UHGV virus genome: UHGV-0236227
Origin: a virus
Direction: 5' to 3' (one strand)
DNA length: 30,354 nt
In this document: piece by piece, positions 1-30,354 of the stretch
Layout: every line of letters starts with the position of its first letter
Position numbering within the stretch: the stretch's first letter is position 1
The notes under the pieces: model-generated
Seen by the model: the letters and a program-made list of their open reading frames with translations, nothing else
What the model was told of the DNA's origin: nothing
Databases searched by the model: none
Program-made: the position numbers and the translations under genes

Positions 1-5
1 GCACA

Positions 6-470
6 TTATTTTCTCTCCATGTGAAATCTGTGGAAATTAAGACCAAGAGCACCATAAGGCGCGGCTTCTTCAAGCCTGAATCCAAGCCAGTGCAGCCATG
101 CTTTGGCAACATGGTTTCGCTCGTCGACATAGTTTTCCAGGCGCGGATAAACTGCCAGCATCTGCTGCAATACAGGGCGGCAGTGGCGAAGAAATGTCTT
201 CTGATATTTTTCGATACGGCTGGTTCCGACCAGCCAGGGCGTACCATTGCCACCGATCATTGACGCCGGAGATACGCCAAACATGGTTACCAGTTCTCCG
301 TTCGCAAATCCTGACCAGGCCATAGTCGCAGTACGCAGACCAACACGCAGCGCATCTTCGGTAGTCATCAGTGATACCGCATACAGTTCGTCAATATCAG
401 CCTGACGAACATCCGGCAAAATCATCTGAAGATGCTCTTCGGTTGCAGGAATAATTTGAACACCGATCAT
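6..470 (-). CDS. Virion protein, T7 gp13-like by position (internal virion protein candidate)
   Basis: 154-aa ORF; start shares one base with the stop of the upstream 823-aa gene (TGATG). Occupies the slot after gp11/gp12-like genes; T7 gp13 is of similar size. No motif recognised. Confidence 0.45.
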   Translation of the reverse strand: MIGVQIIPATEEHLQMILPDVRQADIDELYAVSLMTTEDALRVGLRTATMAWSGFANGELVTMFGVSPASMIGGNGTPWLVGTSRIEKYQKTFLRHCRPVLQQMLAVYPRLENYVDERNHVAKAWLHWLGFRLEEAAPYGALGLNFHRFHMERK

Positions 471-2941
471 CAGAATCCCCCAACAGTAAGGCGAGGAATA
501 ACGGCAAGAACAGACAGCGGCAACGGATCAAGCTGACGGATTTTTACACGTCCGTTTTTGCCCCAGTTACTGTCCAGTTTCACTTCTACTTTTCCGGTAG
601 CATCATCAACAGGATCATCGTAGAACTCGAATTCACGCTGTGGATATTCGTACCATTTACCGCCGGGCGTAGTCGCCCAGATGCCGCGACTGGCATTCAC
701 AACCAGAGTAACGGAGGGGATCACCTGTTTTTTGTCCAGCAGCGTTTCCTGTCCGTTAATGTTGATATCCAGTGTTTCGAATTCAGCAGTTATTGGCAGG
801 CCGATGTGCACTACAGCCCCCGGAGATTCCAGCGTGACGGCACCTCCGGAAACCACTTTCTGTGGTTCCACGTTCGCATCAGAGAGAATGTTTACGGTCT
901 GGCCTTCAAGATGAGACAGGCCTCCAAATGTCCGGCGCGCCATCTGCCAGTTCGTGGTGGCCACATTCCTGAGGGATGGCGGGACGTTCCTGTTAGCACG
1001 AACCACTACAGCGGTATTGCTGGTTACAGAAATAATGTCGCAACGTAATTCTTTTGACACCTCATCGCCAGTATCAGGATCAGTTCCGGTATAAGGGAAC
1101 TGTAGTTGCGCGCCGACATCACTACTGGTGAAGTACGCACCACCAGAAACACTGATTGTATATTCCGCGCGGTAATCCCATTCGCCAGAACCACCAGTGA
1201 TGGTCATCGTTCTGTCAGACGTATTTCTTCCATCATAGCTAAGGCCAGAATCAACAAAGAAAGCATCTTCATCGCTGGTAAATAAACGGCTGGACAGTCG
1301 CTCGATGTATCTCACTGTTTGCCCGTTAACGGTTCGGTTAATGACGAAATACACCGCATCTTCATTGCCTTCGCTGATACTGCATGTGCTTTCATATTTT
1401 CCGGTACTGGACTGTGGTGCCCATGCAAAAACCTGTTGATCACGCAAATAGGTCATCACCAGTAATTTACCGTCATCACGAATGCAGAAGGCGCTGGAGT
1501 AAGGGACAATAGAGAAGCACCAGTCAACAATGCTGTGCTTCTGAAAAAGATGATTGGCAAGGATAGTAAGGTCGTTCCCCTGATAGCCGTCAACATCGAA
1601 TGAGTAGGCCAGATCACGGACAACACTGCCTTTCTCCTGGACGAACAGAGCAATATTCGCCACGGCAATTGGTGGGACATTGCTCGAGCCATTTGATCCC
1701 TGAGAGCTGAATGCAAATGATGATGGGGTTAACACTTTGTTCTGGTCGCCGGTGATGACGTACTCACCTCCGGAAGTCAGCGCCACCAGAGAACCAACAT
1801 CAATCAGGTGGCGGATCTCATTAACCTGACGCCCGGCATAGGTGTAGATAATTCTGTCGTCATCCTGCGTAGGATTGCTTTTGCCAAAATCCTTATAATC
1901 CCCGGTACGGCTGGCCCAGATAGTCTGAGGGAACGCAGTCGATGCGGCGAAGTAAAGACGCTGTTGATAATAAACAACAGTGCCAGGATAACCATTAACA
2001 CTGTTCCAGGCATATTTAGCCCATTTATAGCTGGCATTATCCTCGCCAACGACCTGCGAAGGGATATAGGAAATCACCTCAGCAGTTGCAGTAGTGCCAT
2101 TTACAGCAGTTATACTGGCAATGCCAAAACCACTGTGCAGATACTCCCACTCAATGCCAGTATCATCATCACCGGATCCGCCCCAGCCATCCCATGATGT
2201 GCCTTCTGTATGCGAAGGGCGCAAAGTACCTGTTTTGCCTGCTGTAACGGCGCGATAGTAGTTACTGTCTGCACGGCGAATATCGCCAATCGACGTACTC
2301 TTACTGGTTTCCCATACCGGCACAGAATCCACTGCAGGCTGTTCCAGATAGAACAATTTGCCTACCTGCTCCGCGCCAAAAATAGAGGCGCTTGCCGTTA
2401 ACGTAATTGTCCCGGTGCTGGCGCTGGCATAAACCGTCACTGACTCGTCAATATTGATATCTTCAAATGGCCCGTTCTTCGTTACCACATCAACCAGTTG
2501 CCAGTTGTCATGCGCATAGCGACGCAACTCTTTCGGCGGGTATGCCGGATGAACCAGCGTAAGCACGTCGGCGCTTTGCGTGAATTTAATTCGGAACAGA
2601 TCGGCTTCAGTATATGGCGTGGCAATTTCATAAATAACATTGCTGCTGTTCAGCACCAACGCACCATCTTTGATAACGCGCATGTACTGGTGTCCGAACT
2701 CCAGAGCATAGGTCTGAACCGTCGAGAACTGGAACGGGATCAGGCGGCATTTCCGATTTGGGTATTTGGCGGCACCGACAAAACGCGTACCAGGTCGATT
2801 CTCAACGCCGCCATACTGCCGCACGATAAAGTTATCGCACTTGCGCAATGCCACCTGGTACTTCGCCATGTCAATACGCCCGTACAACGACGGTCCAATC
2901 TCACCACCGGCAAAGCTGGGCTGGATCCAACTGATAGCCAT
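470..2941 (-). CDS. Tail tubular protein B-like (T7 gp12-like)
   Basis: 823-aa ORF coupled to both neighbours; size and position match T7 gp12 (about 794 aa). Similarity is recalled, not computed. Confidence 0.55.
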   Translation of the reverse strand: MAISWIQPSFAGGEIGPSLYGRIDMAKYQVALRKCDNFIVRQYGGVENRPGTRFVGAAKYPNRKCRLIPFQFSTVQTYALEFGHQYMRVIKDGALVLNSSNVIYEIATPYTEADLFRIKFTQSADVLTLVHPAYPPKELRRYAHDNWQLVDVVTKNGPFEDINIDESVTVYASASTGTITLTASASIFGAEQVGKLFYLEQPAVDSVPVWETSKSTSIGDIRRADSNYYRAVTAGKTGTLRPSHTEGTSWDGWGGSGDDDTGIEWEYLHSGFGIASITAVNGTTATAEVISYIPSQVVGEDNASYKWAKYAWNSVNGYPGTVVYYQQRLYFAASTAFPQTIWASRTGDYKDFGKSNPTQDDDRIIYTYAGRQVNEIRHLIDVGSLVALTSGGEYVITGDQNKVLTPSSFAFSSQGSNGSSNVPPIAVANIALFVQEKGSVVRDLAYSFDVDGYQGNDLTILANHLFQKHSIVDWCFSIVPYSSAFCIRDDGKLLVMTYLRDQQVFAWAPQSSTGKYESTCSISEGNEDAVYFVINRTVNGQTVRYIERLSSRLFTSDEDAFFVDSGLSYDGRNTSDRTMTITGGSGEWDYRAEYTISVSGGAYFTSSDVGAQLQFPYTGTDPDTGDEVSKELRCDIISVTSNTAVVVRANRNVPPSLRNVATTNWQMARRTFGGLSHLEGQTVNILSDANVEPQKVVSGGAVTLESPGAVVHIGLPITAEFETLDININGQETLLDKKQVIPSVTLVVNASRGIWATTPGGKWYEYPQREFEFYDDPVDDATGKVEVKLDSNWGKNGRVKIRQLDPLPLSVLAVIPRLTVGGF

Positions 2942-3549
2942 CAGGACAACCTCGCAATGGTAAACTCATCAACCGGTGGCTGTGGTTCCTGTGATTCATT
3001 CTGGCTATGCGAGCCAGCACTAAGAATCACGCGATTGTACATATTGAGGGCAAACGTACCGAGGTCTGCATTCCCAGTCAGCGCCATGTTAATAGCTGCC
3101 GCAAGACGCCAGGCCAACGCCTCCATAAAAATGGCATCAAACATGTTCACATCTGAAACGCGAGAGACATACTTGAGCCATGCCTGCGGCTGGTCTGTGT
3201 AGATCAACTTTCCTGTTCCGTTGGTGTCTGCACCAACTTCGTACTGAACGCGCATTGCTGCTGTTGGATTGCGTACACCAGGAAGCATAATTTCAGTAAT
3301 GCGCAGACAATCGGACGGGTACTGGTACGCATATTCCCAGTCAGGCGGTGGATTGTTCGTATCTGCAAGCGCCACGCGTTTGGTAGCAAAGTTCCAGTCA
3401 AAATCAGAAAGCACAGCATCACGGCAGGCCTCAAAGTGCAGCGAACATTCCCCTGCTTCCTTGCTGGCTTCCGTCAGGCTGTTAATGCTGCGGCTGTTGC
3501 CAATATTGGACAGCGCACGATTACAGATCTCTACTACAGAGGCCATCAC
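2941..3549 (-). CDS. Tail tubular protein A-like (T7 gp11-like)
   Basis: 202-aa ORF; N-terminal segment (ALSNIGNSRSINSLTE) resembles the T7 gp11 N-terminus as recalled; size close to gp11 (196 aa); synteny with the gp12-like gene. Confidence 0.55.
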   Translation of the reverse strand: MMASVVEICNRALSNIGNSRSINSLTEASKEAGECSLHFEACRDAVLSDFDWNFATKRVALADTNNPPPDWEYAYQYPSDCLRITEIMLPGVRNPTAAMRVQYEVGADTNGTGKLIYTDQPQAWLKYVSRVSDVNMFDAIFMEALAWRLAAAINMALTGNADLGTFALNMYNRVILSAGSHSQNESQEPQPPVDEFTIARLS

Positions 3550-3869
3550 TCCCCCCCGTTACCGTAGAGGGTTTCAGCCGCTGATTTTTCTACATCACCG
3601 GAAACAGGAGCGATTGCCATATCAGTGATCTGCAGATCGGCGCTGCGATTAACACCATCGTCAGTTTCTCTGGCAGACAGGCCTCGAATAACAGCCTTTG
3701 CAGTTATCATCACTTCTGTTCCGACGCCCTGAGGTTGCGCCTTCAGCTTATTCAATGTGTCGTTATTAAGAGTGATGCACAGCCCCCACGGGTATTCATC
3801 GCAAGTTCTGGTTTCTCCGCTCTCATCCTGGTAGCTGTCAGTGCCGGTTTTGAGGTTTACGAGTTCCAT
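3546..3869 (-). CDS. Small virion-module protein (hypothetical)
   Basis: 107 aa from ATG at 3869, preceded by an AGGAG Shine-Dalgarno at 6-nt spacing. The track ORF starts at a GTG two codons upstream (3875). Confidence 0.5.
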   Translation of the reverse strand: MELVNLKTGTDSYQDESGETRTCDEYPWGLCITLNNDTLNKLKAQPQGVGTEVMITAKAVIRGLSARETDDGVNRSADLQITDMAIAPVSGDVEKSAAETLYGNGGE

Positions 3870-3880
3870 ATACACTCCTG

Positions 3881-3901
3881 CAATAAAGGGGCCGAAGCCC
3901 C
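3881..3901 (-). terminator. Stem-loop (GGGGC-cgaa-GCCCC) followed by a U-rich tract on the minus strand; candidate attenuator inside the structural operon
   Basis: Hairpin at 3888..3901; minus-strand downstream sequence is TTTATTG. Lies between two small virion genes. Confidence 0.35.
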
Positions 3902-3919
3902 TTGTCGGATTCGCGAGGC

Positions 3920-4255
3920 TTACACGCCCAGTTCTTTACGCTTATCTGCGATCTTCTCGCGGAGCGTTTCGGCTTTAGCGTTATGGTGTGGCTTCTCGTT
4001 AAAGAGCAATTCGTACTCTTCACGGAGCTTATCCAGTTCACCATCATCTGACACATCATTGATGATTTTGGTGCTGGTTGCTGCCATTGACACCTTTCCT
4101 GCAACTTTTGCTTTTGCCTGTCTGGCTGCATCGTTAACAGGTTCCAGTGCGCTACCAGGCTCACCTTCGTATTCGATTTCTGCCCCCTCCGGCCACAGAG
4201 TGTTATGGATATGAGAGAGGCGCAGAACGAGGTATCTTGGTTTCTCACCTGACAT
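3920..4255 (-). CDS. Small virion-module protein (hypothetical; capsid decoration candidate)
   Basis: 111 aa from ATG at 4255 with AAGGTGA Shine-Dalgarno (track ORF starts at GTG 4264). Charged, coil-like composition. Function inferred only from location next to the capsid gene. Confidence 0.45.
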   Translation of the reverse strand: MSGEKPRYLVLRLSHIHNTLWPEGAEIEYEGEPGSALEPVNDAARQAKAKVAGKVSMAATSTKIINDVSDDGELDKLREEYELLFNEKPHHNAKAETLREKIADKRKELGV

Positions 4256-4265
4256 CGATATCACC

Positions 4266-4703
4266 TTAACCAGTTACTTTTGAGCGGATCGGATACGGCG
4301 TATTGGCATCAACATCAAGACTGATACCAGCAGTGAATTCGCCAGCCGTTAGTGGGCCAGTTGCGACGGAGTAGTTAACACGCAGATATCGCTGAACACC
4401 GGCAGGCACCTTTGCAGAAACAACTCGTTTACCTGCTGTCAGGGCGGTCTTTGCCAGTGCGCCACTATCATAAATAGTGGTCCATGAGCTGTTATTTTCA
4501 CTCGTCTGCAACTGGATGTTTACAGTTGCATCACCGCTTGCCGCGGCGGCTGTGTTAACCAGCGCCCAAAACTCAAGCGGGTAACCAACGCCGATATCAC
4601 GACGTTTTCCGTCAATTGGACCGAGATCGATTACGTCAGTAGAAGCCGCGGTATCAGTTACCGCCTGAGCTTCGGAGAACATCAACAGTTTGTCGGTGAT
4701 CAT
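4266..4703 (-). CDS. Virion-module protein (hypothetical)
   Basis: 145-aa ORF; GGAG Shine-Dalgarno 7 nt upstream of the ATG at 4703; directly downstream of the capsid gene. Confidence 0.55.
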   Translation of the reverse strand: MITDKLLMFSEAQAVTDTAASTDVIDLGPIDGKRRDIGVGYPLEFWALVNTAAAASGDATVNIQLQTSENNSSWTTIYDSGALAKTALTAGKRVVSAKVPAGVQRYLRVNYSVATGPLTAGEFTAGISLDVDANTPYPIRSKVTG

Positions 4704-4718
4704 CTTCTTTCTCCATTA

Positions 4719-4738
4719 GTGGGTCTGTTACGACCCAC
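4719..4738 (-). other. Stem-loop (GTGGGTC-N6-GACCCAC) between capsid gene stop and next RBS
   Basis: Perfect 7-bp inverted repeat with a 6-nt loop, seen directly; position is analogous to the post-capsid terminator of T7-like phages. Confidence 0.35.
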
Positions 4739-4754
4739 AGGTTAATAACAGGCG

Positions 4755-5747
4755 TTACACCACGCGGGCTTCTGTTTCCAGAAGCGCATCAGTTTCACGG
4801 ATTGGTACACCACGGAATGAAGTCCACCACTCGCCTTCTGTCTCTTTTACGCTGATCGCCAGAGATGTTTTCTCCAGAGATTGCAGATCAAGAGCCTGTC
4901 CTACAGTGCGGTTCATGTAGAACACCGGGCGACCCATGCCACGATTTGGAATGCGATGCAGTGCTTTAACCATCAACTTCGCAATATTTGCGGCAGAGGA
5001 AGGTTCTGAAAGATTGCTGACATCGATGTTTGCAATGCGAACAACATAACGCCAGTCACGCAGAGCAAGTCCGTTGTCCCATTTGTAATGGGTACGGTAG
5101 CCTTCGTACTTGCCGCCATTAGCATCTTCCAGTGTCACCTGGCCTTTATCTTCCATCTGAATGCCAGCCTTCTGCCCTTTCGGGAAGATGCCATGCACGG
5201 TGTTTTCGCCCCACACCACTAACCAGATTGAGGTGTTATCTGTACCCGTGCCACCAGCATCAATGATGTTCTGAGCATTACCTGCAGACAGGCTGGAATA
5301 GCGGGAGGACAGTCCCATAAACTGCTGAGGGTTAACGCTGGAATCACCATAAAACAGCGTCTGCGCCATCTGCTGATTCATCGCTTCAATAAATGCGCGG
5401 TCTTCAGACAGGCGGAATTCGGCGGTATTGCCGTTCAGATCAGCCAGTGACTTATCGACTTCAGCATAGGTTTCCAGCATGCCAACGGAATCGGTTACCT
5501 GCACTGTGGTTGATTTGCTTGGCTGTACGCCATAGTTCAGCAAACGCCAGGTAGCTGAAGGTAAACCAGAACGAATGGTGGTTCGGTGTCCGGTAGGAAG
5601 GTTCCCTTCGACAAAAGGCATATCCTGAAGGATCGGGTTAGTTTGACCGAGAAGCTCGATAATCTTATCGACTTTCCCGTTTGGATCGACGCGCTTACCC
5701 CAGTCAGCCAGCGTTAGCGCAGTTAAGCCTTTAACAGCCATTGTCAT
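4755..5747 (-). CDS. Major capsid protein
   Basis: 330-aa ORF directly after the scaffold gene in portal-scaffold-capsid order; AGAGGA Shine-Dalgarno. Start may be ATG 5747 or 5741. Confidence 0.75.
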   Translation of the reverse strand: MTMAVKGLTALTLADWGKRVDPNGKVDKIIELLGQTNPILQDMPFVEGNLPTGHRTTIRSGLPSATWRLLNYGVQPSKSTTVQVTDSVGMLETYAEVDKSLADLNGNTAEFRLSEDRAFIEAMNQQMAQTLFYGDSSVNPQQFMGLSSRYSSLSAGNAQNIIDAGGTGTDNTSIWLVVWGENTVHGIFPKGQKAGIQMEDKGQVTLEDANGGKYEGYRTHYKWDNGLALRDWRYVVRIANIDVSNLSEPSSAANIAKLMVKALHRIPNRGMGRPVFYMNRTVGQALDLQSLEKTSLAISVKETEGEWWTSFRGVPIRETDALLETEARVV

Positions 5748-5755
5748 TTCCTCTC

Positions 5756-6457
5756 TTATTTGCCATAGAGCACTTCGGCCGCACTACGCTGGCCTTCATT
5801 ACCACCGGTGACCATGCCATCTTCAGACATCGCCTTTCCGATTTTCACGAACGTTTTGACCAGATCAGGGTGATTACCCAGCCCGGTGGTGTTCAGATAT
5901 TCTTTGAGTTCAGGTGTCCCGAACTGGTCAAGCGCACGCTGTGCGGCGCTAAGGTTAGAAATCAACTTGTCGCCACCGATTTCTTTGTCAGCTTTTACAT
6001 CAGCAGCCCACTGCTCGGTTGTTTTCTGCCAGGCTTCTGCCTGGCGCTGCTGCACACCTGCCAGAATCTTCGGATAAGCATCAACCAGCTTTTGCGCTTG
6101 CTCGTTGGTCAGGTTAAGTTCTCGCGCCACCGGCTCGAACTCCTTCAGCGCTTCTGTATCCAGCTCTACGCCTTCGGCAGCCTGAAACTCGTACTTCTCA
6201 GGCGCACCCTCTGGTTTATCGCCGTCCTTTTTTTCATCCTGCTTATCGTTTTCAGGATTTTTGTCATCAGCAGGTTTATCGCCATCAGCAACAGGTTGTG
6301 GCTTATCACCTTCCTGTTGTGATGGATCACCAACTGGAGCAGGGTTATCACCTGCAGGCGCTGACGGTTCTGACGCAGCCGGAGCTGCTCCACCATCGAC
6401 TGGTTGCTCATTGCAAAGACGGCGATACAGCAAACGCTCAAATAAATTCATGATCAC
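5756..6457 (-). CDS. Capsid scaffolding protein
   Basis: 233-aa ORF with a long acidic Pro/Asp/Lys-rich low-complexity segment and helical C-terminus; sits between portal and capsid; ATGA coupling to the upstream gene. Confidence 0.7.
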   Translation of the reverse strand: MIMNLFERLLYRRLCNEQPVDGGAAPAASEPSAPAGDNPAPVGDPSQQEGDKPQPVADGDKPADDKNPENDKQDEKKDGDKPEGAPEKYEFQAAEGVELDTEALKEFEPVARELNLTNEQAQKLVDAYPKILAGVQQRQAEAWQKTTEQWAADVKADKEIGGDKLISNLSAAQRALDQFGTPELKEYLNTTGLGNHPDLVKTFVKIGKAMSEDGMVTGGNEGQRSAAEVLYGK

Positions 6458-6750
6458 TCCTGTTCACTGGCCTCTTTGGCCATCTTCAAATACTGTTCAG
6501 GGCAATGCGCCATAACGCGCTGAAACAGTTCCAGCGCCAGATTGCGTTGCCCCTCATTAAATGCCATTGCCATAGCGTCCATCGGTGAGATAGCGGAAAA
6601 CACACGGCCTTTCTCCAGCACCGACCAGACAACGCGACGCCCCTGTTCACTGCTCATGACAAAGCGAATGTCATCAATTTCACGCTGCGCCATGTCACGT
6701 TGCTTACGGGCGTTTTCTTCTTTCAGTTGTTCGTCTTCGTAATCTGTCAT
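6454..6750 (-). CDS. Hypothetical head-assembly protein
   Basis: 98-aa ORF, ATGA-coupled to the portal stop and to the scaffold start. Confidence 0.55.
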   Translation of the reverse strand: MTDYEDEQLKEENARKQRDMAQREIDDIRFVMSSEQGRRVVWSVLEKGRVFSAISPMDAMAMAFNEGQRNLALELFQRVMAHCPEQYLKMAKEASEQE

Positions 6751-8426
6751 TGTGATTGCCCACCCTGACCACTAACTGCATTCGCCATAGCTGACAAAAC
6801 ACTCGGATCCGAAGTTTTAGCTTCGCTTAGCGTCTTGGCACCCTGTGCCGCCGCCATCCCCATCGCCATCATTTGTTGCTGCTGTTGCTGCTGTGCCCGT
6901 TGCTGGCGAGCCTGCTCAACCTGTTCCTGCGGAACAATGACGGTTGGAGACACTCCGGACATATCAGCGAATGCATCGATCGCTTGATCAACGTTGAGTT
7001 TGTCGAGAGCTTCTGGTTTCGCTTGCGCAAGTTGACCAATGAAGTTAACCGTGGACGCCAGACTGGACAGGCCGATAGACTTCTGCGCCTGAGCCATGAC
7101 GGAAATGTATTCGACCTTCAGGGGCATGCCTTCCATCGCGTCAGGCGGTGGCGGCAGCATGTTTTTACGCACCATCATCGAGAAAGCGCGGTCAATGAGA
7201 GGATTAAGACATTCGTCGTTCAGACGCTCCAGAACCGGCCCCAACATCAGAAGTTTTTCTTCTTTCATTTCGATCACCGCTTCAACAGGCATCGAGCGGG
7301 TATTGATGTTCTGCAACATCATGAACAGATCGACAAAGTAGGCGCTGTTAATGATTTGACGAGTGTCCTGAATGTCTGCCACCAAATCTGCTGTACTGGG
7401 GTTAACCAGATAAGCAGGCCTGAAGCCATCCTGACCAGTAATCTGATCGATATACGTGATGTCGCCAGGAAGAAGGGAGGCGCGCTGATTCTTGAGGGAA
7501 GTCGGAGCAACCATCGGCGGATTGGTGGCTTTATCAATCAACTGCGACTTGCGCTTCTGAAGAAGCTGCAATGCCTTAACAGATCCAAGCGCCAGCATAC
7601 CCGGGCATGATGATCCATAAACATCTTCGCCGTTAACTTCCCAGCGCGGAGCCATAATTGGAAACTCATCGAATCCGGACTCACGCAACAACTTGTCGTT
7701 ATCGCCACCAACCTCGTAATAAACCGATTTGAATGGCTTGTTCTTGCTATCCAGCTTCGATGTATCGCGGTCAATGTTCGGGTAAACCGAATGCATCACT
7801 TCAATCCACTTCTCGTAGGTGCCGCTTTCCCACATGCTTTTTACGGATTCGCTGACGTTATTTAGCCCGAACTCCTGAACAAGCTGACGAACAGTCATAG
7901 AGAACTTGCGGAAACAGGTGTCCACACTGCCACGAGGTGAGTTAGCCAGGTAGTAACTGCCTATCGGGAATGGCATTGTGCGAATGATGTCCTCGTCATC
8001 CTCCAGCACCGCCATTGCACCAGTGCTGTATGTGCCGAGGCTTCCGTATAACTGCGGAAGAGACTGGTAGAGATTCGACTTATTGAACATATCGTTCATG
8101 CGGTTCTGCACCGCCTCAAGCCACAACTTAACAGGGCCATAATCCATCATTTCAGGATCTGGCGTAGCCAGGCGAAACCACGGACGCGCGGGGCTTGTGA
8201 TGCCTGACATCATGCCGCTGGCGAGAGTGCGCGCCGCCATAGTCCCGGTCGAATCAATAATGCGTGTATTGCGTCGATCGTTACGGTTGACCTCAGAAGT
8301 CAGAAAGCGGGAACCACGCGGGTTGATGTAATCACTCAACTCGCGCCAGTGCGGCTCGAACGACTGACGCTCGCTTTCAAGTTGTGCGAACTGTTTGTTC
8401 AATCGCTCTTTAGTTGTTTCCGCCAT
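6747..8426 (-). CDS. Portal (head-to-tail connector) protein, T7 gp8-like
   Basis: 559-aa ORF; GGAG Shine-Dalgarno 8 nt upstream of ATG 8426; size and position typical of podovirus portals; Gln-rich C-terminal tail. Confidence 0.85.
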   Translation of the reverse strand: MAETTKERLNKQFAQLESERQSFEPHWRELSDYINPRGSRFLTSEVNRNDRRNTRIIDSTGTMAARTLASGMMSGITSPARPWFRLATPDPEMMDYGPVKLWLEAVQNRMNDMFNKSNLYQSLPQLYGSLGTYSTGAMAVLEDDEDIIRTMPFPIGSYYLANSPRGSVDTCFRKFSMTVRQLVQEFGLNNVSESVKSMWESGTYEKWIEVMHSVYPNIDRDTSKLDSKNKPFKSVYYEVGGDNDKLLRESGFDEFPIMAPRWEVNGEDVYGSSCPGMLALGSVKALQLLQKRKSQLIDKATNPPMVAPTSLKNQRASLLPGDITYIDQITGQDGFRPAYLVNPSTADLVADIQDTRQIINSAYFVDLFMMLQNINTRSMPVEAVIEMKEEKLLMLGPVLERLNDECLNPLIDRAFSMMVRKNMLPPPPDAMEGMPLKVEYISVMAQAQKSIGLSSLASTVNFIGQLAQAKPEALDKLNVDQAIDAFADMSGVSPTVIVPQEQVEQARQQRAQQQQQQQMMAMGMAAAQGAKTLSEAKTSDPSVLSAMANAVSGQGGQSQ

Positions 8427-8440
8427 TTCAATGACTCCGG

Positions 8441-8647
8441 TTACTGACCAAGCAGCGTTTTACCGCTGGTATTAGCGGTTGATGTGTCGCCCTGAGAACC
8501 GGTAAGCAGCGTAGAACTACGACCAGCAGCAGCGCGACGGCGACGAGTTTCTTCGTCGCGGGCATCAACAACGGCGGCATCCTGCTCCTGTGGTGCTGCC
8601 TGAACTTCTGGTGTTGCAGGCACTGATGGTGAGCTACCCATGCACAT
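8441..8647 (-). CDS. Small hypothetical protein upstream of portal
   Basis: 68-aa ORF whose RBS context (GGAGTCATTGAT-ATG) is nearly identical to the portal RBS (GGAGTCATTGAA-ATG); low-complexity sequence. Confidence 0.35.
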   Translation of the reverse strand: MCMGSSPSVPATPEVQAAPQEQDAAVVDARDEETRRRRAAAGRSSTLLTGSQGDTSTANTSGKTLLGQ

Positions 8648-8715
8648 ATCAATGACTCCGTACGCAATTAAATTATTACCAATTTAACCACATATGATTT
8701 ATTTATCGTAGATAG

Positions 8716-8744
8716 TTGACATTTAACGCACTAATTATTACCTT
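8716..8744 (+). promoter_or_regulatory. Candidate promoter (TTGACA -35) overlapping a TTACC-N5-GGTAA palindrome, pointing toward the tRNA
   Basis: TTGACA at 8716..8721; the -10 element is not clean (TAATTA/TACCTT candidates). Confidence 0.35.
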
Positions 8745-8752
8745 TCAGGTAA
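8738..8752. promoter_or_regulatory. TTACC-N5-GGTAA palindrome (putative operator)
   Basis: TTACCTTTCAGGTAA; identical 15-mer recurs at 29281..29295. Confidence 0.45.
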
Positions 8753-9074
8753 GCAAAGAGTTCATTCCGGTTATTAACCTGACTGGCTTGTCGTTAAATT
8801 GAACAGGTGGGGTGAGCTTTTATTTTGAGCAGTACGGTGTATGGCACATGCGCCGATAGCGGTCTGGATACGTTTAAGGGGCACCCTCCCTTGCTCGGGC
8901 AAACGAACCAGGTAGCCGGAATGTGCAAGTCGAGCGGTTTTATTCCGCGCACGGGGATTCACCATCCCGGCGATTCGGTGTGACGCCTCGGAAGAGACGA
9001 GGGTACAACGATGAGAGCATTTATGGAGCCGCGACAAAGTGTGGTGCCTTAACAGGCTAAGTGCTCTCAGCGTT

Positions 9075-9151
9075 GTGGCATTAGCTCAGTTGGACAGAGC
9101 AACCGCCTTCTAAGCGGTTGGTCGCAGGTTCGAATCCTGCATGCCACGCCA
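9075..9151 (+). tRNA. tRNA-Arg (anticodon UCU), phage-encoded
   Basis: 77-nt cloverleaf folded by hand: 7-bp acceptor stem GTGGCAT/ATGCCAC, D-arm GCTC-AGTTGGACA-GAGC, anticodon stem ACCGC/GCGGT with loop CTTCTAA, T-arm GCAGG-TTCGAAT-CCTGC, encoded CCA end. Confidence 0.9.
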
Positions 9152-9194
9152 GAATCACGCCTAAGGACCGTGATGCCAGAAGTTCCAGGGGCTT

Positions 9195-9236
9195 GGCGGT
9201 GATGGTTTCCCTTGAAGGACTATCACCGCCCTTTTT
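9195..9236 (+). terminator. Intrinsic terminator after the tRNA
   Basis: 9-bp stem GGCGGTGAT/ATCACCGCC with an 18-nt loop, followed by CTTTTT. Confidence 0.55.
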
Positions 9237-9314
9237 ACAGCAGGACGCCATTGCGATGGCTTCATGCTGTAAACCAGTACAGCCACGGAAGGCATAACTC
9301 ATTGCTTCCAGTTC

Positions 9315-9339
9315 GCCCGGTTCGCCGGGCATTTTTTTA
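9315..9339 (+). terminator. Intrinsic terminator immediately upstream of the 118-aa ORF RBS
   Basis: GCCCGG-ttcg-CCGGGC hairpin followed by a run of 7 T. Confidence 0.55.
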
Positions 9340-9349
9340 AGGTGAGATT

Positions 9350-9706
9350 ATGAACGACCAGCAAATCGAAAAAGAAATCGCTGAGAAAGGCAAAACGGCA
9401 CCGCGAGTTACGCCCCAATATATCGAAAGCATCATTCTTGAAGAGCATTTCTTTACTGCTTATGACGGCATTCGTGCTGCCAATATGGGCGTTGGCGATT
9501 CATGGACAGCGCATAAATCTACAGACCTCCTGACTTTCTGCGTACTGGTGCTGAAGAATGGCTTCACCGTCACCGGAGAGAGCGCCTGTGCAAGCCCGGA
9601 AAACTTTGATGCAGAAATTGGTCGGAAGATTGCCCGGCAGAATGCTGTAAACAAAATCTGGATGCTTGAAGGTTACTTGCTGAAGCAGAAGTTAAGCGAG
9701 CAATAA
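9350..9706 (+). CDS. Small phage accessory protein (Gp49-like, tentative)
   Basis: 118-aa ORF with AGGTGA Shine-Dalgarno; opposite strand to flanking terminase and portal; family assignment is from recalled motifs only. Confidence 0.55.
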   Translation: MNDQQIEKEIAEKGKTAPRVTPQYIESIILEEHFFTAYDGIRAANMGVGDSWTAHKSTDLLTFCVLVLKNGFTVTGESACASPENFDAEIGRKIARQNAVNKIWMLEGYLLKQKLSEQ

Positions 9707-9710
9707 CACC

Positions 9711-9722
9711 GTGACATGTCAC
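9711..9722. repeat. Perfect 12-bp palindrome GTGACATGTCAC (copy 1), preceded by ATAACACC
   Basis: Read directly; second copy at 12165..12176 with the same ATAACACC context. Confidence 0.6.
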
Positions 9723-9726
9723 AAAC

Positions 9727-9753
9727 AGCCAGCCTATGAGCTGGCTTTGTTTT
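9727..9753 (+). terminator. Intrinsic terminator after the 118-aa ORF
   Basis: AGCCAGC-N6-GCTGGCT hairpin followed by TTGTTTT. Confidence 0.55.
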
Positions 9754-9796
9754 ATCCTCACCAGAGGATATCAACGACATTATCCCCACCAGCGGA

Positions 9797-11272
9797 TTAA
9801 GCATAGGGATCGTAATCTGTAATGGCCTTGCCTTGCTGGTTCTGCTGACCTGGAATTCGCAGACGCTTCGACACAGGGAAAGCAAACGTCAGCAATAGCG
9901 CATCGCCTTTACCCGGCGAACGCCCAAGACGCTCTTTGATATCTTCCTTCGGTTCGATAACGATTTTACCGTCCACACGAACTTTGTACTCTGCCGCCGA
10001 CAGGTCGTCTGCAGTTTCCTGGTCATCCAGCATGCCGCCCAGCCTCAGCCATGTCTTACATGAGTTGAACATCTCCCCACGCTTGTTAAGCATCTGCGGG
10101 TCAGTGGACGCACCGCCGAACGGAACAAGTTGCCATGTACGTCCCCAGCCATCACCGATTGACTTCAGACCGGTTCCGTAACCGAAGTCGATGAACACCG
10201 CGTCAGCCTGGTACTGGTCTTCAAAGTCAGCGATACGCTTCGCCATAATCAGATCGTCGGTGGTCTTGTTGCCGGTCCACAGCACCTTACTGTGCAGCCC
10301 CTGCCGCAGGTATATCACCGCGTCATCAACGCCTGAATATGCCGGGTCAACACCGATTATCACCGGAGCATGTGCAACCTGCGCAGCGGTTACCACCCGT
10401 TTCATTGCCTCGTCAGTAAGACCGGTAGGGATAAACTGCAATTCAGATGCATCAGGGAATATGCCACGCACACGGATTTTAACGAAGTCGCTATCTTCCC
10501 CGTAGTCATCAACCCATTTCTGCAACTGCTGTTTGTTGGTGCCTTCCACCGTCCTGCTGTCAATCTGCGCAGTTTTCCAGCGGTGTTTGTATTTGCGGAA
10601 ACATTCACGGAAACGCCCGGTGTTACGTGTAGGGTTTCCGAAAGCCACCCAGATAATCTCAGTGTCTTCGTCCGTTAGCGCACCCTCGGCAACTTCCCAC
10701 ACCAGATCCGCAATGTTCGACGCTTCATCAAATACCACGATGATGCGTTTACGCTCGTTGTGTAGTCCGGCGAATGCCTCAGTGTTGTGCTCAGACCAGG
10801 GGATTGCGTCAGCTCGCCACCGCTTGTCGTGCCCAGGGTCATTGCTGTACATCGCGGTAGCGGTACAGGTAAACCAGTCTTTCGTGATAGCAAGGTTTGA
10901 CCACTTGATAATTTCCGGCCAGGTCTTCGTTCGTAGCTGGTTGTCGGTGTTGGCGGTCACCACGACCTTACAATCCTCGCAAGTGGACATGCCCCAGTTG
11001 GTCAGCATTGAGATGAATGCGGATTTACCAATACCGTGACCAGAAGCACGTGCCAGCATAAGCGGCTGATATCGCGTCTCTGGATTCTGCAGGTGATCAC
11101 GTATCTCTCGGAACGCATCAGCCTGCCACTGACGTGGGCCGGTGGCATGTGCCAGTTCAGTCCCCTCTTCCCCCCATGGGAACGCATAGAGGGCATAGCC
11201 AAGCGGATCGTGAGTGAACCCTGCAATATCCTCGATTAACTGCTCTTCAGGAGATAACGCTGTATCTGTCAC
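9797..11272 (-). CDS. Terminase large subunit
   Basis: 491-aa ORF with Walker A-like ASGHGIGKS, Walker B-like IIVVFDEAS and a C-terminal acidic nuclease-like segment (VIIGVDPAYSG); ATGA coupling to the terS-like gene. Confidence 0.9.
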   Translation of the reverse strand: MTDTALSPEEQLIEDIAGFTHDPLGYALYAFPWGEEGTELAHATGPRQWQADAFREIRDHLQNPETRYQPLMLARASGHGIGKSAFISMLTNWGMSTCEDCKVVVTANTDNQLRTKTWPEIIKWSNLAITKDWFTCTATAMYSNDPGHDKRWRADAIPWSEHNTEAFAGLHNERKRIIVVFDEASNIADLVWEVAEGALTDEDTEIIWVAFGNPTRNTGRFRECFRKYKHRWKTAQIDSRTVEGTNKQQLQKWVDDYGEDSDFVKIRVRGIFPDASELQFIPTGLTDEAMKRVVTAAQVAHAPVIIGVDPAYSGVDDAVIYLRQGLHSKVLWTGNKTTDDLIMAKRIADFEDQYQADAVFIDFGYGTGLKSIGDGWGRTWQLVPFGGASTDPQMLNKRGEMFNSCKTWLRLGGMLDDQETADDLSAAEYKVRVDGKIVIEPKEDIKERLGRSPGKGDALLLTFAFPVSKRLRIPGQQNQQGKAITDYDPYA

Positions 11273-11868
11273 TGATTGCCATCCTGACGTTCTTTCAGTC
11301 TCTTCCTGGCTGCCGCTATGCGATCAGCAATTGTCACATTCACATTAACATCCAGGCGTTCTTTGAATGCGTTGACGTCGACGTGCTTACCAATCAGTTC
11401 GAGGTTCTTCACCTTGTCAGGCCATTTAATTTTTTTGAGGATGCCAACCAGCTCTTTCTCGTCTCCACGGCCTTCGAACATGTCGGCCAGTTCGAAACCT
11501 GTCAGGTACTGCCGCCAGACCTTAGGCCATTCCGAGACCGGCTTGATGCTCATATCGTCGTTGAGAATGTCAATCACGTCCATCTGGTCGATCTCCACCA
11601 GGCGCATGAGAACGTAATCAGCACTGACGCGCATTCGTTTGTTGCGCTCCTCCATCAACTCGGCAATCCGTTTTTGAATGCGTTCATCGCGCATCATGAC
11701 ACTGGCTTTAACTGCCGCTGTATTTGGGGAGAATCCTGCGTTAATCGCAGCCTGAGTCTGGTTTTCAGGCGTTTGGATGTATGACTGGCAATAAGCCTCC
11801 TGCATTGCTGTTAGTGGCTTAAATTGCGTTGATTTGCGTTTATAGGTTTTAGGTTCAGCAGGCATCAT
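11269..11868 (-). CDS. Terminase small subunit
   Basis: Directly upstream of and coupled to terL; conserved-looking core. Start uncertain: likely the internal ATG pair at 11868/11865 rather than the track start at 11946. Confidence 0.7.
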   Translation of the reverse strand: MMPAEPKTYKRKSTQFKPLTAMQEAYCQSYIQTPENQTQAAINAGFSPNTAAVKASVMMRDERIQKRIAELMEERNKRMRVSADYVLMRLVEIDQMDVIDILNDDMSIKPVSEWPKVWRQYLTGFELADMFEGRGDEKELVGILKKIKWPDKVKNLELIGKHVDVNAFKERLDVNVNVTIADRIAAARKRLKERQDGNQ

Positions 11869-11876
11869 AACCACCG

Positions 11877-11907
11877 TGGTAATAGTTACCGTTGTGGTAA
11901 TAGTACC
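11877..11907. repeat. Tandem copies of GTGGTAATAGT(T)ACC, each an inverted GGTAA...TTACC unit, just upstream of terS
   Basis: Two direct repeats 17 bp apart (11877..11890 and 11894..11907), between a terminator hairpin and the terS start codon. Confidence 0.45.
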
Positions 11908-11909
11908 AT

Positions 11910-11937
11910 GCAAAATAAAGCCGCCATAGTTGGCGGC
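11910..11937 (-). terminator. Intrinsic terminator upstream of the packaging and structural operon
   Basis: GCCGCCA-tagt-TGGCGGC hairpin followed on the minus strand by TTTATTTTG. Confidence 0.55.
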
Positions 11938-11942
11938 AGTAT

Positions 11943-12176
11943 TCAAAGTCCATCAAATTCATCGTAAAAACTCTCGTCAAGATACCCTTCCCATTTACCG
12001 CGAATGAAAATTACATCCTCGCCGCAAGGGTGCTGACTGTCGATAACTATATCCCTCCTGGCGCAACCATACTTATGCATGAGAAATTTAACCTCTTTCG
12101 GAAAATTTGCTGAGTTATCTCTCATATCTTCAAGGTCGTAGCGTATTTTTGGCATAACACCTTCGTGACATGTCAC
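11943..12176 (-). CDS. Hypothetical protein
   Basis: 77-aa ORF; start ambiguous (GTG at 12176 or ATG at 12155). Confidence 0.4.
   Translation of the reverse strand: MTCHEGVMPKIRYDLEDMRDNSANFPKEVKFLMHKYGCARRDIVIDSQHPCGEDVIFIRGKWEGYLDESFYDEFDGL
12165..12176. repeat. Perfect 12-bp palindrome GTGACATGTCAC (copy 2)
   Basis: Identical to 9711..9722, including the upstream ATAACACC. Confidence 0.6.
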
Positions 12177-12520
12177 ACTATTAATTTCGTTTCATGCCAG
12201 CCTTTAGTCACCCAGCATTGCGAGTCACCATTACACGGGCATGAATTAACGGGAACTCTCTCGCCGCACTTACCGCAAAGTTTTCTGCTGATCGATTTTA
12301 TACGCCCGCGCACACGTGCATCATCCTGGCGGATCAGCAGCGCGATGTACTCGGCCATTTCATAGGGATCGTGACCAGGGCGCCGGGCGGCGCAGTTCCG
12401 CGCCAGCATTTCCTGCTCCTGCTTATCCAGCACCAGTTCAATTTTGCGCTCACCAGCGGCGGACTGCCGAGCGCGCTGCGCGGCTTTGCGTTCTGCGGGG
12501 GATTTAGCCACGAATCGCAC
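12173..12520 (-). CDS. Cys-rich putative zinc-binding protein (candidate late-gene regulator or Lar-like protein)
   Basis: 115-aa ORF (GTG start in the track); basic N-terminus and C-terminal C-x2-C...C-x-C cluster (CGKCGERVPVNSCPCNGDSQC). Function is inferred from position upstream of terS. Confidence 0.45.
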   Translation of the reverse strand: MRFVAKSPAERKAAQRARQSAAGERKIELVLDKQEQEMLARNCAARRPGHDPYEMAEYIALLIRQDDARVRGRIKSISRKLCGKCGERVPVNSCPCNGDSQCWVTKGWHETKLIV

Positions 12521-12626
12521 TCCACGCCAGATTGATTAATGACTCCCAGGCAATATAAACCAGGATACCAGCAGCCAGGCCGAAACCAATCACCATGGCA
12601 TAAAGCAGAGCGTTGCGCTTGTTCAT
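12504..12626 (-). CDS. Small hydrophobic peptide (single predicted transmembrane helix)
   Basis: 40-aa ORF (MNKRNALLYAMVIGFGLAAGILVYIAWESLINLAWSAIRG) with a perfect AGGAGG Shine-Dalgarno 7 nt upstream; start overlaps the stop of the upstream gene (TAATG). Below the track's size cut-off. Confidence 0.4.
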   Translation of the reverse strand: MNKRNALLYAMVIGFGLAAGILVYIAWESLINLAWSAIRG

Positions 12627-13288
12627 TACTTCGCCTCCTGCGGCGGTTCCGGTAGCGGCATCCAGTGAGTTACGTCATCCAAGATATTTCCTGATAAATA
12701 CGTGAAAGCTCTATATTTTTTGTAATCAATTGGATTTACAACCCAGTTCCAATATGCGGCCACGATTTCACCTTGACTAAATGCCAGTAACATTTTGGTG
12801 TCTTCCGGCATTCGATCACTACAGCTTATCCAACCACCCGGAGTTACCGGAGAGTTGCCGCGTTCTTTAATGTGCAAGCGAGGCTCACCATCTTTTGGTT
12901 CAGGCCACTGGCGTTCCATGTTGATCTTCAATTTATTTTCCATAGCAGCGGTAATTTCAGCATCACTGATACCAGCACGGCGCTGTGCATCCCACAACAG
13001 AAACTGCATATCAGCCCACTCGCTAAGATCGTCTGGTTCGGCTGCGGCTTCCAGTGCCTCTTTTGAGAGATGTTTCAGCGGACCAATGGGGCCAACGCAG
13101 CCAAATGTGGAGTCAGACCATTTGGCATGCTCGTGGCGAATCTGTTCGCGTTCCAGTGAGGCGAGAGCGATTTTAAATGCTGTAAGCATGTGTGCTTGAT
13201 CGTTGTCGAGTCCGAATGGCATTTCATCTCGTGCTGACTCAATACTGGTAATCGTATTTTGTAGCCATTCTTTGGTAAAAGTGCTCAT
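12626..13288 (-). CDS. DUF550/DUF551-like phage protein (MazG-like pyrophosphohydrolase-type N-terminal domain, tentative)
   Basis: 220-aa ORF; recalled resemblance to DUF550 and DUF551 motifs (C-terminal THWMPLP). Confidence 0.55.
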   Translation of the reverse strand: MSTFTKEWLQNTITSIESARDEMPFGLDNDQAHMLTAFKIALASLEREQIRHEHAKWSDSTFGCVGPIGPLKHLSKEALEAAAEPDDLSEWADMQFLLWDAQRRAGISDAEITAAMENKLKINMERQWPEPKDGEPRLHIKERGNSPVTPGGWISCSDRMPEDTKMLLAFSQGEIVAAYWNWVVNPIDYKKYRAFTYLSGNILDDVTHWMPLPEPPQEAK

Positions 13289-13788
13289 CGTAAAATATCC
13301 TCTATACTGGTAAGTCCTTCATTATTTAGCCAGATCATGGCGTCATCCGGCAACTTGCTGTCTGGTTTGGCGTTTTTGAGAGAGGAACTCAGTCGCTTAA
13401 TCCACATTGTCACCTCAGTAATGCGCCTGTCTTTGCCTTCCAGCTCAACACGCAGCTTCCCTACCGTTAGCGCAATATCCTCGTTCTCCTGGTCGCGGCG
13501 TTTGATGTATTGCTGGTTTCTTTCCCGTTCATCCAGCAGTGCCAGCACGGTAGCCGGGTTAGCCTCTGCTATGAATTCAGCGTTTGCATAAGCCTGAGCA
13601 TCTGATTCAATCAGGCAGTTAACATGACATTCCGCAATCACGCCACCGGGTTCTCCTTTCCATTTTTGACAAACAAAAACTCCTGTTAAATTGCCGTGCT
13701 GGTTAACAGATGTATGCCCTACGATGTAGCTTCCTTTAGTTGCTTTCTCTGCCTTTTCACGCAGTGCCTGATAGTCAATCTTGCTCAC
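13285..13788 (-). CDS. Ead/Ea22-like protein
   Basis: 167-aa ORF containing the NPATVLALLDE motif typical of lambdoid Ead/Ea22-like proteins. Confidence 0.55.
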   Translation of the reverse strand: MSKIDYQALREKAEKATKGSYIVGHTSVNQHGNLTGVFVCQKWKGEPGGVIAECHVNCLIESDAQAYANAEFIAEANPATVLALLDERERNQQYIKRRDQENEDIALTVGKLRVELEGKDRRITEVTMWIKRLSSSLKNAKPDSKLPDDAMIWLNNEGLTSIEDILR

Positions 13789-14291
13789 TGGTTGCCTCCT
13801 TTGCGAAGCTGGTCGGCGAACAAACGTACACCAGACGCTTCACTGCGTAGAAACTTAACGGCATCATCAAAACCACCTCGTTCTGCGTCGTCTGCTCCGT
13901 TGTCGAGGTTATCTGCGTACATCTCTACCCCCTGCGCCCGTACTTCAGCCAGGAAAGCATCGGTGGCTGGGGGTTCGATATCGTTAATTTCAGGAAGAAT
14001 CTCTTCCCATGTGGCGATATCGCCATTCAAATGCCATCCGGAAATTCCACTGGAGTTATCCGCAACACTGCGAACGGCTTCAATAGTTTCGAGCATTACC
14101 GCACTCTCCGCCGCCAGCGCCGCGCATCTGGCTTCAAGTTCCGCAAACTTATCAGCTACTGACTTCGGACCGTCTTCACCGCATGCCTGCATCATGGCTG
14201 TTTCCCATGCCCGCTCATTAGCCAGAGCAGCATCACAGAGACGTCGAGATCTGTTCAGTTGCTCTTCAAGTTCTTCATAACTCGGTTTCAT
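13785..14291 (-). CDS. Hypothetical acidic protein (early-region accessory)
   Basis: 168-aa ORF, ATGA-coupled to the downstream gene. Confidence 0.5.
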   Translation of the reverse strand: MKPSYEELEEQLNRSRRLCDAALANERAWETAMMQACGEDGPKSVADKFAELEARCAALAAESAVMLETIEAVRSVADNSSGISGWHLNGDIATWEEILPEINDIEPPATDAFLAEVRAQGVEMYADNLDNGADDAERGGFDDAVKFLRSEASGVRLFADQLRKGGNQ

Positions 14292-14352
14292 CTTTACCCT
14301 CGCTTATCCACATAACTTATTGATTACATTGATAACTAAAAAGATCGTCGAT

Positions 14353-14961
14353 TCATGCCGATCTATTTTTCATCAGTGATTCATAAAACTTTTGCCACTT
14401 ATGCCGACCGAAATTAGCCTTCGAGTTACAGCTCGAACAAAGGCAAATAAGGTTCTCCTGACGACAGTCTTGCTTGTCGTAATTGATGTGATGAGTTGTT
14501 AGCCTTTTGTCTGTTCCATCACAACCTGGGTTCTGACAAGTAAAACCATCTCGCTCAATAACCCTCTTGCTCGTTTCTCGGAAATCCCACGGATACGGCA
14601 ATCTCGATAATCCACCAGACCAGTTTGGATTTCCTTCCCCCTTCATCAGAGAAGAACGCATTATGTTGGAACACTGTTTCGAGCAGCATTTATGACGCTT
14701 CTCATGACTCAAGAAAACGGAGAACGAAGATCCGCATACGCAGCATATTTTTAATACTCGCTTTAGTTCCCGATTTACCGTCTTGCCTCGCTGTGAAATT
14801 CCTACACACTGAAGTGAGCAGAACCTTGAAGATGAGTTGGCTCGCTTAACCTGATATTGCCTGCCACATACGGAACAAACCTTTTCGATTTTCCCACCCT
14901 TCCAATTCGGGTTTTTATCACCGGATACAATCAATCCCGCAGCATTGGGCTTCTCGCTCAT
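14353..14961 (-). CDS. HNH endonuclease
   Basis: 202-aa ORF with duplicated NPNW-GG...C-x-C-G modules and an HNH-type motif (HHINYDKQD...NLICLCSSCN). Confidence 0.7.
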   Translation of the reverse strand: MSEKPNAAGLIVSGDKNPNWKGGKIEKVCSVCGRQYQVKRANSSSRFCSLQCVGISQRGKTVNRELKRVLKICCVCGSSFSVFLSHEKRHKCCSKQCSNIMRSSLMKGEGNPNWSGGLSRLPYPWDFRETSKRVIERDGFTCQNPGCDGTDKRLTTHHINYDKQDCRQENLICLCSSCNSKANFGRHKWQKFYESLMKNRSA

Positions 14962-15311
14962 AGTTCCTCAACCTCCCATCCACCACCGAGCTTTTTAGGT
15001 TTTGGATAAGCAACCTGAAAGACAAACGGATAGCTGTCTGCCGCAACCTTCATCTTGACTCTCGCATCGTCAGTAAAGACTGACTTACTTCCCTTAACGT
15101 CCACCATCACCAACTGCCCGTCAGCCAACATCACGGCAAAATCTAAAGTCAGGAAGCAGTTGTCAGCTAACCGCAGCTTGATACCCTCGAATCGATACCA
15201 GGCGATTTCCCCTGCACGTTTACGCTGCTCAAGGTGCTGGCAATACGCAGATTCTGTTTTGTTCATCTGGCCTGTTTTGAGTCGACCAAGAGCCTGTATC
15301 TGTTTTCTCAT
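14958..15311 (-). CDS. DUF1064-like protein (putative nuclease/resolvase-like)
   Basis: 117-aa ORF; AGGGG Shine-Dalgarno; family assignment recalled, not computed. Confidence 0.45.
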   Translation of the reverse strand: MRKQIQALGRLKTGQMNKTESAYCQHLEQRKRAGEIAWYRFEGIKLRLADNCFLTLDFAVMLADGQLVMVDVKGSKSVFTDDARVKMKVAADSYPFVFQVAYPKPKKLGGGWEVEEL

Positions 15312-15314
15312 GAT

Positions 15315-15329
15315 TTACCCCTGAGGTAA
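15315..15329. promoter_or_regulatory. TTACC-N5-GGTAA palindrome (putative operator)
   Basis: TTACCCCTGAGGTAA; overlaps the RBS region of the downstream minus-strand gene. Confidence 0.45.
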
Positions 15330-15376
15330 TTAAAAACCACATAAGACACGAAATCAATAGATTTTAGAATATTTTA

Positions 15377-15391
15377 TTACCCAACAGGTAA
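15377..15391. promoter_or_regulatory. TTACC-N5-GGTAA palindrome (putative operator)
   Basis: TTACCCAACAGGTAA in the P-like / DUF1064-like intergenic region. Confidence 0.45.
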
Positions 15392-15428
15392 TCATCGAGA
15401 CGTAAAAAAATGCGCTATCGCGCTGGTA

Positions 15429-16211
15429 TTACTTGATAAATCCTGCCGCCTTTCCCCGCCTGTATTCCTCCATCAGCCACTGCGCCGGTGTTATTCCCCC
15501 CAGGGTGGCGGCGTTAGGCATGCACCCGAAACTTCGCCCTGGTGGATGGTAAACGTCTCTCCCTGTATCCGGAGGTGTACTCATGGGTTCTGGCTTTGCC
15601 TGTATGCTGATCACCGGATCGGGTATCTGCTGTCCGGAAGCCACCTTTTTCGCCCAATCATCGAGCAGCCTGCGCGCGTGTTTCTCAACCTCAATCTCGC
15701 TAAGCTGGCGCTGATACATTGCACGGCGGGTATCACATACGACCCAGTACATAACCGGATGTCGCCACGGGAATCTTTCGGGACCACCAGGATATAAACT
15801 TTTTTCCTTGCTGTACCGGTGAAACTCCGCCATCACATCGTCAATGGTGACGCCAAGAACCATCTTGCTGTCTTTACACCACTTGATAAATTGCCCTGGC
15901 GACGGCCAGAACGGAGATTCACTGGCGCGGGCGTGGCGCATACCAGCGTTAACCTGTTCCATTGTTGTGATCCCATTCTCCAGAAACGCAAGCATCCATT
16001 GTTTTCGAAATTCGTTTAGCTTTCCTTGCTCGCTGATAGCAGCGATGCTGCCTGGAAATGCAGCCTGTAACTGGACAAACATTTCGTTGAAAATTCTTGC
16101 AACCTGCTCCTTCTTTGCCCTTTCATCGTCAGCAGAAGCAACCGCCGTCGAGTGGTCATGCCCACCACGAAAGCGATCGTACTCATTAAGAAGTTCTGGA
16201 GTTGATTTCAT
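15429..16211 (-). CDS. Replication protein P-like (helicase loader)
   Basis: Recalled similarity to lambda P (LAFLENGITTMEQVNAGMR...PSPGQF); start taken at ATG 16211 with GAGGTG Shine-Dalgarno (track ORF begins 4 codons upstream). Confidence 0.75.
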   Translation of the reverse strand: MKSTPELLNEYDRFRGGHDHSTAVASADDERAKKEQVARIFNEMFVQLQAAFPGSIAAISEQGKLNEFRKQWMLAFLENGITTMEQVNAGMRHARASESPFWPSPGQFIKWCKDSKMVLGVTIDDVMAEFHRYSKEKSLYPGGPERFPWRHPVMYWVVCDTRRAMYQRQLSEIEVEKHARRLLDDWAKKVASGQQIPDPVISIQAKPEPMSTPPDTGRDVYHPPGRSFGCMPNAATLGGITPAQWLMEEYRRGKAAGFIK

Positions 16212-16977
16212 CCCACACCTCATCTATCCAGTCAGTGTTATGCCAGTCAAGGCTCTTTCTGACTTCACCTGATTTCTGTCTACAGAACTGGATGCGCCTT
16301 GCCAGCTTCTGCTCCCACTGTGCCTGATGGTATGCCTTACCCTCAGCCATCCAGTAAATTCTGAACTCTGCAAGTTCCTGTGCCGTTGGCAGACTGTCCA
16401 GGTAGATTCCCTGCAATGAGCTTTTCCGAAGAAAGTCATCTGATGGCTGCCATTGTTCATGCATGACAAATTTGCCTAATTGCCCTGGCCCACCAGGAGG
16501 AACAAAGTTATTCATCACGGCGTTGTTTGCGCCGGGGTCATGAGGCACAGAATCCCCGGTTTTTGTCCTGCTCTCCCTCTCTTGGTTAAATGACTGGTTA
16601 TATGACTGGTTCTGGATCCCGTTTTTGGGATCATTCAACATCCCGTTTTCGGGAACATTACCGTTTTCGGGTTCATTACACCCTTCTAGGTTGCCTTTAA
16701 TGTTCCCGTTTTTGGTTATATTAAGAGAGAAAACCCGCACTCTTTTTGTCGCTCCCTTTCTCTCTCCGGTATCTGAAATAAGCCCCATTTTCATGAGCGA
16801 TATAAGCCCGGCCTGCACGGTTTTTTTATTCAGGCAAGTGTCTTTAACGAGGCGTTCTATGCTGGGGTAGCAGAGGTTATATTCATCGGCTCTGTCAGCC
16901 ATCGAGAGCAGTATGAGCTTTAATGATGAGCTACCTGGATCTGTCTCCCAGGCCCAATCTGTTGCATGTCTGCTCAT
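16186..16977 (-). CDS. Replication initiator (O-like; N-terminal HTH, C-terminal DnaT-like region)
   Basis: 263-aa ORF with GGAG Shine-Dalgarno; N-terminal winged-helix-like segment, Asn/Gly-rich linker encoded over an iteron cluster, C-terminal region resembling DnaT; overlaps the P-like start. Confidence 0.7.
   Translation of the reverse strand: MSRHATDWAWETDPGSSSLKLILLSMADRADEYNLCYPSIERLVKDTCLNKKTVQAGLISLMKMGLISDTGERKGATKRVRVFSLNITKNGNIKGNLEGCNEPENGNVPENGMLNDPKNGIQNQSYNQSFNQERESRTKTGDSVPHDPGANNAVMNNFVPPGGPGQLGKFVMHEQWQPSDDFLRKSSLQGIYLDSLPTAQELAEFRIYWMAEGKAYHQAQWEQKLARRIQFCRQKSGEVRKSLDWHNTDWIDEVWDEINSRTS
16591..16715. repeat. Origin-like iteron cluster inside the O-like gene
   Basis: TGACTGGTT twice (16591..16611), then four copies of (T)CCCGTTTTYGGG at 16617, 16641, 16659 and 16704, followed by an AT-rich stretch. 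Confidence 0.6.
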
Positions 16978-16992
16978 GATTAATCTCCGCTA

Positions 16993-17193
16993 TCAGTTTG
17001 AGTGTTGTGGGGAGGAATTAATCATGATCTGCTTAATCTCTGCCCTGATGCGACGGTTTGATTCCATGGTGCACTCAACACAGTGTCCGTTGTAAACCCA
17101 GCGTTCACTGTCATGTCCATGCTTACATGGTTTTCCGGTGTAGTAGCGTTTAAGTCCGCGCTTTGCGGCATCAATACGTGTAATGATTTCCAT
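16993..17193 (-). CDS. Small zinc-finger protein (hypothetical; cII-position)
   Basis: 66 aa from ATG 17193 with AGGG Shine-Dalgarno; Cys/His cluster (C-x-H...C-x2-C); between the Cro-like and O-like genes. Confidence 0.4.
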   Translation of the reverse strand: MEIITRIDAAKRGLKRYYTGKPCKHGHDSERWVYNGHCVECTMESNRRIRAEIKQIMINSSPQHSN

Positions 17194-17273
17194 GGTAAGC
17201 CCTGTTATTAGTATTGGGATTACGGTTATTTTGTGCTGACACAAAAAAAAGATCAACCAGATTTGGTTATTTA

Positions 17274-17288
17274 TTACCTTTGAGGTGC
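17274..17288. promoter_or_regulatory. TTACC-N5-GGTGC imperfect palindrome (putative operator)
   Basis: TTACCTTTGAGGTGC downstream of the Cro-like gene. Confidence 0.35.
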
Positions 17289-17343
17289 GAATAGATATGA
17301 AAAGACCGCCGGGTGGCGGTCTACAGAGGGTTGTGACTGGATA

Positions 17344-17574
17344 TCATGAGTAGAAGAAGTATGCCAGTTCTGCTTTTGAGCGCAGCCATTGTCTTGTTTT
17401 ACAGGCTTTAAAAAGCCCATTCATCAATACTTTACCTGGCATTTTGCGCTTACCTGTTAAGTGAGTCTGGATATAGTGACTCGTCGTTCCGGCTTCCTGT
17501 GCGAAGGCTTCACGCTCATCCGGAGTAAGTGCAAGCCAGTGCTTTTTGAAATCGAAATGTCCGTTATCGCTCAT
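17344..17574 (-). CDS. Cro-like HTH regulator (YdaS-like)
   Basis: 76-aa ORF divergent from the repressor-like gene; HTH-like segment (FAQEAGTTSHYIQTHLTGKR). Confidence 0.6.
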   Translation of the reverse strand: MSDNGHFDFKKHWLALTPDEREAFAQEAGTTSHYIQTHLTGKRKMPGKVLMNGLFKACKTRQWLRSKAELAYFFYS

Positions 17575-17610
17575 AGCTATTGCCTGATATTTATTTCAGA
17601 TAATAAATAT

Positions 17611-17673
17611 TCACCCATAAGGTAACAAAAATCAAGGATAGTTACCTATGAGGTGCATTTACCTGTTGGGTAA
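17611..17673. promoter_or_regulatory. Tripartite operator cluster in the cro / repressor intergenic region
   Basis: Three palindromes: TCACC-N5-GGTAA (17611..17625), TTACC-N5-GGTGC (17642..17656), TTACC-N5-GGTAA (17659..17673); centre spacings 31 and 17 bp. Confidence 0.6.
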
Positions 17674-17728
17674 TATTGCTTTAAATTGAATCATCTACTG
17701 ATTCATATATGAGGCGATTTTCCAGAAA

Positions 17729-18313
17729 ATGAAAAGTATCCAGGACGTCCGCAGGCAAAATCTCAACGACTTGATCGACCGTGAATTCAATGGTGTTCAG
17801 ACGCGGATGGCAGAAAAACTTGGAACTCAGGCAAATCTGGTAAACCGCTGGGCTCTTGGCAAGAAGGTTATCGGCGACCAGGTTGCACGAAAAATTGAAG
17901 CTGCCGCCAATAAACCCCGTAACTGGCTTGATATTGATCGTTCGCTTTCTCAGGAGGGTTTTCAGCCTGTCGGCCCGAGCGATATAGGTCAGTTGGCGGC
18001 TCACAACCTGGAACGCTGGATGAGCGAAAGCCGCGACCTTTCAACACAGGGAAAACTTCACCGCGCATCCGGCGTCGCCCAGGTGACAATCAGCCGCCTG
18101 TTAAACAATGAGGTCAGCGTTTCCATTTCCACTCTGGAGAATGTTGCATCCGCATTCGGGCGTCACGGATATGAACTACTGATTCACCCGCACGACCCTG
18201 CGACTATCAACTATGACCGCTCACGCTACGCATTGTTACCCGAAACCGAGAAAGCAAAGATCGAAAGTTACATTGAATTTGTCATCAACCAGAACGAAAA
18301 AAGCAAACAATAA
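17729..18313 (+). CDS. CI-like repressor candidate with two HTH-like segments and no recognisable S24 peptidase domain
   Basis: 194-aa ORF divergent from Cro-like gene; two XRE-type HTH-like segments; no Ser-Lys peptidase motifs recognised. Confidence 0.55.
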   Translation: MKSIQDVRRQNLNDLIDREFNGVQTRMAEKLGTQANLVNRWALGKKVIGDQVARKIEAAANKPRNWLDIDRSLSQEGFQPVGPSDIGQLAAHNLERWMSESRDLSTQGKLHRASGVAQVTISRLLNNEVSVSISTLENVASAFGRHGYELLIHPHDPATINYDRSRYALLPETEKAKIESYIEFVINQNEKSKQ

Positions 18314-18370
18314 AACTATAGTTTTCAGTAAGTAAGCCGCCTCATGGCGGCTTTTTTATTGCCAGATAGA

Positions 18371-18447
18371 TTACCTTACGGGTAATTTTTTTAACTCATA
18401 TCTATTGACACTAAACCAAATAAGCATAATTATTACCTCAACGGTAA
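18371..18447 (+). promoter_or_regulatory. pL-like promoter region with two TTACC-N5-GGTAA palindromes flanking a TTGACA -35 element
   Basis: Sites at 18371..18385 and 18433..18447; TTGACA at 18405..18410; directly upstream of the recombination operon. Confidence 0.5.
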
Positions 18448-18466
18448 CAGACCGAGGTAACAAGTT

Positions 18467-18619
18467 ATGCAGTGGAAAATCATCAACGGTTGGTACTGCG
18501 TTACTGCATGCGGATTCATGAGCTGGAAGTTCCGCACCTTACAGGAAGGCATTAAGTGGGCTTTCGTCAGCAAAGAAGCTCGCGATGTAGCCAACGATAA
18601 CGAGATATGGGAGGGCTGA
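18467..18619 (+). CDS. Small hypothetical protein (50 aa)
   Basis: ATG 18467 with GAGGT Shine-Dalgarno at 9 nt; stop lies 2 nt before the next gene's ATG; below the track's size cut-off. Confidence 0.3.
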   Translation: MQWKIINGWYCVTACGFMSWKFRTLQEGIKWAFVSKEARDVANDNEIWEG

Positions 18620-18621
18620 TA

Positions 18622-18921
18622 ATGAACGTTAATCAGCAGAAAAATCTTCAAAAAATCATGCTGGCATTCGACAAGGACTACCGCCTGTCAGAACAGCTAT
18701 ATGACCGACAAGTTGAACTGATTGAGAGCATCCGACTTCATCAACTGTCCTCAACTTTCGACGTTGTAACAGGCAAAGGCGTTCGTCAGGAAGTGCTGGA
18801 GGCTGCTAAAGACAGCCCTGAGTTCGAAGAACTGATGGATTCCTACCGGCGCGAGGCAATGGCAATTATCGCCCGCTGGGATCTGGCGGATCGGATTGAT
18901 GGGCAGAGGGAAGCGGCATGA
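18622..18921 (+). CDS. Hypothetical protein upstream of the exonuclease
   Basis: 99 aa from ATG 18622 (GGGAGGG Shine-Dalgarno); stop overlaps the YqaJ start (ATGA). Confidence 0.5.
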   Translation: MNVNQQKNLQKIMLAFDKDYRLSEQLYDRQVELIESIRLHQLSSTFDVVTGKGVRQEVLEAAKDSPEFEELMDSYRREAMAIIARWDLADRIDGQREAA

Positions 18922-19817
18922 TGCAGAACGCTGGAATCATGGATAGAACAAAATACATCGGAGGAAGCGATGTTGCAGGGATTCTTGGAATTAGCCCATG
19001 GCGCACCCCGCTTGAGGTTTATCTGGATAAGGTCCAGCCACGTGTCAAACCAGTAGACCCAAGCAAGCAGAAAGTTTTCACGCGTGGCCAGCGTATGGAG
19101 CCATACGTAATAGACCTGCTTTCTGAGGAAACAGGGATGGAAATCGTTCATCGCGGAAACCGCTATATCCACCGTGATTACGATTTTATTGCAGCTGAGA
19201 TCGATGCAGAAGCAGCGTCAGGCGAGAACATTGAGATCAAAACAGTTAGTCCGTTCAAAGCCAAAGAATGGGGAGAAATCCAGACAGATGCAATTCCTGT
19301 GCATTACACGGCCCAGGCCATGCACGGGTTGATGGTTACAAACAAACAGGTATGCGTTTTCGGTGTGCTTATCGGTGGCGACGACTTCCGAATCTATCGG
19401 GTTGAGCGTGATGAAGAAACTATCCAGGCGATCTTAGAAAAAGAAATCGCTTTCTGGGACCGAGTGAAAAATCTTAACCCGCCGGAAGCTACCAGCGTAA
19501 GCGATGTATCGCTGATGTTTGAGAAAGATGCCGGGACAAGTATCGAGGCTGACGGAAAGGCACTCGCACTATTCAACGATCTACGAGACATGAAGTCACG
19601 CAGAAAATCACTGGAAGAAGAAATAGCTATATCAGAAGAGAAGCTGAAGATGTACATGCAAGAGCACTCAGTCCTGACCCTGGACGGAAAGCCGCTCTGC
19701 ACATGGAAATCTCAGATCAGCAACAGATTCGACCAGAAGCTATTCCAGTCAGTACACCCTGAGTTATTCGAAAAATTCAAAACAACAACGACACAACGCG
19801 TCTTCAGAATGAAGTAA
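18918..19817 (+). CDS. YqaJ-like viral recombinase exonuclease
   Basis: 299-aa ORF; N-terminal YIGGSDVAGILGISPWRTPLEVY motif typical of the YqaJ/lambda-exonuclease fold; upstream of RecT. Confidence 0.85.
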   Translation: MMQNAGIMDRTKYIGGSDVAGILGISPWRTPLEVYLDKVQPRVKPVDPSKQKVFTRGQRMEPYVIDLLSEETGMEIVHRGNRYIHRDYDFIAAEIDAEAASGENIEIKTVSPFKAKEWGEIQTDAIPVHYTAQAMHGLMVTNKQVCVFGVLIGGDDFRIYRVERDEETIQAILEKEIAFWDRVKNLNPPEATSVSDVSLMFEKDAGTSIEADGKALALFNDLRDMKSRRKSLEEEIAISEEKLKMYMQEHSVLTLDGKPLCTWKSQISNRFDQKLFQSVHPELFEKFKTTTTQRVFRMK

Positions 19818-19826
19818 GGAGAAAAA

Positions 19827-20849
19827 ATGTCTATCAATGCACTTAAGGCAGCGGCTACCGGTAACCAAGTTGCACATCATAATGAGAAACCAACAACTCT
19901 GGCCGGACTTCTGGCAGACCCAAAAATTAAAGCTCAGATGGCTTTGGCACTTCCAAAGCACATGACAGCAGACCGTCTGGCGCGCATAGCAACCACAGAG
20001 ATCAGAAAGGTTCCAAAACTTGCATCATGCGACCAAGCCAGCTTCCTGGGGGCAATTATGCAATGTGCCCAATTGGGTCTTGAACCAGGCGGAGCTCTTG
20101 GACACGCTTACCTGATACCGTTCGACAAACGCCAGAAAGTAAATGGAAGATGGGAAACCGTATCTACAGAAGCACAGCTGATTATCGGCTATCGCGGAAT
20201 GATTGACCTTGCCCGCCGCTCTGGGCAGATCCTGAGTATCTCGGCTCGTACCGTACATACAAACGACAAATTCAGCTACTCATACGGCCTGGAAGAAACG
20301 CTCGAGCATTTACCTTGCGAAACAGGTGACCGCGGAGAATTAACGCACGTTTACGCCGTTGCACGACTGAAAGATGGCGGAGTCCAATTTGAAGTTATGA
20401 GCCGGGCAGACGTTGAGAAAGTTCGTGCACTGAGCAAAGCCGGTAGCAGTGGCCCATGGGTTGATCACTTCGATGAGATGGCTAAAAAAACAGTAATTCG
20501 CCGACTGTTCAAATATCTTCCTGTTTCTATTGAAATGCAGAAGGCTGTTGTTATGGATGAGCGCGCTGAAGCTGGACTTAGCCAAGATAACGCAGCTGTT
20601 ATCACTGGTGAATATTCCGTAGTTGACGATGAGCGTCAACACCTGTCGCCAATTTCAGATTCAGAACGAGAAGAAGCTCGAGAATATATCATCGCGATAC
20701 TTAATAGCCTGGATCCATCTGCTGAAGATGCAAAAACGATGTTCAAGCGCGCTGAAAATGAAATTAACACCATGGCTGAAAAGCTCGGTGATGAATATCA
20801 CCAAAAATTCATGATGACGCTTAACGATATGCGTCCAGAATTCGAGTAA
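19827..20849 (+). CDS. recT: RecT-family single-strand annealing protein
   Basis: 340-aa ORF with AAGGAG Shine-Dalgarno; RecT-like core (GYRGMIDLARRSGQI); paired with the YqaJ exonuclease. Confidence 0.85.
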   Translation: MSINALKAAATGNQVAHHNEKPTTLAGLLADPKIKAQMALALPKHMTADRLARIATTEIRKVPKLASCDQASFLGAIMQCAQLGLEPGGALGHAYLIPFDKRQKVNGRWETVSTEAQLIIGYRGMIDLARRSGQILSISARTVHTNDKFSYSYGLEETLEHLPCETGDRGELTHVYAVARLKDGGVQFEVMSRADVEKVRALSKAGSSGPWVDHFDEMAKKTVIRRLFKYLPVSIEMQKAVVMDERAEAGLSQDNAAVITGEYSVVDDERQHLSPISDSEREEAREYIIAILNSLDPSAEDAKTMFKRAENEINTMAEKLGDEYHQKFMMTLNDMRPEFE

Positions 20850-20898
20850 CCACCACCGCGGCGCCACGTGCGCCGCACTGCAACCAAGAGAGGTATTC

Positions 20899-21147
20899 AT
20901 GAAAGGTGCATTAGGTAAGAAAGAACTCCTGGCGGTGGTGCCACTGTCATGGAGCACTATCGACCGTATGGAGCGCGCAGGGGAATTTCCTAAACGCTGG
21001 TATATCACCGATAAACGCTGCGCATGGAACCGTGATGAAGTTGAGCGTTGGCTTGATGAACGTCAGGCAGCAAGCCCGGCAGAGTTCCAGGGTAAAAAGC
21101 CTCCTGTTCAGCAACGTGTATATCGTCCCGTGAGCAACGCTGCATGA
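20899..21147 (+). CDS. AlpA-family HTH protein (excisionase / transcriptional regulator candidate)
   Basis: 82-aa ORF with AlpA-like segment (LSWSTIDRMERAGEFPKRWYITDKRCAWNRDEVERW). Confidence 0.6.
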   Translation: MKGALGKKELLAVVPLSWSTIDRMERAGEFPKRWYITDKRCAWNRDEVERWLDERQAASPAEFQGKKPPVQQRVYRPVSNAA

Positions 21148-21256
21148 GTGCGCTGCTAAGGCACTGGAGCAAATGGTCAGGATGGTACTTATTCCTGGCC
21201 TCTGTTTCAGCATGGCTTTATCTGCTGGCATTAATTTTCAGAGAGGGTTGGATTAA

Positions 21257-21556
21257 GTGAGAAAGTTAAGCCGACTTGAAAAATATCACATGAATAAGGT
21301 TTCAATGCGCAGTCCGTCAAAGATTGTCGCCGTTACTCCTGCGGCGATAGAGATCGAAAAACGCGCGATTGAAAGAGAGAAAAAAGGGCAATTCCGCATT
21401 GCCGCTCACCTTTGGCTTCAGTGTATGGATGTTGCTTCTGGTGATGTTGAACGTGCAAGGATCGCGGTTCGCAGGGACCAATGTATCACAAAAGGTAACG
21501 GCCTTCGCCGTGGCGACTATAGCGGCATAGGATGTTGTGGGGTGGTTTATGACTAA
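21257..21556 (+). CDS. Small regulatory protein (ANR-family-like, tentative)
   Basis: Up to 99 aa; start uncertain (GTG 21257 or ATG 21305); helical segment AAHLWLQCMDVA recalled as ANR-like. Confidence 0.35.
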   Translation: MRKLSRLEKYHMNKVSMRSPSKIVAVTPAAIEIEKRAIEREKKGQFRIAAHLWLQCMDVASGDVERARIAVRRDQCITKGNGLRRGDYSGIGCCGVVYD

Positions 21557-22199
21557 GAAATACACACTAATCTATGCAGATCCACCCTGGGTATACCGGG
21601 ACAAAGCCGCAGATGGTAATCGCGGTGCCGGTTTTAAATATCCGGTTATGAGTGTGCTGGATATCTGCCGCCTTCCTGTGTGGGATTTGGCCGATGAAAA
21701 CTGTCTGTTGGCCATGTGGTGGGTGCCAACACAACCACTCGAAGCACTAAAAGTTGTTGAAGCCTGGGGATTCCGTCTGATGACGATGAAGGGCTTCACG
21801 TGGATAAAATGTGGTAGTCGACAACCAGATAAACTGGTTATGGGTATGGGACACATGACTCGCGCCAATAGTGAAGATTGCCTGTTTGCGGTAAAGGGAA
21901 AACTACCTACGCGCATTAATGCAGGGATCGTTCAGTCATTTACCGCACCGCGGCTTGAGCATTCAAGAAAGCCAGATATCGTTCGTGAAAAACTTGTGCA
22001 ATTATTAGGCGATGTTTCTCGCATTGAACTGTTCGCCCGCCAGACGTCTCATGGCTTTGATGTTTGGGGTAATCAGTGCGAAGACCCGGCAGTGCAACTA
22101 CACCCTGGATACGCGTTGGATATTGGCGTATTAACAAATGCATTCAGCAATGCTCCGCTGTCACCAACAGACATCCAGGGGCGGGAGCGTGCTGCATGA
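21549..22199 (+). CDS. MT-A70-family DNA N6-adenine methyltransferase
   Basis: 216 aa from ATG 21549; catalytic DPPW motif in LIYADPPWVY. Confidence 0.8.
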   Translation: MTKKYTLIYADPPWVYRDKAADGNRGAGFKYPVMSVLDICRLPVWDLADENCLLAMWWVPTQPLEALKVVEAWGFRLMTMKGFTWIKCGSRQPDKLVMGMGHMTRANSEDCLFAVKGKLPTRINAGIVQSFTAPRLEHSRKPDIVREKLVQLLGDVSRIELFARQTSHGFDVWGNQCEDPAVQLHPGYALDIGVLTNAFSNAPLSPTDIQGRERAA

Positions 22200-22390
22200 A
22201 CAGGGCATCACCAGCAGATTTAAGAAAATGCCTTGAAACTGCAAACATGCTTGCACACAGCGGGATCAGGTTTGTTCCAATTCCCGCTGTCACTGATGCT
22301 GAATTTGCAACACTGTCAGCAATATTCGAAAACAAAATTGAATCACTGGCAGCAGAAGCAGAGATGGAAGAAAATCAGCAGAACTATTAA
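22196..22390 (+). CDS. Small hypothetical protein translationally coupled to the methyltransferase
   Basis: 64 aa; ATG overlaps the methyltransferase stop (ATGA). Confidence 0.4.
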   Translation: MNRASPADLRKCLETANMLAHSGIRFVPIPAVTDAEFATLSAIFENKIESLAAEAEMEENQQNY

Positions 22391-22393
22391 ACG

Positions 22394-23644
22394 TTATTCC
22401 CCCGCCATCCACTTCTCAAACTTCGACGGGGAGAACGGAATCAGATCCGTATGCTCCCCGTCAATCCATGAATCAATCATATCGGCCCACTGCTGCAACA
22501 TGTAGGCGCGCTGTCTGGCGTATTCCGCTTTGTTATATACGGCGCGCACACCTTTCTGCTCATGTGCCAGAGCCTTTTCAATCCAGTCTGAAGGATAACC
22601 AGCCTCATGCAACAACGTACTGGCTGTACGGCGCATATCATGTACAGTGAAGTCCTGAATATGCTCACCATCTTCATTTATTATTTTCACCGTTCTGTCG
22701 ATCAGAGAGTTCAGCGCGGCATTAGATAATGGCTTCCGGAAATTGTAACGACCAGGAACCAGATATTCACTTCCACCAGCGCACATCTGCAACCCGACCA
22801 ATATATCCTGTGCCTGTTTAGGCAGGTAAATAACGTGCGCCCGGCTTCCCTTCATGCGGTCTGGAGGAATTGTCCATGTCCATTTTTTAAAATCTATTTC
22901 ATCCCACGTTGCATTGGTGAATTCGCCCTTACGAACCATAGTGATAAGCACCAGTTTTAAAGCCATTTTCATAGTGCCCATAGCACCAATGGCATCCAGC
23001 GTGCGGAAGAACAGGCCAATTTCTTCTGGTGTCAGTGTTCGCTCTCGTGGTTTAAATATGGCGATAGACGAAGGTTTAATGTCAGCCGCAGGATTAAACA
23101 AACCATGACCACGGTCATTGGCGTGACGGTATACGCTACTGATGATCTCCCTGGCCTGCACTGCTGTTGCCCGGCCACCGCGTTCGACAATCCGGTCACA
23201 CAAATCACGAACCATCGATGTGGTAATTTCAGCCATCATTTTATTGCCAAGAACCGGAAGTATGTCACGGTCGATCACCGCCTGTTTCATTGCGCGGGTA
23301 CTGTCAGCCAGGATGACGTGTTTCATATAACTGTCGGTATGTACCGCAAACGTCTCGGCACCACGAATCTTTTTGATACCGTCACGTTTAGCCGCAGCCG
23401 GTGACTGGCCTGCTTTAAGCAGCTTCTTTGCAGCAATCAGTTCTTCTCGCGCTTCTGCCAGGCTGATACCGTCACGCCCATACTGCCCGATTACCAGTGT
23501 TTCGCGGCGACCGTTGATACGGTAGTCATAGCGAAACGAGACCGTGCCTGACGTAAGCACAGCTACATACAGCCCGTCACGATCGGAGACCTTGTACAGT
23601 TTGTCCTGCGGCTTGAGGTTTTTTAATTTTGTATCGGTAAGCAC
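22394..23644 (-). CDS. int: Tyrosine integrase (P4-like, Arm-type N-terminal domain)
   Basis: 416-aa ORF (GTG start); N-terminal LTDTKLKNLKP...YKVSDRDGLY motif; C-terminal catalytic region (HDMRRTASTLLHEAGYP). Confidence 0.9.
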   Translation of the reverse strand: MLTDTKLKNLKPQDKLYKVSDRDGLYVAVLTSGTVSFRYDYRINGRRETLVIGQYGRDGISLAEAREELIAAKKLLKAGQSPAAAKRDGIKKIRGAETFAVHTDSYMKHVILADSTRAMKQAVIDRDILPVLGNKMMAEITTSMVRDLCDRIVERGGRATAVQAREIISSVYRHANDRGHGLFNPAADIKPSSIAIFKPRERTLTPEEIGLFFRTLDAIGAMGTMKMALKLVLITMVRKGEFTNATWDEIDFKKWTWTIPPDRMKGSRAHVIYLPKQAQDILVGLQMCAGGSEYLVPGRYNFRKPLSNAALNSLIDRTVKIINEDGEHIQDFTVHDMRRTASTLLHEAGYPSDWIEKALAHEQKGVRAVYNKAEYARQRAYMLQQWADMIDSWIDGEHTDLIPFSPSKFEKWMAGE

Positions 23645-23686
23645 AATTCACCCGTATAGAAACCATTTTCATGACGGTATGAGAGT

Positions 23687-23701
23687 ATACCTTTAAGGTA
23701 A
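23687..23701. promoter_or_regulatory. ATACC-N5-GGTAA palindrome (putative operator) upstream of int
   Basis: ATACCTTTAAGGTAA, 43 bp upstream of the integrase start. Confidence 0.4.
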
Positions 23702-23754
23702 TACCGTCACCTGTACCGACGAAAAATATGGTGTATAGTGAATAGAAATGAATA

Positions 23755-23788
23755 CATAAAAACAAAAACCCTCTGTAAAAACAGAGGG
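23755..23788 (-). terminator. Intrinsic terminator after the lysis cassette
   Basis: CCCTCTGT-aaaa-ACAGAGGG hairpin with a U-rich tract downstream on the minus strand. Confidence 0.55.
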
Positions 23789-23938
23789 TTAAATTAGTAT
23801 CTGAATAGGAATGAGTTGCTATGAGTTAGCTGTTAATCATTCCCACTCAATTATTTACGATAACCATAACCAATTGAGTGATAACATTTTTCCAAATCTC
23901 AATTTTTCCCGTACCGTTTTATATACCGTCACCGGAAA

Positions 23939-24436
23939 TCAGTGCCACGATTTTTGCTTCTTCAGTGAATCGTATTGCTGCTCGCAGAATTCCCCTGCGA
24001 TACGATACTTTTCAGCCTCAGCTGCTGTTGCGTTGTAAACTCGGTTGCTTTCTTCAAGCATGTCGGCGAGCACACCGATGACCTTGCTGGCTGGCGTGCC
24101 AGGGGGGAAAGATCCGGTATAGTGTTCGGCGAGCCGCCTGGTTTTGTCAAGCTCGGCGCGCATGCTGTCAGCAGCGGAATTAGCATACTCAGCATCAGCA
24201 CGCGCCGCATCGATACGGGATTGTGCTTCACGTTCAATTTGTGTTTTCTCCTGCTCACGCTGTGACCTTAACTTATCATCAGCCTGTTTCTGATCTTCCT
24301 TCGCCTGAGCATACCCGGCATCGTACTGGCGACTGCCGTGTATATTCCAGGCAACCACTCCTGATATGACCAGAACAGCAAGCACTGCCACGATAAGCAA
24401 CTGTTTCCAGTATGCTTTTACGAATGCCCAGATCAT
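23939..24436 (-). CDS. Rz-like i-spanin
   Basis: 165-aa ORF with N-terminal transmembrane segment and charged coiled-coil-like periplasmic part; ATGA-coupled to the endolysin. Confidence 0.7.
23962..24210 (-). CDS. Rz1-like o-spanin (lipoprotein) embedded in the Rz frame
   Basis: From internal ATG 24210; lipobox-like LLTAC followed by a Pro-rich segment; entirely inside Rz in another frame. Confidence 0.55.
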   Translation of the reverse strand: MRRVLMLSMLIPLLTACAPSLTKPGGSPNTIPDLSPLARQPARSSVCSPTCLKKATEFTTQQQLRLKSIVSQGNSASSNTIH

Positions 24437-25062
24437 ACCGCCAGCACCTTACTGGCAGTGATGTACCGCGCTCGCCGGTCGTCGATGCCGTTCCGGCCAC
24501 CATTGATAATCAGAGTTACACGTGCAATATCGCCGGTATACTTCATGCATCCTTTGCTGGCGAAGAACCACGCCGCGCTACGAGCCGCATATTCGTCCTG
24601 CGCCAGCAGTTCAGGGCTCTCCAGCAGGTCAACCTTCAGACCGTTTCCGCAATCACGATAGTTATTCAAACCGGTAATCTGGATAAGTCCGCGCCCTCGG
24701 TAATTCCAGCCATCACCAGGGGCATTGTTCCCCATGCGTTTGCTGTATACCAGATTTGCGATCGCGCGCTGGCGCTCAAGTGGCAATGGTGGTTCACCAG
24801 CACGGCGCCCCAGTGCATTAGCCTGCCCCTGAGTGAGACGCCCAGCCCGAACGAAGTTAGCCAGTCCGCTGACACTGTAGTTGAAATTCTCCTGCAACCT
24901 GGTGAAGCCCCCAGACTCATGCCCGACTTGAGCAATAAACATTGCCTGATCTTCTGCTTTGCTGATACCAAACTCTTTCATCGCAGAAGTTATATGCGAG
25001 AACCAGCGTGCGGCCAGTGCCTCGCTGATACCAGCAGCTCGCTGGAATTGTTTAATCTCCAT
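24433..25062 (-). CDS. Endolysin, glycoside hydrolase family 19 (chitinase-like) type
   Basis: 209 aa from ATG 25062 (GAGG Shine-Dalgarno); GH19-like motifs ([24 protein letters not shown]); track ORF extends 55 codons further upstream. Confidence 0.75.
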
Positions 25063-25360
25063 GTTTAGACCTCGATACTTTAAAAATTTGAACGACGTTA
25101 CCGCGCGTTTTAATAACCGCAGCCAGCATGACAGCGTTGATAATGACCTCAGATAAATCCACAGCCATTGGCGTACGTAACCAGATTGCATAGGCGACTC
25201 GAACAGGAATACTGGCCGCAGCAACAATCAGGAAATAAGCAAGCCATCCTCCCCACCTTCGATGTTGAGAGCCGTTACGCCGGAATGTGACAACGCGAAT
25301 TGCTATGCCAGTGCAAATAACTGCATTGGTGATAAGCAAAAAAAACTCATGCGTTACCAT
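25052..25360 (-). CDS. Holin-like membrane protein (second holin or antiholin candidate)
   Basis: 102-aa hydrophobic ORF between the holin and the endolysin, overlapping both. Confidence 0.5.
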
Positions 25361-25751
25361 CGTCTTTTCTCCCCGGAATTAACTCGCGTGGATTATCGGA
25401 ACGGTGATAGAGCCATATACCAATACGCACAGCGACAATTGCTGACACGAATGCGCCTGCAGAGAAAACAATCCCTTTTTCAAAAGAGTCCTGCGTGATG
25501 GTAGGGATCAGGCTGGCTATGCCGATAAGAATTGATGCTGCTGGTTTGTAAAAGAGAAGGCCGCAAAGAAAGCTGAGCATCGACAGGAGCACCCGGCGAC
25601 GGATGGGGTACTCTACTGCAGAGGTAACAAAAATTACCGCCCCAGCCAAAGCCCCTAAAGCAACCTCCGGAGGGGCACCTGCAATAACCGCAGCAAGAGA
25701 ACTAAAACTAAGCAACTGATTTAATTGCTCACTTGTTACTTGAGCAGACAT
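25347..25751 (-). CDS. Holin
   Basis: 134-aa ORF with several hydrophobic segments; first gene of the lysis cassette. Confidence 0.6.
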   Translation of the reverse strand: MSAQVTSEQLNQLLSFSSLAAVIAGAPPEVALGALAGAVIFVTSAVEYPIRRRVLLSMLSFLCGLLFYKPAASILIGIASLIPTITQDSFEKGIVFSAGAFVSAIVAVRIGIWLYHRSDNPRELIPGRKDDGNA

Positions 25752-25925
25752 ACTTTCTCCTGTTTACTATCTATAAGCCAGTCAATTATTGATGACTAAA
25801 CCCGCATAGTAAACCATATATGAATCATTATTGTTCCATATCATATATCTCAATAAAAGTACTAATGATTTTACAGAACGAGCCAGCAGAGTGGGGGCAG
25901 TTGTACAGGAACCATAGACTTAATT

Positions 25926-25954
25926 TTGTATTTAATAATGCTATGGTGTAATAA
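25926..25954 (+). promoter_or_regulatory. Candidate sigma70-like promoter (TTGTAT-17-TAATAA) in an AT-rich spacer
   Basis: Hexamers read directly; a plus-strand terminator lies about 100 bp downstream. Confidence 0.3.
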
Positions 25955-26032
25955 ACCTGAACATGTATTTAAAATACGTACTGATTCATGATAGAATTCA
26001 AAGATAACTTTTCACAAACTCCGTTTTTGATA

Positions 26033-26058
26033 CCCGCAAAATATTGCGGGCTTTTTTT
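26033..26058 (+). terminator. Intrinsic terminator (CCCGCAA-aata-TTGCGGG plus 7 T) at the 3' end of the tailspike gene
   Basis: Canonical only in the plus orientation; the T-run overlaps the tailspike stop codon. Confidence 0.5.
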
Positions 26059-29000
26059 AACGTTCTTCCAGAGACTGAATCCGCTCTTTTATCTTATCCA
26101 TTTCTCTGCGCTGCCATGCTGCCTCGATATAGAATAAGAGATCAGGCCTGACCCCCCATCTAGATCCTGCTGGCGTTATTTCAACGCGCTCAATGATGTC
26201 TTCCATTACCATCACTGGATTATCATCCTCATCAACAATGATGCTCCCGTCATTATCAGTCAGCGGCATTTCCCTTTGGCCAGTAATGACGTCATCATAT
26301 ACTGCGGGATAATCGTCATAGCAAAGAAAGGCATAGCGGCATGTTGTGCTTTCTTCTTCCATGAGTCCGTGAGAAATAAGAACATCACGAAGTTGCTGCG
26401 CGATTACACCATGATGTATCCTCGCCCCTTCTTCCCCCTTTATAGCGACAGCGTTCAGCCATTTATAAGCGATATACCTGACGTCACCCCAGGCATCCAG
26501 CAATGCTTCGTCAGGAGAGACCGGCTCTGTCTTTAATGTTCCGTCACTGGTAACCACAGGATTGGAGCCAAGATAAACTGTCGAGAACCTGTTTCCCGGA
26601 CCACCAAGAGCATTTACATTATCAAGATAAGGTTTAACATCTCCGTTCTCAAAAAGATGTTCGAGTGCGTTATATACCGCGCGACGTGGAGTACTGCTTC
26701 CGGAACCATGCAACGTTATCATTGCACCATCTGCTGAAGACGTTGTTTCACCGCCGCTAACGATTAATCTCTGAGCGGTAACATCATCAGACGGTACTTT
26801 CTTCGCAATAATGGCGTAATTACCCTCAAGTTTGACTTCCGCGCGAACTTGTCCTGATGTACCTGCATGGACAGTCAGTGACTGGACGGCAACATCATCT
26901 GTGAAATCAACGGGTACAGGAACCGTCCTCACGCCTGACGTCGACATAAAAGTAGGAAGCGTTCTGTTAGGAGTGGCTCCGTAGACAAAATCCCTTGAAA
27001 CAAATTCTTCCTGTTTGATTTTCACCCTGAAACAATATAAATCAGCCGGGTGACCATCGTGAACATAAGGATATTTTCTGTTGTTATCCCCTATGCTCCA
27101 TGGGTTTAGAAAGTCTTCCCCACCGAAAATGTAGTACAGCCAGTTGTCTTTGATACAAACTGAACCAACACCAACCGCAGAGTTAACTATTCCGCCCTGA
27201 TAAATCTGATCAGTAACATTAACCCACTCTACATTATCCAGACTCCACTCATTGACGTTAACTCTGGTCATAAATGTTCTTGGATAATTTCCTGCATAAC
27301 GGTTATCAGGTTCTCCTCCTTCCCACTCACCAAATGCGCGCTCACTGCCAAAAATAATCAGCTCATCGCCAACTTTGGCAAAAGGAAGGTTTGAGTGATG
27401 AACATTATTTGGGAAGCGAAGAGAATTCCATGATGTACCTAAATCAGAGCTTCTGTGCAATGAACTACCGGGTTGAGTACTTAATGTCCCCCTGGTCGTC
27501 AGATACAGAATGCCATCATAATATTTTACACATGGCTCAGATGCATTCGCCTCATATTCTGCAGGTATGCGTCTGCGAACAAAGCTACCAGGAGAACCGA
27601 AAGCATCAGAGAAATAGAGTATCCCAAGCTCGCGTGGACCAATATCACCATTATGGTAGCCAACAGCAAAACTGTTATCGCTAATCGTCGCAAAACTGTG
27701 AATCTCAGTAACAGGAGTGCTTCCGTCAACAAAAGAAGGAATAGTTCCAAGACTGGTTTTTCTCCATGGTGACGAGTGAAATGATGTACCAAAACTCCAG
27801 TATCTACCCTCGTTATTCTGATCCACATCCTGGGTATTTTGCGTCGTAACTGTAAAAGTATTTTTATCAATAACAGTAGTCACCGTCATATTCCCGGTAA
27901 CACCTGTAACACCAGAGTTTGAGAAGTTGACAAAATCACCAGCAAATAATCCGTGATCAGTAATGCGAATATAAGCGACTTGCTGATTTGCTGCTTTCGT
28001 TATACCACCATAAGCGCGAAGGCTGCGACTCATTGGGCGATCCCACAACTCTGCAACCTGCAGTTTATTTCCGCTCACGGTCCGCGTCTCAATTACAGCA
28101 AAAAGGCGATTTCTGACAACCCCCATACTCATGCAGTGATAGTTAACTGTGGGATAGTTTTCATGTAAATCTGTAAGCCATTCCGGCGTTGTCCAGGTCT
28201 TCCCGTCATCTCCTGAGCGAACCCATGCAACATGGAGGTTATTTACACCATGGCGGTCTCCAGCCATAAAAGGCGCATAGATGACATTGTCATATACAAA
28301 CGTTTTATCCTGCGTCCAGGCGTTGTACCACGGTGTATCTGTAATTTTAAATAACTCTCCCTGGATAAAATCTTCAGAAGCATAAAAAAGAGGCTGGCCC
28401 GGTATTCTCTCAAATAAAAAACGAGCATTTTTAAATCGACTGACATCCGGAAGAGTTGATACTTTAAAAGTAAGCCCTAATCCGTCAATTTTATAACCTG
28501 GAGATGAGGCTTCAAGGCACGCGCTTATTGCAGTGGAATCGTCATTTATACCATCACCAACAGCTCCAAAATCTTTGGGGCTAATAGCATCACGCATTTT
28601 ATCCTGGAACGTTCGGTACACAGCCCCAGAACCATACTGAATAAACCAACCAAAACCACCAACAACCCCGGCGATTGCAGCATCGACATAATTACGCATT
28701 GAGCGATTATTTACAGCGTCCTGCTCAAATGATGGATCTGCAAGGTTAGAAATTTTGTTTTGCTTTGCATCGTAATATTTTGCAAGCAAAGATGGTTTCA
28801 TCAATGCACGTCTGAACCACCCAAAACATTGCTGGATCAGCATCGTCAGGTAGTCAAAGGCATCTTCATGCACTTCTGGGAAAAATTTTCCCTGATTGCG
28901 AAGGTCTGTCTCCTGCACTACATCAAGCACACGATCTATCGTAATTCGCCATCCAGTAGCAAGCGGAGACGGAAGAACCACAGAACCGCCACTATAAGTG

Positions 29001-29176
29001 CCCGCCCCAGTTACCGTATAACCGGTATCCAGAACCAATTCTGTTACGTTTCCGTTCAGGTCAGACACCTGAACAACCAGGTCTGATTTTCTGAAAATTC
29101 GAAAAGTATACGGAAACGATGTCGTAACGCCGTTACCTGTGTATTCGTTGTGGTCAACTTCGGTTGAGACCGTCAT
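26057..29176 (-). CDS. Tailspike / tail fibre with T7 gp17-like N-terminus, Asp-box beta-propeller-like centre and C-terminal intramolecular chaperone domain (endosialidase-like)
   Basis: 1039-aa ORF with GGAG Shine-Dalgarno; N-terminal particle-binding-like region; two Asp-box motifs (SGDDGKTW, SSDLGTSW); DFGAVGDG-type motif; C-terminal chaperone-like tail. Confidence 0.8.
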   Translation of the reverse strand: MTVSTEVDHNEYTGNGVTTSFPYTFRIFRKSDLVVQVSDLNGNVTELVLDTGYTVTGAGTYSGGSVVLPSPLATGWRITIDRVLDVVQETDLRNQGKFFPEVHEDAFDYLTMLIQQCFGWFRRALMKPSLLAKYYDAKQNKISNLADPSFEQDAVNNRSMRNYVDAAIAGVVGGFGWFIQYGSGAVYRTFQDKMRDAISPKDFGAVGDGINDDSTAISACLEASSPGYKIDGLGLTFKVSTLPDVSRFKNARFLFERIPGQPLFYASEDFIQGELFKITDTPWYNAWTQDKTFVYDNVIYAPFMAGDRHGVNNLHVAWVRSGDDGKTWTTPEWLTDLHENYPTVNYHCMSMGVVRNRLFAVIETRTVSGNKLQVAELWDRPMSRSLRAYGGITKAANQQVAYIRITDHGLFAGDFVNFSNSGVTGVTGNMTVTTVIDKNTFTVTTQNTQDVDQNNEGRYWSFGTSFHSSPWRKTSLGTIPSFVDGSTPVTEIHSFATISDNSFAVGYHNGDIGPRELGILYFSDAFGSPGSFVRRRIPAEYEANASEPCVKYYDGILYLTTRGTLSTQPGSSLHRSSDLGTSWNSLRFPNNVHHSNLPFAKVGDELIIFGSERAFGEWEGGEPDNRYAGNYPRTFMTRVNVNEWSLDNVEWVNVTDQIYQGGIVNSAVGVGSVCIKDNWLYYIFGGEDFLNPWSIGDNNRKYPYVHDGHPADLYCFRVKIKQEEFVSRDFVYGATPNRTLPTFMSTSGVRTVPVPVDFTDDVAVQSLTVHAGTSGQVRAEVKLEGNYAIIAKKVPSDDVTAQRLIVSGGETTSSADGAMITLHGSGSSTPRRAVYNALEHLFENGDVKPYLDNVNALGGPGNRFSTVYLGSNPVVTSDGTLKTEPVSPDEALLDAWGDVRYIAYKWLNAVAIKGEEGARIHHGVIAQQLRDVLISHGLMEEESTTCRYAFLCYDDYPAVYDDVITGQREMPLTDNDGSIIVDEDDNPVMVMEDIIERVEITPAGSRWGVRPDLLFYIEAAWQRREMDKIKERIQSLEER

Positions 29177-29280
29177 GTTAAATCTCCAGATAGTCGCAGC
29201 ACCCGTTGCGCCGCATATCTGGTTATTCTATTACCTGAAAAACCACATATGGATAGAAAGACTGTAAATATGAATAGATA

Positions 29281-29295
29281 TTACCTTTCAGGTAA
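29281..29295. promoter_or_regulatory. TTACC-N5-GGTAA palindrome (putative operator) in the divergent tailspike / small-ORF region
   Basis: TTACCTTTCAGGTAA, identical to the site at 8738..8752. Confidence 0.45.
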
Positions 29296-29332
29296 TTTGC
29301 AAAACGTGCTGGATAGCAAACAAATTATTTGC

Positions 29333-29352
29333 TACTGTATAAATATACAGTT
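29333..29352. promoter_or_regulatory. LexA (SOS) box
   Basis: TACTGTATAAATATACAGTT, i.e. CTGT-N8-ACAG with AT-rich spacer; 21 bp upstream of the small-ORF ATG. Confidence 0.6.
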
Positions 29353-29372
29353 ATTGCATGGAGAAGATTAAG

Positions 29373-29630
29373 ATGCAGCAGTATCACTATCCACTGGAAG
29401 ACGGATTTACCGAAAGGATTCACACGCCGGGAGGCGTCAGGTCACTGGTGGAGGGATCGCACTTGATGAAATTACTCCGGGATCTCGATAAGGATGGATT
29501 TAATGTCGATGGCCCACTTGCCGAACTGACTGCACTGATTAACTACGTCACCAGCTCACAGATGTCTATGCAGGATCTGCAAACACATCTCGACTATTGT
29601 GCCGAACAATTACGAAAGCAAACCAGATAA
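29373..29630 (+). CDS. LexA-controlled small protein (Tum-like antirepressor candidate)
   Basis: 85 aa from ATG 29373 with GGAG Shine-Dalgarno at 9 nt (track start 29358 lies inside the promoter region); LexA box immediately upstream. Confidence 0.5.
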   Translation: MQQYHYPLEDGFTERIHTPGGVRSLVEGSHLMKLLRDLDKDGFNVDGPLAELTALINYVTSSQMSMQDLQTHLDYCAEQLRKQTR

Positions 29631-29661
29631 GGTTTGCAATTACCAAGTGGAGTGTTTATTA

Positions 29662-29676
29662 TTACCTTTGCGGTAA
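29662..29676. promoter_or_regulatory. TTACC-N5-GGTAA palindrome (putative operator)
   Basis: TTACCTTTGCGGTAA, 32 bp after the small-ORF stop. Confidence 0.45.
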
Positions 29677-29711
29677 ATTTACATCGAACTCCTCTTGTGC
29701 CATAGTAATCG

Positions 29712-29789
29712 GGCACTGGCAAAATCCAGTGCCGGGATTGGCGTCCCGGGTTACTAAGTGGCGCATACCACGCCAGACGTGGTTTTTTT
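29712..29789 (+). terminator. Structured RNA region: two GC hairpins, then an intrinsic terminator (29768..29789)
   Basis: GGCACTGG-N6-CCAGTGCC (29712..29733), CCGGGA-N6-TCCCGG (29732..29749), CCACG-N5-CGTGG plus 7 T (29768..29789). Confidence 0.5.
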
Positions 29790-29945
29790 ATGCGTTAAGC
29801 ACAGCTATATCCGAATTATGGTGGGCTGGGCAGGGGTCCGAAAGGACGCCGGTACCACTTAGGCCGGTACGCCAACCTTGTCCAGTTCACCACCAGTAAT
29901 TGGCGTTGCGGTGGTGATTAAAATCACTAAGTGGAGATAACCACC

Positions 29946-30354
29946 ATGGCTAATGCTCAAACTGCCATCTTCAAATTTGAATCTGTTAACCCTATCCGTT
30001 CCATCATTATCGATGGCCAACCATGGTTTGTAGCCCAAGACGTTTGTAGTGCGCTGCGTATCCAAAACGTCACCCAAGCACTTGAAAAACTGGATGATGA
30101 TGAAAGGTCTATGTTCAACATAGGGCATGAACATCGTGCAATTTTTGACAGCCGAGTAAAAGAGATCAACATTATCTCCGAGTCAGGCCTCTACACACTG
30201 ATCCTCCGCTGCCGCGACGCAGTGACACCAGGCACTATCCCCTACCGCTTTCGTAAATGGGTTACAGGTGAGGTTCTTCCTCAGATCCGCCGCACCGGAA
30301 GTTACATTAAAAACTCGCTCCCGCAGGAAGAACGCATAAAGATGGTTGCCGACC
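29946..30354 (+). CDS. Bro-N / AntA-family antirepressor (partial, runs off the window end)
   Basis: ATG 29946 with GGAG Shine-Dalgarno; at least 136 codons without a stop; Bro-N-like core (IIIDGQPWFVAQDVCSAL). Absent from the ORF track because no stop is reached. Confidence 0.75.
   Translation, partial: MANAQTAIFKFESVNPIRSIIIDGQPWFVAQDVCSALRIQNVTQALEKLDDDERSMFNIGHEHRAIFDSRVKEINIISESGLYTLILRCRDAVTPGTIPYRFRKWVTGEVLPQIRRTGSYIKNSLPQEERIKMVAD

Follow-up and report, generated by a model that had tools for sequence, protein, structure and literature searches.

The tail and internal virion proteins of phage epsilon15 have been related to those of T7 (Hardies et al. 2016; PMC4819975) and assigned to a 'transient tail homology group', with an HMM-HMM match between epsilon15 gp12 and T7 gp12 at E<1e-10 (PMC4819975). 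The RefSeq record of epsilon15 already carries an HHpred match of its gp11 to T7 gp11. The reference late operon for phages of this type begins with TerS-TerL and continues, further on, as portal-gp5-gp6-gp7(capsid)-gp8-gp9-gp10-gp11-gp12-gp13. Capsid proteins of the BPP-1/epsilon15 family have an HK97 fold with a different chain topology, termed the 'BPP topology' (PMC3863775), and solved structures of homologues are available for Bordetella phage BPP-1 (capsid, 3J4U) and Cobetia phage Carin-1 (8CJZ, 8CK0 and 8CK1). The solved tail of the Legionella phage LME-1 (9EFK) has been described as closely resembling those of T7 and Carin-1 (PMC12407071), and the T7 kinship of this tail type can be seen in cryo-EM structures from both Carin-1 and LME-1.

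The window analyzed here is a 30,354-nucleotide stretch of viral DNA (UHGV-0236227). Open reading frame calls place ten minus-strand genes at 6-8426, with the same coordinates as in the preliminary description of this DNA. They are given below in transcription order, followed by the tailspike gene, which lies outside this region.

6747-8426, minus strand: portal, 559 aa (first)
6454-6750, minus strand: 98-aa gene (second)
5756-6457, minus strand: 233-aa scaffold-like gene (third)
4755-5747, minus strand: capsid, 330 aa (fourth)
4266-4703, minus strand: 145-aa gene (fifth)
3920-4264, minus strand: 114-aa ORF, 111 aa from ATG (sixth)
3546-3875, minus strand: 109-aa ORF, 107 aa from ATG (seventh)
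2941-3549, minus strand: 202-aa gene (eighth)
470-2941, minus strand: 823-aa gene (ninth)
6-470, minus strand: 154-aa gene (tenth)
26057-29176, minus strand: tailspike, 1039 aa, with a putative N-terminal attachment domain at 28679-29176 (approximately aa 1-166)

The ten encoded proteins show 96-99.7% identity to p07-p16 of Escherichia phage phiV10 (NC_007804; Uetakevirus phiV10), in which they occur in identical order. Over positions 1-11963 of the window, the DNA shares 97-98% identity with phiV10 and with its close relatives vB_EcoP_ZX5, TL-2011b, phiv142-3 and PAS61 (for phiV10, 97.5% identity over 98% of this interval). The remainder of the window is a mosaic half, only 53% covered by phiV10 at 94.8% identity. 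The receptor-binding part of the tailspike differs from that of phiV10 (an endosialidase in the window, O157-specific in phiV10), and in the window no oac gene separates the tailspike from the ORF that comes next downstream. By ICTV convention, a genus corresponds to approximately 70% nucleotide identity over the genome, and the window, judged on the visible part of the genome, falls within Uetakevirus on this measure. Its late operon is also collinear, one-to-one, with gp4-gp13 of Salmonella phage epsilon15 (NC_004775) as well as with phiV10 p07-p16. The region and its T7 resemblance can, with high confidence, be attributed to a late operon for virion morphogenesis in a phiV10-like Uetakevirus, a short-tailed temperate member of the epsilon15 group carrying an old, independent lineage of T7-type tail. 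Functions named for its genes are transferred from homologues and are to be read as predicted. Promoter-like and terminator-like sites showed no enrichment over shuffles in 1-9800.

The preliminary description had proposed that the region follows the order of T7 gp8 to gp13, and this stands for the portal, adaptor, nozzle, gp13-like protein and, on weak profile links, the tailspike N-terminus, but fails for the capsid and scaffold at the family level. The capsid protein is a member of the BPP-1/epsilon15 family (Pfam PF20911, E 2e-149; NCBIfam NF045672), while T7 gp10A is in a separate family, PF21703, and the proposed match to T7 gp10 does not hold. Its PDB matches are BPP-1 (3j4u_A, 9.5e-129), Carin-1 (8cjz_Y, 1.2e-87; 47% identity) and epsilon15 gp7 (3j40_A, 2e-85). 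Based on family membership, the head appears to be of the BPP-1/epsilon15 type, with a gp7/Bbp17-family capsid gene and a Bbp16-family gene immediately downstream. The product of this downstream gene, the 145-aa protein, matches Pfam PF21190 (1.2e-46), the BPP-1 'cementing protein' (3j4u_H, 1.6e-25; 43% identity) and the Carin-1 'Capsid Decoration Protein' (8cjz_B, 2.2e-22; 46% identity). It is probably a Bbp16-type cement (decoration) protein, expected to form jellyroll dimers on the outer capsid, and should be annotated as a cement protein. The role of decoration candidate had previously been given to the 111-aa (114-aa) protein, wrongly in view of the homology of the 145-aa protein to the cement proteins of BPP-1 and Carin-1. 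The 114-aa protein belongs to phrog_590, which has no function assigned, and is 39% identical to epsilon15 gp9; it has no relative in BPP-1 or Carin-1 and no match in Pfam or NCBIfam. The last of the three small proteins encoded after the capsid gene, the 107/109-aa protein, matches Pfam PF21628 (1.4e-50), is 42% identical to BPP-1 Bbp20 and is a homologue of epsilon15 gp10 (3j40_N, 9.3e-21), published as a capsid 'staple'. A search for prior literature mention of Bbp18, Bbp19 or Bbp20 returned nothing relevant.

The capsid gene is part of a cassette that has been exchanged relative to epsilon15. Identity to epsilon15 is high for the portal (81%, to gp4), scaffold body (74%), adaptor (85%), nozzle (88%) and gp13 (63%), whereas the cassette proteins are only 36-43% identical and almost no DNA similarity is left. 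DNA similarity to epsilon15 ends at 5792, within the scaffold gene, and the exchanged cassette (3546-5792) takes in the final 12 codons of the scaffold gene together with the genes for the capsid and the three small proteins. Those 12 codons (5756-5792) encode the C-terminal tail of the scaffold, ...SAAEVLYGK, and the tail of the 109-aa gp10-like protein, ...SAAETLYGNGGE, mimics it. The tails are shared and co-varying, with the end peptide following the consensus A-x-x-[L/M/F]-[Y/F]-[G/P/S] and co-evolving between the two proteins. In phage PAT1, likewise, the type of scaffold tail goes with the type of capsid protein. The shared peptide thus appears, from the sequence comparisons, to be inherited with the capsid cassette and not with the scaffold body, an observation that may be new. 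Related loci were drawn from a genome scan that comprised only eight loci (n = 8) and from a scan of viral contigs, in which a first seed recovered near-identical loci only and a second seed was needed for diversity.

Which of the two small proteins forms the outer cement depends on the weight given to the epsilon15 structure. If the published epsilon15 assignment is carried over, the 109-aa gp10-like protein would be the external staple and the 145-aa Bbp16-like protein would have some other role; the 4.5 Å epsilon15 model (3J40) gives the outer two-fold dimers to gp10, reviews give gp10 as the decoration protein of epsilon15, and the homologue of gp10 here is the 109-aa protein (9e-21 to 3j40_N). 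Such a reading is possible, though on balance doubtful. The cement proteins of BPP-1 (3.5 Å) and Carin-1 are of the Bbp16 type and match the 145-aa protein, and the cement protein of PhiXacm4-11 (3.16 Å) is gp26, a candidate Bbp16 relative numbered directly after capsid gp25. The window capsid is nearer to that of BPP-1 (62% identity) than to that of epsilon15 (43%). Further, BPP-1 and CP2 carry gp10-like genes, yet the shells of BPP-1 and of the CP2 relative PhiXacm4-11 are modelled with capsid and cement proteins only. In BPP-1, the gp10-like gene sits between the portal and Bbp19, away from its position in the window, and in Carin-1, which has extra head-spike genes, it was not found among the genes tested. 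The mimicry of the scaffold tail by the gp10-like protein also speaks against an external staple. The two families show no relation by hhalign and are therefore not detectable paralogues. Three later structures, all at higher resolution, may conflict with the capsid model of epsilon15, and the assignment of the 145-aa protein as the Bbp16-type cement is kept here.

A tentative function can be suggested for the shared peptide, namely that it is a capsid docking tag by which the gp10-like protein might substitute for the scaffold in entering the procapsid or acting on it, though this is a speculative proposal with less than even chances of being right. Analogies can be drawn with herpesviruses, where protease and scaffold have a capsid-binding tail in common, and with the cargo peptides of encapsulins. 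If the docking reading is true, the external cement would be of the Bbp16 type and the outer-staple assignment of epsilon15 gp10 would need to be re-examined.

The 233-aa protein, matched in the preliminary description to the T7 scaffold gp9, has no detectable similarity to gp9, and its scaffold role rests on position and composition. Its homologues are BPP-1 Bbp18 and Carin-1 gp44. PHROGs and RefSeq labels would instead make it a prohead protease, with the protein falling in phrog_458 (labelled 'protease') and with epsilon15 gp6 and Bbp18 annotated as protease or endoprotease. This is unlikely, as neither Pfam nor NCBIfam shows a protease domain in the 233-aa protein and the label itself derives from similarity to a 'putative endoprotease'. 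The BPP-1 capsid and cement proteins are uncleaved (PMC3863775). The N-terminal part of the protein is rich in Pro, Asp and Lys, looks of low complexity and is likely disordered, as is typical of scaffolds. The C-terminal tail of the protein travels with the capsid gene, as expected of a coat-binding scaffold tail. The 'protease' label should be replaced by scaffold.

Beyond the head genes, the resemblance to T7 is carried by proteins of the portal and tail. No window protein had a significant match to T7 gp8-gp17 by BLASTP or phmmer, and pairwise sequence similarity to T7 is absent. Sizes in the window and in T7 (gp8, gp9, gp10A, gp11, gp12 and gp13) are, respectively, 559/536, 233/307, 330/345, 202/196, 823/794 and 154/138 aa, and for the last three the agreement in size and order noted previously exists as stated. 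Counterparts of T7 gp8, gp11, gp12, gp13 and the gp17 N-terminus have similar sizes, the same order and a shared Pfam or PHROG family or fold. The T7-like order is more than chance, since family, profile or fold evidence independently ties each of these five proteins to T7, weakly in the case of the tailspike N-terminus.

The portal and T7 gp8 fall in the same Pfam family, PF12236 (E 4e-188 and 2.8e-113, respectively), and cross-match in PHROGs (phrog_332 and phrog_449), bearing out the gp8 assignment and supplying the T7-type tail machine with a gp8-family portal. The protein is 99% identical to phiV10 p07 and also matches the Carin-1 portal (8ck0_A, 8e-178; 51% identity), with 44% identity to that of BPP-1. 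Between the portal and scaffold lies the 98-aa gene, a Bbp19-like gene (PF25181, 2.8e-17) that is conserved at this position across the phage group, with homologues in BPP-1 (Bbp19, 7e-20) and Carin-1 (gp45, 8.5e-10), and that has no counterpart in T7. Three extra small genes between the capsid and the gp11-like gene had been recognized correctly, but this one was overlooked; relative to T7, the phiV10-like module has four.

None of the Pfam or NCBIfam models reach the adaptor, nozzle, scaffold or 114-aa protein. For the 202-aa adaptor, a shallow profile gave no match to T7 gp11 by hhalign (E 0.54), and structure prediction was therefore used. The AlphaFold2 model is of moderate confidence (pLDDT 74) and, by Foldseek against the PDB, matches the Carin-1 connector (8ck1_E, TM 0.80), LME-1 (TM 0.63) and T7 gp11 (7box_M, E 2.2e-6, TM 0.58), with almost all of the matches to E 1e-3 being podophage adaptors. 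Sequence agrees, with a phmmer match to 8ck1_E at 2.8e-26, 33% identity to the adaptors of both BPP-1 and Carin-1 and a match to LME-1 orf17 at E 5e-5. The predicted fold thus supports a gp11-type adaptor beside the nozzle, in line with the proposed T7 gp11 counterpart.

The 823-aa protein matches the Carin-1 'Tail Nozzle' (8ck1_A, E 7e-217; 45% identity over the full length) and LME-1 orf18 (2.5e-15), and is 39% identical to its BPP-1 counterpart over residues 312-575. A profile of its family aligns with T7 gp12 by hhalign (E 5e-5; residues 315-439 to T7 337-466), and 13 of 35 family representatives match Pfam PF25675, Phage_nozzle (best 1.9e-13). Based on the profile match and the Phage_nozzle links of its relatives, the protein is a probable nozzle of the gp12 type, only distantly related to that of T7, as had been suggested for its counterpart. 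LME-1 is otherwise much more distant from the window, and its head decoration protein differs (PMC12407071).

After the nozzle, the 154-aa protein provides the gp13-type gene (IVP-A). It shares phrog_308 with T7 gp13 (E 1.6e-62 and 1.1e-42, respectively) and matches gp13 directly by hhalign (E 1.9e-4); its sole Pfam match is PF11090, at E 0.088. The AlphaFold2 model (pLDDT 93.6) has a GNAT acetyltransferase fold, with the top BFVD matches being 'Internal virion protein A' of T7-like phages (TM 0.78-0.88) and the PDB matches all being GNAT enzymes. The gp13-like family profile returned only noise against the PDB. The shared PHROG, profile match and fold together support the proposed gp13 counterpart, and the structure predictions of the 202-aa and 154-aa proteins, the check put forward in the preliminary description, returned folds matching T7 gp11 and internal virion protein A. 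The 154-aa protein has a counterpart in Carin-1 (gp35), but the BPP-1 genes tested included none; in BPP-1, the nozzle gene is followed by Bbp12. The phiV10 and epsilon15 annotations and the published comparison (PMC4819975) put the ejection genes IVP-B, -C and -D outside the window, past its edge. Adaptor, nozzle and IVP-A can supersede the labels 'hypothetical protein' or 'tail protein'.

The N-terminus of the tailspike is linked to that of T7 gp17 by four shared PHROGs (phrog_1640, 27277, 2710 and 8460) and by a weak hhalign match to gp17 residues 1-170 (E 0.0016, 140 columns, probability 16%). Its sole Pfam match, PF03906 (E 0.009), falls short of the Pfam cut-off, and it is 34% identical to the N-terminus of Carin-1 Dpo31. 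These profile links and PHROGs are consistent with the gp17-like N-terminus suggested earlier; the remainder of the protein is an endosialidase.

A tail of the P22 type (gp4, gp10 and a gp26 needle) is very improbable. P22 is likewise a temperate lambdoid podophage, its gp10 is very distantly related to the nozzle family, and homologues of IVP-A and IVP-B occur in P22 (PMC4819975). However, the portal shares its Pfam family with T7 gp8, the significant fold matches of the adaptor are T7-type adaptors with no P22 entry among them, and phiV10 has no needle gene after the nozzle. In the published comparison, only the epsilon15 and T7 nozzles gave a strong HMM match (PMC4819975), and the structures solved for close homologues, in Carin-1 and LME-1, have been called T7-like (PMC12407071).

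The T7-type tail occurs in a temperate background. An integrase, a divergent repressor/cro-like pair and O-like and lambda-P-like replication genes are encoded in the window, upholding the earlier description of a temperate genome with lambdoid-type regulation and replication genes. As had also been observed, there is no phage RNA polymerase; a gene of that size is absent from the 30-kb window, in which the only ORF >850 aa is the tailspike, and no RNA polymerase gene is annotated in the phiV10 or epsilon15 genomes. The window thus differs from T7 in having no RNA polymerase and in being temperate with an integrase. It stands outside the Autographiviridae, lacking the single-subunit RNA polymerase and T7-type replication module as well as a gp10-family capsid and gp9-family scaffold (capsid in PF20911, not PF21703; scaffold without PF05396). 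The combination of T7-like order with lambdoid regulation is not unusual but defines the epsilon15/phiV10 group. Because BLASTP similarity to T7 is nil and the nozzle family comprises 18,290 cluster representatives, the module is best seen as a T7-type tail machine that has long evolved as a separate lineage, and not as a hybrid recently formed from T7 and lambda. A recent chimera, in which a T7-like virulent phage gave its structural genes to a lambdoid prophage, would account for the gene order and sizes mirroring T7 gp8-gp13 and for the lambdoid regulatory genes, but is effectively refuted by the kinship being visible at the profile or fold level alone, by head gene families that differ from T7 gp9 and gp10, by the same arrangement in BPP-1, BcepC6B, Carin-1, CP2 and hundreds of metagenomic contigs, and by the size of the nozzle family alone.

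While the gene identities, homology and folds come directly from the comparisons above, we infer the stoichiometries, the assembly order and whatever the 98-, 114- and 109-aa proteins do. The late operon would be transcribed right to left in the window, and a dodecameric T7-type portal would nucleate a procapsid, with HK97-fold capsid protein of the BPP-1/epsilon15 type assembling around the 233-aa scaffold. Once the DNA is packaged, the capsomers would be locked from the outside by the 145-aa Bbp16-type cement protein, acting as dimers, and a gp11-type adaptor ring and gp12-type hexameric nozzle would close the portal and carry six trimeric tailspikes, attached via their gp17-like N-terminal domains. 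The 154-aa GNAT-fold protein may act, as the T7 gp13 counterpart, as a factor needed for assembly of the ejection proteins, which would be encoded just past the left window edge.

The proposal of a T7-like module is correct in outline, and the region is the known phiV10/epsilon15 virion module; since the T7 kinship of the epsilon15 tail was published in Hardies et al. 2016, the finding was already known. It re-identifies a known block and adds nothing new to it, but is useful as a clean annotation. The capsid cassette could outweigh it. Scaffold tail, capsid gene and the three small genes after it are exchanged between phages as a unit, and this cassette, with its docking-like peptide, offers a testable handle on the assembly of a very common capsid type.

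Positions 1-11963 of the window share 97-98% DNA identity with Escherichia phage phiV10 and a dozen close relatives, including vB_EcoP_ZX5, TL-2011b, phiv142-3, and PAS61, and ~78% with Salmonella phage epsilon15. The proteins of the region are each 96-99.7% identical to the phiV10 products p07-p16, and gene order is collinear with both the phiV10 and the epsilon15 map. The remaining sequence, a mosaic in its likeness to phiV10, contains terminase genes, replication genes for an O-like initiator and a lambda-P-like helicase loader, a tyrosine integrase, and a divergent repressor/cro-like pair, in keeping with the temperate, lambdoid-regulated genome proposed in the preliminary description. As also proposed, the window has no phage RNA polymerase gene, nor do the annotated phiV10 and epsilon15 genomes. 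The identity to phiV10, the collinear map, the integrase and repressor genes, and the absence of an RNA polymerase together identify the element as a temperate podophage of the genus Uetakevirus. A tRNA-Arg (anticodon TCT; 9075-9151, plus strand) and a 118-aa ORF (9350-9706, plus strand) run antisense to the late operon in the interval from the terminase to the portal genes; by size and position only, the ORF probably corresponds to phiV10 p03 (Sf6 gene 66-like).

Ten ORFs, all running in one direction on the minus strand, occupy 6-8426, and their coordinates and sizes had been described correctly. The three small genes noted between the capsid and gp11-like genes are present; a fourth, of 98 aa and lying between the portal and scaffold genes, had been missed. 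Sizes run parallel to those of T7 gp8, gp9, gp10A, gp11, gp12, and gp13 (536, 307, 345, 196, 794, and 138 aa).

Virion genes of the window
6747-8426, minus strand: portal, 559 aa
6454-6750, minus strand: 98-aa gene, like BPP-1 Bbp19 (Pfam PF25181)
5756-6457, minus strand: 233-aa gene, scaffold-like (inferred role)
4755-5747, minus strand: capsid, 330 aa (PF20911)
4266-4703, minus strand: 145-aa gene, Bbp16 family (PF21190)
3920-4264, minus strand: 114-aa ORF (111 aa from ATG), epsilon15 gp9 homologue
3546-3875, minus strand: 109-aa ORF (107 aa from ATG), epsilon15 gp10 homologue (PF21628)
2941-3549, minus strand: 202-aa gene, adaptor (predicted fold)
470-2941, minus strand: 823-aa gene, nozzle (Carin-1 nozzle match and profile to T7 gp12)
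6-470, minus strand: 154-aa gene, T7 gp13-like (phrog_308 and model)
26057-29176, minus strand: tailspike, 1039 aa, with its N-terminus at aa 1-166

The module had been read as following T7 gp8 to gp13, a reading that holds for the tail and is partly mistaken as to the head and the decoration candidate. BLASTP and phmmer searches of the window proteins against T7 gp8-gp17 returned nothing significant and any kinship is therefore ancient. The portal and T7 gp8 are both full-length members of PF12236 (E 4e-188 and 2.8e-113, respectively) and cross-match each other's PHROG. A shallow sequence profile of the 202-aa adaptor did not reach T7 gp11 (E 0.54); an AlphaFold2 model (pLDDT 74) did (7box_M; E 2.2e-6, TM 0.58), placing the protein as gp11-like on predicted fold, and the model also resembles the connector of Cobetia phage Carin-1 (8ck1_E; TM 0.80) and the adaptor of Legionella phage LME-1 (TM 0.63) and retrieves the adaptors of P-SCSP1u, PhiM1, Kp7, HRP29, and KP32. 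The 823-aa protein matches over its full length the Carin-1 chain deposited as 'Tail Nozzle' (E 7e-217), as well as the LME-1 nozzle (E 2.5e-15), and its likeness to T7 gp12 is borne out by a profile of 35 diverse representatives of the nozzle family (E 5e-5; window residues 315-439, T7 residues 337-466), 13 of which match the T7 gp12 family PF25675 (Phage_nozzle; best E 1.9e-13). These 35 come from a very large family: at E ≤1e-3 it counts 18,290 cluster representatives (50% identity), and 9,140 at E ≤1e-30. Many relatives have an N-terminal half longer by 100-300 residues, and E1_FCCH or CBM_5_12 insertions occur in some. The 154-aa protein shares phrog_308 with T7 gp13 (1.6e-62 and 1.1e-42, respectively) and aligns with it by hhalign (E 1.9e-4); its sole Pfam match, below threshold, is PF11090 (Phage_T7_Gp13), and its model (pLDDT 93.6) lies nearest to Autographiviridae 'Internal virion protein A' (TM 0.78-0.88), supporting the gp13-like assignment, and among solved structures matches GNAT acetyltransferases.

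The gp17-like N-terminus ascribed to the tailspike is consistent with four PHROGs in common with the T7 gp17 N-terminus, a sole Pfam match to PF03906 (E 0.009), and an alignment in register with gp17 residues 11-155 (E 0.0016), all of them weak. The tailspike combines a Uetakevirus N-terminal attachment domain with a complete endosialidase, a K1 polysialic-acid capsule depolymerase, with a C-terminal S74 chaperone. In 20 phage records the catalytic part shows at least 99% identity; its identity to the other listed endosialidases, among them those of Kayfunavirus phages, phi92, and K1G, is ~55-63%. Query residues 341-748 are 99-100% identical to CUS-3 siaK1 fragments. In phiV10 an O-antigen acetyltransferase gene adjoins the tailspike, whereas in the window no ORF of at least 60 aa separates the tailspike from the next ORF downstream.

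The head proteins have other relatives. The capsid falls outside the T7 gp10 family (PF21703) and belongs instead to PF20911 and NF045672, matching Bbp17 of Bordetella phage BPP-1 (E 9.5e-129), the Carin-1 capsid protein, and epsilon15 gp7; PF20911-type capsids adopt the HK97 fold in its 'BPP topology' variant (PMC3863775). The 233-aa protein, proposed as the gp9 counterpart, had no similarity to T7 gp9 by BLASTP or phmmer and no protease domain in Pfam; we infer that it is the scaffold. The 111-aa decoration candidate is a homologue of epsilon15 gp9 without assigned function, with no relative found in BPP-1 or Carin-1. The cement match belongs to the 145-aa Bbp16-type protein, which matches the BPP-1 'cementing protein' (3j4u_H; 1.6e-25) and the Carin-1 'Capsid Decoration Protein' (8cjz_B; 2.2e-22). 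The 109-aa protein matches chain N of the epsilon15 capsid model (3j40_N; 9e-21) and is 42% identical to BPP-1 Bbp20.

These matches point to two different surface proteins. Outer two-fold dimers are formed by the cement protein in BPP-1 (3.5 Å; PMC3863775) and likewise in Carin-1 and PhiXacm4-11 (3.16 Å), a close relative of phage CP2. That protein is Bbp16-type in BPP-1 and Carin-1, and gp26, numbered next after capsid gp25, in PhiXacm4-11; gp10-like genes also occur in BPP-1 and CP2, elsewhere in the head module. Only the 4.5 Å model of epsilon15 gives the outer two-fold position to gp10, though that phage, too, encodes a Bbp16 homologue, gp8. The Bbp16-type and gp10-type genes lie at 6971-7363 and 7705-8040 in epsilon15 and at 18228-18650 and 20751-21080 in BPP-1. 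A mis-assignment or a real difference between phages could each possibly account for gp10 on the one surface and Bbp16 on the other; for the window phage, we regard the 145-aa protein as the likelier external cement protein.

Between the window and epsilon15, identity is 74-88% for the portal, scaffold body, adaptor, and nozzle, 67% for the 98-aa Bbp19-like protein, and only 36-43% for the capsid and the 145-, 114-, and 109-aa proteins. DNA similarity covers 1-3546 and 5792-8752, ending at exactly 3546 and 5792, with essentially none in the interval. Relative to epsilon15, 3546-5792 has been swapped as a single cassette made up of the final 12 codons of the scaffold gene, the capsid gene, and the 145-, 114-, and 109-aa genes. 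Two GC-rich hairpins on the minus strand directly follow the capsid stop (~4710-4745; no U tract) and the 114-aa gene (~3885-3905; GGGGC-UUCG-GCCCC then UUUAUU), with modest z-scores against shuffles (-2.1 and -1.2). Terminators are annotated at the equivalent site in epsilon15, and the hairpins may attenuate tail-gene transcription, like T7 Tphi after gene 10.

In the window, epsilon15, and BPP-1, the scaffold and the gp10-like protein of one phage end in the same peptide.

C-terminal tails and the window sites that encode them
Window: scaffold ...SAAEVLYGK (5756-5792); gp10-like ...SAAETLYGNGGE (3546-3590)
epsilon15: scaffold ...ISAFYPKK; gp10-like ...KDAFYPDGEDD
BPP-1: scaffold ...ARRLYAASNMNP; gp10-like ...AQRLYGASSMSA

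Across 91 loci with both proteins (mostly viral contigs, the rest reference phage genomes, bacterial genome contigs, and the window), giving 46 distinct tail pairs, the motif A-x-x-[LMF]-[YF]-[GPS] is present in nearly all pairs. The two tails co-vary: among 12 lineage representatives, identity between cognate tails (0.31) exceeds that between non-cognate ones (0.17; permutation p ~1e-4, two motif-defining positions excluded). Phage PAT1 provides a natural swap, having a scaffold body 94% identical to that of epsilon15, a window-type capsid (84% identical), and both tails window-type; the tail thus goes with the capsid cassette and not with the scaffold body, as expected of a coat-binding scaffold tail. 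Its copy on the gp10-like protein suggests that both proteins may dock on the same partner. One phage in which the gp10-like and scaffold proteins of this group have clear homologues, alongside a portal-sized gene, is the 39 kb Limnohabitans phage DC33 (PQ492659), classed as Inoviridae in the public record, a taxonomy line that therefore looks wrong.

The likeness to T7 has been recorded before. Hardies et al. 2016 reported a strong HMM-HMM match of the tubular tail B (nozzle) family of epsilon15 with that of T7 (E<1e-10) and found that T7 IVP-A, which matches acetyltransferases, serves as an assembly factor and is not part of the virion (PMC4819975); the epsilon15 RefSeq record carries HHpred notes linking gp11 to T7 gp11, gp8 to Bbp16, and gp13 to GNAT; and the portal, adaptor, nozzle, and fibre base of LME-1 resemble those of T7 and Carin-1 (PMC12407071). 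The module as a whole is therefore an already known and very common phage module; only the observation on the shared tail and the capsid cassette may be new.

Follow-up and report, generated by a model that had tools for sequence, protein, structure and literature searches.

The HK022 putL and putR sites encode cis-acting antiterminator RNAs that bind RNA polymerase at its beta-prime zinc-binding domain, and the T4 species 1 and 2 RNAs are stable RNAs co-transcribed with phage tRNA clusters. The putL site lies just downstream of PL in HK022, and the put RNA is about 70 nt long with two stem-loops (PMC9378689). Lambdoid phages without an N gene may use RNA-based antitermination (PMC12315714).

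Here we describe a leader RNA of ~250 nt with two pseudoknots (8829-9078) in a 30,354-nt stretch of the virus genome UHGV-0236227 (hereafter, the window). Like put, this RNA is found immediately past a repressor-controlled PL in N-less lambdoid phages (mEp460, Stx2a_WGPS2 and L044), is followed by terminators, occurs in enterobacterial phages only and has no evident phage protein partner. It differs from put in its size (about 170-250 nt and two pseudoknots, versus ~70 nt and two stem-loops), in being single-copy with no PR-side copy, in its presence in P1 and epsilon15-like podoviruses as well, and in that its function here is putative. The best score of a covariance model of the RNA core (model R1) on the HK022 PL/put region was 4.3 bits, and homology to put was rejected. 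As with the T4 RNAs, copies of the leader RNA abut tRNA genes, either 14 nt after tRNA-Ile in P1-like phages or with a 4-nt overlap in phiV10-like phages, from which tRNA processing would release the RNA. However, most copies (lambdoid and many epsilon15-like) have no adjacent tRNA, and the RNA has no sequence relation to species 1 or 2.

Genes and transcription signals of the terL-portal gap

Read from 5' to 3', the predicted plus-strand transcript carries the structured RNA, tRNA-Arg(UCU), T1, T2, an accessory gene and the two-way terminator T3 (Table 1). This plus-strand anatomy had been described in a first-pass annotation, and the features listed there (a promoter-like site with a palindrome, a tRNA-Arg reading AGA, tandem terminators, a 118-aa ORF and a third terminator) were all recovered at or near the places given. 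Its leader of 300 nt was also found, but the distance from the predicted start to the tRNA is about 325 nt, and the annotation overlooked that the leader is a structured RNA and the most conserved and most widespread part of the locus. The GG of AAGGTGAG lies 11 nt past the T2 stem, as the annotation had it, and its point that the ORF sits behind the terminators and requires read-through stands.

Table 1 Features of the terL-portal gap and its flanking genes (window coordinates).
Feature	Position	Strand	Description and evidence
Portal gene	6747-8426	minus	PF12236, 4e-188; phiV10 and epsilon15 annotation
gp3-like gene, 68 aa	8441-8647	minus	phrog_831; phiV10 and epsilon15 annotation
terL-portal gap	8648-9796		1149 bp; borders the 68-aa gp3-like gene, strictly not the portal gene itself
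Sigma-70-like promoter	8716-8744	plus	-35 TTGACA (8716-8721), 17-nt spacer, -10 TACCTT (8739-8744); read from sequence
Operator palindrome	8738-8752		TTACCTTTCAGGTAA; overlaps -10
Leader 5' extension	8753-8828	plus	Partly conserved in epsilon15-like phages (alignments)
Structured RNA core	8829-9009	plus	Hairpins P1, P2/P3, P4 and P5; alignment of 41 representatives
RNA 3' domain	9010-9078	plus	Variable insert closed by ACAAC/GUUGU and GAGAGCA/UGCUCUC
tRNA-Arg, anticodon UCU (reads AGA)	9075-9151	plus	ARAGORN; Rfam RF00005, 73.3 bits (gathering score 29)
Small hairpin	9154-9174	plus	AUCACG-CCUAAGGAC-CGUGAU after the tRNA; read from sequence
Terminator T1	9195-9238	plus	GGCGGUGAUGG...CUAUCACCGCC, then CUUUUUAC
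Inter-terminator segment	9239-9314	plus	Two hairpins; conserved with epsilon15 (alignment; fold)
Terminator T2	9315-9338	plus	GCCCGG-UUCG-CCGGGC (stem 9315-9330), then A and U7; directly before the RBS
RBS	9339-9346	plus	AAGGTGAG; upstream of the 118-aa ORF
118-aa ORF	9350-9706	plus	N4 gp49/Sf6 gp66 family; PF13876 Phage_gp49_66
Terminator T3	9727-9746	both	Hairpin between the ORF and the terL end
TerL, large terminase subunit	9797-11272	minus	phrog_2, 2.9e-52; phiV10 annotation

The promoter has a perfect -35 element and a weak -10 element, which went uncalled in a consensus scan because it matches the consensus at only 3/6 positions. The same scan found no consensus promoter for the portal side. 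The transcription start is predicted near 8751-8753, and an identical -35/spacer/-10 layout was found in epsilon15 and other relatives. The palindrome TTACC-N5-GGTAA has 18 matches in the window versus 0.63 expected, far above chance, with sites at 17659 (between the cro-like and repressor genes), 18371 and 18433 (both after the repressor gene), 29281 and 29662; the copy at 29281 is the same 15-mer as that at 8738-8752. In the epsilon15 record, the homologous place is annotated with "repressor" binding. Based on these matches, the palindrome is a predicted member of the phage repressor's operator set and the promoter is predicted to be repressor-controlled. Its overlap with the operator argues for repression in the lysogen, with expression expected after induction or infection.

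The tRNA proposed in the first-pass annotation was called by ARAGORN as tRNA-Arg (tct). It encodes its CCA and is present in only part of the epsilon15-like group. We consider it a passenger that would be released by RNase P and 3' processing and would supply AGA decoding. The small hairpin that follows is conserved in L065, a variant without the tRNA.

The T1 hairpin (9195-9230) has a 14-bp stem (-22.8 kcal/mol) and UCCCUUG within its loop, and is followed by CUUUUU. Homologues of T1 with a covarying stem follow the RNA in 36 of 40 epsilon15-like contexts. Elsewhere, lambdoid contexts included, a strict pattern that misses the mEp460 type recovered T1 in at least 11 of 72; the copies in P1 are without T1. 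T1 is part of the same mobile module as the RNA. T2 is conserved ahead of different cargo genes in the relatives, and the phiV10 record has T3 as a rho-independent terminator after terL, on the strand of that gene. A RyhB-like match within the inter-terminator segment (18 bits, threshold 55) was taken as chance. Two scans for terminators downstream of the RNA, both of which missed known hairpins, gave 1.03 per kb in sense versus 1.55 in antisense orientation (scan 1) and 0.74 versus 0.68 upstream (scan 2).

Fold and conservation of the leader RNA

The core RNA consists of hairpin P1, whose loop is invariant, a helix P2 around the variable P3, one more variable hairpin, hairpin P4, whose loop pairs with GGUGUGA as a pseudoknot, and hairpin P5 (CCUCG-GAAGAGA-CGAGG). 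Pseudoknot 2 is the pairing CACC/GGUG. The core includes a near-invariant 19-mer (GGTAGCCGGAATGTGCAAG, 8911-8929) that was exact in 20 of 21 loci retrieved through a different motif. Across the alignment of 41 representatives, the 31 tested pairs were 97.5% paired, versus 24-47% with partners slid, and compensatory changes were found in 12 of them. The G-U pairs fit the plus strand only. Judging from these substitution patterns, the RNA structure is real and strand-specific.

The closing helix of the 3' domain occurs in four compensatory variants, i.e., GAGAGCA/UGCUCUC, AAGAGCA/UGCUCUU, GAGCGCA/UGCGCUC and AAGCGCA/UGCGCUU, and in some relatives the leader 5' extension resembles this helix. Homology with the lambdoid copies stops at 9078, and the last four bases of the RNA (GTGG) double as the first four of the tRNA. 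Model R1 matched the window once, at the core (141 bits), and no second copy turned up elsewhere in it, the main early promoters included.

No family in Rfam 15 matched 8829-9078 at gathering thresholds, riboswitch families included, and a permissive search of 8400-10000 with E-values up to 10 returned nothing overlapping 8829-9078 except the tRNA itself. RyhB-like and plastid matches in the permissive search were sub-threshold and considered chance.

Like the lambda nut sites and the rrn leader, the RNA holds a promoter-proximal leader position, whereas it is much larger and more complex than either. The purine-rich P5 loop (GAAGAGA) is reminiscent of GAAGA, the loop of nutL boxB, and the 3' motif UGCUCU(C/U) resembles boxA; two loci (L086 and L043) carry the canonical boxA-like TGCTCTTTAACAA and GCTCTTTAAAAA where the 3' domain normally stands. 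The boxA reading of the 3' motif was set aside, since this string is base-paired and covaries, and boxA is bound in single-stranded form. With the boxA-like string paired and no N gene annotated in mEp460 or Stx2a_WGPS2, the element was not classed as a lambda-type nut site, and we treat the nut-site resemblance as a lead, not a test.

Distribution of the RNA in enterobacterial phages

The leader RNA was detected in 1840 of 5426 complete E. coli genomes, i.e., about a third. The family is confined to Enterobacterales, where phages of unrelated proteomes (P1, lambdoid and epsilon15-like) retain it, as a single copy per genome and with no copies on the PR side. Promoter and leader are fixed between the 68-aa gp3-like gene and the TerL gene in all 27 distinct epsilon15/phiV10-like gap variants (744 to 1691 bp), among which only the tRNA and the downstream gene vary. 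This comparison identifies an ancestral, predicted plus-strand early transcription unit of epsilon15/phiV10-like phages that opposes the packaging and head genes. Epsilon15 has lost the RNA core and retains T2 and the ORF.

The mEp460 copy lies just beyond the cI terminator and begins some 35-40 nt downstream of a promoter whose flanking OL operators match OR. The order in Stx2a_WGPS2 is cI, the RNA element, and then a ~4.5-kb operon down to xis and int. The PL/OL region of L044 is identical to that of HK022 at 30 of 33 positions, with cI 54% identical, and the RNA occupies the HK022 putL position. No N gene is annotated in the lambdoid records examined (mEp460 and Stx2a_WGPS2), and mEp460 encodes only a Q-like protein. 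In P1 the RNA lies between trnI and ban, after tRNA genes and 2.3 kb from Pban.

Among the matches listed, none of 25 RefSeq rows carries an annotation of the RNA, and several phage records call spurious ORFs across it. A 16-mer of the RNA occurs in no paper of the searchable literature, and the literature on put-like elements, the P1 ban operon and epsilon15 held nothing on the leader RNA, although an earlier description may exist.

Cargo of the accessory slot

The profile search of the 118-aa protein identified it as PF13876 (Phage_gp49_66; 118.7 bits, gathering 27; 1.6e-34; profile positions 1-82 of 82) and as phrog_322 (1.3e-62), a family with no assigned function; PADLOC gave no defence-system match for it. 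In the relatives, the slot holds PF13876, Tad2-like anti-Thoeris proteins, other proteins or none, with at least seven different cargo proteins among the 27 gap variants, two of them Tad2-like. Two loci (L065 and L101) are without a credible cargo gene, yet retain the RNA. From the varying content between collinear relatives and the bounding transcription signals, the slot is best described as a putative moron/accessory cassette. It resembles phage morons in its terminator-flanked variable cargo, on the strand opposite to its neighbours and swapped between close relatives. Unlike in morons, the promoter carries the repressor's operator, and a structured leader RNA and terminators are conserved upstream of the gene.

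Possible functions of the RNA

As our preferred reading, to which we give a little less than an even chance, we propose that the RNA acts on the transcribing polymerase, leading to read-through of T1 and T2 into the cargo. Folding on its way out of the polymerase, the RNA would act in cis, either on this same enzyme or on elongation factors of the host, and cargo expression would then be limited to transcripts from the repressor-controlled promoter, which alone would pass T1/T2. N-less lambdoid phages would use this mechanism for their early-left operon, in the mode of the HK022 put RNA but via an unrelated, larger RNA. We are slightly more hesitant to see in the 8829-9078 RNA the founder of a new class of polymerase-modifying RNA (processive antitermination), with neither sequence nor fold related to those of HK022 put. 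We counted for antitermination the strand-specific, non-coding structure, the repressor-controlled promoter, the position of the RNA, which matches that of put and nut sites, the lack of an annotated N gene in the lambdoid carriers, and the terminators between the RNA and the first gene (T1 and T2 here, T1 in lambdoids). The conservation of the 19-mer across unrelated proteomes, in Enterobacterales only, points to a host partner.

Several other observations run against antitermination. Beyond the cargo in epsilon15-like phages there is only antisense terL, and L065 and L101 keep the RNA with no credible cargo to express. The module's own strong terminator would suit a stand-alone RNA gene just as well. 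In P1 the RNA is 2.3 kb from Pban, behind tRNA genes and without T1; each genome has one copy with the PR side empty; and epsilon15 is without the core but has T2 and the ORF. The crude downstream-terminator counts showed no clear enrichment over their controls, and the RNA has no sequence or model similarity to put.

The main rival, which we consider unlikely but well worth weighing, is a stand-alone non-coding RNA that spans promoter to T1 (about 480 nt here with the tRNA counted, and about 470 nt in mEp460) and acts in trans early after infection or induction. It may, for example, sequester a host protein or defence sensor as a decoy or sponge, with the downstream genes expressed by leak-through only, or its two UCC(C)UU hairpin loops, in P3 and T1, could act on Shine-Dalgarno-like sequences. 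Such an RNA is consistent with the recurrence of the UCC(C)UU motif, with the movement of RNA and T1 as one module, and with L065 and L101, which retain promoter, RNA and terminators in the absence of credible cargo. The flanking tRNAs in phiV10-like and P1-like phages would free discrete species through processing, and the slot is an anti-defence/accessory hot spot with Tad2-like cargo. However, the lambdoid early-left operon behind the RNA, xis and int included, means that polymerase must pass T1 efficiently, the P1 copies lie directly before ban and have no T1, and no target or partner is known. The missing T1 in P1 is also at odds with a sensor leader (attenuator), in which the RNA would bind a small molecule or host factor reporting the cell state, set termination at T1, and so gate the early accessory or early-left genes. 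We regard this as improbable: in its favour are the 5' leader position, the complex fold that combines pseudoknots with near-invariant unpaired stretches, and the conserved terminator behind it, whereas the distance from core to T1 ranges from about 100 to >400 nt, with room for a whole tRNA, which makes direct competition between alternative pairings unlikely, and no riboswitch family matches.

Two further readings would deny the leader a role as RNA. The first-pass annotation had taken the locus for an insert splitting an adjacent terminase-portal pair, which we read as a recent moron-type acquisition of tRNA and small ORF with the leader as mere spacer. The comparison with relatives overturned this: promoter and leader RNA are present in the same place and orientation in 27 of 27 gap variants, T1 and T2 in nearly all, this gene order is conserved throughout the epsilon15/phiV10-like group, and the leader is the best conserved part and common to unrelated phages. 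A recent insertion, already contradicted by these data, is thus very improbable, even though the tRNA and ORF are indeed variable passengers, the GTGG overlap joining tRNA to RNA is as expected of an illegitimate junction, and AGA usage (7.45 per 1000 codons, counted over 35 genes of the window) is above the level usual for E. coli. It is harder still to credit that the region encodes a minus-strand protein, either the 87-aa ORF at 8774-9037 or PhiV10p04 at 9081-9332. Open frames exist, and hypothetical proteins are annotated there in phiV10, mEp460 (gp37) and BUCT709, but only 50 of 288 gap runs have a multiple-of-three length, substitutions show no clear three-base periodicity and compensate RNA pairs, no open frame spans the core in 5 of the 41 representatives, PhiV10p04 is antisense to and overlaps the tRNA, and there were no Pfam matches. 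Coding of the leader on either strand was rejected from the gap lengths, periodicity and frames.

Implications for enterobacterial temperate phages

The terL-portal gap of epsilon15-like phages is better annotated as a regulated early accessory locus than as junk or hypothetical ORFs, and a large conserved structured RNA present in about a third of the complete E. coli genomes is without an Rfam family. If the RNA acts in trans, it would be among the first products after induction, beside anti-defence cargo, and that would also be new. If it is an antiterminator, it would be a second RNA, with a distinct structure, to reprogram E. coli RNA polymerase, and could explain how N-less lambdoid phages, Stx2-converting ones included, drive a long early-left operon through terminators. 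A new RNA class would then govern early transcription in a large share of the temperate phages of enterobacteria, i.e., N-less lambdoid phages including Stx2-converting phages, P1-like phage-plasmids and epsilon15-like podoviruses.

A conserved unit between the terminase and portal genes

The prophage that makes up the window belongs to the phiV10/epsilon15-like group (Uetakevirus), and over the 1.6 kb around its terminase-portal gap it shares 93–98% identity with phiV10, O157 typing phages 9 and 10, ZX5, and others. The anatomy proposed in the first-pass annotation, i.e., a promoter-like site, a tRNA, three hairpins (T1–T3) and an ORF, was confirmed throughout. A consensus promoter scan did not call the promoter-like site, which has a weak −10 element, and gave no promoter on the portal side of the gap. 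T3 folds into a hairpin when read from either strand, and the phiV10 record gives it as the terminator after terL.

Features of the window and loci documenting the epsilon15 deletion
Feature	Position	Strand	Family or remark
Major capsid gene	4755–5747	−	
Portal	6747–8426	−	PF12236
gp3-like gene, 68 aa	8441–8647	−	
Gap, 1149 bp	8648–9796		contents on +
Promoter-like site	8716–8744	+	TTGACA, 17 nt, TACCTT
Leader RNA core	8829–9009	+	
Leader RNA 3′ domain	9010–9078	+	
tRNA-Arg(UCU)	9075–9151	+	
T1, T2, T3	9195–9230, 9315–9330, 9727–9746	+	terminator-like hairpins
118-aa ORF	9350–9706	+	PF13876
TerL	9797–11272	−	phrog_2
TerS	11269–11946	−	PF03592
HNH endonuclease gene	14353–14961	−	
Operator-like sites	15315, 15377		
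Operator site	between 17344–17574 (−) and 17729–18313 (+)		between cro-like and repressor genes
Operator sites	18371, 18433		just 3′ of repressor gene
Operator site	23687		
Operator site	29281–29295		identical to gap site at 8738
Operator site	29662–29676		adjoins isrK and C4 RNAs
isrK RNA	29713–29789	+	Rfam, 67.7 bits
C4 antisense RNA	29814–29897	+	Rfam, 66 bits
Epsilon15 deletion	L002 2808–2916		epsilon15
Epsilon15 deletion	L065 4815–4835, 5178–5200		compared relative

The earlier interpretation of this region as an insert splitting two adjacent genes proved largely wrong. Loci bearing an invariant 19-mer of the leader RNA were gathered from IMG/VR and phage records, and those with TerL and gp3/portal homologues were counted as gap variants, giving 27 distinct gap sequences of 744 to 1691 bp. 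The leader RNA had the same place and orientation in all 27, the tRNA was present in only part of them, and the gene after T2 varied: PF13876 in some, otherwise a 98-aa or 173-aa Tad2-like protein (Thoeris anti-defence 2, PF11195), a 140–200-aa protein, or a 200–300-aa coiled-coil membrane-type protein, with no cargo gene in two loci (L065 and L101). Given a constant leader RNA alongside variable tRNA and cargo, sequence comparison identifies the ancestral unit as promoter, leader RNA, T1, T2, cargo slot, and T3, in which the tRNA and the 118-aa ORF are passengers. Epsilon15 retains the promoter, T2, and the ORF. A deletion between two 13-nt copies of TTCCCTTGATGCT, one in the loop of P3 (a variable hairpin of the leader RNA) and the other in that of T1, has removed the core of the leader RNA together with any tRNA and left only the leader RNA's initial ~50 nt (42.8 bits).

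The tRNA and cargo genes

Across the 35 window genes counted, AGA and AGG occur at 7.45 and 4.97 per 1000 codons, with 15 AGA codons in the tail spike, 8 in an O-like replication gene, and none in the 118-aa ORF. With AGA used at only about 2 per 1000 codons in E. coli K-12, tRNA-Arg(UCU) could plausibly serve codon supplementation; that it counters tRNA-cleaving defences is speculative. In L065, which lacks the tRNA, its slot (5023–5115) holds ~90 nt starting GGCATTA and ending ATGCC, like the acceptor arms of that tRNA; ARAGORN did not call it a tRNA, and it could represent one that has decayed or been replaced.

Tad2-like proteins occupy the slot homologous to 9350–9706 in three loci (L091, L102, and L080). 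The L080 domain follows an N-terminal stretch resembling, by eye, the gp49/66 (PF13876) region, for which a Pfam search of this protein gave no match at E ≤ 0.001. This likeness and the Tad2-like proteins in the slot provide only a hint of an anti-defence role for the PF13876 ORF.

Structure of the leader RNA

An alignment of 41 representatives, left after clustering at 90% identity, supported a model with four helices and two pseudoknots (31 pairs). Paired cells reached 97.5%, versus 24–47% when the 3′ partners were slid, compensatory changes were found in 12 of the 31 pairs, and none of 500 shuffles matched the observed covariation. Pseudoknot 2 covaries (CACC/GGUG to AACC/GGUU), as do the closing helices of the 3′ domain. 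G-U pairs are frequent and conserved, indicating that the plus strand is the RNA strand. A coding origin was rejected: only 50 of 288 gap runs were divisible by three, there was no clear codon periodicity, and some members had no open frame. A covariance model of the core found a single copy in the window (141 bits; next best 6.8 bits). Rfam 15 has no family for this RNA, and a 16-mer from it had no match in the literature text searched. The gap holds a very common family of phage RNAs, undescribed in these sources.

Minus-strand hypothetical proteins are annotated or callable across the tRNA and leader RNA (window 9081–9332 and 8774–9037; L003 2443–2811, mEp460 gp37; L007 1823–2113), most likely as spurious gene calls due to the G+C-rich RNA.

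T1 (GGCGG...CCGCC followed by CUUUUUAC) lies downstream of the leader RNA in 36 of 40 epsilon15-like contexts. Among 72 other contexts, a strict pattern that does not recognise the common mEp460 type finds it in at least 11. Its stems covary across contexts, and it belongs to the leader RNA module. The loops of two separate hairpins, P3 (8881–8892) and T1 (9207–9216), share a pyrimidine motif, UCC(C)UU(G/A). It is also present in the homologous loops of relatives, several of which read UCCUUA, which resembles the 3′ end of 16S rRNA.

Distribution and genomic contexts

Unannotated DNA of ~245 nt matching window 8834–9078 at ~83% identity is present in many lambdoid phages, including mEp460, cdtI, 2H10, Ayreon, and Stx2c/Stx2a-converting phages, and its first ~165 nt also match P1, P7, D6, SJ46, and RCS47. 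A 250-nt query hit 2474 places in 1840 of 5426 complete E. coli genomes. The 554 plasmid-borne places are presumably P1-like, because those among the matches listed are 90–110-kb records with P1-type coverage; annotation among the matches listed was limited to the adjoining tRNA-Arg and one hypothetical protein. When the 5′ hairpin, a different motif, was used to scan GTDB at one genome per species, 21 loci were recovered, 20 from Enterobacterales and one on a 1.7-kb contig labelled Bacillota; all were full-length matches to the covariance model (128–172 bits), 20 with the exact 19-mer.

In mEp460, cI is followed by a terminator, two operators matching OR, the leader RNA (~35–40 nt past the likely start), a T1 homologue, a further hairpin, and an 11-gene early-left operon. 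In Stx2a_WGPS2, cI and the leader RNA precede ~4.5 kb of genes as far as xis and int. Neither record has an annotated N gene. In L044, whose PL/OL region is identical to that of HK022 at 30 of 33 positions (cI 54% identical), the leader RNA takes the position held in HK022 by putL, a cis-acting antiterminator RNA. In P1-like phages it lies within the C1-controlled ban operon, 14 nt past tRNA-Ile(CAU) and ~100 nt ahead of ban, without T1.

The P1 ban operon (L005 269–370, 826–2486) comprises a dicF-like region, three tRNAs, the leader RNA, and then ban, its leader being mostly RNA genes. In two lambdoid-type loci (L086 and L043) the usual 3′ domain is missing and canonical boxA-like strings, TGCTCTTTAACAA and GCTCTTTAAAAA, take its place just 3′ of the core, which hints at Nus factor involvement.

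Expected control by the phage repressor

The palindrome TTACC-N5-GGTAA has 18 matches on both strands of the window versus 0.63 expected, and by its distribution the copy at the gap promoter is identified as an operator of the phage repressor; in the epsilon15 record the homologous position is annotated as a repressor site. Since this operator is common to the repressor's set, the gap unit is predicted to be silent in the lysogen and to switch on early upon induction or infection.

Two operator-like sites lie just upstream of the HNH endonuclease gene, a few genes upstream of terS, inside a long minus-strand operon. The isrK and C4 RNAs each have a repressor operator copy ahead of them, and this stretch resembles a P1-type c4/ant immunity module within an epsilon15-like prophage.

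Possible role of the leader RNA

The carriers share a layout of early promoter, leader RNA, one or more terminators, and genes, and the unpaired leader RNA nucleotides are nearly invariant among phages with unrelated proteomes in one host order. Together with the putL position and the lambdoid carriers without N, this suggests that the leader RNA would engage part of the host machinery, in the simplest case the polymerase transcribing it or the elongation factors of that polymerase, and that the engaged polymerase would pass the terminators downstream. We tentatively adopt such terminator passage as a real possibility. The first-pass annotation had suggested that the ORF needs read-through; plus-strand terminators do precede it, and the leader RNA is a candidate solution.

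Four observations count against read-through, i.e., the single leader RNA copy per genome, the distance of the P1 copy from its promoter, the gap variants without cargo, and epsilon15, which lacks the core yet keeps the ORF. They would suit an early RNA that stands alone and ends at T1, which we consider rather unlikely, or a sensor-type attenuator, which seems distinctly improbable. Terminator counts downstream of the leader RNA showed no clear enrichment, a further point against read-through. With terminator passage as the tentative reading, the likely role of the leader RNA is testable.

Follow-up and report, generated by a model that had tools for sequence, protein, structure and literature searches.

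Why does a 15-bp palindrome, TTACC-N5-GGTAA, recur in the intergenic regions all along a phage genome, and which protein would bind it? The question came from a sequence-only reading of the virus genome UHGV-0236227 (30,354 nt, the whole of which was analysed and is called the window below). That reading reported at least 12 copies lying exclusively in non-coding intervals, considered those far from the presumed repressor gene unusual for a lambdoid phage, and proposed both a count against shuffled sequence with one mismatch allowed and a comparison of coding with intergenic DNA.

Abundance and position of the palindromes

Exact copies of TTACC-N5-GGTAA (TTACCNNNNNGGTAA) number nine in the window as opposed to 0.00 expected from 100 dinucleotide shuffles, and 12 copies (the nine exact ones plus three) are found at up to one mismatch, where 0.44 are expected and no shuffle gave more than 2. 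Two further conserved sites, at 17274 and 17642, have GGTGC as their right half and thus carry two mismatches each. All 14 sites are intergenic although non-coding DNA makes up just 8.95% of the window in our own gene map; the remaining sixteen two-mismatch matches all fall within coding DNA. Shuffling restricted to the intergenic sequence predicts 0.13 sites at up to one mismatch (maximum 2 in 2000 shuffles) instead of the 12 seen. An origin by chance or base composition is ruled out by the whole-window and intergenic shuffles.

The earlier count was therefore sound and even slightly low. Copies are exact at 8738, 15315, 15377, 17659, 18371, 18433, 29281 and 29662, carry one mismatch at 17611 and 23687, and need two at 17274 and at the middle one of three copies next to the repressor gene, which is indeed present and whose exact position is 17642..17656. 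Two copies had been overlooked, at 11886 (exact) and 11868 (one mismatch), while the two identical 15-mers that had been noticed are those at 8738 and 29281. The two half-sites are perfectly palindromic, without orientation, and the flanks show a preference for A at -1 and T at +1.

The same sites in related phages

The window phage is a podovirus of the epsilon15/phiV10 type (Uetakevirus), about 97% identical to published E. coli phages, and not a lambdoid phage as had been assumed. Five relatives were compared with it: phiV10, epsilon15, SPC32H, Tyrion and BUCT711. Each of them contains 13-18 motif matches at up to one mismatch, in positions like those of the window, with a shuffle expectation of about 0.5 per genome (computed for Tyrion and BUCT711). 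In alignments the half-sites are invariant, whereas the flanks and the N5 spacer vary. The epsilon15 record AY150271.2 annotates the 17-mer ATTACC-N5-GGTAAT as 'repressor' protein_bind at seven places, an annotation that may be purely predictive; by alignment, the annotated sites are orthologous to window sites as follows.

epsilon15 12..27, 'repressor', opposite window 11886
epsilon15 2931..2947, 'repressor', opposite window 8738
epsilon15 19895..19911, 'repressor', opposite window 29281
epsilon15 32554/32616, 'repressor', opposite window 18371/18433
epsilon15 35906, 'repressor', opposite window 15377

Since dispersed sites occur in every group member examined and are annotated in epsilon15, the scattered copies are the rule and not unusual for this type of phage. 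What looked like an oddity is an ordinary, family-wide feature, and the dispersed operators are largely known already from the annotation of the sister phage. Both phages have the identical sequence at the same dispersed positions (terS, gp3/portal operon, ant/tailspike, OL side, post-replication genes) and a homologous repressor, but the window repressor is only 43% identical to that of epsilon15. A scan of epsilon15 gives 11 exact sites, two unannotated OR copies among them, beyond the seven annotated, compared with the 14 sites of the window. Unlike epsilon15, the window has no site upstream of the holin cluster, and the divergent conversion genes are missing there too; it has an extra site before an isrK/C4/Bro locus that is missing from epsilon15 and SPC32H. 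SPC32H shares the motif and its positions with the window. A full-text literature search for the motif string gave no match, and the epsilon34 paper makes no statement on epsilon15 operators.

Could the palindromes work in RNA, as hairpins providing RNase III or attenuator signals, rather than as protein-binding sites in DNA? A hairpin of 5-6 bp is possible at each site, and an RNase III annotation in epsilon15 overlaps the int-proximal copy. However, these hairpins are weak (-3.5 to -4.2 kcal/mol), and the stem letters are constant throughout 56 exact sites from six genomes, leaving no compensatory pairs. Nor does the N5 spacer lengthen the stem, positions 6:10 being complementary in 18/56 sites and positions 7:9 in 11/56. 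The base at the dyad centre is A or T in 38 of 38 exact sites (four genomes), and several sites lie upstream of predicted start sites. The weak folds and the lack of stem covariation lead us to reject this explanation, which we regard as extremely improbable.

Rep as the probable ligand

The two clusters of sites flank a gene for a 194-aa protein:

17729..18313, plus strand, rep, repressor of 194 aa, full-length match to 5d50_A

This protein is a homologue of SPC32H Rep (PDB 5D50, 5d50_A; E=3.5e-42, residues 1-190), with an N-terminal HTH DNA-binding domain, a middle HTH_3-like dimerisation domain and a C-terminal domain for tetramerisation and Ant binding. A Pfam search of Rep returned HTH families only and no Peptidase S24 autocleavage domain. 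SPC32H Rep is a tetramer that binds palindromic sites (PMC9638917), and its C-terminal domain has a tetramerisation fold of the DNA-looping type built on Phe187/Phe190 (PMC9986798). The C-terminal half of the window Rep aligns to the tetramerisation/Ant-binding region of SPC32H, with Tyr and Phe in the places of these two residues. In phage ZX5, whose repressor is 99.5% identical to the window Rep, repressor overexpression reduced lysis-gene transcripts by >99.9%; that study showed repressor function and left the operator undefined (PMC9782041).

The palindromes are thus very probably the operators of the phage's own Rep, a repressor of the SPC32H/epsilon15 type. At each site, two N-terminal HTH domains would each contact one TTACC half-site, the distance between the half-site centres being 10 bp. 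The sequence-only reading had likewise suggested repressor sites, and the clusters on either side of the 194-aa gene do look like OR- and OL-type operators with Rep as their likeliest ligand. Among the relatives, Rep is 43-99% identical to the window protein, and the NLVNRW helix (residues 36-41) is invariant in four Rep clades; because these clades share one half-site, covariation of protein and site within the genus shows no contrast. A partial substitute is found farther away, in the Pseudomonas phage PseuP_224, whose cI is a distant homologue of the Rep DNA-binding domain and is flanked by TTACC-N4-GGTAA palindromes that occur nowhere else in its genome. This lambda-type OR/OL arrangement resembles that of the window in its homologous N-terminal HTH, its TTACC half-site and its operators on both sides of the repressor gene, but differs from it in the N4 spacer, an autocleavable S24-type cI, the restriction of the sites to the immunity region and the presence of a Q antiterminator gene, whereas no gene is annotated as an antiterminator in phiV10, epsilon15 or SPC32H.

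Probable operators around rep

Five sites surround rep together with the first gene of the early-right unit and the early-left promoter.

17322..17303, terminator after the cro-like gene
17344..17574, minus strand, cro-like gene, 76 aa, opening the early-right unit
17611..17625, OR operator nearest the cro-like gene, one mismatch (TCACCCATAAGGTAA)
17642..17656, middle OR operator, two-mismatch variant (TTACCTATGAGGTGC)
17659..17673, OR operator nearest rep, exact (TTACCTGTTGGGTAA), conserved in six phages
18371..18385, OL distal operator, exact, 19 bp upstream of the early-left -35
18405..18433, plus strand, predicted early-left promoter TTGACA-17-AATTAT, 10/12 consensus matches
18433..18447, OL proximal operator, exact, beginning at the last base of the -10 and covering the predicted start site

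The three OR operators (17611, 17642, 17659) occupy the interval from 17574 to 17729 between the divergent cro-like and rep genes. The first sits between an invariant -35, TTGATT (17635..17630, minus strand), and the -10 of a putative rightward early promoter, and the orthologue of the middle one is an exact TTACC-N5-GGTAA in epsilon15, SPC32H and BUCT711. The left half of the third coincides with a possible rep -35 (TTACCT-17-TAAATT), one of several -35/-10 combinations that fit the sequence for the rep maintenance promoter. On the OL side, the two operators are 62 bp apart, centre to centre, and enclose a promoter of which CTATTGAC and (A/G)ATTAT are invariant in six phages.

In lambda-type switches, Cro and CI use common operators. 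The window has the same three operators between divergent repressor and cro-like genes; however, its operators are not confined to OR and OL, since 9 of the 14 lie elsewhere, and its Rep is without a domain for RecA-stimulated autocleavage (Peptidase S24). The sites might, then, be bound mainly or only by another phage protein, such as the 76-aa Cro-like protein, which would shut down the early, ant and int promoters during lytic growth, leaving Rep to OR and OL. The Cro-like protein has no Pfam match but is 58-100% identical across the six phages, i.e., even better conserved than Rep; it contains an invariant HTH-like segment, AGTTSHYIQ.HLT, and could also be a ligand of these sites. Against an exclusive role for it, the TTACC half-site accompanies the Rep-type DNA-binding domain even in a Pseudomonas siphovirus whose genome is otherwise different, and the epsilon15 record attributes the sites to the repressor. 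We consider such a role unlikely. Sharing of the sites by Rep and the Cro-like protein, in turn, fits with operators of Rep and is not an alternative to them; a second protein, as had been contemplated earlier, is not needed to account for the outlying copies.

Probable operators outside OR and OL

Seven of the outlying sites are listed here, and the two near the antirepressor genes below.

8738..8752, tRNA/head divergent-region operator, exact, single site
11868..11882, small-terminase second operator, one mismatch, 18 bp from the first
11886..11900, small-terminase first operator, exact
15315..15329, post-P module, proximal operator, exact, abutting the -10, 62 bp from the distal operator
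15377..15391, post-P module, distal operator, exact, after the P-unit terminator
17274..17288, pre-replication weak variant, TTACCTTTGAGGTGC, two mismatches, after the cro-like terminator
23687..23701, pre-int site, one mismatch, 43 bp upstream of int

The post-P pair encloses a putative minus-strand promoter, TTGATT-17-TTTAAT (15357..15329), and its proximal member contains the ribosome-binding site of the DUF1064 gene (14958..15311). At the small-terminase gene, the first operator comes immediately after a conserved extended -10, TGnTACTAT (minus strand, ~11908..11900), and a terminator (11937..11920), and the second ends just before the start region of the gene (ATGATG, start taken at ~11865). 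Both would be within an open reading frame only with the TTG start taken over from the phiV10 annotation; the alignment with epsilon15, SPC32H and Tyrion places the start at the ATG at ~11865, so that 11868 and 11886 are intergenic and the annotated start is corrected.

The 8738 operator is located in the region from which the head/portal operon (minus strand) and the tRNA-Arg/gp49_66 unit (plus strand) diverge. It shares bases with the -10 position of TTGACA(8716-8721)-17-TACCTT, a promoter-like sequence directed at the tRNA; GTCAA in this region is invariant in the six phages. The 17274 site, upstream of the replication unit and 5 nt from the palindrome AACCAAATCTGGTT, is weak in the window, and nCACC/TACC-N5-GGTAAT is conserved at its position in six phages. 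The GGTAT deviation of the 23687 site is identical in 6/6 phages; this site is embedded in an inverted repeat, GACGGTAT...ATACCGTC, within an 89%-conserved attP-proximal stretch, and for the int-proximal copy of epsilon15 an adjoining Int arm site is annotated along with the overlapping RNase III site. Of all 14 sites, this one is assigned to Rep with the least certainty.

The antirepressor loci

The right end of the window combines two operators with two antirepressor loci.

29281..29295, ant/tailspike operator, exact, in a 181-bp divergent control region
29335..29350, LexA box CTGTATAAATATACAG, 7 nt upstream of the ant start codon, conserved in six phages
29358..29630, plus strand, ant, small SPC32H-type antirepressor (5d50_E, E=4.4e-47)
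29662..29676, isrK-locus operator, exact, abutting the -10 of a putative promoter
29713-29789, plus strand, isrK-like sRNA, Rfam 67.7 bits, above the gathering score
29814-29897, plus strand, C4 antisense RNA, Rfam 66.0 bits, above the gathering score

The 29281 operator lies 1 bp before a TTGCAA -35-like hexamer facing ant, for whose promoter several -35/-10 combinations fit the sequence, and 29 nt upstream of a late element facing the tailspike gene; this operator and that at 8738 are located at ~-70 and ~-82, respectively, from late-type promoter elements. The putative promoter at the last operator, TTGCAA(29634-29639)-17-TATTAT(29657-29662), points into isrK, the C4 RNA and the gene of a Bro-type antirepressor. 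Downstream of the 29662 operator, isrK and C4 (29713..29897) form an anti-immunity locus like immI of phage P1.

The window thus possesses full-length homologues of both partners of the SPC32H Rep-Ant switch (PDB 5D4Z/5D50) and the LexA box, but its E. coli Rep clade differs from SPC32H Rep at 57% of positions and it has the immI-like locus as a second antirepressor locus. By analogy with SPC32H, Rep would not be cleaved but would form tetramers that are inactivated by the LexA-controlled antirepressor Ant.

Placement at predicted promoters and proposed mode of repression

The sites occur at the starts of transcription units, after terminators, and adjoin conserved -35/-10-like hexamers. Intrinsic terminators probably split the genome into numerous short transcription units that have promoters of their own, and Rep would keep the prophage silent by sitting at or near almost every one of these promoters. 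The predicted layout comprises the OR triplet between the cro-like gene and rep, a 62-bp module of two operators at the early-left promoter and an identical one downstream of gene P, a pair at the terminase promoter, single sites at tRNA/head, at ant/tailspike and before the isrK-C4-antirepressor locus, and weak variants preceding int and the replication unit. Five of these promoters have an operator that abuts or overlaps their -10, so that RNA polymerase would be occluded there. The promoter-enclosing pairs of the window (OL, post-P) are spaced by exactly 62 bp, and over six genomes this spacing is kept with invariant -35/-10 blocks in 11/12 pairs; one Rep tetramer probably holds both sites of each pair, looping the DNA between them.

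The dispersal had earlier been likened to mycobacteriophage stoperators. Those of L5 and Bxb1 are asymmetric, oriented with transcription and located within operons, where they stop elongation. Scattered bound repressor might similarly block elongating RNA polymerase in the window rather than initiation: as in those phages, short intergenic regions outside the immunity region hold more than ten repressor sites, dispersed genome-wide, and those at 11868/11886, 15377 and 17274 follow terminators, past which upstream transcription could read through. The likeness nevertheless fails, as the window sites are palindromic, neither asymmetric nor oriented, and lie at operon starts, every one next to promoter-like hexamers. 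None is found inside the structural operon (~8.6 kb) or the early-left operon (~4 kb), and within-operon gaps of at least 30 bp (3876-3919, 4704-4754, 12521-12625, 14292-14352, 20850-20898) contain no sites. From these empty gaps and the alignments, roadblocks of this kind were rejected and appear very unlikely.

A closer parallel is phage P1, whose C1 operators are asymmetric 17-mers dispersed over the genome, among them Op51 before c4-icd-ant in immI. Because the window sites are at promoters after terminators and not inside operons, their arrangement resembles that of the C1 operators and not that of stoperators. As in P1, one repressor would directly control many separate promoters, with induction via antirepressors, and a C4 RNA and antirepressor locus is preceded by a predicted repressor-controlled promoter (29662); the window operator is, however, palindromic, and the likeness is a working analogy and not membership.

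If Rep is indeed the ligand, a single repressor, itself under antirepressor control, directly gates nearly all transcription units. The 14 sites provide a full predicted operator map for the phiV10 group, phages that infect E. coli O157 and have no operators in their GenBank records, and the promoter modules could be used in engineering phiV10 reporter phages or in reading the induction of such prophages. The mechanism of repression by SPC32H-type Rep 'has not been extensively characterized' (PMC9986798), and the conserved 62-bp pairs are a concrete DNA substrate on which to study how the tetramer represses.

A second palindrome and a possible basis of immunity specificity

A second, distinct palindrome is present as well, with the consensus AACCATATATGGTT, seen as CATATNNGGTT.

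Tentatively, the control programme of these phages can be pictured in two layers, with Rep at every promoter clamping the 62-bp pairs, an activator acting through the second palindrome, and specificity conferred by Ant-Rep pairing. In the first layer, tetrameric Rep may enclose a whole promoter in a micro-loop; the 62-bp module is conserved at two promoters in six phages spanning four Rep clades. In the second, AACCATATATGGTT may mark the replication, head, tailspike and lysis units as targets of a putative phage activator, which may replace the lambda-type N/Q antitermination cascade. Finally, as Rep proteins that are 43% identical have one operator specificity in common, immunity specificity might lie in the pairing of Ant with Rep and not in DNA recognition.

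Copy number and placement of the palindrome

The palindrome TTACC-N5-GGTAA is present in nine exact copies in the window vs 0.00 expected from shuffled sequence, and in 12 copies with up to one mismatch vs 0.44 expected (largest shuffled count, 2). Two further copies, at 17274 and 17642, both carry a GGTGC right half. On a gene map combining long ORFs with the phiV10 annotation, only 8.95 % of the window is intergenic, and shuffling of the intergenic DNA alone predicts 0.13 sites; all 14 sites lie there, and the remaining sixteen two-mismatch matches all fall in coding DNA. The enrichment and the confinement to non-coding DNA proposed by the sequence-only reading are thus borne out, and the shuffle counts exclude a chance origin of the palindromes. 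The positions it listed are right, except that the start of the middle copy in OR (the sites between the cro-like gene and rep) was wrong and that the sites at 11868 and 11886 were left out. These two count as coding only when the ORF is extended to the upstream TTG derived from phiV10. Alignment with epsilon15, SPC32H and Tyrion places the small-terminase start at a conserved ATG near 11865, which is likely the true one. In the phiV10 record, the annotated CDS opens with a TTG, and a terminator tail, a -10 element and the two operators all come after that codon (window 11866-11946; phiV10 record 41-110).

Relatives, repressor and operator specificity

The phage was taken to be lambdoid, but nucleotide identity identifies it as a Uetakevirus-type podovirus: it shares about 97 % identity across most of its length with the E. 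coli Uetakevirus podoviruses phiV10 (whose record runs in the reverse orientation), phiv142-3, ZX5, PAS61 and TL-2011b, and about 78 % with Salmonella phage epsilon15. The regulators concerned are as follows.

17729..18313, rep, encoding the 194-aa protein Rep; full-length alignment to SPC32H Rep (5d50_A, E=3.5e-42)
29335-29350, perfect LexA box CTGTATAAATATACAG, 7 nt upstream of the ant start codon
29358..29630, ant, counterpart of the SPC32H small antirepressor Ant (5d50_E, E=4.4e-47)

No S24 peptidase domain was found in the window Rep. In the GenBank record of epsilon15 (AY150271.2), seven protein_bind features labelled 'repressor / lysogeny' are all ATTACC-N5-GGTAAT; they occur ahead of terS, ahead of gp3, in the gap between gp19 (ant) and the tailspike gene, on the OL (early-left promoter) side (three) and after the replication genes (one), with window counterparts at 11886, 8738, 29281, 18371/18433 and 15377. 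The phiV10 record holds no repressor-site features. An excess of the motif is also seen in phiV10, epsilon15, SPC32H, Tyrion and BUCT711: each genome has 13-18 matches at up to one mismatch vs about 0.5 expected (shuffles computed for Tyrion and BUCT711 only). In ten alignments of orthologous intergenic regions (A1-A8, A11, A12), the half-sites never change, in contrast to the N5 spacer and most flanks. The centre base is A or T in all 38 exact sites of four genomes, with an A/T preference at -1/+1, and the spacer lacks self-complementarity in the 56 exact sites obtained when Tyrion and BUCT711 are added (six genomes). As RNA hairpins the palindromes would be weak (-3.5 to -4.2 kcal/mol) and no compensatory changes were seen, so this explanation was rejected.

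Rep falls into four clades, with 99 % (E. coli), 76-78 % (Enterobacter), 45 % (Klebsiella) and 43 % (Salmonella) identity to the window protein. The hexapeptide NLVNRW, within the predicted recognition helix, is invariant across them, and the comparison shows a putative operator specificity common to all four. A more distant case is the Pseudomonas siphovirus PseuP_224, whose cI is of the S24 type and shares 39 % identity, in its N-terminal domain, with Rep residues 4-68. TTACC-N4-GGTAA palindromes lie on both sides of this gene (four matches vs 0.26 expected) and nowhere else in the 43-kb genome.

PseuP_224 10906-10945, putative cI-flanking operators, TTACC-N4-GGTAA
PseuP_224 11768-11820, putative cI-flanking operators, TTACC-N4-GGTAA

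Compared with the window, these sites have the identical half-site and a spacer shortened by one base, and they stay within the immunity region. Since the palindromes flank a cI with a related HTH, the TTACC half-site appears to track this DNA-binding-domain family, and dispersal is, by this comparison, a Uetakevirus trait. The same association speaks against the Cro-like protein as sole binder of the sites; their sharing by the Cro-like protein and Rep would fit a Rep-operator system.

Promoter modules and proposed mode of repression

Intrinsic terminators, including invariant hairpins in alignments A1 and A6, split the genome after rep, the cro-like gene and gene P, and at the end of the early-right unit. 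Downstream of each terminator lies one site or a pair with promoter-like hexamers.

OL: operator, 19 bp, TTGACA, 17 bp, AATTAT, second operator from the last base of the -10
Post-gene-P, minus strand: OL-like layout, TTGATT-17-TTTAAT
Upstream of terS: conserved extended -10 TGnTACTAT, then directly two operators 18 bp apart
OR: three sites, with the cro-like-proximal one inside the rightward promoter, flanked by its -10 and its invariant -35 TTGATT
8738: operator overlapping the -10 position of a TTGACA promoter facing tRNA-Arg(TCT) and a gp49_66-family gene
29662: operator abutting TTGCAA-17-TATTAT, facing an isrK-like sRNA, a C4 antisense RNA and a Bro-type antirepressor gene

The likeness to stoperators that had been suggested fails on symmetry, position and promoter context: a gap scan and the alignments place no site within any operon, and the sites are symmetric and associated with promoter-like hexamers. 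The most economical reading is that one repressor would occlude RNA polymerase at many promoters in the classical mode. What the ZX5 study (PMC9782041) demonstrates on this point is confined to the loss of lysis-gene transcription when a repressor near-identical to the window Rep is overexpressed.

In the OL and post-P modules, 11 of the 12 pairs across six genomes have a centre-to-centre spacing of 62 bp, and one has 63 bp. SPC32H Rep is a tetramer when bound to palindromic sites, with pairs of DNA-binding domains drawn from different dimers (PMC9638917), and its C-terminal domain has a looping-type tetramerisation fold (PMC9986798). Because, in addition, the aromatic interface residues are conserved in the aligned window Rep, a single tetramer could well hold both operators of a 62-bp pair.

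The proximal post-P operator includes the ribosome-binding site of the DUF1064 gene. At OL (18433-18460), a third GGTAA half-site, GAGGTAAC (~18453-18460), follows the proximal operator to give TTACCTC-N14-GAGGTAA; it also provides a ribosome-binding site for the first early-left gene and is kept in phiV10 and Tyrion. The tRNA-Arg(TCT) gene (9075-9151, plus strand) overlaps the ORF 9081..9332 (minus strand), counterpart of phiV10p04, and this opposite-strand overlap makes the hypothetical protein doubtful.

Two anti-immunity loci

Ant of SPC32H is reportedly SOS-controlled, with which the LexA box preceding ant, kept in six phages, agrees. A second exact CTGT-N8-ACAG match, CTGTAAACCAGTACAG (9267-9282), 68 bp upstream of the gp49_66-family gene 9350..9706, could be another LexA box or could be fortuitous. 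Two RNAs lie back to back in the interval that separates ant from the Bro-type antirepressor gene.

29713-29789, plus strand, isrK-like Hfq-binding sRNA (Rfam)
29814-29897, plus strand, C4 antisense RNA (Rfam)

The phiV10 record marks part of this stretch only as misc_feature and terminator. The layout resembles P1/P7 immI and the Gifsy-1 isrK locus, and the phage would thus possess a second anti-immunity system besides ant.

Relation to known systems

The system is assigned to the epsilon15/SPC32H Rep-operator family, of which it shows four of the five defining features, physical binding by Rep being predicted. Functionally it resembles the P1 C1 regulon, with scattered operators, control by antirepressors and a putative repressor-controlled promoter ahead of a C4 RNA locus, but it does not belong to that family. 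Beyond the epsilon15 annotation, the analysis contributes a full map of 14 sites for the phiV10 group, the conserved 62-bp module that flanks promoters and the operator ahead of the isrK/C4 locus; these gains are incremental and would be no surprise to anyone specialised in such phages.

Less certain sites and a second motif

Three sites are less certain. The one at 29281 may act on either of two promoters: within the 181-bp divergent region that separates ant from the tailspike gene, it is 1 bp ahead of an ant-facing TTGCAA hexamer and 29 nt upstream of a late-type element that faces the tailspike gene. The site at 23687 has a single deviation, GGTAT, the same in all six phages, and sits inside a larger inverted repeat, GACGGTAT...ATACCGTC (23676-23712); conservation among these phages is 89 % over the attP-proximal stretch preceding int, and in epsilon15, where Int arm-type, IHF and RNase III sites are annotated there, its counterpart adjoins an Int arm site and overlaps an RNase III site. 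The third, 17274, is a two-mismatch variant adjoining another palindrome.

Besides the operators, the window carries a second conserved motif, CATATNNGGTT (four matches vs 0.19 expected), itself part of a palindrome with consensus AACCATATATGGTT.

8686-8696, minus strand, second motif
25812-25822, minus strand, second motif
29241-29251, minus strand, second motif
~17258-17271, minus strand, variant

The copies precede the head/portal, lysis and tailspike operons, with the variant preceding the replication unit, and each points the same way as the genes that follow it; epsilon15 and SPC32H have the motif at exactly four orthologous positions. A late or middle activator may bind there, or the motif may form the core of a late promoter.

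Upstream of the holin cluster, the operator of the relatives is absent from the window, as are the divergent serotype (O-antigen) conversion genes; this joint absence suggests that the relatives' site serves the divergent promoter and not the lysis genes. The stretch 25752-26056 there is unrelated to its phiV10 and epsilon15 counterparts, yet retains the CATATATGGTT element.

Follow-up and report, generated by a model that had tools for sequence, protein, structure and literature searches.

The window, by which we mean the whole 30,354-nt stretch of DNA analysed (UHGV-0236227), is an epsilon15/phiV10-like phage with its late genes on the minus strand, and 989 of 5426 complete E. coli genomes match the region described here. 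The features around the two copies of the palindrome, referred to as copy A and copy B, are listed in Table 1. A small ORF, terS and terL lie between the copies, as the first-pass annotation had described, and all three are on the minus strand. That annotation gave the small ORF a length of 77 aa; the ORF is present, but its most likely start is the ATG that yields 70 aa, and the GTG start of the longer version is the palindrome itself. In many relatives this ORF has shrunk to an 8-codon remnant. The CI-type operators upstream of terS belong to the annotated epsilon15 repressor-site class, of which the window contains 12. The 118-aa PF13876 gene ends with TAA-CACC immediately ahead of copy B, and the terminator hairpin that begins 4 nt after copy B has a good U-run on the plus strand. 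A further (third) site is probably located just outside the window.

Table 1. Positions of the palindrome copies and of the neighbouring features in the window.
Feature	Position	Strand	Remarks
118-aa Gp49/Sf6-gp66 family gene (PF13876)	9350..9706	+	Variable cargo
Palindrome copy B	9711..9722		Flanked by the plus-strand cargo gene's TAA and by the bidirectional terminator after terL
Terminator hairpin between terL and the converging cargo gene	9727..9746	.	Also in the phiV10 annotation
terL	9797..11272	-	
terS (Terminase_2)	11269..11865	-	Start taken as ATG 11865
Two CI-type operators, TTACC-N5-GGTAA	11868..11900	.	Just upstream of terS
Intrinsic terminator	11920..11937	-	GCCGCC aacuau GGCGGC and U-run; between the early-right unit and terS
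70-aa ORF, phrog_1541	11943..12155	-	Variable cargo between copy A and the terminator; most likely start ATG 12155
Palindrome copy A, GTGAC-AT-GTCAC	12165..12176		TGA at 12175-12173 (minus) is the stop codon of the predicted RHH/Cys-rich protein gene
112-aa protein gene	12173..12511	-	epsilon15 gp49 / N15 gp46 family, phrog_536

A repeated 12-bp palindrome

Across the whole window, GTGACATGTCAC is present as two exact copies, as reported from the first reading, and a search allowing one mismatch or fewer revealed no third. Six perfect 12-bp palindromes occur in the window, and GTGACATGTCAC alone is repeated. Any repeated 12-bp palindrome appeared in just 2 of 300 dinucleotide-preserving shuffles; chance does not account for the repeat, in agreement with the earlier rough estimate.

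The same sequence had also been said to precede each copy. The octamer ATAACACC is found at both, abutting copy B directly (9703-9710) but separated from copy A by TTC; since this spacer is present at one copy only, the common block is 8 + 12 nt with a 3-nt indel. The octamer at copy B contains the TAA stop codon of the plus-strand 118-aa gene, and that at copy A, read on the opposite strand, gives the Shine-Dalgarno sequence and start codon (ATG) of the small minus-strand ORF. The direct repeat common to the two copies is 14 nt, CGTGACATGTCACA. A segmental duplication, the trivial origin considered at the outset, was rejected, because similarity stops at 14 contiguous nt, or at 8 + 12 nt with the indel, and the flanks outside the shared block are unrelated.

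Conservation of the site and its linkage to one gene

Among close relatives in IMG/VR, the exact palindrome is kept at the copy A position in 78 of 80 and at the copy B position, after terL, in 52 of the 78 that could be assessed, while the flanks vary. Copy B is thus dispensable, being missing or not intact after terL in 26 of 78 close relatives. The sequences on either side of the palindrome form several unrelated classes among the relatives, and in many phage records homology to the window stops at the edge of the palindrome.

A diverse set of 60 GTDB loci (1.11 Mb), comprising prophages with homologues of the 112-aa protein that are 40-87% identical, contained 78 occurrences of GTGAC-N2-GTCAC against about 1 expected, counts that overstate the number of independent events because the loci share ancestry. 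In the same 1.11 Mb, spacers of 0, 1, 3 and 4 gave 3, 0, 1 and 1 occurrences, which is the chance level. At least one GTGAC-N2-GTCAC site was present in 56 of the 60 loci, and in 39 of the 60 the site started between 1 nt before and 9 nt after the first base of the gene's stop codon. The site either overlaps the TGA or trails a separate stop codon, indicating that coding constraint does not explain it.

The adjacency of gene and site extends to other phages. In N15 the site lies at 39269 and gene 46 ends at 39272; phiKO2 has the same arrangement; and in the P2-like Yersinia phage vB_YenM_31.17 the site lies at 9933 and the gene ends at 9936. Vibrio phage K303 contains three sites, none of them at the stop codon of the gene. 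Overall, 7 of 8 gene-bearing phage genomes contained sites, and the genomes of lambda, P22 and P2 contained neither gene nor site. The pair is therefore conserved in four very different phage groups (epsilon15-like, N15-like, P2-like and Vibrio phages), spanning podo-, sipho- and myoviruses, and the half-sites are invariant across all four.

The linked protein

The 112-aa protein, whose stop codon copy A overlaps, consists of a basic N-terminal helix, a ribbon-helix-helix (RHH)-like core and a Cys-rich C-terminal part. An earlier structural model from a shallow alignment (pLDDT 66, no Foldseek hits) was replaced by an AlphaFold2 model from a deeper alignment (pLDDT 91.3), from which the protein is confidently predicted to be an RHH domain with a Cys-rich tail. 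Sequence searches of Pfam, NCBIfam and PDB with the protein gave nothing above threshold, and a few family members gave faint Pfam hits to RHH and zinc-ribbon families. RHH proteins are obligate dimers. When the family profile was aligned to E. coli MatP by hhalign, the probability was 0.2%, and the generic RHH fold is all that the two proteins have in common.

The predicted beta-strand residues differ between clades whose sites have AT, GC or TG at the centre. The central dinucleotide thus appears to vary together with the predicted beta-strand, a covariation that is confounded with overall divergence and phylogeny. Literature searches turned up no account of what gp49/gp46 does and no paper in which the 12-mer appears, and no annotation of the site was found.

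Position of the sites relative to terminators

We found that 121 of 209 sites were located within 45 bp of a terminator-like hairpin, compared with 5% of background positions. Where a hairpin was present, the site lay on its 5' side almost without exception (96:0, 18:3 and 7:0 across three sets). All sites of epsilon15 (three), ZX5 (three) and TL-2011b (two) are at operon ends. The association with terminators holds for epsilon15-like phages. It does not extend to N15/phiKO2, whose sites are found within repA, ahead of gene 47 and upstream of the anti-repressor region, suggesting that the family-wide function may differ from transcript-end control. In the P2-like Yersinia phage, the late promoters have no site, the only one being that at the stop codon of the gene.

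Three other identities were rejected. The palindrome is not called as an intrinsic terminator, having a predicted stem of only 4-5 bp that no U-run follows; the true terminators are two other hairpins, listed in Table 1. A promoter or activator site was rejected because a consensus scan detected no promoter at either copy, and the -35/-10 candidates picked out by eye differ between variants, since variable sequence begins right after the palindrome. Nor is it an epsilon15-type CI operator, as the annotated ATTACC-N5-GGTAAT dyad is another sequence.

A proposed recognition site for the gp49/gp46-family protein

Of the roles first suggested for the palindrome, a binding site for a dimeric regulator is the one that the evidence favours: the adjacent gene encodes a predicted RHH fold and co-occurs with the site across phages. 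We propose that the palindrome is probably the cognate operator of the gp49/gp46-family protein encoded beside copy A and is not specific to the packaging genes, and it is quite likely that this protein physically binds it. In a bound dimer, each subunit would sit on one of the invariant GTGAC half-sites, and the RHH beta-ribbon would read the central base pairs. The gene and its site move as one unit among podo-, sipho- and myovirus genomes.

In epsilon15-like phages, the two to three sites of each genome are found at the 3' ends of transcription units, directly 5' of intrinsic terminators. Here the units concerned are the early-right unit, whose last gene is that of the protein itself, and the converging cargo gene beside terL. 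At these places the bound protein would most likely gate transcription where one unit borders the next, by acting as a roadblock/insulator or by modulating termination; that binding has a transcriptional consequence at all is a tentative and somewhat doubtful part of the proposal. RHH repressors do not usually have their operator at the 3' end of the gene that encodes them. Since conservation covers the site but not its surroundings, the site also provides a short homology patch where cargo genes are swapped.

A broader joint reading, which we regard as improbable, is that the gp49/gp46 protein and GTGAC-N2-GTCAC form an unrecognised phage system, a portable insulator/anti-terminator at the ends of transcription units beside intrinsic terminators, and that this system is common to podo-, sipho- and myoviruses of Enterobacterales and Vibrio. 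A second possibility, suggested by the matS-like half-sites, is interference with, or mimicry of, host MatP-type chromosome organisation.

Alternative explanations

The palindrome could instead act when transcribed, as a small hairpin (4-5 bp stem, CAUG loop) recognised in nascent RNA or in the non-template strand of the transcription bubble, where it might promote read-through of the next terminator by nut/put/ops-like antitermination or serve as a ribonuclease processing or stability signal. Such an element would fit the position of the sites in epsilon15-like phages, which precede intrinsic terminators by 0-41 nt when followed along the terminated transcript, as well as the prediction of a small hairpin adjoining the terminator hairpin and the location of certain sites just upstream of Shine-Dalgarno sequences. 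The hairpin is weak, however, and its stem is invariant over 34-99% protein divergence without compensatory changes, indicating sequence-specific rather than structural recognition. Moreover, the linked protein has a predicted DNA-binding fold, the N15 sites are away from terminators, and read-through at copy B would generate antisense terL RNA. An Rfam scan returned a tRNA as its sole match and no family for the palindrome. We consider an RNA-level role unlikely, and nothing specific favours the RNA processing site that had been suggested earlier.

Recombination was another of the suggested roles, and the palindrome might be a dedicated, attC-like crossover or insertion site for cargo cassettes, with recombination as its primary function. 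Both copies are indeed homology breakpoints (mosaic joints), with at least five unrelated sequences following copy A and at least seven following copy B among relatives, and several unrelated cargo genes end exactly with TAA-C[AG]CC ahead of the site. On the other hand, the site has no recombinase or nuclease associated with it, an invariant catalytic His is missing from the Cys-rich tail, and in N15/phiKO2 and many diverse loci the sites are in conserved, non-mosaic contexts, including within repA. Any conserved intergenic island could be a homology patch for RecE/RecT-type recombinases, which are annotated in TL-2011b, ZX5 and epsilon15. By eye, the GG[TC]GTTA flank did not fit an integron attC-type core (GTTRRRY). 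A dedicated recombination site is thus very unlikely.

We give a similarly low probability to recognition by a host protein that binds GTGA...TCAC dyads (MatP/matS, SlmA/SBS or another) and recruits chromosome-organising machinery to phage DNA. The hosts are mainly Enterobacterales and Vibrio, the half-sites are identical to those of matS, a 13-bp site with the consensus GTGAC[AG]N[TC]GTCAC (PMC3603311, PMC3116907), and the outer 4+4 bases are identical to those of the 12-bp palindromic SlmA site (SBS) consensus, GTGAGTACTCAC (PMC3116907). The palindrome is nevertheless not matS, being 12 bp with a 2-bp centre and having a linked protein that is no sequence homologue of MatP; the 3-bp matS spacing occurred once in 1.1 Mb against 78 for 2 bp, and prophages are reported to avoid matS. 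An SlmA site was also rejected, because the outer GTGA/TCAC agree but the four inner bases do not (CATG here, GTAC in SBS). Further against a host factor, the site is within a few nt of a phage gene's stop codon in four phage types, and its central bases vary with the clade of the linked protein.

A pac or cos signal for the adjacent terminase, also among the suggested roles, is hardly tenable. In its favour, the terminase genes are flanked by the two copies, with copy A some 300 bp upstream of terS, and the GenBank records of phiV10 and Tyrion open inside or beside the palindrome (Tyrion at its exact centre, phiV10 after its TGA). Against it, a packaging site would be unique, whereas the palindrome is present in one to three copies per genome, copy B is absent from a third of relatives, and in the cos phages (N15 and P2-like) the gene followed by the site is again the same one, at a long distance from cos and the terminase genes. 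Tyrion DNA is circularly permuted (PMC5754475), so that a physical genome end was rejected and the record starts are numbering conventions. With packaging unsupported, the bracketing of terS and terL, which is absent in TL-2011b and Tyrion, is a by-product of operon layout.

Comparison with known systems

To our knowledge, gene regulation in epsilon15/phiV10-like phages beyond the CI repressor has not been worked out. These phages are common, and the cognate-operator reading now provides a concrete candidate pair, a 112-aa RHH/Cys-rich protein and a 12-bp dyad, which is also found in N15-type telomere phages, P2-like Yersinia phages and Vibrio siphoviruses. If the protein does gate operon ends, it would act at a location that is unusual for RHH regulators, and such gating would explain the build-up of cargo genes at these joints.

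Compared with E. coli MatP-matS, in which matS is 13 bp with a 3-bp centre, the phage site is strictly 12 bp, so that its half-sites are those of matS at a spacing that matS pattern searches miss. The four-helix bundle and coiled coil of MatP have no counterpart in the phage protein, which has a Cys-rich tail; the gene of the phage protein adjoins a site, and the replicon is a phage.

The proposed pair resembles P22 Mnt/Arc, CopG and antitoxin-type RHH regulators in combining a small RHH protein with a palindromic operator beside its gene, and the Mnt operator is a perfect short palindrome too. Those operators, however, lie across promoters, at the 5' end of the genes they control, and usually bind tetramers through two sub-sites, whereas the phage site lies where the gene of the protein ends and, elsewhere, at the ends of other operons beside terminators. 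The analysis found no conserved promoter next to it.

The arrangement recalls lambda nut/boxB-N, qut-Q and RfaH-ops: a short dyad or hairpin element is placed after a regulator gene that closes the early operon and ahead of a terminator, beyond which the late genes begin with terS. Unlike in these systems, the protein has no homology to N, Q or the NusG family, and no conserved promoter or pause element was found. In contrast to lambda-type antitermination, the late operons here have their own CI-type operators, and phage sites also occur beyond terminators and within genes.

Finally, the palindrome is similar to the boundary ('linker') sequences of mosaic phages in being a short conserved stretch exactly where the homology of relatives starts or stops. 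It differs from them in that its sequence is a strict dyad, goes with a single protein family and persists across phage types, which indicates that it has a function of its own.

The palindrome in the window

The perfect 12-bp palindrome GTGACATGTCAC, reported by the first-pass annotation at 9711 (copy B) and 12165 (copy A), was exact at both positions, and a search allowing up to one mismatch found no further copies in the window. It was the only repeated one among the six perfect 12-bp palindromes of the window, and a repeated 12-bp palindrome of any sequence arose in 2 of 300 dinucleotide-preserving shuffles, in line with the earlier estimate that a chance repeat is improbable. ATAACACC, described as preceding each copy, does so at both sites, immediately at copy B but with an intervening TTC at copy A. 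Outside ATAACACC and the palindrome the flanks of the two copies were unrelated, so a larger duplication was rejected as their origin.

The window is an epsilon15/phiV10-like (Uetakevirus) phage genome with the late genes on the minus strand. The tRNA-Arg(TCT) is overlapped by an opposite-strand 83-aa ORF (9081-9332, minus), which matches phrog_4647 and annotated phiV10p04; one or the other annotation could be an artefact.

Features around the palindromes in the window, and sites in other phages
Genome	Feature	Coordinates	Strand	Remark
Window	112-aa "transcriptional regulator", phrog_536	12511-12173	-	TGA stop within palindrome A
Window	Palindrome A	12165-12176		
Window	70-aa ORF	12155-11943	-	
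Window	Intrinsic terminator	11937-11920	-	between 70-aa ORF and CI-type operators
Window	Two CI-type operators	11900-11868		between intrinsic terminator and terS
Window	terS, then terL	terL end 9797	-	
Window	Hairpin terminator	9746-9727		between terL and palindrome B
Window	Palindrome B	9722-9711		between hairpin terminator and converging 118-aa gene
Window	118-aa gene, Gp49/Sf6-gp66 family	9350-9706	+	converging
Window	tRNA-Arg(TCT)	9075-9151	+	beyond 118-aa gene
Window	TTACC-N5-GGTAA	8738, 11868, 11886, 15315, 15377, 17611, 17659, 18371, 18433, 23687, 29281, 29662		
epsilon15 (L267)	Site	39612		after gp49
epsilon15 (L267)	Site	2142		after terL terminator
epsilon15 (L267)	Site	19517		gp18 stop codon; terminator directly 3'
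ZX5 (L266)	Three sites			counterparts of those of epsilon15
TL-2011b	Two sites			after regulator; after ant, just before terminator
N15 (L268)	Sites	28550, 33237, 39269		
phiKO2 (L271)	Sites	31182, 36062, 41939		
PH444 (L273)	Third copy	45977		adjoins GGCCGC-gaaa-GCGGCC hairpin

Conservation and mosaic joints in close relatives

Among 80 IMG/VR loci with a regulator 80-99% identical to that of the window, the palindrome was exact at the regulator stop codon in 78, and after terL it was exact in 52 of the 78 assessable loci, establishing its conservation in related phages. The 12-mer was constant and both flanks were variable. Copy A was followed by the 70-aa ORF, by its 8-codon remnant, by a umuD-like gene carrying a LexA box or immediately by the terminator; copy B was preceded by at least three types of terminator hairpin, and the sequences after it were of at least seven unrelated kinds, several being antisense genes ending TAA-C[AG]CC. 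In many phage records, BLAST homology to the window began no more than 2 nt from the edge of the palindrome at copy A; at copy B it began 0-7 nt before the palindrome in PAS61, HEMP4 and phiv142-3. This constancy amid varying flanks, with homology breaking at the edge, marks the palindrome, judged by sequence comparison, as an island of conservation that is at the same time a mosaic joint. A conserved island of 12-20 bp could provide homology for RecE/RecT-type recombinases, annotated for example in the relatives TL-2011b, ZX5 and epsilon15. The simplest account treats mosaicism at the sites as a by-product; the rival reading of these joints is a dedicated recombination site.

The remnant, MHDEFDGF*, replaces the 70-aa ORF in many relatives (L006, L014 and L025, for example) and shares its C-terminal residues, indicating that it arose by deletion within the ORF. 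In some relatives (L062, L066, L079, L206 and L207) the umuD-like gene comes right after palindrome A; a LexA-box-like TACTGT-N8-ACAGTA precedes it, making it a putative SOS-regulated moron that has entered between regulator and terS. In L040, a natural variant without the site, a deletion between two CATGAA repeats removed the regulator's final residues along with palindrome A and fused the regulator gene to the terminator region.

Linkage of the regulator gene and the site across distant phages

We then considered 60 GTDB loci (1.11 Mb) with regulator homologues 40-87% identical, from Citrobacter, Klebsiella, Pantoea, Erwinia, Serratia, Xenorhabdus, Providencia, Rahnella, Yersinia and other hosts. 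GTGAC-N2-GTCAC occurred 78 times versus about 1 expected, and spacers of 0, 1, 3 and 4 bp gave 3, 0, 1 and 1 occurrences, respectively. The site was present in 56 of the 60 loci, and in 39 its start fell between -1 and +9 nt relative to the stop codon's first base. It overlapped the TGA in 29 of these 39, and a separate stop codon lay 5-9 nt upstream in the other 10, indicating that coding constraint cannot explain the site. The central dinucleotide was AT in Enterobacteriaceae, occasionally AC, CT or GT, and GC in Yersinia.

Regulator homologues were also found by tblastn in other phage types. N15 (gene 46) and phiKO2 (gp45) have three GTGAC-TG/CA-GTCAC sites apiece, at positions that are homologous between the two: at the stop codon of the gene, within the repA coding sequence and upstream of the anti-repressor region. 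One site lies ~24 nt upstream of a promoter-like TTGACG-17-TAGAGT, read by eye, ahead of the anti-repressor operon. In a P2-like Yersinia phage the single site is at the stop codon of the gene, and Vibrio phage K303 has three; neither gene nor site was found in lambda, P22 or P2. The reading best supported by these results is a protein and its cognate operator that travel together from one phage type to another.

In Xenorhabdus, Providencia and Rouxiella prophages (L237, L245, L248-L251 and L258), the regulator stop codon lacks the site, and a copy ~4 kb upstream of the regulator overlaps another gene's start, its central ATG being the start codon, 8 nt after GGAGG.

A third class of sites was revealed by a scan with TGTGACATGTCACG and by whole genomes, so the bracketing of the terminase genes noted at first pass, correct in its positions, is incidental; a packaging signal is the rival reading that concerns this region. 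The third copy in the relative PH444 lies ~350 bp past the position aligned with the window's right end, and the window's phage probably carries a third copy just outside the window. The TGA within the palindrome is the stop of three unrelated genes (epsilon15 19517, ZX5 39430 and window 12173-12175).

Terminators and CI-type operators

A strict terminator-like hairpin lay within 45 bp of 121 of 209 sites, compared with 5% of background positions. Where a hairpin was present, the palindrome was 5' of it, in the terminator's own direction, by 96:0, 18:3 and 7:0 in three sets. Copy B is 5' of the terminator with respect to the plus-strand cargo gene (the variable 118-aa gene), and so is copy A for the early-right unit, in which the 70-aa ORF is inserted between site and terminator. 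N15-type sites were not adjacent to terminators, indicating that this layout is lineage-specific. An RNA hairpin or nut-like element is the rival reading at such positions.

TTACC-N5-GGTAA, the dyad of the annotated CI repressor operators of epsilon15, occurred 12 times in the window versus 0.44 expected, in the immunity region and directly upstream of terS, the portal operon and the tail-fibre gene. This suggests that the late operons may be repressed directly. With late operons having CI-type operators of their own, the units look like operator/promoter, genes, palindrome and terminator.

Predicted structure of the regulator

The regulator family is a small one, with 184 representatives at 50% identity, and the regulator had no sequence matches in Pfam, NCBIfam or PDB; a few family members gave faint ribbon-helix-helix (RHH) and zinc-ribbon Pfam hits. 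In the AlphaFold2 model from a diverse alignment (pLDDT 91.3), a first helix spans 5-19 and a stretch in extended conformation leads into helices 30-42 and 52-74; then come a Cys-rich segment, with C79, C82 and C99 invariant or almost invariant, and a short helix. RHH proteins are obligate dimers whose two-stranded beta-ribbon enters the major groove, and a 12-bp dyad suits one RHH dimer. The basic N-terminal helix is conserved, and the predicted beta-strand differs by clade: RKIELVLD (AT clade), NEIRARLE (GC clade) and TRRDWVLE (TG clade). This fits a ribbon that would read the centre of the site, a correspondence confounded by overall divergence.

Klebsiella telomere phage NAR688 encodes a regulator homologue, and a protein annotated "gp46" was among just nine of its proteins detected by lysogen proteomics (PMC12042878); this "gp46" may be the product of the homologue's gene.

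Interpretation and comparison with known systems

The palindrome is a real, strongly conserved cis-element, best explained as part of an uncharacterised RHH-operator pair with unusual 3'-end placement and predicted binding. Bound regulator would control transcription across unit boundaries, either as a roadblock or insulator or by modulating termination. This effect is favoured because of where the sites consistently lie: shortly 5' of terminators, and where the early operon ends ahead of the late genes.

The epsilon15, phiV10, N15 and phiKO2 records carry no annotation of the site, and a literature search for the 12-mer found no paper containing it. A host factor site is the rival reading to which two known sites are relevant. 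The half-sites GTGAC/GTCAC are common to matS, the MatP site, and the phage site, but the centre is 3 bp in matS and 2 bp in the phage site, and MatP has no sequence homology with the regulator. The SlmA site GTGAGTACTCAC has the same outer four bases on each side as the phage site, whereas its inner four bases differ.

Follow-up and report, generated by a model that had tools for sequence, protein, structure and literature searches.

In the phage group of ε15 and SPC32H, prophage induction has been summarised as a route leading from LexA through the antirepressor Ant to the repressor (PMC7380047), and the repressor, Rep, is a tetramer which binds palindromic sites (PMC9638917, PMC9986798). 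The ε15 record AY150271.2 carries seven 'protein_bind: repressor' features of the form ATTACC-N5-GGTAAT, which are predictions of the depositors, and one of them (12..27) precedes terS (47..643) and follows a terminator at 39646..39672. Phage P1 is comparable to the prophage described here in that one repressor, C1, has operators scattered round the genome and keeps many operons silent; the dispersed P1 operators are asymmetric 17-mers, and the P1 late promoters need the activator Lpa and carry no operators. Unlike P1, the packaging, portal and tailspike regions of the present prophage each have a Rep-type operator.

The window, by which we mean the whole stretch of 30,354 nucleotides that was analysed (UHGV-0236227), is a Uetakevirus (ε15/phiV10-like) prophage, and the region is also found in 502 of 5426 complete E. 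coli genomes (~9%). We propose that the segment 11937..11865 on the minus strand is where the early-right operon meets the packaging (terS-terL) operon. All control elements of the terS region lie on the minus strand, and the features in this part of the window are as follows.

11269..11865, minus strand: terS, 198 aa from the second ATG, Terminase_2 (Pfam PF03592, E 3.7e-29)
11870..11875, minus strand: Shine-Dalgarno-like GGTGGT of terS, read from the sequence, its positions 93-100% conserved
11868..11882, no strand: O2, one-mismatch operator TTACCACGGTGGTTA, a possible auxiliary site covering the terS Shine-Dalgarno (SD) sequence
11886..11900, no strand: O1, predicted exact Rep-type operator, TTACCACAACGGTAA on the gene strand, at about -7 to +8 of the inferred promoter
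11900..11908, minus strand: predicted extended -10 element TGgTACTAT, with TG at 11908-11907 and the hexamer TACTAT at 11905..11900
11912..11937, minus strand: intrinsic terminator (stem, loop and T-tract) at the end of the early-right operon
11943..12176, minus strand: 77-aa ORF, phrog_1541, probably 70 aa from the ATG at 12155 judging from homologues
12173..12520, minus strand: protein X, 115 aa (112 aa in homologues), phrog_536, basic and Cys-rich

The exact 11-mer GTGGTAATAGT is found twice, at 11876-11886 and, offset by 18 nt, at 11894-11904, which confirms the two direct repeats that a preliminary description of this DNA had placed before terS. On the gene strand the repeats can be extended as 14/15-mers, GGTACTATTACCAC (11907..11894) and GGTAACTATTACCAC (11890..11876), and the proximal one stops short of the first ATG (11868) by 7 nt and of the second (11865) by 10 nt, not 9 nt as had been given. 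The second ATG is likely the start codon, because the relative L055 has ATT where the first ATG stands and because ε15 has a single ATG at an equal distance from the SD. Each copy had been read as a GGTAA...TTACC unit, and the repeats are indeed built from operator half-sites, but the register was wrong: by sequence comparison, the conserved unit is a single TTACC-N5-GGTAA beside the extended -10 element and not a GGTAA-N3-TTACC palindrome. The Rep operator palindrome, (A)TTACC-N5-GGTAA(T), is present exactly in O1, which bridges the junction of the two 11-mer repeats, and with one mismatch in O2, whose last base is the A of the first ATG and whose conserved bases double as the SD; the centres of O1 and O2 are 18 bp apart, and neighbouring operators are 17 bp apart in the immunity regions of ε15 and SPC32N. 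The results showed nine exact copies of TTACC-N5-GGTAA in the window in comparison to 0.18 expected, all of them intergenic, while the shuffled sequences (n = 100) never held more than one copy. The terS-proximal repeats are thus most likely a binding site for the prophage's own Rep on the promoter of the packaging genes, a reading drawn from sequence comparison.

The sequence TGgTACTAT at 11908..11900 resembles the sigma-70 extended -10 consensus TGnTATAAT, and transcription from it would start near 11893. Upstream conservation was counted over the 30 distinct upstream sequences from 89 loci, and T-8, G-7, T-5, A-4, T-2, A-1 and T0 were invariant or present in 29 of the 30, while positions -6 and -3 varied freely, a pattern characteristic of TGnTAnnAT. 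The -10 element and TTACC share one base, the last T of the former being the first T of the latter, and the same overlap recurs at three other operator-bearing sites, namely early-left (TTGACA-17-AATTAT|TACC), DUF1064 (TTGATT-17-TTTAAT|TACC) and 29662 (TTGCAA-17-TATTAT|TACC). No good -35 match was found for the predicted terS promoter, which was not called by the generic promoter scan and ranked only third in the region in the weight-matrix scan, suggesting that the promoter could be weak or need a helper.

Directly upstream lies the only terminator, and none was found between the promoter-like element and terS. Its stem GCCGCCA/TGGCGGC (11937..11920) encloses the loop ACTA and is followed by the T-tract TTTATTTT at 11919..11912; with a 7-bp stem containing six G-C pairs, a 4-nt loop and TTTATTTT, it has the form of a Rho-independent terminator, and the minus-strand terminator described earlier at 11910..11937 was essentially right (11937..11912). 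The terminator is kept in the E. coli, Salmonella, Enterobacter and Serratia clades, is altered from G-C to G-U in L006, and is missing from the Klebsiella-type loci L075, L076 and L078. The 77-aa and 115-aa ORFs reported upstream exist as described. An Rfam scan of 11000..13000 returned no match. The 77-aa ORF is an accessory insert outside the conserved control region: in many related E. coli loci only a short 3' piece of it is left, and Salmonella-type loci (ε15 and its relatives) lack it, the downstream control region being unchanged.

A terS of 70% or higher identity to that of the window was present in 89 loci, and all 89 carry an exact O1 within 150 nt upstream of terS, with the ten half-site bases invariant and four of the five spacer positions variable. 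TGnTAnnAT beside one exact operator was found in the same 89 of 89 loci and in three more distant ones. The alignment of the region upstream of terS, which had been suggested as a check, thus bore out O1 and the extended -10 element, but the upstream 'GGTAC' half on which the earlier reading relied varies (GTTAC, GATAC, GTTAG) while TG-n-TAnTAT stays constant. O1 also precedes terS in relatives from Klebsiella, Enterobacter and Serratia. The Klebsiella-type loci, which have a different upstream gene and no terminator, kept the extended -10 element, as did a Serratia prophage with one operator only and the SD inside that operator. O2 is partly conserved, with one mismatch in ε15 (TTACTTCGGTGGTAA), one in Tyrion and two in SPC32N, and is missing from the Klebsiella and Serratia types. 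The invariance partly reflects shared ancestry, since many of the loci compared are close relatives.

The remaining elements of the proposed Rep-Ant-LexA switch, and the other operators in the window, are listed below.

8738..8752, no strand: Rep-type operator upstream of the gp3/portal operon
15315..15329 and 15377..15391, no strand: operator pair, 62 bp apart, before the DUF1064 gene
17659..17673, no strand: operator between rep and the divergent early-right operon
17729..18313, plus strand: Rep, the prophage repressor proposed for O1 and O2 (PDB 5D50_A over its full length, E 3.5e-42)
18371..18385 and 18433..18447, no strand: operator pair, 62 bp apart, at the early-left promoter TTGACA-17-AATTAT
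29281..29295, no strand: operator between the divergent tailspike and ant genes
29335..29350: LexA box CTGTATAAATATACAG, preceding ant
29358..29630, plus strand: Ant antirepressor homologue (PDB 5D50_E over its full length, E 4.4e-47), 88% identical to SPC32N Ant
29662..29676, no strand: operator abutting the promoter-like TTGCAA-17-TATTAT, upstream of the isrK and C4 RNA genes

A Rep homologue is thus encoded in the same element as the operators, and its NLVNRW helix is conserved relative to the SPC32H repressor. The nine intergenic sites occupy positions common to relatives, and a one-mismatch operator is also located at 17611, near the site between rep and the early-right operon. Orthologous sites were found in ε15, SPC32N, Tyrion, two Klebsiella phages and three prophage loci; in ε15 the portal-operon site corresponds to 2931..2947, an annotated repressor site, the tailspike/ant site to 19895..19911, and O1 to the feature at 12..27. 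Exact sites numbered 9-11 in each of five complete genomes with Rep and 6-7 in each of three partial prophage loci (~16-20 kb), always with one before terS, in comparison to zero TTACC-N5-GGTAA sites in three lambdoid phages which have a TerS 56% identical, a Q antiterminator and no Rep. Each of the 36 phage records in which a Rep homologue was found comes from the same phage group, the Uetakevirus relatives already compared, so that no Rep operators before an unrelated terS were found. Rep homologues with altered recognition helices (NLVSRW, NLISRW; 54-59% identity) still use TTACC/GGTAA, and since every Rep homologue found, down to 43% identity, has the identical half-site, a test of specificity by covariation has no power.

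The window therefore matches the ε15/SPC32H system in the same 15-17-bp palindrome, (A)TTACC-N5-GGTAA(T), between terminator and terS, in homologous Rep and Ant proteins, in the LexA box before ant, in the same operator-bearing intergenic regions and in the order of the elements at terS. It differs in that the E. coli clade has a second site, with one mismatch, placed so as to mimic direct repeats, and in the extra 77-aa gene between X and the terminator. In the literature searched, which included the ZX5 and Kapi1 papers, no experimental statement on the terS-proximal site was found.

We consider it very probable that Rep directly represses a sigma-70 terS promoter and that the terminator insulates this promoter from the early operon. 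Under this model, early-right transcription would end at the terminator, directly after which comes the predicted extended -10 promoter (TGgTACTAT), sharing one base with the 15-bp O1, while the weaker O2 lies 18 bp further on, over the ribosome-binding site of terS. In a lysogen, Rep would sit on O1, and probably on O2 too, occluding the -10/start region so that the terminase genes stay silent, and read-through from upstream genes would be blocked by the terminator; because Rep is tetrameric in SPC32H, one tetramer could occupy both O1 and O2. Upon SOS induction, cleavage of LexA would allow Ant to be made and Rep to be removed, and the terS promoter would then fire together with the other promoters presumed to be under Rep control, i.e., early-left, early-right, DUF1064, portal and tailspike. 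The conserved operator and extended -10 element support the earlier suggestion that this stretch controls the late (packaging) operon.

The mechanisms put forward earlier for such control fared less well. One of them, that the repeats form a pac-like recognition site for TerS at which packaging starts, as at pacL/pacR of SPP1 and SF6, is very improbable. In SPP1-type phages, pac is located at the start of the terS gene. The present locus is similar to the pacL-pacC-pacR arrangement in having repeats at the 5' end of terS and a TerS of a related fold family (Terminase_2, matching the SF6 small terminase, PDB 3ZQP, E 8e-7), and several GenBank records of the phage group open close to this point upstream of terS, but the record starts follow gene boundaries (after the last gene or terminator), indicating conventions rather than mapped ends. 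A pac site should furthermore be unique, whereas each genome has 9-11 copies of TTACC-N5-GGTAA at promoter-like sites between genes, and the motif tracks the repressor and not TerS, being found wherever Rep is present and absent upstream of the 56%-identical terS in the three Rep-less phages. It is possible that a pac site lies elsewhere in or near terS; the literature search on packaging ends gave nothing usable, and the PDB sequence search with TerL gave no match. It also seems unlikely that late expression needs a phage factor, with X as the candidate, for read-through of the terminator or for activation of a promoter lacking a -35. Such a role would fit with X being basic, Cys-rich and putatively nucleic-acid-binding, with its position as the last conserved early-right gene, like that of lambda Q, with the lack of a -35 in the terS promoter, and with a conserved palindrome at the X stop codon. 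As in the lambda Q/qut/tR' region, a small and possibly nucleic-acid-binding gene ends the early-right operon before a terminator and the late genes; however, X has no similarity to Q, the terminator here precedes the promoter-like element, and no constitutive promoter with a terminator between it and the late genes, as in lambda, was seen, which argues against antitermination. Searches of Pfam, NCBIfam and PDB with the X sequence were empty, with only a non-significant DUF6532 match and nothing of the Q family in Pfam/NCBIfam even at E ≤ 10, and phrog_536 was the sole match among Pfam, NCBIfam, PHROG and PDB, libraries which possibly do not include a Lar model. Activation of the Ogr/Delta type (an Ogr_Delta Cys4 zinc finger of ~70-90 aa) is likewise disfavoured, X matching no Pfam or NCBIfam family and no PDB chain. 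The AlphaFold model of X, built from 28 close homologues, had a pLDDT of 65.5, and the best Foldseek match against PDB was at E = 1, with only faint resemblances to ribbon-helix-helix antitoxins; we thus make no claim on its fold. An analogy between X and Ogr of P2-like phages was considered and rejected, as a P2-like Yersinia phage has an X homologue and, separately, a 72-aa regulator gene at the canonical Ogr position. In N15-like phages the X homologue is located in mid-operon with no terminator after it, the distance between the palindrome and the promoter varies (about 74, 92 and 285 nt by our own counts), and in locus L077 the 3' end of X and the palindrome are missing, yet the control region is kept. 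The placement of Rep operators directly on late promoters rather suggests that these promoters are active on their own.

Control at the RNA level, in which transcripts crossing the terminator would form a long imperfect hairpin (about 11911..11858) that sequesters the terS SD and start codon, is highly unlikely as well. The predicted fold of 11965..11855 does consist of the terminator and a second hairpin with the alternating half-sites paired across the SD and ATG, at -36.9 kcal/mol (z = -5.9 against shuffles), but any tandem palindromic operators would fold alike, so this structure adds no evidence of its own. Pairing with the upstream arm (the GGTAC region) is not conserved, the 5' arm would be missing from a transcript that begins near 11893, and the Klebsiella and Serratia relatives have no second repeat. 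That the repeat is a functionless product of chance or of recent local duplication is scarcely conceivable: an exact 11-mer repeat within 30 nt is by itself only mildly improbable (~0.2 expected per window, an estimate), but prophages of E. coli, Salmonella, Enterobacter, Klebsiella and Serratia strictly conserve O1 and the extended -10 element, and the genome as a whole is enriched in the motif.

Apart from direct repression by Rep, an observation was made on X itself. A perfect 12-bp palindrome, GTGACATGTCAC, at 12165..12176 encloses the TGA stop codon of X, and the palindrome GTGACnnGTCAC accompanies X homologues in four unrelated phage lineages, i.e., Uetakevirus, N15-like, P2-like Yersinia and Vibrio phages. 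A second copy is located as follows.

9711..9722, no strand: second copy of GTGACATGTCAC, between the convergent terL and a 118-aa ORF, 4 nt from a bidirectional terminator hairpin (9727..9746)

In Uetakevirus further copies are found at junctions of stop codon and terminator on either side of terS-terL and where the structural operon ends, and in ε15 and SPC32N the copy at the X stop lies 22-24 nt before the terminator. A literature search for the 12-mer GTGACATGTCAC gave no match. For GTGACnnGTCAC only, an analogy may be drawn with lambda nutR (cro stop, nut, tR1), as both have a short inverted repeat at or just after a stop codon and GTGACnnGTCAC, too, often stands directly before an intrinsic terminator. 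In contrast to the boxB RNA of lambda, the stem sequence of GTGACnnGTCAC is conserved while its centre varies, suggesting a double-stranded DNA site for a dimer, and unlike nutR the GTGACnnGTCAC sites are also found at convergent junctions. It is possible, though on the doubtful side, that X is a sequence-specific nucleic-acid-binding factor for GTGACnnGTCAC which sets transcription across operon boundaries; given the copies at the ends of operons, X could tune boundary crossing by roadblock, termination or antitermination.

In general, the analysis removes a false lead, in that the terS repeats appear to be a further operator of the known Rep/Ant/LexA switch and not a new late or packaging signal. 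The operator-before-terS arrangement is already annotated in ε15, and the finding is real but ordinary. It does sharpen a picture only implicit in the annotations, namely that in this phage group a repressor operator is present in each of the packaging, portal and tailspike regions; no dedicated late regulator was identified, and the proposed promoter architecture lends itself to a simple reporter assay. What was seen of X and its palindrome may outweigh the original finding, since it gives the widespread but uncharacterised protein family phrog_536 a likely recognition sequence, so that its function becomes directly testable; if the suggestion is true, X would affect read-through from the early operon into terS too and would form a second, undescribed layer of late control above Rep.

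The window falls among the ε15/phiV10-type podophages of the genus Uetakevirus, with phiV10, TL-2011b, ZX5, phiv142-3, ε15, SPN1S/SPC32H and Tyrion matched in DNA and protein searches, and its genes from 1 to about 17000 are carried on the minus strand. The 221-bp core of the region upstream of terS was found in 502 of 5426 complete E. coli genomes. A tRNA gene (9075..9148, plus strand) lies in the variable stretch between terL and the portal operon, and a tRNA-Arg occupies the corresponding position in SPC32N.

Features at terS
9797..11272, minus strand, terL
11269..11865/11868, minus strand, terS, SF6/SPP1-family TerS
11937..11920 (stem) and 11919..11912 (T-tract), minus strand, intrinsic terminator from the terminator scan, RNA fold as expected

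The preliminary description had placed a terminator, two direct repeat copies and two ORFs of 77 and 115 aa before terS, and all were borne out: the scan and the fold agreed on the stem 11937..11920, two exact copies of the 11-mer GTGGTAATAGT are spaced at 18 nt, and both ORFs are present. Only the distance of 9 nt from the repeats to terS was a small slip, since the first of two adjacent ATGs is 7 nt away and the second 10 nt away. Of these, the second (11865) is most likely the terS start, because its Shine-Dalgarno (SD) spacing matches that in ε15 and the first ATG reads ATT in one related locus (L055). On the gene strand the order is GCCGCCAACTATGGCGGC TTTATTTT GCA TG G TACTAT TACCACAACGGTAA CTA TTACCACGGTGGTTA TGATG.

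The motif TTACC-N5-GGTAA was found in nine copies in the window in comparison to 0.18 expected, with a spacer of invariably 5 nt, and one-mismatch copies include 11868..11882 (O2).

Exact TTACC-N5-GGTAA sites in the window, all between ORFs
8738, 11886, 15315, 15377, 17659, 18371, 18433, 29281, 29662

The exact operator at 11886..11900 (O1) straddles the junction of the two repeat copies, and the half-sites alternate as GGTAc - cta - TTACC - acaac - GGTAA - cta - TTACC - acggt - GGTtA, so that copy 1 consists of the -10 region and the left half of O1, while in copy 2 a 3-nt linker joins the right half of O1 to the left half of O2. The repeats are thus made of operator half-sites as previously described, but their grouping into palindromes with 2-3-nt spacers (GGTA-N-TACC) does not hold, since elsewhere in the genome the spacer is 5 nt. 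Two operator pairs, 15315/15377 on either side of the DUF1064 promoter and 18371/18433 on either side of the early-left promoter, are separated by 62 bp centre-to-centre, a spacing kept in every genome examined (L002, which is ε15, L085, which is SPC32N, L086, L087, L088, L096 and L097), with 63 bp in two Klebsiella cases; this spacing of about six helical turns fits one tetramer, or a higher oligomer, of the prophage repressor homologue (Rep) bridging both sites.

Conservation was assessed in 80 IMG/VR loci, eight phage records and three prophage contigs. The exact operator lies within 150 nt upstream of terS in all 89 loci whose terS is at least 70% identical. In an alignment anchored on the operator, comprising 30 distinct sequences, the ten half-site bases are invariant in all 30 and spacer positions 5, 6, 7 and 9 are variable. 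Directly upstream of the operator, no sequence departs from T-8, G-7, T-5, A-1 and T0, and 29 of the 30 keep A-4 and T-2, while positions -6 (G/T/A) and -3 (C/T/G) vary. As judged from this alignment, the conserved pattern TGnTAnnAT is an extended -10 whose final T doubles as the first base of the operator, with the variants TGGTACTAT, TGTTACTAT, TGATACTAT, TGGTATTAT, TGTTAGTAT and TGGTAGTAT; the GGTAC of the preliminary description is therefore not conserved as a half-site. Klebsiella-type loci have another upstream gene and no terminator, yet retain TGGTATTAT-TACC...GGTAA. A Serratia prophage (Rep 54% identical) carries the terminator, TGTTATGAT, one base, TTACCAAGGAGGTAA, five bases and ATG; its only operator includes the SD, and a second copy is absent. 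Conservation of O2 is partial: it departs from the motif at one position in the E. coli, ε15 and Tyrion types and at two in SPC32N, and was not recognisable in the Klebsiella or Serratia relatives in this comparison. The conserved unit is, by these alignments, one operator adjoining an extended -10, and the tandem appearance is a clade-level detail.

The weight-matrix scan showed the same overlap of -10 and operator at three further operators of the window, which supports reading TACTAT (11905..11900) as a -10.

Other predicted promoters whose -10 runs into TACC
18433, early-left promoter, TTGACA-17-AATTAT
15315, minus strand, TTGATT-17-TTTAAT, before the DUF1064 gene, where the operator again reaches the SD
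29662, TTGCAA-17-TATTAT

If TACTAT is the -10, terS transcription would start near 11893, which would put O1 at about -7 to +8 and O2 at about +12 to +26, each a position suited to repression. Unlike the three other promoter-like sites with an operator, the predicted terS promoter is without a usable -35 in the scan; the TG motif presumably compensates, which is the weakest link in the model. The early-left operon also encodes a 99-aa PerC-family protein (21257..21556, plus strand; PF06069, E 6e-7; phrog_868 'transcriptional activator'), adjoined by an AlpA-like gene (20899..21147).

Rep (194 aa, 17729..18313) matches the SPC32H repressor over its full length (PDB 5D50_A, E 3.5e-42). In secondary sources Rep is described as a tetramer in which pairs of N-terminal domains bind palindromic sites, with a looping-type tetramerisation domain (PMC9638917, PMC9986798), and the repressor as being inactivated by a LexA-controlled antirepressor, leading to induction (PMC7380047). 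The antirepressor homologue Ant (90 aa, 29358..29630) shares 88% identity with SPC32 Ant and has a match in 5D50_E, and a canonical LexA box, CTGTATAAATATACAG (29335..29350), directly upstream is the expected SOS input to the switch. Directly downstream of the operator and promoter-like element at 29662, isrK Hfq-binding RNA (29713..29789, plus strand) and C4 antisense RNA (29814..29897, plus strand) were matched at Rfam gathering scores; this stretch looks like a second antirepressor control module of the P1 immI or Gifsy isrK kind, continuing past the window end.

The 77-aa ORF (phrog_1541) is an insertion/deletion polymorphism (L004, L023, L077, the last also lacking the 3' end of the gene for the 115-aa protein X). 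Many related E. coli loci retain no more than a 3' remnant of about its last eight codons, and it is absent from the Salmonella-type loci (ε15 and relatives), the control region being unchanged in both; by this comparison it is dispensable. X (phrog_536) bears the PHROG label 'transcriptional regulator', with no evident experimental basis, and its 571 database relatives are all 'hypothetical protein'. X had no Pfam, NCBIfam or PDB match and its low-confidence structure model gave no significant structural neighbour; on these tests it is neither a Q nor an Ogr/Delta protein. In SPC32N (38396..38632) and SPN1S a shorter and different N-terminus of the X homologue (MATTTTRRQNL...) replaces the basic AERKAAQRARQ segment, which is thus not strictly required, since these phages are viable.

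A perfect palindrome, GTGACATGTCAC (12165..12176), encloses the TGA stop of X, and a second copy (9711..9722) is located 4 nt from a bidirectional terminator, in the gap that separates terL from a convergent ORF. By base count, GTGACnnGTCAC is expected about 0.04 times per 40 kb. One to four copies are present in every Uetakevirus genome or locus, and the 80 loci contain 135 sites in comparison to 1.3 expected, at conserved positions (at the stop codon of X, directly behind terL, and where the structural operon ends).

Copies of GTGACnnGTCAC elsewhere
ε15: 2142, 19517, 39612
L092: 5288
L093: 4499, 7214
L099: 4246
also in L101-L208

The same palindrome accompanies X homologues of 34-42% identity (N15-like, P2-like Yersinia and Vibrio phage K308 relatives), enclosing the stop codon in 39 of 40 N15-like and 52 of 56 Yersinia-type loci, the exceptions having a truncated X or being only distant relatives, and lying about 240 nt downstream in the Vibrio type. 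The half-sites are constant, while lineages differ in the two bases at the centre (AT, TG, GC and others) and the last sense codon of X varies (Val, Ala, Leu) but always ends in G. No copy was found in three phages without X. Additional copies are found where operons end, frequently right beside terminators, and 11 of 23 sites in eight genomes or loci were within 35 nt of a terminator-like hairpin. The 12-mer was not found in the searchable literature. The simplest reading of these patterns is that X would recognise the palindrome as a dimer on DNA. The distance from palindrome to terS promoter is variable, and in one locus the palindrome is missing with the downstream part unchanged; the pairing is a possible novel case, kept apart from the main explanation, that slightly raises the interest of the finding.

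The repeats had also been proposed as a TerS recognition (pac-like) site, and with a TerS of the SF6/SPP1 family a pac site close to terS would be generally plausible; however, a pac signal is expected to be unique per genome, whereas the operator motif is multi-copy and follows Rep rather than TerS. In each of five complete genomes with Rep (43-78% identical) there are 9 to 11 exact sites, one of them before terS, while no copy was found anywhere in EcoM-683R1, Morganella IME1369_01 and phiES15, lambdoid phages with a TerS about 56% identical and a Q antiterminator but without Rep, and the repeats are thus not a good candidate for a pac site. The ε15 record AY150271.2 already lists repressor sites: its seven features labelled 'protein_bind, repressor, lysogeny' have the extracted sequence ATTACC-N5-GGTAAT, one of them (12..27) directly before terS (47..643), and since the record ends with a terminator (39646..39672), the circular-map order of terminator, repressor site and terS is the same as in the window. 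The observation upstream of terS is real, and the finding itself is known biology because the orthologous site is annotated there. The earlier proposal of late-operon control stands only in the broad sense of late control from operator half-sites, the mechanisms put forward for it not being supported; most likely the prophage repressor directly represses the terS promoter, downstream of an insulating terminator.

Follow-up and report, generated by a model that had tools for sequence, protein, structure and literature searches.

A putative lambda-type replication origin inside the initiator gene of a phiV10-like E. coli phage

Introduction

In phage lambda, the origin of replication lies within the gene of its own initiator. 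The annotated iterons of lambda (ATCCCTCAAAACGAGGGA and variants) are located in O, between the parts of the gene that encode the N-terminal and the C-terminal domain, with a purine-rich AT tract behind them. In each iteron, lambda O makes contact with the distal Gs, and the number of iterons is four in lambda versus six in Stx phages (PMC7466680). A combination of domains that is different from that of lambda O was described for the DopC/DopE pair of Cellvibrionales and Oceanospirillales, in which the gene for a protein with HTH_36 and a DnaT C-terminal motif precedes one for a lambda-P-like protein (Brezellec et al., 2017; PMC5509034). DopC is encoded by a chromosomal gene that has been domesticated; it was reported to have no sequences resembling iterons, and no origin is marked by it according to the same study (PMC5509034). 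The C-terminal domain (CTD) of DnaT (primosomal protein I) assembles on ssDNA into a helical filament at the place where the helicase is loaded in E. coli (PMC13377028). Lastly, the iteron origins of plasmids combine tandem repeats with an adjoining array of 12-13-nt units, and plasmid Rep proteins are reported to bind one strand of the 13-mers (PMC4081077).

Here we analyse a repeat array in the virus genome UHGV-0236227, of which a stretch of 30,354 nucleotides was available; this whole stretch is referred to as the window, and all positions are counted along it. An earlier note on this DNA, made from the sequence, had proposed that an iteron-type origin is embedded in an O-like initiator gene. 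We compared the array with those of close and distant relatives and with the systems mentioned above.

The Phage and its Early Operon

In a nucleotide search, the window region was 95-97% identical to E. coli phages of the phiV10 group (Uetakevirus), and the window is a temperate, phiV10-like (Uetakevirus) E. coli phage. The predicted replication initiator gene (16186..16977, minus strand) was called as an ORF of 263 aa with an HTH_36 N-terminal domain, an Asn/Gly-rich linker and a DnaT-type C-terminal domain. Its 3' end is overlapped by a helicase-loader gene of the lambda P family (15429..16223, minus strand; Pfam Phage_lambda_P, E 4e-53). Upstream of these replication genes, a terminator-like hairpin occupies a tR1-like position (17303..17322, minus strand), and a terminator is annotated in phiV10. 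A promoter-like site of the early operon was found as a consensus match only (17600..17628, minus strand). A small ORF in the position of cro lies upstream of the initiator gene on the same strand, and a repressor-like gene at 17729-18313 is divergent. Given the promoter-like site, the cro-position ORF, the terminator hairpin and the divergent repressor-like gene, the gene context is therefore that of a lambdoid early-right operon.

The cumulative GC skew has its minimum near 17 kb. The earlier note had suggested to look for such a turn, and it is indeed present, but since it coincides with the switch of the genes from the minus to the plus strand at ~17.6 kb, it is uninformative on the origin. 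As a separate observation, a circular E. coli record of 8.46 kb carries a related initiator and P as its only replication genes, which might hint at autonomy of the kind known from lambda-dv.

The Initiator Protein

Pfam assigned aa 18-67 of the initiator to the HTH_36 winged-helix domain (E 2e-10) and aa 170-236 to DnaT (E 1e-14). From the N-domain alignment, the N-terminal DNA-binding domain was taken as aa 1-86 (16720..16977, minus strand), and this domain is the presumed reader of the iterons. The C-terminal domain comprises aa 166-241 (16255..16482, minus strand), which align to the CTD of E. coli DnaT (PDB 6aep, 4ou6 and 9zbt; E ~1e-19). In E. coli, DnaT has an N-domain of its own and is targeted by PriA/PriB to abandoned forks, whereas here the DnaT-type domain is fused to a winged-helix domain and has a P-type loader as its partner. 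The protein is 89% identical to gp43 of phiV10, annotated as 'replication initiation protein', relative to which its C-terminal tail is mosaic. Current genome records of phiV10-like O157 phages and related prophages label the gene only as 'primosomal protein' or 'helix-turn-helix protein'.

The resemblance to lambda O does not extend to the sequence family. Lambda O matches Phage_rep_O (PF04492) at 6e-36, but the initiator did not match this Pfam family at E<=0.01, and BLASTP gave no meaningful match between the two proteins. Alignment of a 34-sequence profile of the N-domain to lambda O aa 1-128 with hhalign was positionally sensible but weak, with a probability of 10%. A PDB profile search with the N-domain returned only winged-helix regulators below the threshold, and an AlphaFold model made without an alignment was not usable (pLDDT 37). 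The N-domain is thus HTH_36 here versus Phage_rep_O in lambda, without significant sequence similarity, and the C-domain is of the DnaT type where lambda has Phg_2220_C. The C-terminal end of the initiator carries the motif LDWHNTDWI, similar to LDLTNTDWI of lambda O (common pattern LDxxNTDWI), and this motif may be the contact for the P-type loader. Calling the initiator 'O-like', as was done earlier, is therefore appropriate for its position and its P partner but not for its family, which by Pfam is HTH_36 plus DnaT; it is O-like by analogy only.

Iterons in the Window

The motif CCCGTTTTYGGG occurs at four sites in the 30 kb window when up to one mismatch is allowed, all of them between 16618 and 16716. 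The chance expectation is 0.12 sites, and no shuffled sequence gave four copies. Two sites are perfect (16618-16629 and 16642-16653) and two have one mismatch each (16660-16671 and 16705-16716). The searches with find_repeats and TRF gave the same repeat families as the motif counts. In gene sense, and thus on the minus strand, iteron 1 (16705..16716) reads ACCAAAAACGGG (CCCGTTTTTGGT on the plus strand) and precedes iteron 2 (16660..16671; CCCGAAAACGGT) by 45 nt. Iteron 2 was found by motif scan and repeat search, as was iteron 3 (16642..16653), which reads CCCGAAAACGGG or, in its extended form, TTCCCGAAAACGGGAT. Iteron 4 (16618..16629) reads CCCAAAAACGGG, extended GATCCCAAAAACGGGATC, and has 5-bp inverted arms (ATCCC/GGGAT) with a GATC on each side; besides these two flanking sites, GATC is not enriched in the array. 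The unit on the gene strand can be written as (A)TCCC(A/G)AAAACGGGA(T), with start-to-start spacings of 45, 18 and 24 nt. The iterons are therefore four direct repeats that each have an internal dyad, formed by the arms (AT)CCC and GGG(AT) around an A-tract. A possible degenerate half-iteron, CCGGTTTTTG on the plus strand, lies beyond the 12-mers described below (16553..16567, assigned to the minus strand), where phiV10 has AAAAACGGG; this assignment is of low confidence.

The repeats lie at nt 262-402 of the gene, between the parts that encode HTH_36 and DnaT. They fall in the part of the ORF that encodes aa 86-132 (NITKNGNIKGNLEGCNEPENGNVPENGMLNDPKNGIQNQSYNQSFNQ), which is rich in Asn and Gly, so the earlier placing of the iterons in an Asn/Gly-rich linker was correct. 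The lambda iterons have the same relative position within O, as had also been pointed out. All four iterons of the window are in one reading frame and each of them encodes P(K/E)NG. Since the window by itself does not separate DNA from peptide in this respect, the argument that the repeats act as DNA rests on the relatives.

No DnaA box (TTATCCACA, <=1 mismatch) was found anywhere in 15010-19021.

The 12-mer Array and the Candidate Unwinding Element

The sequence TGACTGGTT occurs twice in the 30 kb window, at 16591-16599 and 16603-16611, with 0.18 copies expected. Both this pair and the four iterons had been reported before, and they were recovered here at the same places, far above chance. 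The pair proved to be part of an array of three tandem 12-mers (16576..16611, minus strand) that was recovered in repeat searches and reads, in gene sense, AACCAGTCATAT, AACCAGTCATTT and AACCAAGAGAGG. The array is the window's version of an element that we found directly past the last iteron in 66 of 72 relatives, as opposed to 4% of shuffles. In these relatives the element consists of two or three units of GAAYCnnnCAnW with a period of 12-13 nt (three units in 56 loci). It is found in two different frames among the loci and starts exactly 6 nt past the core of the last iteron in at least 44 of them. In many relatives the GAAYC units are followed by an A-rich tract, e.g. TAAAAATAAAAA, and in many the AT content over 60 nt from the first unit, covering units and tract, is 0.68-0.80 versus 0.56-0.60 for the gene.

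In the window, the place of this A-rich tract is taken by a purine-rich run of 24 nt on the gene strand (AAGAGAGGGAGAGCAGGACAAAAA; 16560..16583, minus strand), which is not AT-rich. From the first 12-mer onwards, a stretch of 60 nt has an AT content of 0.53, which is also the average of the gene. The 12-mer array is the least stable 40-bp stretch within the gene, yet it reaches only the 92nd percentile and is far more stable than intergenic stretches. Very unstable stretches are present elsewhere, one at 17240-17300 and another near 14303 that comes with a perfect DnaA box.

The earlier note had placed an AT-rich stretch after the repeats on the plus strand. The bit that is somewhat richer in AT there (~16716-16740) has a GC content of 0.375-0.425 and is at the 88th percentile of duplex instability in the window, which makes it a weak candidate. 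The last beta-strand of the N-domain (RVFSLNI), which is conserved, is encoded by this bit, and it is probably on the wrong side of the iterons, as the A-rich tract of the relatives comes after the 12-mers in gene sense. The order of iterons, 12-13-mers and A-rich tract is the classic layout of an origin, and therefore the unwinding element is likely formed by the 12-mers and the purine run at 16560-16611 and not by 16716-16740.

Repeats in Close and Distant Relatives

Close relatives have an N-domain identical to that of the window and differ in the number of iterons. Compared with phiV10, the differences are of whole units, with indels of 42 nt and 12 nt. Six iterons are present in phiV10 and phiv142-3, and phiV10 also has three copies of AACCAGTCAT. 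In 80 IMG/VR loci the number ranges from 4 to 9 with a mode of 6, and genes of database proteins contain from 3 (P0012) up to 11 copies (P0039). The four copies of the window are thus near the low end of the range of 3-11 in close relatives. Changes by whole units between close relatives are also seen between lambda and the Stx phages 933W and P27, but the Stx phages have true lambda-O family initiators with lambda-like iterons, and the range of copy numbers is wider here.

A large protein search returned only close relatives (>=78% identity) and was useless as a diverse alignment. For distant relatives, one genome per species was scanned, which yielded 80 loci whose N-domains are 40-87% identical; of these, the 72 in which the ORF is complete were analysed. 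The 11-mer family (<=1 mismatch) was present in at least three copies in 64 of these 72 (range 3-10) and in at least four copies in 55, compared with 12% and 0.6%, respectively, of codon-shuffled controls. In 61 loci, at least three copies lie within nt 240-560, directly past the part that encodes the N-domain. Within the genes, the 64 arrays add up to 297 copies, whereas the opposite strand has 8 and the flanks, 149 kb in all, have only 4. The core CCAA(A/C)ANNGG is kept across Enterobacterales, Vibrio, Acinetobacter, Pseudoalteromonas and beta-proteobacteria. Its variant CCAAAAACGG is found in Enterobacterales, Vibrio and some beta-proteobacteria, CCAACAAYGG in Acinetobacter, CCAAAAGYGG in Pseudoalteromonas and CCAAAATTGG in Edwardsiella phage Edno5.

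Of the 64 arrays, 53 have their 11-mer copies in two or three reading frames. For example, TCCCAAAAACG in Vibrio salinus (locus L090) encodes SPKNG, IPKTE and PSQKR, with spacings of 17, 17, 23 and 24 nt, and ten copies in another locus (L107) use all three frames. The commonest spacings among the relatives are 17, 22 and 24 nt. As the same motif appears in different frames, it is not a mere peptide repeat. This comparison shows that the repeats are real, are confined to one position and orientation and, judged by their frames, are selected as DNA and not as peptide.

Coupling of the Repeats to the N-domain

HTH_36 was detected by Pfam in 73 of 73 proteins of relatives, but their C-domains differ. 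DnaT was recognised in 7, Phg_2220_C (the C-domain of lambda O) in 5 and DnaA_N in 2, and none was recognised in the rest. SPN1S and TL-2011b, by contrast, combine this DnaT C-domain with another N-domain; they are without the motif and carry other long repeats within the gene. As the module is combined with at least four kinds of C-domain, and as the motif is absent under another N-domain, these genomes show that reader domain and repeats are inherited together as one cassette, whereas the end that recruits the helicase can be exchanged. Lambdoid O genes were classically described as having this pattern.

The O157 typing phages 9 and 10 were considered as a counter-example, since they match the initiator from aa 86 only. 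This was rejected, as only 18 bases of the linear record are left past the end of the match, and the N-terminal part is presumably found at another place of this record that also matches.

Alternative Explanations

One explanation of the repeats would be that they encode a slippage-prone linker of low complexity (P-K/E-N-G) and have no function as DNA. It agrees with the single frame of the copies in the window and its close relatives, all encoding P(K/E)NG, and with copy numbers that change by whole units, as slippage predicts. It was also the outcome that the earlier note had named as speaking against an origin, i.e. a repetitive peptide without conserved arrangement in relatives. The distant relatives argue strongly against it. 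Where these have the motif, the copies are in two or three frames in 53 of 64 cases and encode unrelated peptides, the spacing is most often 17 or 22 nt, and it is the nucleotide core and not the peptide that is conserved across orders. Moreover, the domesticated DopC keeps both domains without iterons (PMC5509034). We regard a mere peptide repeat as barely credible. It is very improbable, too, that the array is the target of some other factor or process and merely happens to lie at the domain boundary, for example as a binding site of a host protein, a packaging or recombination site or a hotspot of mosaic junctions. The boundary between the domains does behave as a recombination junction, with one module of N-domain plus repeats joined to several C-domains, and the C-terminal tail in the window is mosaic relative to phiV10. 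Yet the motif changes with the lineage of the N-domain (CCAAAAACGG, CCAACAAYGG, CCAAAAGYGG and CCAAAATTGG) and is absent under the other type of N-domain, which points to the N-domain as the reader and not to a host factor that is shared by such different hosts. The lack of DnaA boxes in the region also speaks against a host factor of this kind.

Another explanation accepts binding by the initiator but gives it a different purpose. Plasmid iterons are known to have control roles, and the repeats could likewise be control sites for autoregulation, handcuffing or copy control, with strand opening and helicase loading elsewhere, e.g. in an unstable intergenic stretch. The window iterons have no strong AT-rich tract next to them, and the very unstable stretches at 17240-17300 and near 14303, with its perfect DnaA box, would be available for opening. 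This is difficult to reconcile with the array of 12-13-mers at a fixed distance of 6 nt from the last iteron in most relatives, usually with an A-rich tract after it, which is hard to explain for a pure operator. In addition, the sites are in the middle of the gene and not at a promoter, and since there are no further copies in the 30 kb window and almost none in the flanks of relatives, a second site to pair with is lacking. A role as control sites instead of an origin therefore seems unlikely.

Proposed Origin and Mechanism

We consider it probable, with good confidence, that 16553-16722 is a lambda-type replication origin that consists of iterons with an unwinding element behind them and is embedded in the part of the initiator gene that encodes the linker, in its middle. 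The proposal of an iteron-type origin in this gene thus gains support from the comparative data, in which the array keeps its position and orientation and travels with the N-domain.

The likeness to the lambda origin is found at several levels. The array is inside the initiator gene between the parts for the N-domain and the C-domain, and both phages have four direct repeats, in which inverted arms (CCC...GGG) enclose an A-tract (ATCCCTCAAAACGAGGGAT in lambda, ATCCCAAAAACGGGAT here), at a spacing of ~18-24 nt. A purine-rich stretch follows past the last iteron, the gene for a P-family loader is the next one downstream, transcription of an early operon that has a terminator upstream would run across the origin, and the C-terminal motif LDxxNTDWI is shared. 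Apart from the domain families, the differences are that the iterons are 12-16 bp with shorter arms, versus 18-19 bp in lambda, and that three tandem 12-mers without strong AT-richness take the place of the 40-bp AT-rich tract of lambda. Compared with DopC/DopE, the two-gene architecture of initiator and P-family gene is identical, but the window has the phage, non-domesticated form that keeps iterons and 12-mers. The array also resembles the iteron origins of the plasmids RK2, F, pSC101 and R6K in its winged-helix initiator (for which binding is presumed here), its tandem repeats at a spacing of 17-24 nt and its adjoining 12-13-nt array. Those origins are intergenic, usually with DnaA boxes and with Rep_3-type initiators, whereas the array of the window is intragenic, is without DnaA boxes and is associated with HTH_36 plus DnaT only.

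From this arrangement we infer binding by the N-domain, unwinding at the 12-mers, capture of ssDNA by the C-domain and origin activity. The HTH_36 domain of the initiator, probably as dimers, would bind the four iterons to give an O-some-like nucleoprotein complex. This complex would destabilise the adjoining 12-mers and purine run at 16560-16611, which start 6 nt past the last iteron. The DnaT-type C-domains, clustered by the array, could then capture the exposed single strand, and the C-terminal tail of the initiator would recruit the lambda-P-type loader that carries the DnaB of the host. Transcription from the early promoter across the region may assist, as it does in lambda.

Implications

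Literature searches on the origins of phiV10, epsilon15 and Uetakevirus and on the iteron sequence found nothing relevant. The arrangement appears to be an expected one that lacks an earlier description for this initiator family, and the cassette appears to be widespread. More tentatively, and with considerable doubt, we suggest that the window is one case of a widespread, so far undescribed class of origins in prophages of Gamma-, Beta- and some Alpha- and Deltaproteobacteria. Such origins would consist of an HTH_36 reader, iterons with the core CCAA(A/C)ANNGG and, exactly 6 nt further on, two or three GAAYC 12-13-mers, and would be swapped among at least four helicase-recruiting C-domains (DnaT-CTD, lambda-O-C, DnaA_N and others). 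In the versions with a DnaT-CTD, the array might nucleate a DnaT-like filament on the single strand of the 12-mers, and this class might be the evolutionary source of DnaT and DopC.

If this is true, these phages offer a simple, sequence-targeted system in which to study the marking of a helicase-loading site by the DnaT CTD. Independently of this wider class, the origin proposed here would connect the ssDNA-filament domain of DnaT with origin-specific initiation, and the phage genes supply the ancestral state of the domesticated DopC/DopE pair. For the phiV10-like O157 phages and hundreds of related prophages, the array provides a concrete candidate for the origin. In practical terms, the segment could serve to build lambda-dv-like vectors, to predict where prophages exclude one another or are incompatible in replication, and to annotate origins automatically. 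The principle known from lambda, by which origin and reader domain form one cassette and the helicase-recruiting domain is exchangeable, holds on this reading for a second family of initiators.

Fine structure of the iteron array

The four 12-nt iterons within the initiator gene show two further features. Two GATC (Dam) sites, at 16615-16618 and 16629-16632, lie on either side of iteron 4 (16618-16629), and the inverted arms of this iteron (GATCCC...GGGATC) include both of them. A search for GATC enrichment over the whole window found none. The sequences of close relatives suggest that those in which TGATCCC-type iterons are more numerous would also carry more GATC sites. The repeat search also returned a perfect 11-nt inverted repeat, CGGGAACATTA / TAATGTTCCCG, at 16650-16660 and 16698-16708, each arm of which consists of an iteron end and 7 nt of flank. 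The putative binding site may be longer than the 12-nt core, or the inverted repeat may simply arise from the quasi-palindromic nature of the iteron.

A DnaA box and the genes that follow the replication genes

A perfect DnaA box, TTATCCACA, is present at 14304-14312, in an intergenic gap (14292-14352) about 2.3 kb downstream of the iteron array. The 40-bp stretch that contains it is among the least stable in the window. Over the whole window, 16 DnaA-box-like sites with at most one mismatch were observed against 6.75 expected. Two minus-strand ORFs, 14353-14961 and 14958-15311, are located downstream of the replication genes; one of the two is DUF1064-like, and the other is Cys-rich and encodes 202 aa. 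The Cys-rich ORF has weak matches to zf-HIT and HNH_3, both under the Pfam thresholds. Phage phiV10 differs from the window here: its DUF1064 gene is followed by eae-like and ead/Ea22-like genes.

Modularity of the initiator

Comparison with other phage initiators showed that the C-terminal ~35 residues (aa ~229-263, window 16186-16290) of the window's initiator correspond to the tail of the TL-2011b initiator and differ from the tails found in phiV10 and phiv142-3. The motif LDxxNTDWI is common to these two tails and the C-termini of lambda O and Edno5 gp55. The region 16186-16290 has the appearance of a mosaic junction, and the P-type helicase loader may make its contact with this tail. The initiators of TL-2011b and SPN1S have the same DnaT C-domain as the window, joined to a different N-domain that is not assigned in Pfam, and their genes contain long in-gene repeats of their own: two copies of the 28-nt unit GTAACGCTGGCAGCGTTACAAAAGGAGT in TL-2011b (positions 1130-1366 of its locus, L008) and two to three copies of a TCCGC/GCGGA-rich 41-nt unit in SPN1S (L007, 1083-1402). 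These repeats may represent binding sites that belong to a second specificity class.

Related initiators also occur on other E. coli records. In the small circular record NZ_CP148379.1 (8461 bp), the only recognisable replication genes are those for a P protein and for a related initiator of the HTH_36-DnaT type. They adjoin dicA/dicC-like regulators, and the record is similar in make-up to lambda-dv plasmids. NZ_CP079771.1 and NZ_CP079768.1 (41,027 bp), filed as E. coli plasmids, encode an N-domain identical to that of the window initiator and are probably episomal phage genomes.

Lastly, among the initiator relatives of one alignment (loci L089-L168), the C-terminal module is the DnaA N-terminal domain in two (Pfam DnaA_N, best E 5e-9) and the lambda-O C-domain Phg_2220_C in five. 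One reader-plus-origin cassette, the HTH_36 N-domain with its in-gene repeats, has therefore been joined to several helicase-recruiting domains.

Follow-up and report, generated by a model that had tools for sequence, protein, structure and literature searches.

The window analysed here, which is the whole 30,354-nt stretch of the virus genome UHGV-0236227, very probably derives from a temperate podophage of the phiV10/epsilon15 type (Uetakevirus), in which positions 17575-18313 form a Rep-Ant immunity switch that is induced by an antirepressor. Homology supports the 194-aa protein encoded there as the immunity repressor, Rep, which has no S24 autocleavage domain. Its inactivation most likely falls to Ant, a small antirepressor under SOS control. 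The evidence within the window is that of sequence and fold homology, of sites, of synteny and of conservation. The mechanism has already been worked out for the Salmonella phage SPC32H, with LexA control of SPC32H ant and non-cleavage of SPC32H Rep reportedly established by Kim & Ryu 2013 (J Virol 87:11775) and Kim et al. 2016 (PNAS), and the finding is correct but ordinary.

In the proposed mechanism the N-terminal helix-turn-helix (HTH) domain of Rep would bind TTACC-N5-GGTAA palindromes, with the protein acting, by homology with SPC32H Rep, as a tetramer by means of its middle and C-terminal domains. Binding at operator Oa, inside the core of the cro promoter, would block the early-right (replication) operon, binding at a 62-bp operator pair around PL, downstream of rep, would block the early-left (recombination) operon, and operators Ob and Oc would lie just upstream of a weak rep promoter. 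No autocleavage of Rep on RecA filaments is expected because the protein has no S24 peptidase domain. On DNA damage LexA would cleave itself and leave its box at 29333-29352, so that the 85-aa Ant could be made from 29373-29630. Ant would bind the C-terminal domain of Rep and convert the tetramer to dimers with poor affinity for DNA, allowing lytic transcription to begin.

The predicted antirepressor and its LexA box

The ant gene (29373-29630, plus strand) lies around 11 kb from rep in the same window and, as in SPC32H, is divergent from the tailspike gene. It begins at the second ATG of the ORF 29358-29630, with a Shine-Dalgarno sequence GGAG at 29360-29363. Its product matches 5D50_E, 'Anti-repressor protein', with an E value of 4.4e-47, being 88% identical to SPC32H Ant and 100% identical to a 'hypothetical protein' of the E. 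coli phage vB_EcoP_ZX5 (ZX5). No Pfam family was matched by Ant, 5D50_E was the sole match among PDB sequences, and no second copy was found within the window. Nearly the same phage records contain the two proteins, with Rep in 37 and Ant in 35.

A LexA box, TACTGTATAAATATACAGTT, is found at 29333-29352 on the plus strand, 20 bp before the ant ATG, with two mismatches to the 20-nt consensus, and it is the sole match in the 30-kb window, where 0 were expected. It overlaps a candidate ant promoter with predicted hexamers TGGATA (-35, 29310-29315) and TACTGT (-10, 29333-29338). The box aligns with that of SPC32H, and six lineages have kept both it and a Rep operator upstream of it, which in the window is a perfect copy at 29281-29295 between the tailspike gene and ant. 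Within BUCT711 the ant-proximal box is a variant, ATATGTATATATATACAGT, which is recovered by alignment and missed by a strict CTGT-N8-ACAG scan. One other candidate LexA box, CTGATATTTATTTCAG in the leader of the cro-like gene (17584-17599), was rejected, as CTGA/TCAG replaces CTGT/ACAG and it is kept in the phiV10/Tyrion lineage only. The preliminary description of this DNA had proposed induction by an antirepressor, and that interpretation gains support because an Ant homologue stands behind a LexA box in the window. It is known that mitomycin C raises the titre of ZX5 from 1e7 to 1e9 (PMC9782041).

How Ant may act can be judged from SPC32H, for which the Rep-Ant complex has been crystallised (PDB 5D4Z, 5D50). 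SPC32H Rep binds DNA as a tetramer, which comes apart when an Ant tetramer takes up two Rep dimers (PMC9638917), with the CAD domain mediating Ant binding (PMC9986798). Passages in secondary accounts add that SPC32H Rep is uncleaved in SOS and that Ant releases it from operator DNA (PMC9638917; bioRxiv 2025.11.27.690993).

A possible second antirepressor gene of the Bro-N type

Downstream of ant there is a further module that may be of importance to induction. An isrK-like sRNA with a terminator (29713-29789, plus strand; Rfam RF01394, 67.7 bits against a gathering threshold of 50) and a C4 antisense-type RNA (29814-29897, plus strand; RF01695, 66 bits against 45) lie directly upstream of the 5' part of a Bro-N antirepressor gene (29946-30354, plus strand; Pfam Bro-N, E 3.7e-20), which is cut by the window end. 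This is the composition of an isrK/C4 module, in which, by analogy, the RNAs would control the gene. A Rep operator at 29662-29676, downstream of ant, overlaps or abuts two candidate promoters, TTGCAA-17-TATTAT (29634-29662) and TTTACA-17-CATAGT (29678-29706). Since no terminator separates ant from isrK, transcription under LexA control could continue into isrK. The N-terminal part of the Bro-N protein encoded in the window is 67% identical to ZX5 ORF4, of which residues 150-223 resemble Ant with 42% identity (E 1e-19), and the full protein in ZX5 and HEMP4 ends in this Ant-like domain; the position of the domain falls beyond the window end.

It could be that in the E. coli lineage the Bro-N protein (29946 onwards), gated by the isrK and C4 RNAs, is the main inducer and the small Ant is auxiliary or redundant. 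Overexpression of ZX5 ORF4 gave prophage counts around 1000-fold lower and reduced rep mRNA by 75%, and the authors of that work name the Bro-N protein as the antirepressor and leave the small Ant as 'hypothetical' (PMC9782041). The resemblance of ORF4 both to Ant and to the ORF in the window, along with possible read-through from ant, is in keeping with such a role, as is the likeness of the RNAs to those of Gifsy-1 isrK-orf45-anrP, where the sRNA turns on translation of the antirepressor (PMC4825925). However, the ZX5 experiment was a gross overexpression of a GST fusion, SPC32H and BUCT711 have the small Ant only, and the 'putative anti-repressor' of Tyrion, encoded by a gene of its own (gp20), is without an Ant-like domain. 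The LexA box is moreover on the small-ant promoter in all lineages and the small Ant is far better conserved (88% versus 42%), which leaves the Bro-N protein an improbable main inducer.

With the small Ant as the inducer, the E. coli lineage may have a two-stage cascade, in which LexA releases Ant and the loss of Rep at 29662 then opens an isrK/C4-gated Bro-N::Ant fusion. The fusion may be a paralogous second antirepressor that locks in induction.

Rep, a repressor without an autocleavage domain

The rep gene (17729-18313, plus strand) is identified by homology to 5D50_A, Pfam HTH_3, an AlphaFold (AF2) model and Foldseek. Its product is homologous over its full length to the SPC32H Rep whose crystal structure is known (5D50_A; phmmer E 3.5e-42 for residues 1-190), with an approximate plan of an N-terminal HTH DNA-binding domain (1-72), a linker (73-84), an HTH-fold middle domain (85-152) and a C-terminal domain for tetramerisation and Ant binding (153-194). 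Pfam matches HTH_3 in two stretches, along with HTH_26, LacI-HTH and YdaS-like families. Two HTH-like segments had been noted previously, and both are present, although the second corresponds to what in SPC32H Rep is described as the middle dimerisation domain and not a second DNA-binding domain (PMC9986798).

The preliminary description also held that this protein has no S24 domain and that RecA-stimulated autocleavage is unlikely, both of which stand. Profile-HMM searches and structure prediction find HTH folds and no S24 domain: there is no Pfam match to Peptidase_S24 in the 194-aa protein even at E<=1, none of its 86 homologues has an S24 Pfam domain, and the LexA/CI catalytic domain is absent from the PDB matches of the Rep model in Foldseek, which are headed by 5D50/5D4Z (SPC32H Rep) and otherwise comprise small HTH proteins only. 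The AF2 model is all-helical, with an HTH domain at 1-68, a linker, an HTH-like domain at 85-151 and a C-terminal helix at 172-193, and is of moderate quality (pLDDT 77.7, pTM 0.41), the beta-strand of the C-terminal domain not being reproduced. A cryptic S24 domain is ruled out by Pfam, the 86 homologues, the model and Foldseek together.

Inactivation of Rep by proteolysis, whether RecA-stimulated self-cleavage at an unrecognised site or attack by a protease (ImmA/IrrE-type or Lon/ClpXP), has general precedent only, and the flexible linker 73-84, with pLDDT<50, would be an accessible cleavage site. It is nonetheless very unlikely, as no S24 domain is detected by Pfam, by fold or in any homologue, the three domains of SPC32H Rep account for the whole 194 aa, no metalloprotease gene is annotated beside rep in phiV10, SPC32H, Tyrion or BUCT711, and a complete LexA-Ant module is present.

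That the protein is the immunity repressor is further supported by its near identity (99.5%) to phiV10p40 and ZX5 ORF21, since on overexpression of ORF21 no free phage was produced and lysis-gene transcripts fell by >99.9% (PMC9782041). These data and the SPC32H homology are in agreement with the earlier view of a repressor without an autocleavage domain, and no other candidate for the immunity repressor was found in annotated relatives. By alignment, F184 is invariant and position 181 (Y181) is aromatic among the homologues, which are the positions of F190 and F187 in SPC32H Rep (PMC9986798), and the aromatic residues of the predicted tetramer interface are conserved. In an alignment of seven Rep homologues the recognition-helix motif NLVNRW does not vary, and three of the seven come from phage lineages whose genomes share the same operator half-site.

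The idea that the 194-aa protein is an XRE/HigA-type antitoxin or an accessory regulator draws on weak resemblance, in NCBIfam and Pfam, to HigA, HipB and YdaS-type HTH proteins and on the GenBank record of phage BP9 ('plasmid maintenance system antidote protein VapI'), but it has next to no likelihood and the antitoxin labels were rejected, given that these HTH similarities are all below cut-offs, there is no toxin partner gene, rep occupies the place of cI, flanked by divergent early operons whose promoters both carry operators, the 99.5%-identical ZX5 ORF21 has direct repression data and the protein is homologous to the experimentally defined SPC32H Rep.

Operators between cro and rep

Rep is encoded divergently from a 76-aa Cro-like protein (17344-17574, minus strand), with a 154-bp spacer (17575-17728) between the two genes. 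The 76-aa protein matches PHROG 35, 'transcriptional repressor', with an E value of 5.6e-13, and Pfam, NCBIfam and PDB sequence searches with it gave nothing significant; it is called Cro-like only from PHROG 35 and from its position, in synteny with phiV10p41 and SPC32H_042. The gene opens the early-right operon and is followed by an intrinsic terminator (17303-17322, minus strand), a 66-aa gene and DnaT-like and lambda-P-like replication genes. On the other side an intrinsic terminator follows rep (18334-18360, plus strand) and is also annotated in phiV10. A degenerate operator-like site, TTACCtttgaGGTGC, is found 3' of the terminator of the cro-like gene (17274-17288), with one at the equivalent place in SPC32H and HEMP4/Tyrion.

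The spacer holds three TTACC-N5-GGTAA palindromes at 17611-17625, 17642-17656 and 17659-17673, and the earlier account of divergent genes separated by a 154-bp spacer with three operator-like palindromes is borne out by the ORFs, the coordinates and the motif copies. Oa (17611-17625, TCACCcataaGGTAA) has one mismatch, TCACC..GGTAA, and lies in the spacer of a candidate minus-strand cro promoter, of which the -35 TTGATT (17635-17630) is invariant in a five-lineage alignment and the -10 GAATAT (17612-17607) is predicted from sequence. Ob (17642-17656, TTACCtatgaGGTGC) has two mismatches, TTACC..GGTGC, with the right half degenerate; its position is maintained, and the copies of SPC32H and BUCT711 match the motif perfectly. 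Oc (17659-17673, TTACCtgttgGGTAA) is perfect and lies just upstream of a candidate rep promoter, TTTAAA(17680-17685)-17-TCATAT(17703-17708), which is likewise predicted from its sequence only. The three sites hold their position in phiV10, Tyrion, SPC32H and the Klebsiella phage BUCT711, and in the five-lineage alignment the half-sites are invariant and the N5 spacers variable. The arrangement is that of a lambda-like tripartite OR, in which three related operators lie where the repressor and cro promoters diverge. Promoters throughout the window are consensus matches only, and the overlap of the spacer operators with promoters is accordingly a prediction from consensus hexamers.

Operators across the window

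The motif is far more frequent in the window than in shuffles of it, with 9 perfect TTACC-N5-GGTAA copies (0.035 expected), 12 copies at <=1 mismatch (0.97 expected) and 30 at <=2 mismatches (8.7 expected). All 12 sites with at most one mismatch are intergenic, and they fall in about eight loci, which include two operator pairs that are each 62 bp apart and each flank a promoter. One of these pairs constitutes OL/PL (18371-18447, plus strand), where operators at 18371-18385 and 18433-18447, 62 bp centre to centre, flank the predicted early-left promoter PL of the recombination genes, TTGACA(18405)-17-AATTAT(18433); the arrangement is likewise found in SPC32H, Tyrion and BUCT711. The other pair (15315-15391, minus strand) comprises 15377-15391 and 15315-15329, with a candidate leftward promoter TTGATT-17-TTTAAT between them, after the replication-gene terminator, and syntenic 62-bp pairs are again found in SPC32H, Tyrion and BUCT711. 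The geometry of such promoter-flanking pairs may suit one looped tetramer.

Further sites are found well away from the early promoters. Two adjacent operators 18 bp apart (11868-11900) lie after a terminator, on the start codon region of the small terminase gene, and have syntenic counterparts ahead of terS in SPC32H (12-26) and Tyrion (67-99). A single perfect operator at 8738-8752, upstream of the head-gene operon, is syntenic in SPC32H (3175), Tyrion (3969) and BUCT711 (34570). A variant site, ATACCtttaaGGTAA, at 23687-23701, has the attP core (23834-23850) on one side and the integrase start (GTG 23644) on the other; it is identical in SPC32H, HEMP4, Tyrion and BUCT711, and it is uncertain if this is a Rep operator or an attP arm element.

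The positions of the operator loci are conserved from Salmonella to Klebsiella phages. Rep may silence the phage genome widely, beyond OL and OR, which taken jointly with the two-stage antirepressor cascade of the E. coli lineage is a tentative and somewhat doubtful proposal. Such silencing would involve the motif loci at cro/rep and PL, at the promoter that follows the replication genes, at the start of the terminase gene, at the head operon, between the tailspike gene and ant, at the isrK promoter and perhaps at int.

Comparison with known systems

Coliphage 186 and the Gifsy phages were first offered as the comparators, but the fitting comparator is instead the SPC32H Rep-Ant system, which is of the same genus and has the same gene order. 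In both phages Rep has the same three-domain plan and no S24 domain, the ant promoter has a LexA box, ant and the tailspike gene diverge, as do rep and the cro-like gene, and the half-sites TTACC/GGTAA, the three-site OR and the operator-flanked PL are shared. Against this, the operator spacers of the window contain G/C whereas those of SPC32H are A/T-only, OL has two sites in the window and three in SPC32H, and the isrK/C4 and Bro-N module downstream of ant is absent from SPC32H. Rep is only 43% identical overall to its SPC32H counterpart (53% in the N-terminal domain, 32% in the middle domain and 47% in the C-terminal Ant-binding domain), and because of this the pairing of Ant with Rep is one that we infer.

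The account of ZX5 treats the Bro-N protein ORF4 as the antirepressor, without mention of LexA, SPC32H or the small Ant (PMC9782041). ZX5 and phiV10, in which p40 is a 'putative transcriptional repressor', are essentially the same phage type as the window, the small Ant being identical and the region 97% identical in nucleotides, but the N-terminus of Bro-N is less alike.

With lambda CI and OR-OL the window has in common a divergent repressor and cro across three operators, a second operator set at the leftward early promoter, lambdoid terminators and a gene order with a lambda-P-like replication gene and a RecT recombination gene. It differs from lambda in that Rep is without S24 domain and RecA-stimulated cleavage would not occur, the operators are 15-bp TTACC-N5-GGTAA sites, and further operators are found at late, head, terminase and antirepressor loci.

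The same logic, in which a LexA-repressed small antirepressor inactivates a non-cleavable repressor, is that of N15 AntC. It is also that of coliphage 186 CI/Tum, Gifsy and Fels-2, where a non-cleavable repressor is paired with a small antirepressor from a LexA-repressed promoter (Lemire et al. 2011, PMC3121763). The Rep type differs from these as a tetramer built from an HTH domain, an HTH-fold dimerisation domain and a p53-like tetramerisation domain, with Ant acting on the C-terminal domain without competing for the DNA-binding surface (PMC9638917; PMC9986798). In Pfam and PDB searches Rep matched only HTH families and SPC32H Rep, and Ant matched only 5D50_E.

An isrK/C4-type module of the same order is the c4-icd-ant of P1 immI. 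The isrK-orf45-anrP region of Gifsy-1 similarly has an isrK sRNA with a terminator, a C4 region and a Bro-N antirepressor gene (Hershko-Shalev et al. 2016, PMC4825925). Unlike these, the module of the window is directly behind a LexA-controlled small ant with a Rep operator between, and the Bro-N protein of its close relatives has an Ant-like C-terminal domain.

Distribution and significance

Of 5,426 complete E. coli genomes, 540 contain the cassette at >=95% identity, and a common E. coli prophage type would use LexA-controlled antirepression and not repressor autocleavage. In its biology the case goes no further in essentials than SPC32H, unless the distributed operators or the second, RNA-gated Ant paralogue should prove functional. 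Correct annotation of Ant is of importance in predicting SOS-inducible prophages and in engineering phiV10-based reporter phages. At present rep is labelled only 'helix-turn-helix domain-containing protein' in these genomes, and in phiV10, ZX5 and their relatives the small Ant still goes under 'hypothetical'.

Layout of the switch region

The phage is a temperate podophage of the phiV10/epsilon15 type, genus Uetakevirus, and between 17200 and 18500 it is 97-98% identical to BP9, PAS61, phiV10, ZX5 and HEMP4 and ~77% identical to Enterobacter phage Tyrion. In this region a Cro-like gene of 76 aa (17344-17574, minus strand) and rep, a gene of 194 aa (17729-18313, plus strand), are divergent with a spacer of 154 bp between them. 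To the left of the Cro-like gene there is a terminator, a 66-aa gene and then DnaT-like and lambda P-like replication genes, to the right of rep a terminator and a strong promoter are followed by two small genes and then by the genes for a YqaJ exonuclease and RecT; with replication genes on the one side and recombination genes on the other, rep therefore takes the place that cI has in a lambdoid layout. Among 5,426 complete genomes of E. coli, 540 carry the rep-cro cassette at an identity of at least 95%, with rep labelled only 'helix-turn-helix domain-containing protein'.

The repressor

The preliminary description gave the 194-aa protein (Rep) two HTH-like segments and no recognisable S24 peptidase domain, and profile searches and structure prediction agree, with HTH matches, no S24 and an all-helical model. 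Pfam places HTH_3 on two stretches (the best being residues 106-147) and a YdaS/Cro-type HTH at residues 21-61, with no match to Peptidase_S24 in Rep even at E<=1, nor is S24 found in any of 86 homologues, all of ~190-200 aa and from enterobacterial prophages. In the AlphaFold model (21 homologues as input, pLDDT 77.7) residues 1-68 form an HTH domain and residues 85-151 another domain with an HTH fold, the two are joined by a linker that is disordered (74-82), and a long helix lies at the C-terminus (172-193). A PDB sequence search matched a single family, that of Rep from Salmonella phage SPC32H (5D50 chain A over residues 1-190 at E 3.5e-42, and 5D4Z over residues 89-190), and Foldseek agrees. 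SPC32H Rep binds DNA through its N-terminal domain, dimerises through the middle one and has a C-terminal CAD ('TetDloop') that tetramerises via F187 and F190 and is also the binding site for the antirepressor (PMC9986798). Identity to it is 53% in the N-terminal, 32% in the middle and 47% in the C-terminal domain, and the positions of F187 and F190 are taken by Y181 and F184, the latter invariant across the family. The two HTH-like segments are therefore confirmed, although homology with SPC32H Rep assigns DNA binding to the first alone.

Operators and promoters

The three operator-like palindromes described in the 154-bp spacer are 15-bp copies of TTACC-N5-GGTAA, at 17611-17625 (one mismatch), 17642-17656 (two mismatches) and 17659-17673 (perfect). 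The window has nine perfect copies against 0.035 expected, and 12 with up to one mismatch against 0.97 expected, all 12 of which are intergenic. When the spacer is aligned across five lineages (the window, phiV10, Tyrion, SPC32H and Klebsiella phage BUCT711) the half-sites of the three operators are invariant and their spacers and flanks drift, which is a clean phylogenetic footprint; a half-site common to the relatives fits with the recognition-helix motif NLVNRW, invariant among seven aligned Rep homologues.

Between the first and second operators is an invariant AAAAATCAA, read on the minus strand as TTGATT, with GAATAT 17 bases downstream, a placement by which the first operator falls within the core of the likely cro promoter. 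A simple promoter scan offers the neighbouring TTGTTA-17-TATTAT instead, with the consequence for the first operator unchanged. For rep, a weak candidate promoter (TTTAAA-17-TCATAT, 17680-17708) starts just past the third operator; we infer both promoter assignments from sequence. The cro leader also carries CTGATATTTATTTCAG (17584-17599), a CTG-N10-CAG palindrome kept in the phiV10/Tyrion lineage only, which its CTGA/TCAG ends rule out as a canonical LexA box. A degenerate operator-like site, TTACCtttgaGGTGC (17274-17288), lies just past the cro terminator and ahead of the 66-aa gene, its position is kept in SPC32H, HEMP4 and Tyrion, and it could act as a gate on read-through into the replication genes.

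The motif is not limited to this spacer and the early-left promoter, PL, but occupies about eight intergenic loci in total. One pair, at 18371 and 18433 (18371-18447), flanks PL (TTGACA-17-AATTAT), another at 15391/15329 (15315-15391) flanks a candidate promoter past the replication genes, and the spacing is exactly 62 bp in both. Two adjacent operators (11868-11900) lie on the small-terminase start, past a terminator, and single operators are found ahead of the head operon (8738-8752), between the tailspike gene and ant, the small antirepressor gene (29281-29295), and downstream of ant (29662-29676), the last overlapping or abutting two candidate promoters just upstream of the isrK/C4 RNAs. 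A variant site (23687-23701) lies between int and the attP core, and SPC32H, Tyrion and BUCT711 have the motif at the syntenic loci. The attP core itself, ATTGAGTGGGAATGATT (23834-23850), lies unbroken between int and the lysis genes, thus the window is in phage (unintegrated or circular) configuration and is not a prophage junction; it is the core reported for ZX5, whose integration site is the guaA 3' end.

Antirepressor and induction

Induction by way of an antirepressor had been proposed, and an SPC32H-type ant behind a LexA box is found inside the window. The box, TACTGTATAAATATACAGTT (29333-29352), is eleven kilobases from rep and divergent from the tailspike gene (26057-29176, minus strand), it departs from the 20-nt LexA consensus at two positions, is the only match in the window and had no counterpart in 100 shuffles. 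Twenty bases past it starts the 85-aa ORF of ant (29373-29630), with a GGAG Shine-Dalgarno ahead, the product of which matches 5D50 chain E 'Anti-repressor protein' (E 4.4e-47) and is 88% identical to the annotated SPC32H ant; ZX5 has the identical protein (100%), labelled 'hypothetical protein'. The order in SPC32H is the same, with tailspike, Rep operator, LexA box TACTGTATGTTTATACAGTG and then ant. Six lineages keep the LexA box together with the Rep operator upstream of it and a CTGGATA block, likely the -35 of ant, and homologues of Rep and Ant occur in 37 and 35 phage records respectively, which are nearly the same records. Kim and Ryu reportedly found in 2013 that SPC32H Rep stays uncleaved during SOS and that one base change in its LexA box makes Ant constitutive.

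By homology, Rep tetramers would keep the early promoters closed and would be unable to autocleave; upon DNA damage LexA would be lost from the ant promoter, and Ant would then bind the C-terminal domain of Rep, splitting the tetramer into dimers with poor DNA binding. In the window lineage Ant is predicted to bind Rep and LexA to bind the box, and the promoter starts are likewise predicted. Splitting of Rep tetramers by Ant is described in PMC9638917 and bioRxiv 2025.11.27.690993. In the near-identical phage ZX5, overexpression of ORF21, which is 99.5% identical to Rep, abolished free phage and lowered holin and endolysin mRNA by >99.9%, and mitomycin C raised the titre from 1e7 to 1e9 (PMC9782041). 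The preliminary description is correct both in what it observed and in its antirepressor interpretation; SPC32H, of the same genus, is a better comparator than coliphage 186 or the Gifsy phages. The finding is an ordinary one and already known, as the mechanism is published and the repressor has been annotated in phiV10 and tested in ZX5.

The region downstream of ant

Downstream of ant follow an isrK-family sRNA (RF01394) and a C4 antisense-type RNA (RF01695), together at 29713-29897, and then the 5' part of a Bro-N gene (29946-30354) cut by the window end. The organisation is that of the Gifsy-1 isrK-orf45-anrP locus; SPC32H lacks this module. In ZX5 the complete Bro-N protein, ORF4, is named anti-repressor (PMC9782041), and the small Ant shares 42% identity with the C-terminal domain of ORF4 (E 1e-19); such Bro-N::Ant-like fusions are found at 2746-3441 in ZX5 and in two copies, 34051-33818 and 1848-1615, in HEMP4. 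With an Ant-like C-terminus on the Bro-N protein, the E. coli/phiV10 lineage seems to have two Ant paralogues, probably under different controls.

Elsewhere in the window, the 1039-aa tailspike has a full set of endosialidase domains and an S74 chaperone, which suggests that this phiV10-like phage is specific for polysialic acid (K1 capsule), whereas its relatives usually target O-antigen. Between the terminase and head operons, and on the other strand from the structural genes, is a tRNA gene (9075-9148, plus strand; Rfam tRNA, 73 bits), and SPC32H has a tRNA-Arg at the matching place.

Follow-up and report, generated by a model that had tools for sequence, protein, structure and literature searches.

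The closest described relatives of this locus are phages that integrate at the 3′ end of guaA. For vB_EcoP_ZX5 (ZX5), attB, attL, and attR were amplified by PCR and Sanger sequenced and share the same 17-bp core, which sits 190 bp from the integrase gene's 5′ end; the attP sites of phiV10 and epsilon15 are stated to have this same core sequence (PMC9782041). In a survey of tyrosine recombinases, integrases that target the guaA 3′ flank form a defined “epsilon15 cluster” (PMC8138268). In KplE1, the attachment region overlaps the promoter of the integrase gene, so that IntS represses its own expression (PMC2951348). Because the ZX5 core is published (PMC9782041) and the epsilon15 record already annotates copies of ATACCGTCAC as integrase-binding sites, the attP and integrase described below were known before this analysis, as the attP/Int module with which Uetakeviruses integrate at guaA. 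Our additions are minor: a constraint on synonymous sites inside int, a terminator copied from guaA, a narrowed crossover segment, and a likely excisionase.

The window, by which we mean the whole 30,354-nt stretch of DNA that was analyzed, belongs to this group. Nucleotide matches to positions 22000-24500 came from phiV10, epsilon15, ZX5, TL-2011b, and phiv142-3, among others. Positions 1-25000 align with ZX5 and phiv142-3 at ~97% identity across 76-77% of their length (71-77% when TL-2011b is included), which is the similarity and synteny expected within Uetakevirus, and positions 25000-30354 align with ZX5 at 98.6% identity and 96% coverage. Very probably, int and its surroundings make up the integration module of a temperate podovirus in the genus Uetakevirus (phiV10/epsilon15 group; nearest relative ZX5), with a P4-like tyrosine integrase and a complex attP immediately upstream of its start codon. 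The window can thus be identified as a guaA-integrating, K1-specific, phiV10-like phage in unintegrated gene order.

The int gene (22394-23644, minus strand; identified from its open reading frame and translation, Pfam, and PHROG) begins with GTG and encodes a tyrosine integrase of 416 amino acids, a match to the PHROG 1 integrases (E=1.5e-87). Pfam divides the protein into an N-terminal Arm-DNA-bind_3 domain (DUF4102; PF13356; residues 2-87, E=3.9e-20), a central core-binding Phage_int_M domain (PF22022; residues 113-190), and a catalytic Phage_integrase domain (PF00589; residues 204-375, E=1.4e-19). The solved homologous arm-binding domains 3ju0 and 3jtz match residues 2-94; a structure search with the C-terminal half returned spurious WD40 matches only. 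The catalytic motifs MVRKGE, HDMRRT, LAHEQ, and AVYNKA are all present, and from their positions and knowledge of the family, rather than from a structural alignment, we take R238, K265, H335, R338, H361, and Y370 as the putative catalytic residues. These residues, the arm-binding and core-binding domains, and integration at the guaA 3′ flank place the protein among the P4-like integrases, in the “epsilon15 cluster” of the IntSXT subgroup. Int homologs in the phage collection were either at least 79% or at most 35% identical, with none between, and a search of viral contigs for relatives of intermediate divergence likewise found none, all matches being 99-100% identical.

The initial annotation described a tyrosine integrase with phage genes on both sides and no prophage-host junction in the window, and the open reading frames and Pfam matches agree. 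Past the int stop codon, and converging on int, lie genes for a DUF1382 protein, an MT-A70 methylase, PerC, an AlpA-family protein, and RecT (Pfam). On the other flank, a 294-bp noncoding spacer separates int from the end of the lysis operon, which encodes DUF2514/Rz, endolysin, and two holins (Pfam); its last gene, at 23939-24436 on the minus strand, encodes an Rz-like spanin (Pfam DUF2514 and the annotation of homologous loci). Small open reading frames cross the spacer (e.g. 23811-24038, plus strand), and the alignment there shows indels and high variability. The gene order of the window is that of an unintegrated genome, as found in the virion or the circular form. The layout alone does not separate such a genome from the inner junction of a polylysogen, because E. 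coli GPEC1186, a tandem double lysogen with the order guaA-int...Rz-int..., has an intact attP between its two prophage copies and shows the same layout.

We searched for lysogen junctions with positions 23400-24200 as the query against 5,426 complete E. coli genomes. Homologous DNA was present in 565 of them, and the match spanned the core in only 4, one of which is GPEC1186 with its intact chromosomal attP. Among the E. coli matches listed on the guaA side, all stop at query position 452 (window 23851), with guaA directly adjoining, as in IAI39; the second junction begins at query position 436 (window 23835), beside yfgI, as in EP91B. The interval between these limits, 23835-23851, is the attP core AATCATTCCCACTCAAT, a 17-mer common to the phage, the empty K-12 site, and both lysogen junctions. 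It is the reverse complement of ATT GAG TGG GAA TGA TT, that is, the last four codons of guaA, its stop codon, and 2 nt. In the tandem lysogen, the 17-bp core recurs at all three junctions, which is the shared core that characterizes a complex attP. Junctions at guaA were found in Klebsiella genomes as well. A genome-wide scan with the 17-mer showed the guaA end to be conserved in many phyla among the matches listed, and no empty guaA-end site in Salmonella or Klebsiella was among them.

These results bear out the proposal that the spacer beside int is attP: comparison of this interval with bacterial genomes, which the initial annotation had suggested, yielded both lysogen junctions in hundreds of genomes and the core itself, which that annotation had not located. 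The junctions map to this spacer, and the integrase is identical at 414 of 416 residues to that of ZX5, which was shown to integrate (PMC9782041). The spacer differs from that of ZX5 by 2 substitutions in ~300 nt, neither of them within the core or a motif copy. The earlier remark that no tRNA-like core is present is also correct, in that the target is the 3′ end of a protein-coding gene. A tRNA scan of the window found a single tRNA, tRNA-Arg at 9075-9151, far from attP, and a tRNA target was rejected.

A natural polymorphism in Klebsiella narrows the crossover further. In the K. pneumoniae lysogen MK422448, from which record we took the Klebsiella host flank sequence, guaA ends in GAG TAA, as compared with GAA TGA. 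The junction on the int side keeps the phage version, TCAT, in TCATTCCCACTCAAT, and the other junction keeps the host version, TTAC, in TTACTCCCACTCAAT. Only the 11-mer TCCCACTCAAT (23841-23851) is common to the two junctions, and we therefore infer that both strand exchanges take place within these 11 bp, a minor refinement of a known system.

The spacer was also reported to contain a terminator, and it does: a Rho-independent terminator on the minus strand lies between the core and int, with its stem at 23767-23790 followed by TTTGTTTTT. Judged by its sequence, it is a copy of the terminator that follows guaA in the host. The 27-mer AAAAACCCTCTGTAAAAACAGAGGGTT matches the guaA terminator at 25/27 positions in K-12 and 26/27 in K. 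pneumoniae, and none of 2000 shuffled sequences matched as well. The Rz/lysis transcript reads through the core as far as this terminator. Integration leaves the phage copy after guaA and the host copy after the lysis operon, and both transcription units therefore remain terminated, and insulated, before and after integration. The copy would accordingly appear to protect int, which it would shield in the lysogen against transcripts running on from guaBA and in the free phage against late read-through.

On either side of the core are the putative binding sites for the N-terminal domain of the integrase. The motif ATACCGTC occurs six times in the 30-kb window as compared with 0.43 expected, all within 23125-23930, and none of 100 shuffles reached six copies. 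Three spacer copies of the motif, one of them inverted, had been noted previously and are present at 23673-23680 (minus), 23701-23708 (plus), and 23923-23930 (plus), ~-167, -137, and +84 from the core center; that count was incomplete, as three further copies inside int had been missed. An extended 10-mer, ATACCGTCAC, is perfect at five positions, and 10 of the 37 window copies of the looser RTACCG fall in the same 800 bp. On the int-proximal arm, an inverted site, ATACCGTCAT, found by the motif scan at 23671-23680 (minus strand), overlaps the predicted int transcription start. It is followed by ATACCGTCAC at 23701-23710 and, 12 bp after it, by the degenerate site GTACCGACGA at 23713-23722 (both plus strand). 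On the int-distal arm, the order is reversed, with a degenerate GTACCGTTTT at 23911-23920 and ATACCGTCAC at 23923-23932 (both plus strand), so that tandem pairs with the same 12-bp spacing flank the core. The distal site at 23923-23932 stays with the lysis-gene junction in lysogens.

Conservation highlights the same positions. We aligned the locus across eight phages (E. coli, Salmonella, Enterobacter, and Klebsiella), whose adjacent int sequence is 77-84% identical to that of the window (98% for phiV10). The longest invariant noncoding runs were 23836-23858, which comprises core sequence and TATTTAC; 23912-23932 (TACCGTTTTATATACCGTCAC), a 21-nt run that takes in the distal pair; and 23697-23709 (GGTAATACCGTCA), which covers the 23701 site. 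In the degenerate 23713 site, TACCG is invariant; the Klebsiella phages have a perfect ATACCGTC in this second int-side position, giving ATACCGTCAGGTATACCGTCA. The inverted site at 23671-23680 is less conserved, with one substitution in three of the eight phages. Six copies of ATACCGTC occur in a 49-kb Klebsiella prophage locus that serves as an independent case, every one of them at one of the two junctions or within the 5′ portion of int. The epsilon15 record annotates four ATACCGTCAC positions as integrase-binding sites: the equivalents of 23701-23710 and 23923-23932, and two inside int. The suggestion that the repeats are arm-type sites is thus supported by their position around the core, their retention across eight phages, and the arm-binding domain of the integrase, and we infer from these that the N-terminal domain would bind ATACCGTCAC-type repeats on both arms.

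The copies inside int raise the possibility that the array does not end with the spacer. Two perfect copies of ATACCGTCAC on the plus strand, both annotated in epsilon15, were defined before conservation was tested: 23466-23475, which on the minus strand encodes R57-D-G-I60, and 23376-23385, which encodes R87-D-G-I90. A head-to-head pair, GTCGGTAT|GTACCG, lies at 23333-23346. Among the eight phages, few third-codon positions in the int 5′ region (683 nt) are invariant, namely 45 of 227 (20%), and the three longest invariant runs are GTCGGTATGTACCG (23333-46), the longest of all; TGATACCGTCAC (23464-75); and ATACCGTC (23376-83). All 5 synonymous positions are invariant in the head-to-head pair and all three in the 23466 site, and 9 of the 10 columns are invariant in the 23376 site. 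Third positions are invariant at 10/11 within the intragenic sites as compared with 35/216 elsewhere (Fisher p=3.7e-7, a value that is somewhat inflated because the 23333-46 block was chosen after its conservation had been seen). A further copy of ATACCGTCAC, deeper in the gene at 23123-23132 (minus strand), has 6 of 10 columns invariant and varies at three of its four synonymous positions; we rejected it as a functional site and regard it as probably fortuitous.

An alternative is that the intragenic copies are by-products of a repeated R-D-G-I peptide and have no function as DNA. Both perfect copies encode RDGI, and a third RDG(L) occurs at residues 22-25, but the synonymous positions of these codons are fixed against the 20% background, and the 23123-32 copy, which encodes a different peptide, is not conserved. 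The peptide is also not a requirement of the family, because residues 57-58 (RD) align to a gap in the solved homologous arm-binding domain. We therefore consider the by-product explanation unlikely, though the most credible of the alternatives, and the pattern suggests that the DNA motif, rather than the protein, sets the RDGI codons. Somewhat short of an even chance, in our estimation, is the reading in which attP as a functional unit, or an array for autoregulation by Int, would reach ~500 bp into the int open reading frame, with the sites imposing the RDGI peptides on the protein that recognizes them. The conserved intragenic sites all fall within int codons 1-104, at a distance of 370-510 bp from the core: 23466-75 is inside the coding sequence of the arm-binding domain, and 23376-85 and 23333-46 are at or just past its 3′ end. 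This distance exceeds that of classical attP arm sites, and the intragenic copies could serve regulation and not recombination. Arm-type sites held constant within the integrase coding sequence would be a modest refinement of a known system.

The initial annotation also mentioned an operator-like palindrome, without coordinates, and two inverted repeats in the spacer are candidates for it. The first, TGACGGTAT-N20-ATACCGTCA at 23672-23709, is formed by the inverted arm-type sites and brackets a candidate int promoter (23684-23710, minus strand), which was picked out by eye and is speculative: a -35 hexamer GTGACG (23710-23705), a 4/6 match contained in the 23701-10 site; a spacer of 15 nt; and a -10 hexamer TATACT (23689-23684), which is conserved and reads TATAAT in epsilon15. 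A promoter consensus scan of 23500-24050 found none, and missed this candidate because of its 15-nt spacer. Should this candidate promoter be genuine, binding of Int to its arm sites would repress int, as in KplE1. The second, CACTCAATTATTTA/TAACCAATTGAGTG, was found by a repeat scan (repeat at 23844-23880) and lies together with IHF-like sites (23844-23883 in all). One-mismatch matches to the IHF-like pattern WATCARNNNNTTR occur at 23845-57 (plus), 23867-79 (minus), and 23871-83 (minus). Such matches, with one mismatch each, cluster at 23779-23883, a pattern that is not enriched window-wide; ATTGA at 23873-77 is invariant in the eight phages, and the epsilon15 record annotates IHF sites at corresponding positions. 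To judge from these matches, the repeat is probably where the DNA bends between core and distal arm. In addition, direct repeats of TGAATAGRAATGA (23739-51 and 23802-14, plus strand) flank the terminator; their consensus, TGAATAGnnATGA, is kept at both positions in the eight phages, and they are candidate sites for an accessory protein.

The inverted repeats could instead act mainly as RNA, forming hairpins for RNase III processing or stabilization at the lysis transcript's 3′ end and the int mRNA's 5′ end. RNase III sites are annotated at the equivalent positions of the epsilon15 record, and the minus-strand RNA of 23755-23938 has a much stronger fold than its shuffles (z=-5.3), with z=-2.2 for the region of the int 5′ leader. 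The terminator supplies much of this fold energy, however, and the copies of the direct repeat cannot pair with each other. A purely RNA role for the 23844-23880 repeat is improbable because half of the phages carry an uncompensated substitution in its distal arm (AATTGACTG, facing the invariant core) that breaks the 23844/23880 stem. We give this explanation a small chance as the main role of the repeats; it is compatible with attP function and does not exclude it. It is most improbable that the ATACCGTC repeats are operators through which a transcription factor such as the AlpA-like protein, PerC, or the phage repressor controls int, and not arm-type sites: the inverted pair at 23672-23709 does bracket a conserved -10-like hexamer and AlpA-family proteins serve as both regulators and excisionases, but copies lie on both sides of the core, the one 84 bp beyond it parts from int on integration, the immunity and early regions of the window have zero copies, Int carries a dedicated arm-binding domain, and on both arms the tandem sites are 12 bp apart, a spacing like that of known arm-site arrays.

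With the repeats read as arm-type sites, a mechanism can be proposed for integration. The arm-binding domain of Int would bind ATACCGTCAC-type sites on the int-side arm (23671-23722) and the lysis-side arm (23911-23932), and the conserved copies in the first 310 bp of int would probably be bound too. IHF-like sites beside the core would bend the DNA, and the core-binding and catalytic domains would pair the 17-bp core (23835-23851) with the guaA 3′ end and exchange strands inside TCCCACTCAAT. After integration, int lies beside guaA and the lysis genes beside yfgI, with guaA left intact because the phage supplies identical last codons and the stop codon. The int promoter is probably located between the inverted arm sites, in which case Int would act as a repressor of int. 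Excision probably depends on the AlpA-like protein of 82 amino acids (20899-21147, plus strand; Pfam Phage_AlpA), a candidate recombination directionality factor that matches PHROG 66, “excisionase and transcriptional regulator” (E=2e-16), and is by this family assignment the likely excisionase.

In practical terms, the core, arm sites, terminator, and likely excisionase now have exact coordinates, and the analysis has little importance beyond correct annotation. The refinements could nonetheless help in designing a minimal attP for vectors that integrate at guaA.

Compared with known systems, the locus is nearest to ZX5, and also to phiV10 and epsilon15, which belong to the same genus and have an identical core (attgagtgggaatgatt) and the same target at the guaA 3′ end. 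Relative to ZX5, the 3′ end of Rz is a different variant and the spacer carries its 2 substitutions; we saw nothing functionally distinct. The integrase-binding sites annotated in epsilon15 are the ATACCGTCAC sites present here, including the two inside int.

As in lambda, arm-type repeats (putative here) flank a short core on both sides, IHF-like sites (likewise candidates here) occupy the stretch from the core to the arms, and the integrase is bivalent with an N-terminal arm-binding domain, a feature known here by sequence. The arm-site distances in lambda attP are comparable to the ~-167/-137 and +84 seen here. Unlike in lambda, int has its 5′ end at the site and is transcribed away from attP, and its promoter would therefore lie inside an arm. 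The arm-binding domain (Arm-DNA-bind_3) is of another Pfam family, integration is targeted to the end of a protein-coding gene, extra conserved sites reach ~500 bp into int, and the candidate excisionase is AlpA-like and unlinked to int.

The resemblance to P4 and KplE1 (IntS-TorI) extends to the P4-like integrase with its DUF4102-type arm-binding domain, to the int promoter (a candidate here) that lies partly within the attachment region and remains next to int in the prophage, and to a recombination directionality factor (again a candidate here) that is AlpA/Vis/TorI-like and encoded elsewhere. By analogy with KplE1, negative autoregulation of Int would be expected (PMC2951348). P4 and KplE1, however, target tRNA genes, whereas the target here is guaA. 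In the latter respect, the phage is like CMGI-3, GIsul2, and streptococcal ICEs, which also use the highly conserved guaA 3′ end as attB (PMC8138268), although they are genomic islands or ICEs and not podoviruses.

The terminator between the attP core and int (window 23767-23790) is a near-exact copy of the guaA terminator. It was compared with two bacterial comparison loci, L006 (2907-2933) and L132 (about 43665-43692), and the host guaA terminator agrees with it at 25 of 27 positions in E. coli and at 26 of 27 in K. pneumoniae. The host-derived sequence in attP therefore exceeds the 17-bp core. On either side of this terminator lies one copy of the direct repeat TGAATAGRAATGA (23739-23751 and 23802-23814, 63 bp apart), and both copies are kept in all eight of the aligned phages. 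Within the second copy, the left end of the core recurs in inverted orientation as GGAATGA. These direct repeats may be sites for an excisionase or an accessory protein.

Among the matches listed, exact copies of TCATTCCCACTCAATGG, the 17-mer at the 3′ end of guaA, come from more than 120 species (bacterial contigs, comparison loci L012-L131), and the taxa carrying it span Actinomycetota, Clostridia, Bacteroidales, Pseudomonas, and cyanobacteria. Its presence in so many species accounts for the repeated use of the guaA 3′ end as an integration target. Separately, we observed that a Citrobacter sp. (L026) and Tatumella punctata (L028) are nearly identical over approximately 95 nt right behind the guaA stop codon, despite belonging to different genera. 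Their common stretch, within the first 100 nt or so downstream of guaA, includes a different terminator, AAAAAAGCCCGCAGTTACGCGGGCTT. Another guaA-integrating element, one that likewise brings its own terminator, probably has its junction here.

An intact attP was found in only 4 of the 565 genomes with a match. Among them, at guaA, is a tandem double lysogen in E. coli GPEC1186 (L134, NZ_CM142789.1 4395000-4444900), which has an intact attP between its two prophage copies; the integrase proteins of both copies are identical.

Within the N-terminal region of Int, the peptide RDG(I/L) occurs three times, at residues 22-25 (23574-23581), 57-60 (23466-23475), and 87-90 (23376-23385). Two of the three copies use identical codons, and these codons make up the arm-type motif. 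The solved homologous arm-binding domain, 3ju0, has no counterpart of Int RD 57-58, which is an insertion relative to 3ju0.

Immediately past the last arm-type site, we noted a mosaic breakpoint at about 23940-23990, in the 3′ end of the Rz/DUF2514 gene. The variant in the window is also present in Phi05_2388 B, Phi05_1999 B, and GPEC1186, while a second is found in phiV10, ZX5, and epsilon15 and a third in Tyrion, PAT1, and BUCT711.

A tRNA-Arg with anticodon TCT (9075-9151, plus strand) lies within the structural/terminase region, and a tRNA-Arg is also annotated at the equivalent position in a Klebsiella prophage and the GPEC1186 prophage. The tailspike ORF (1039 aa; 26057-29176, minus strand) matches siaK1, the K1 endosialidase tailspike gene of the P22-like phage CUS-3, at 99.4% over 2.4 kb; the phage in the window is therefore a K1-capsule-specific phiV10-like phage. 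ZX5 has this tailspike as well, and from the sequence match it looks like a receptor-binding module swapped between unrelated podovirus lineages.
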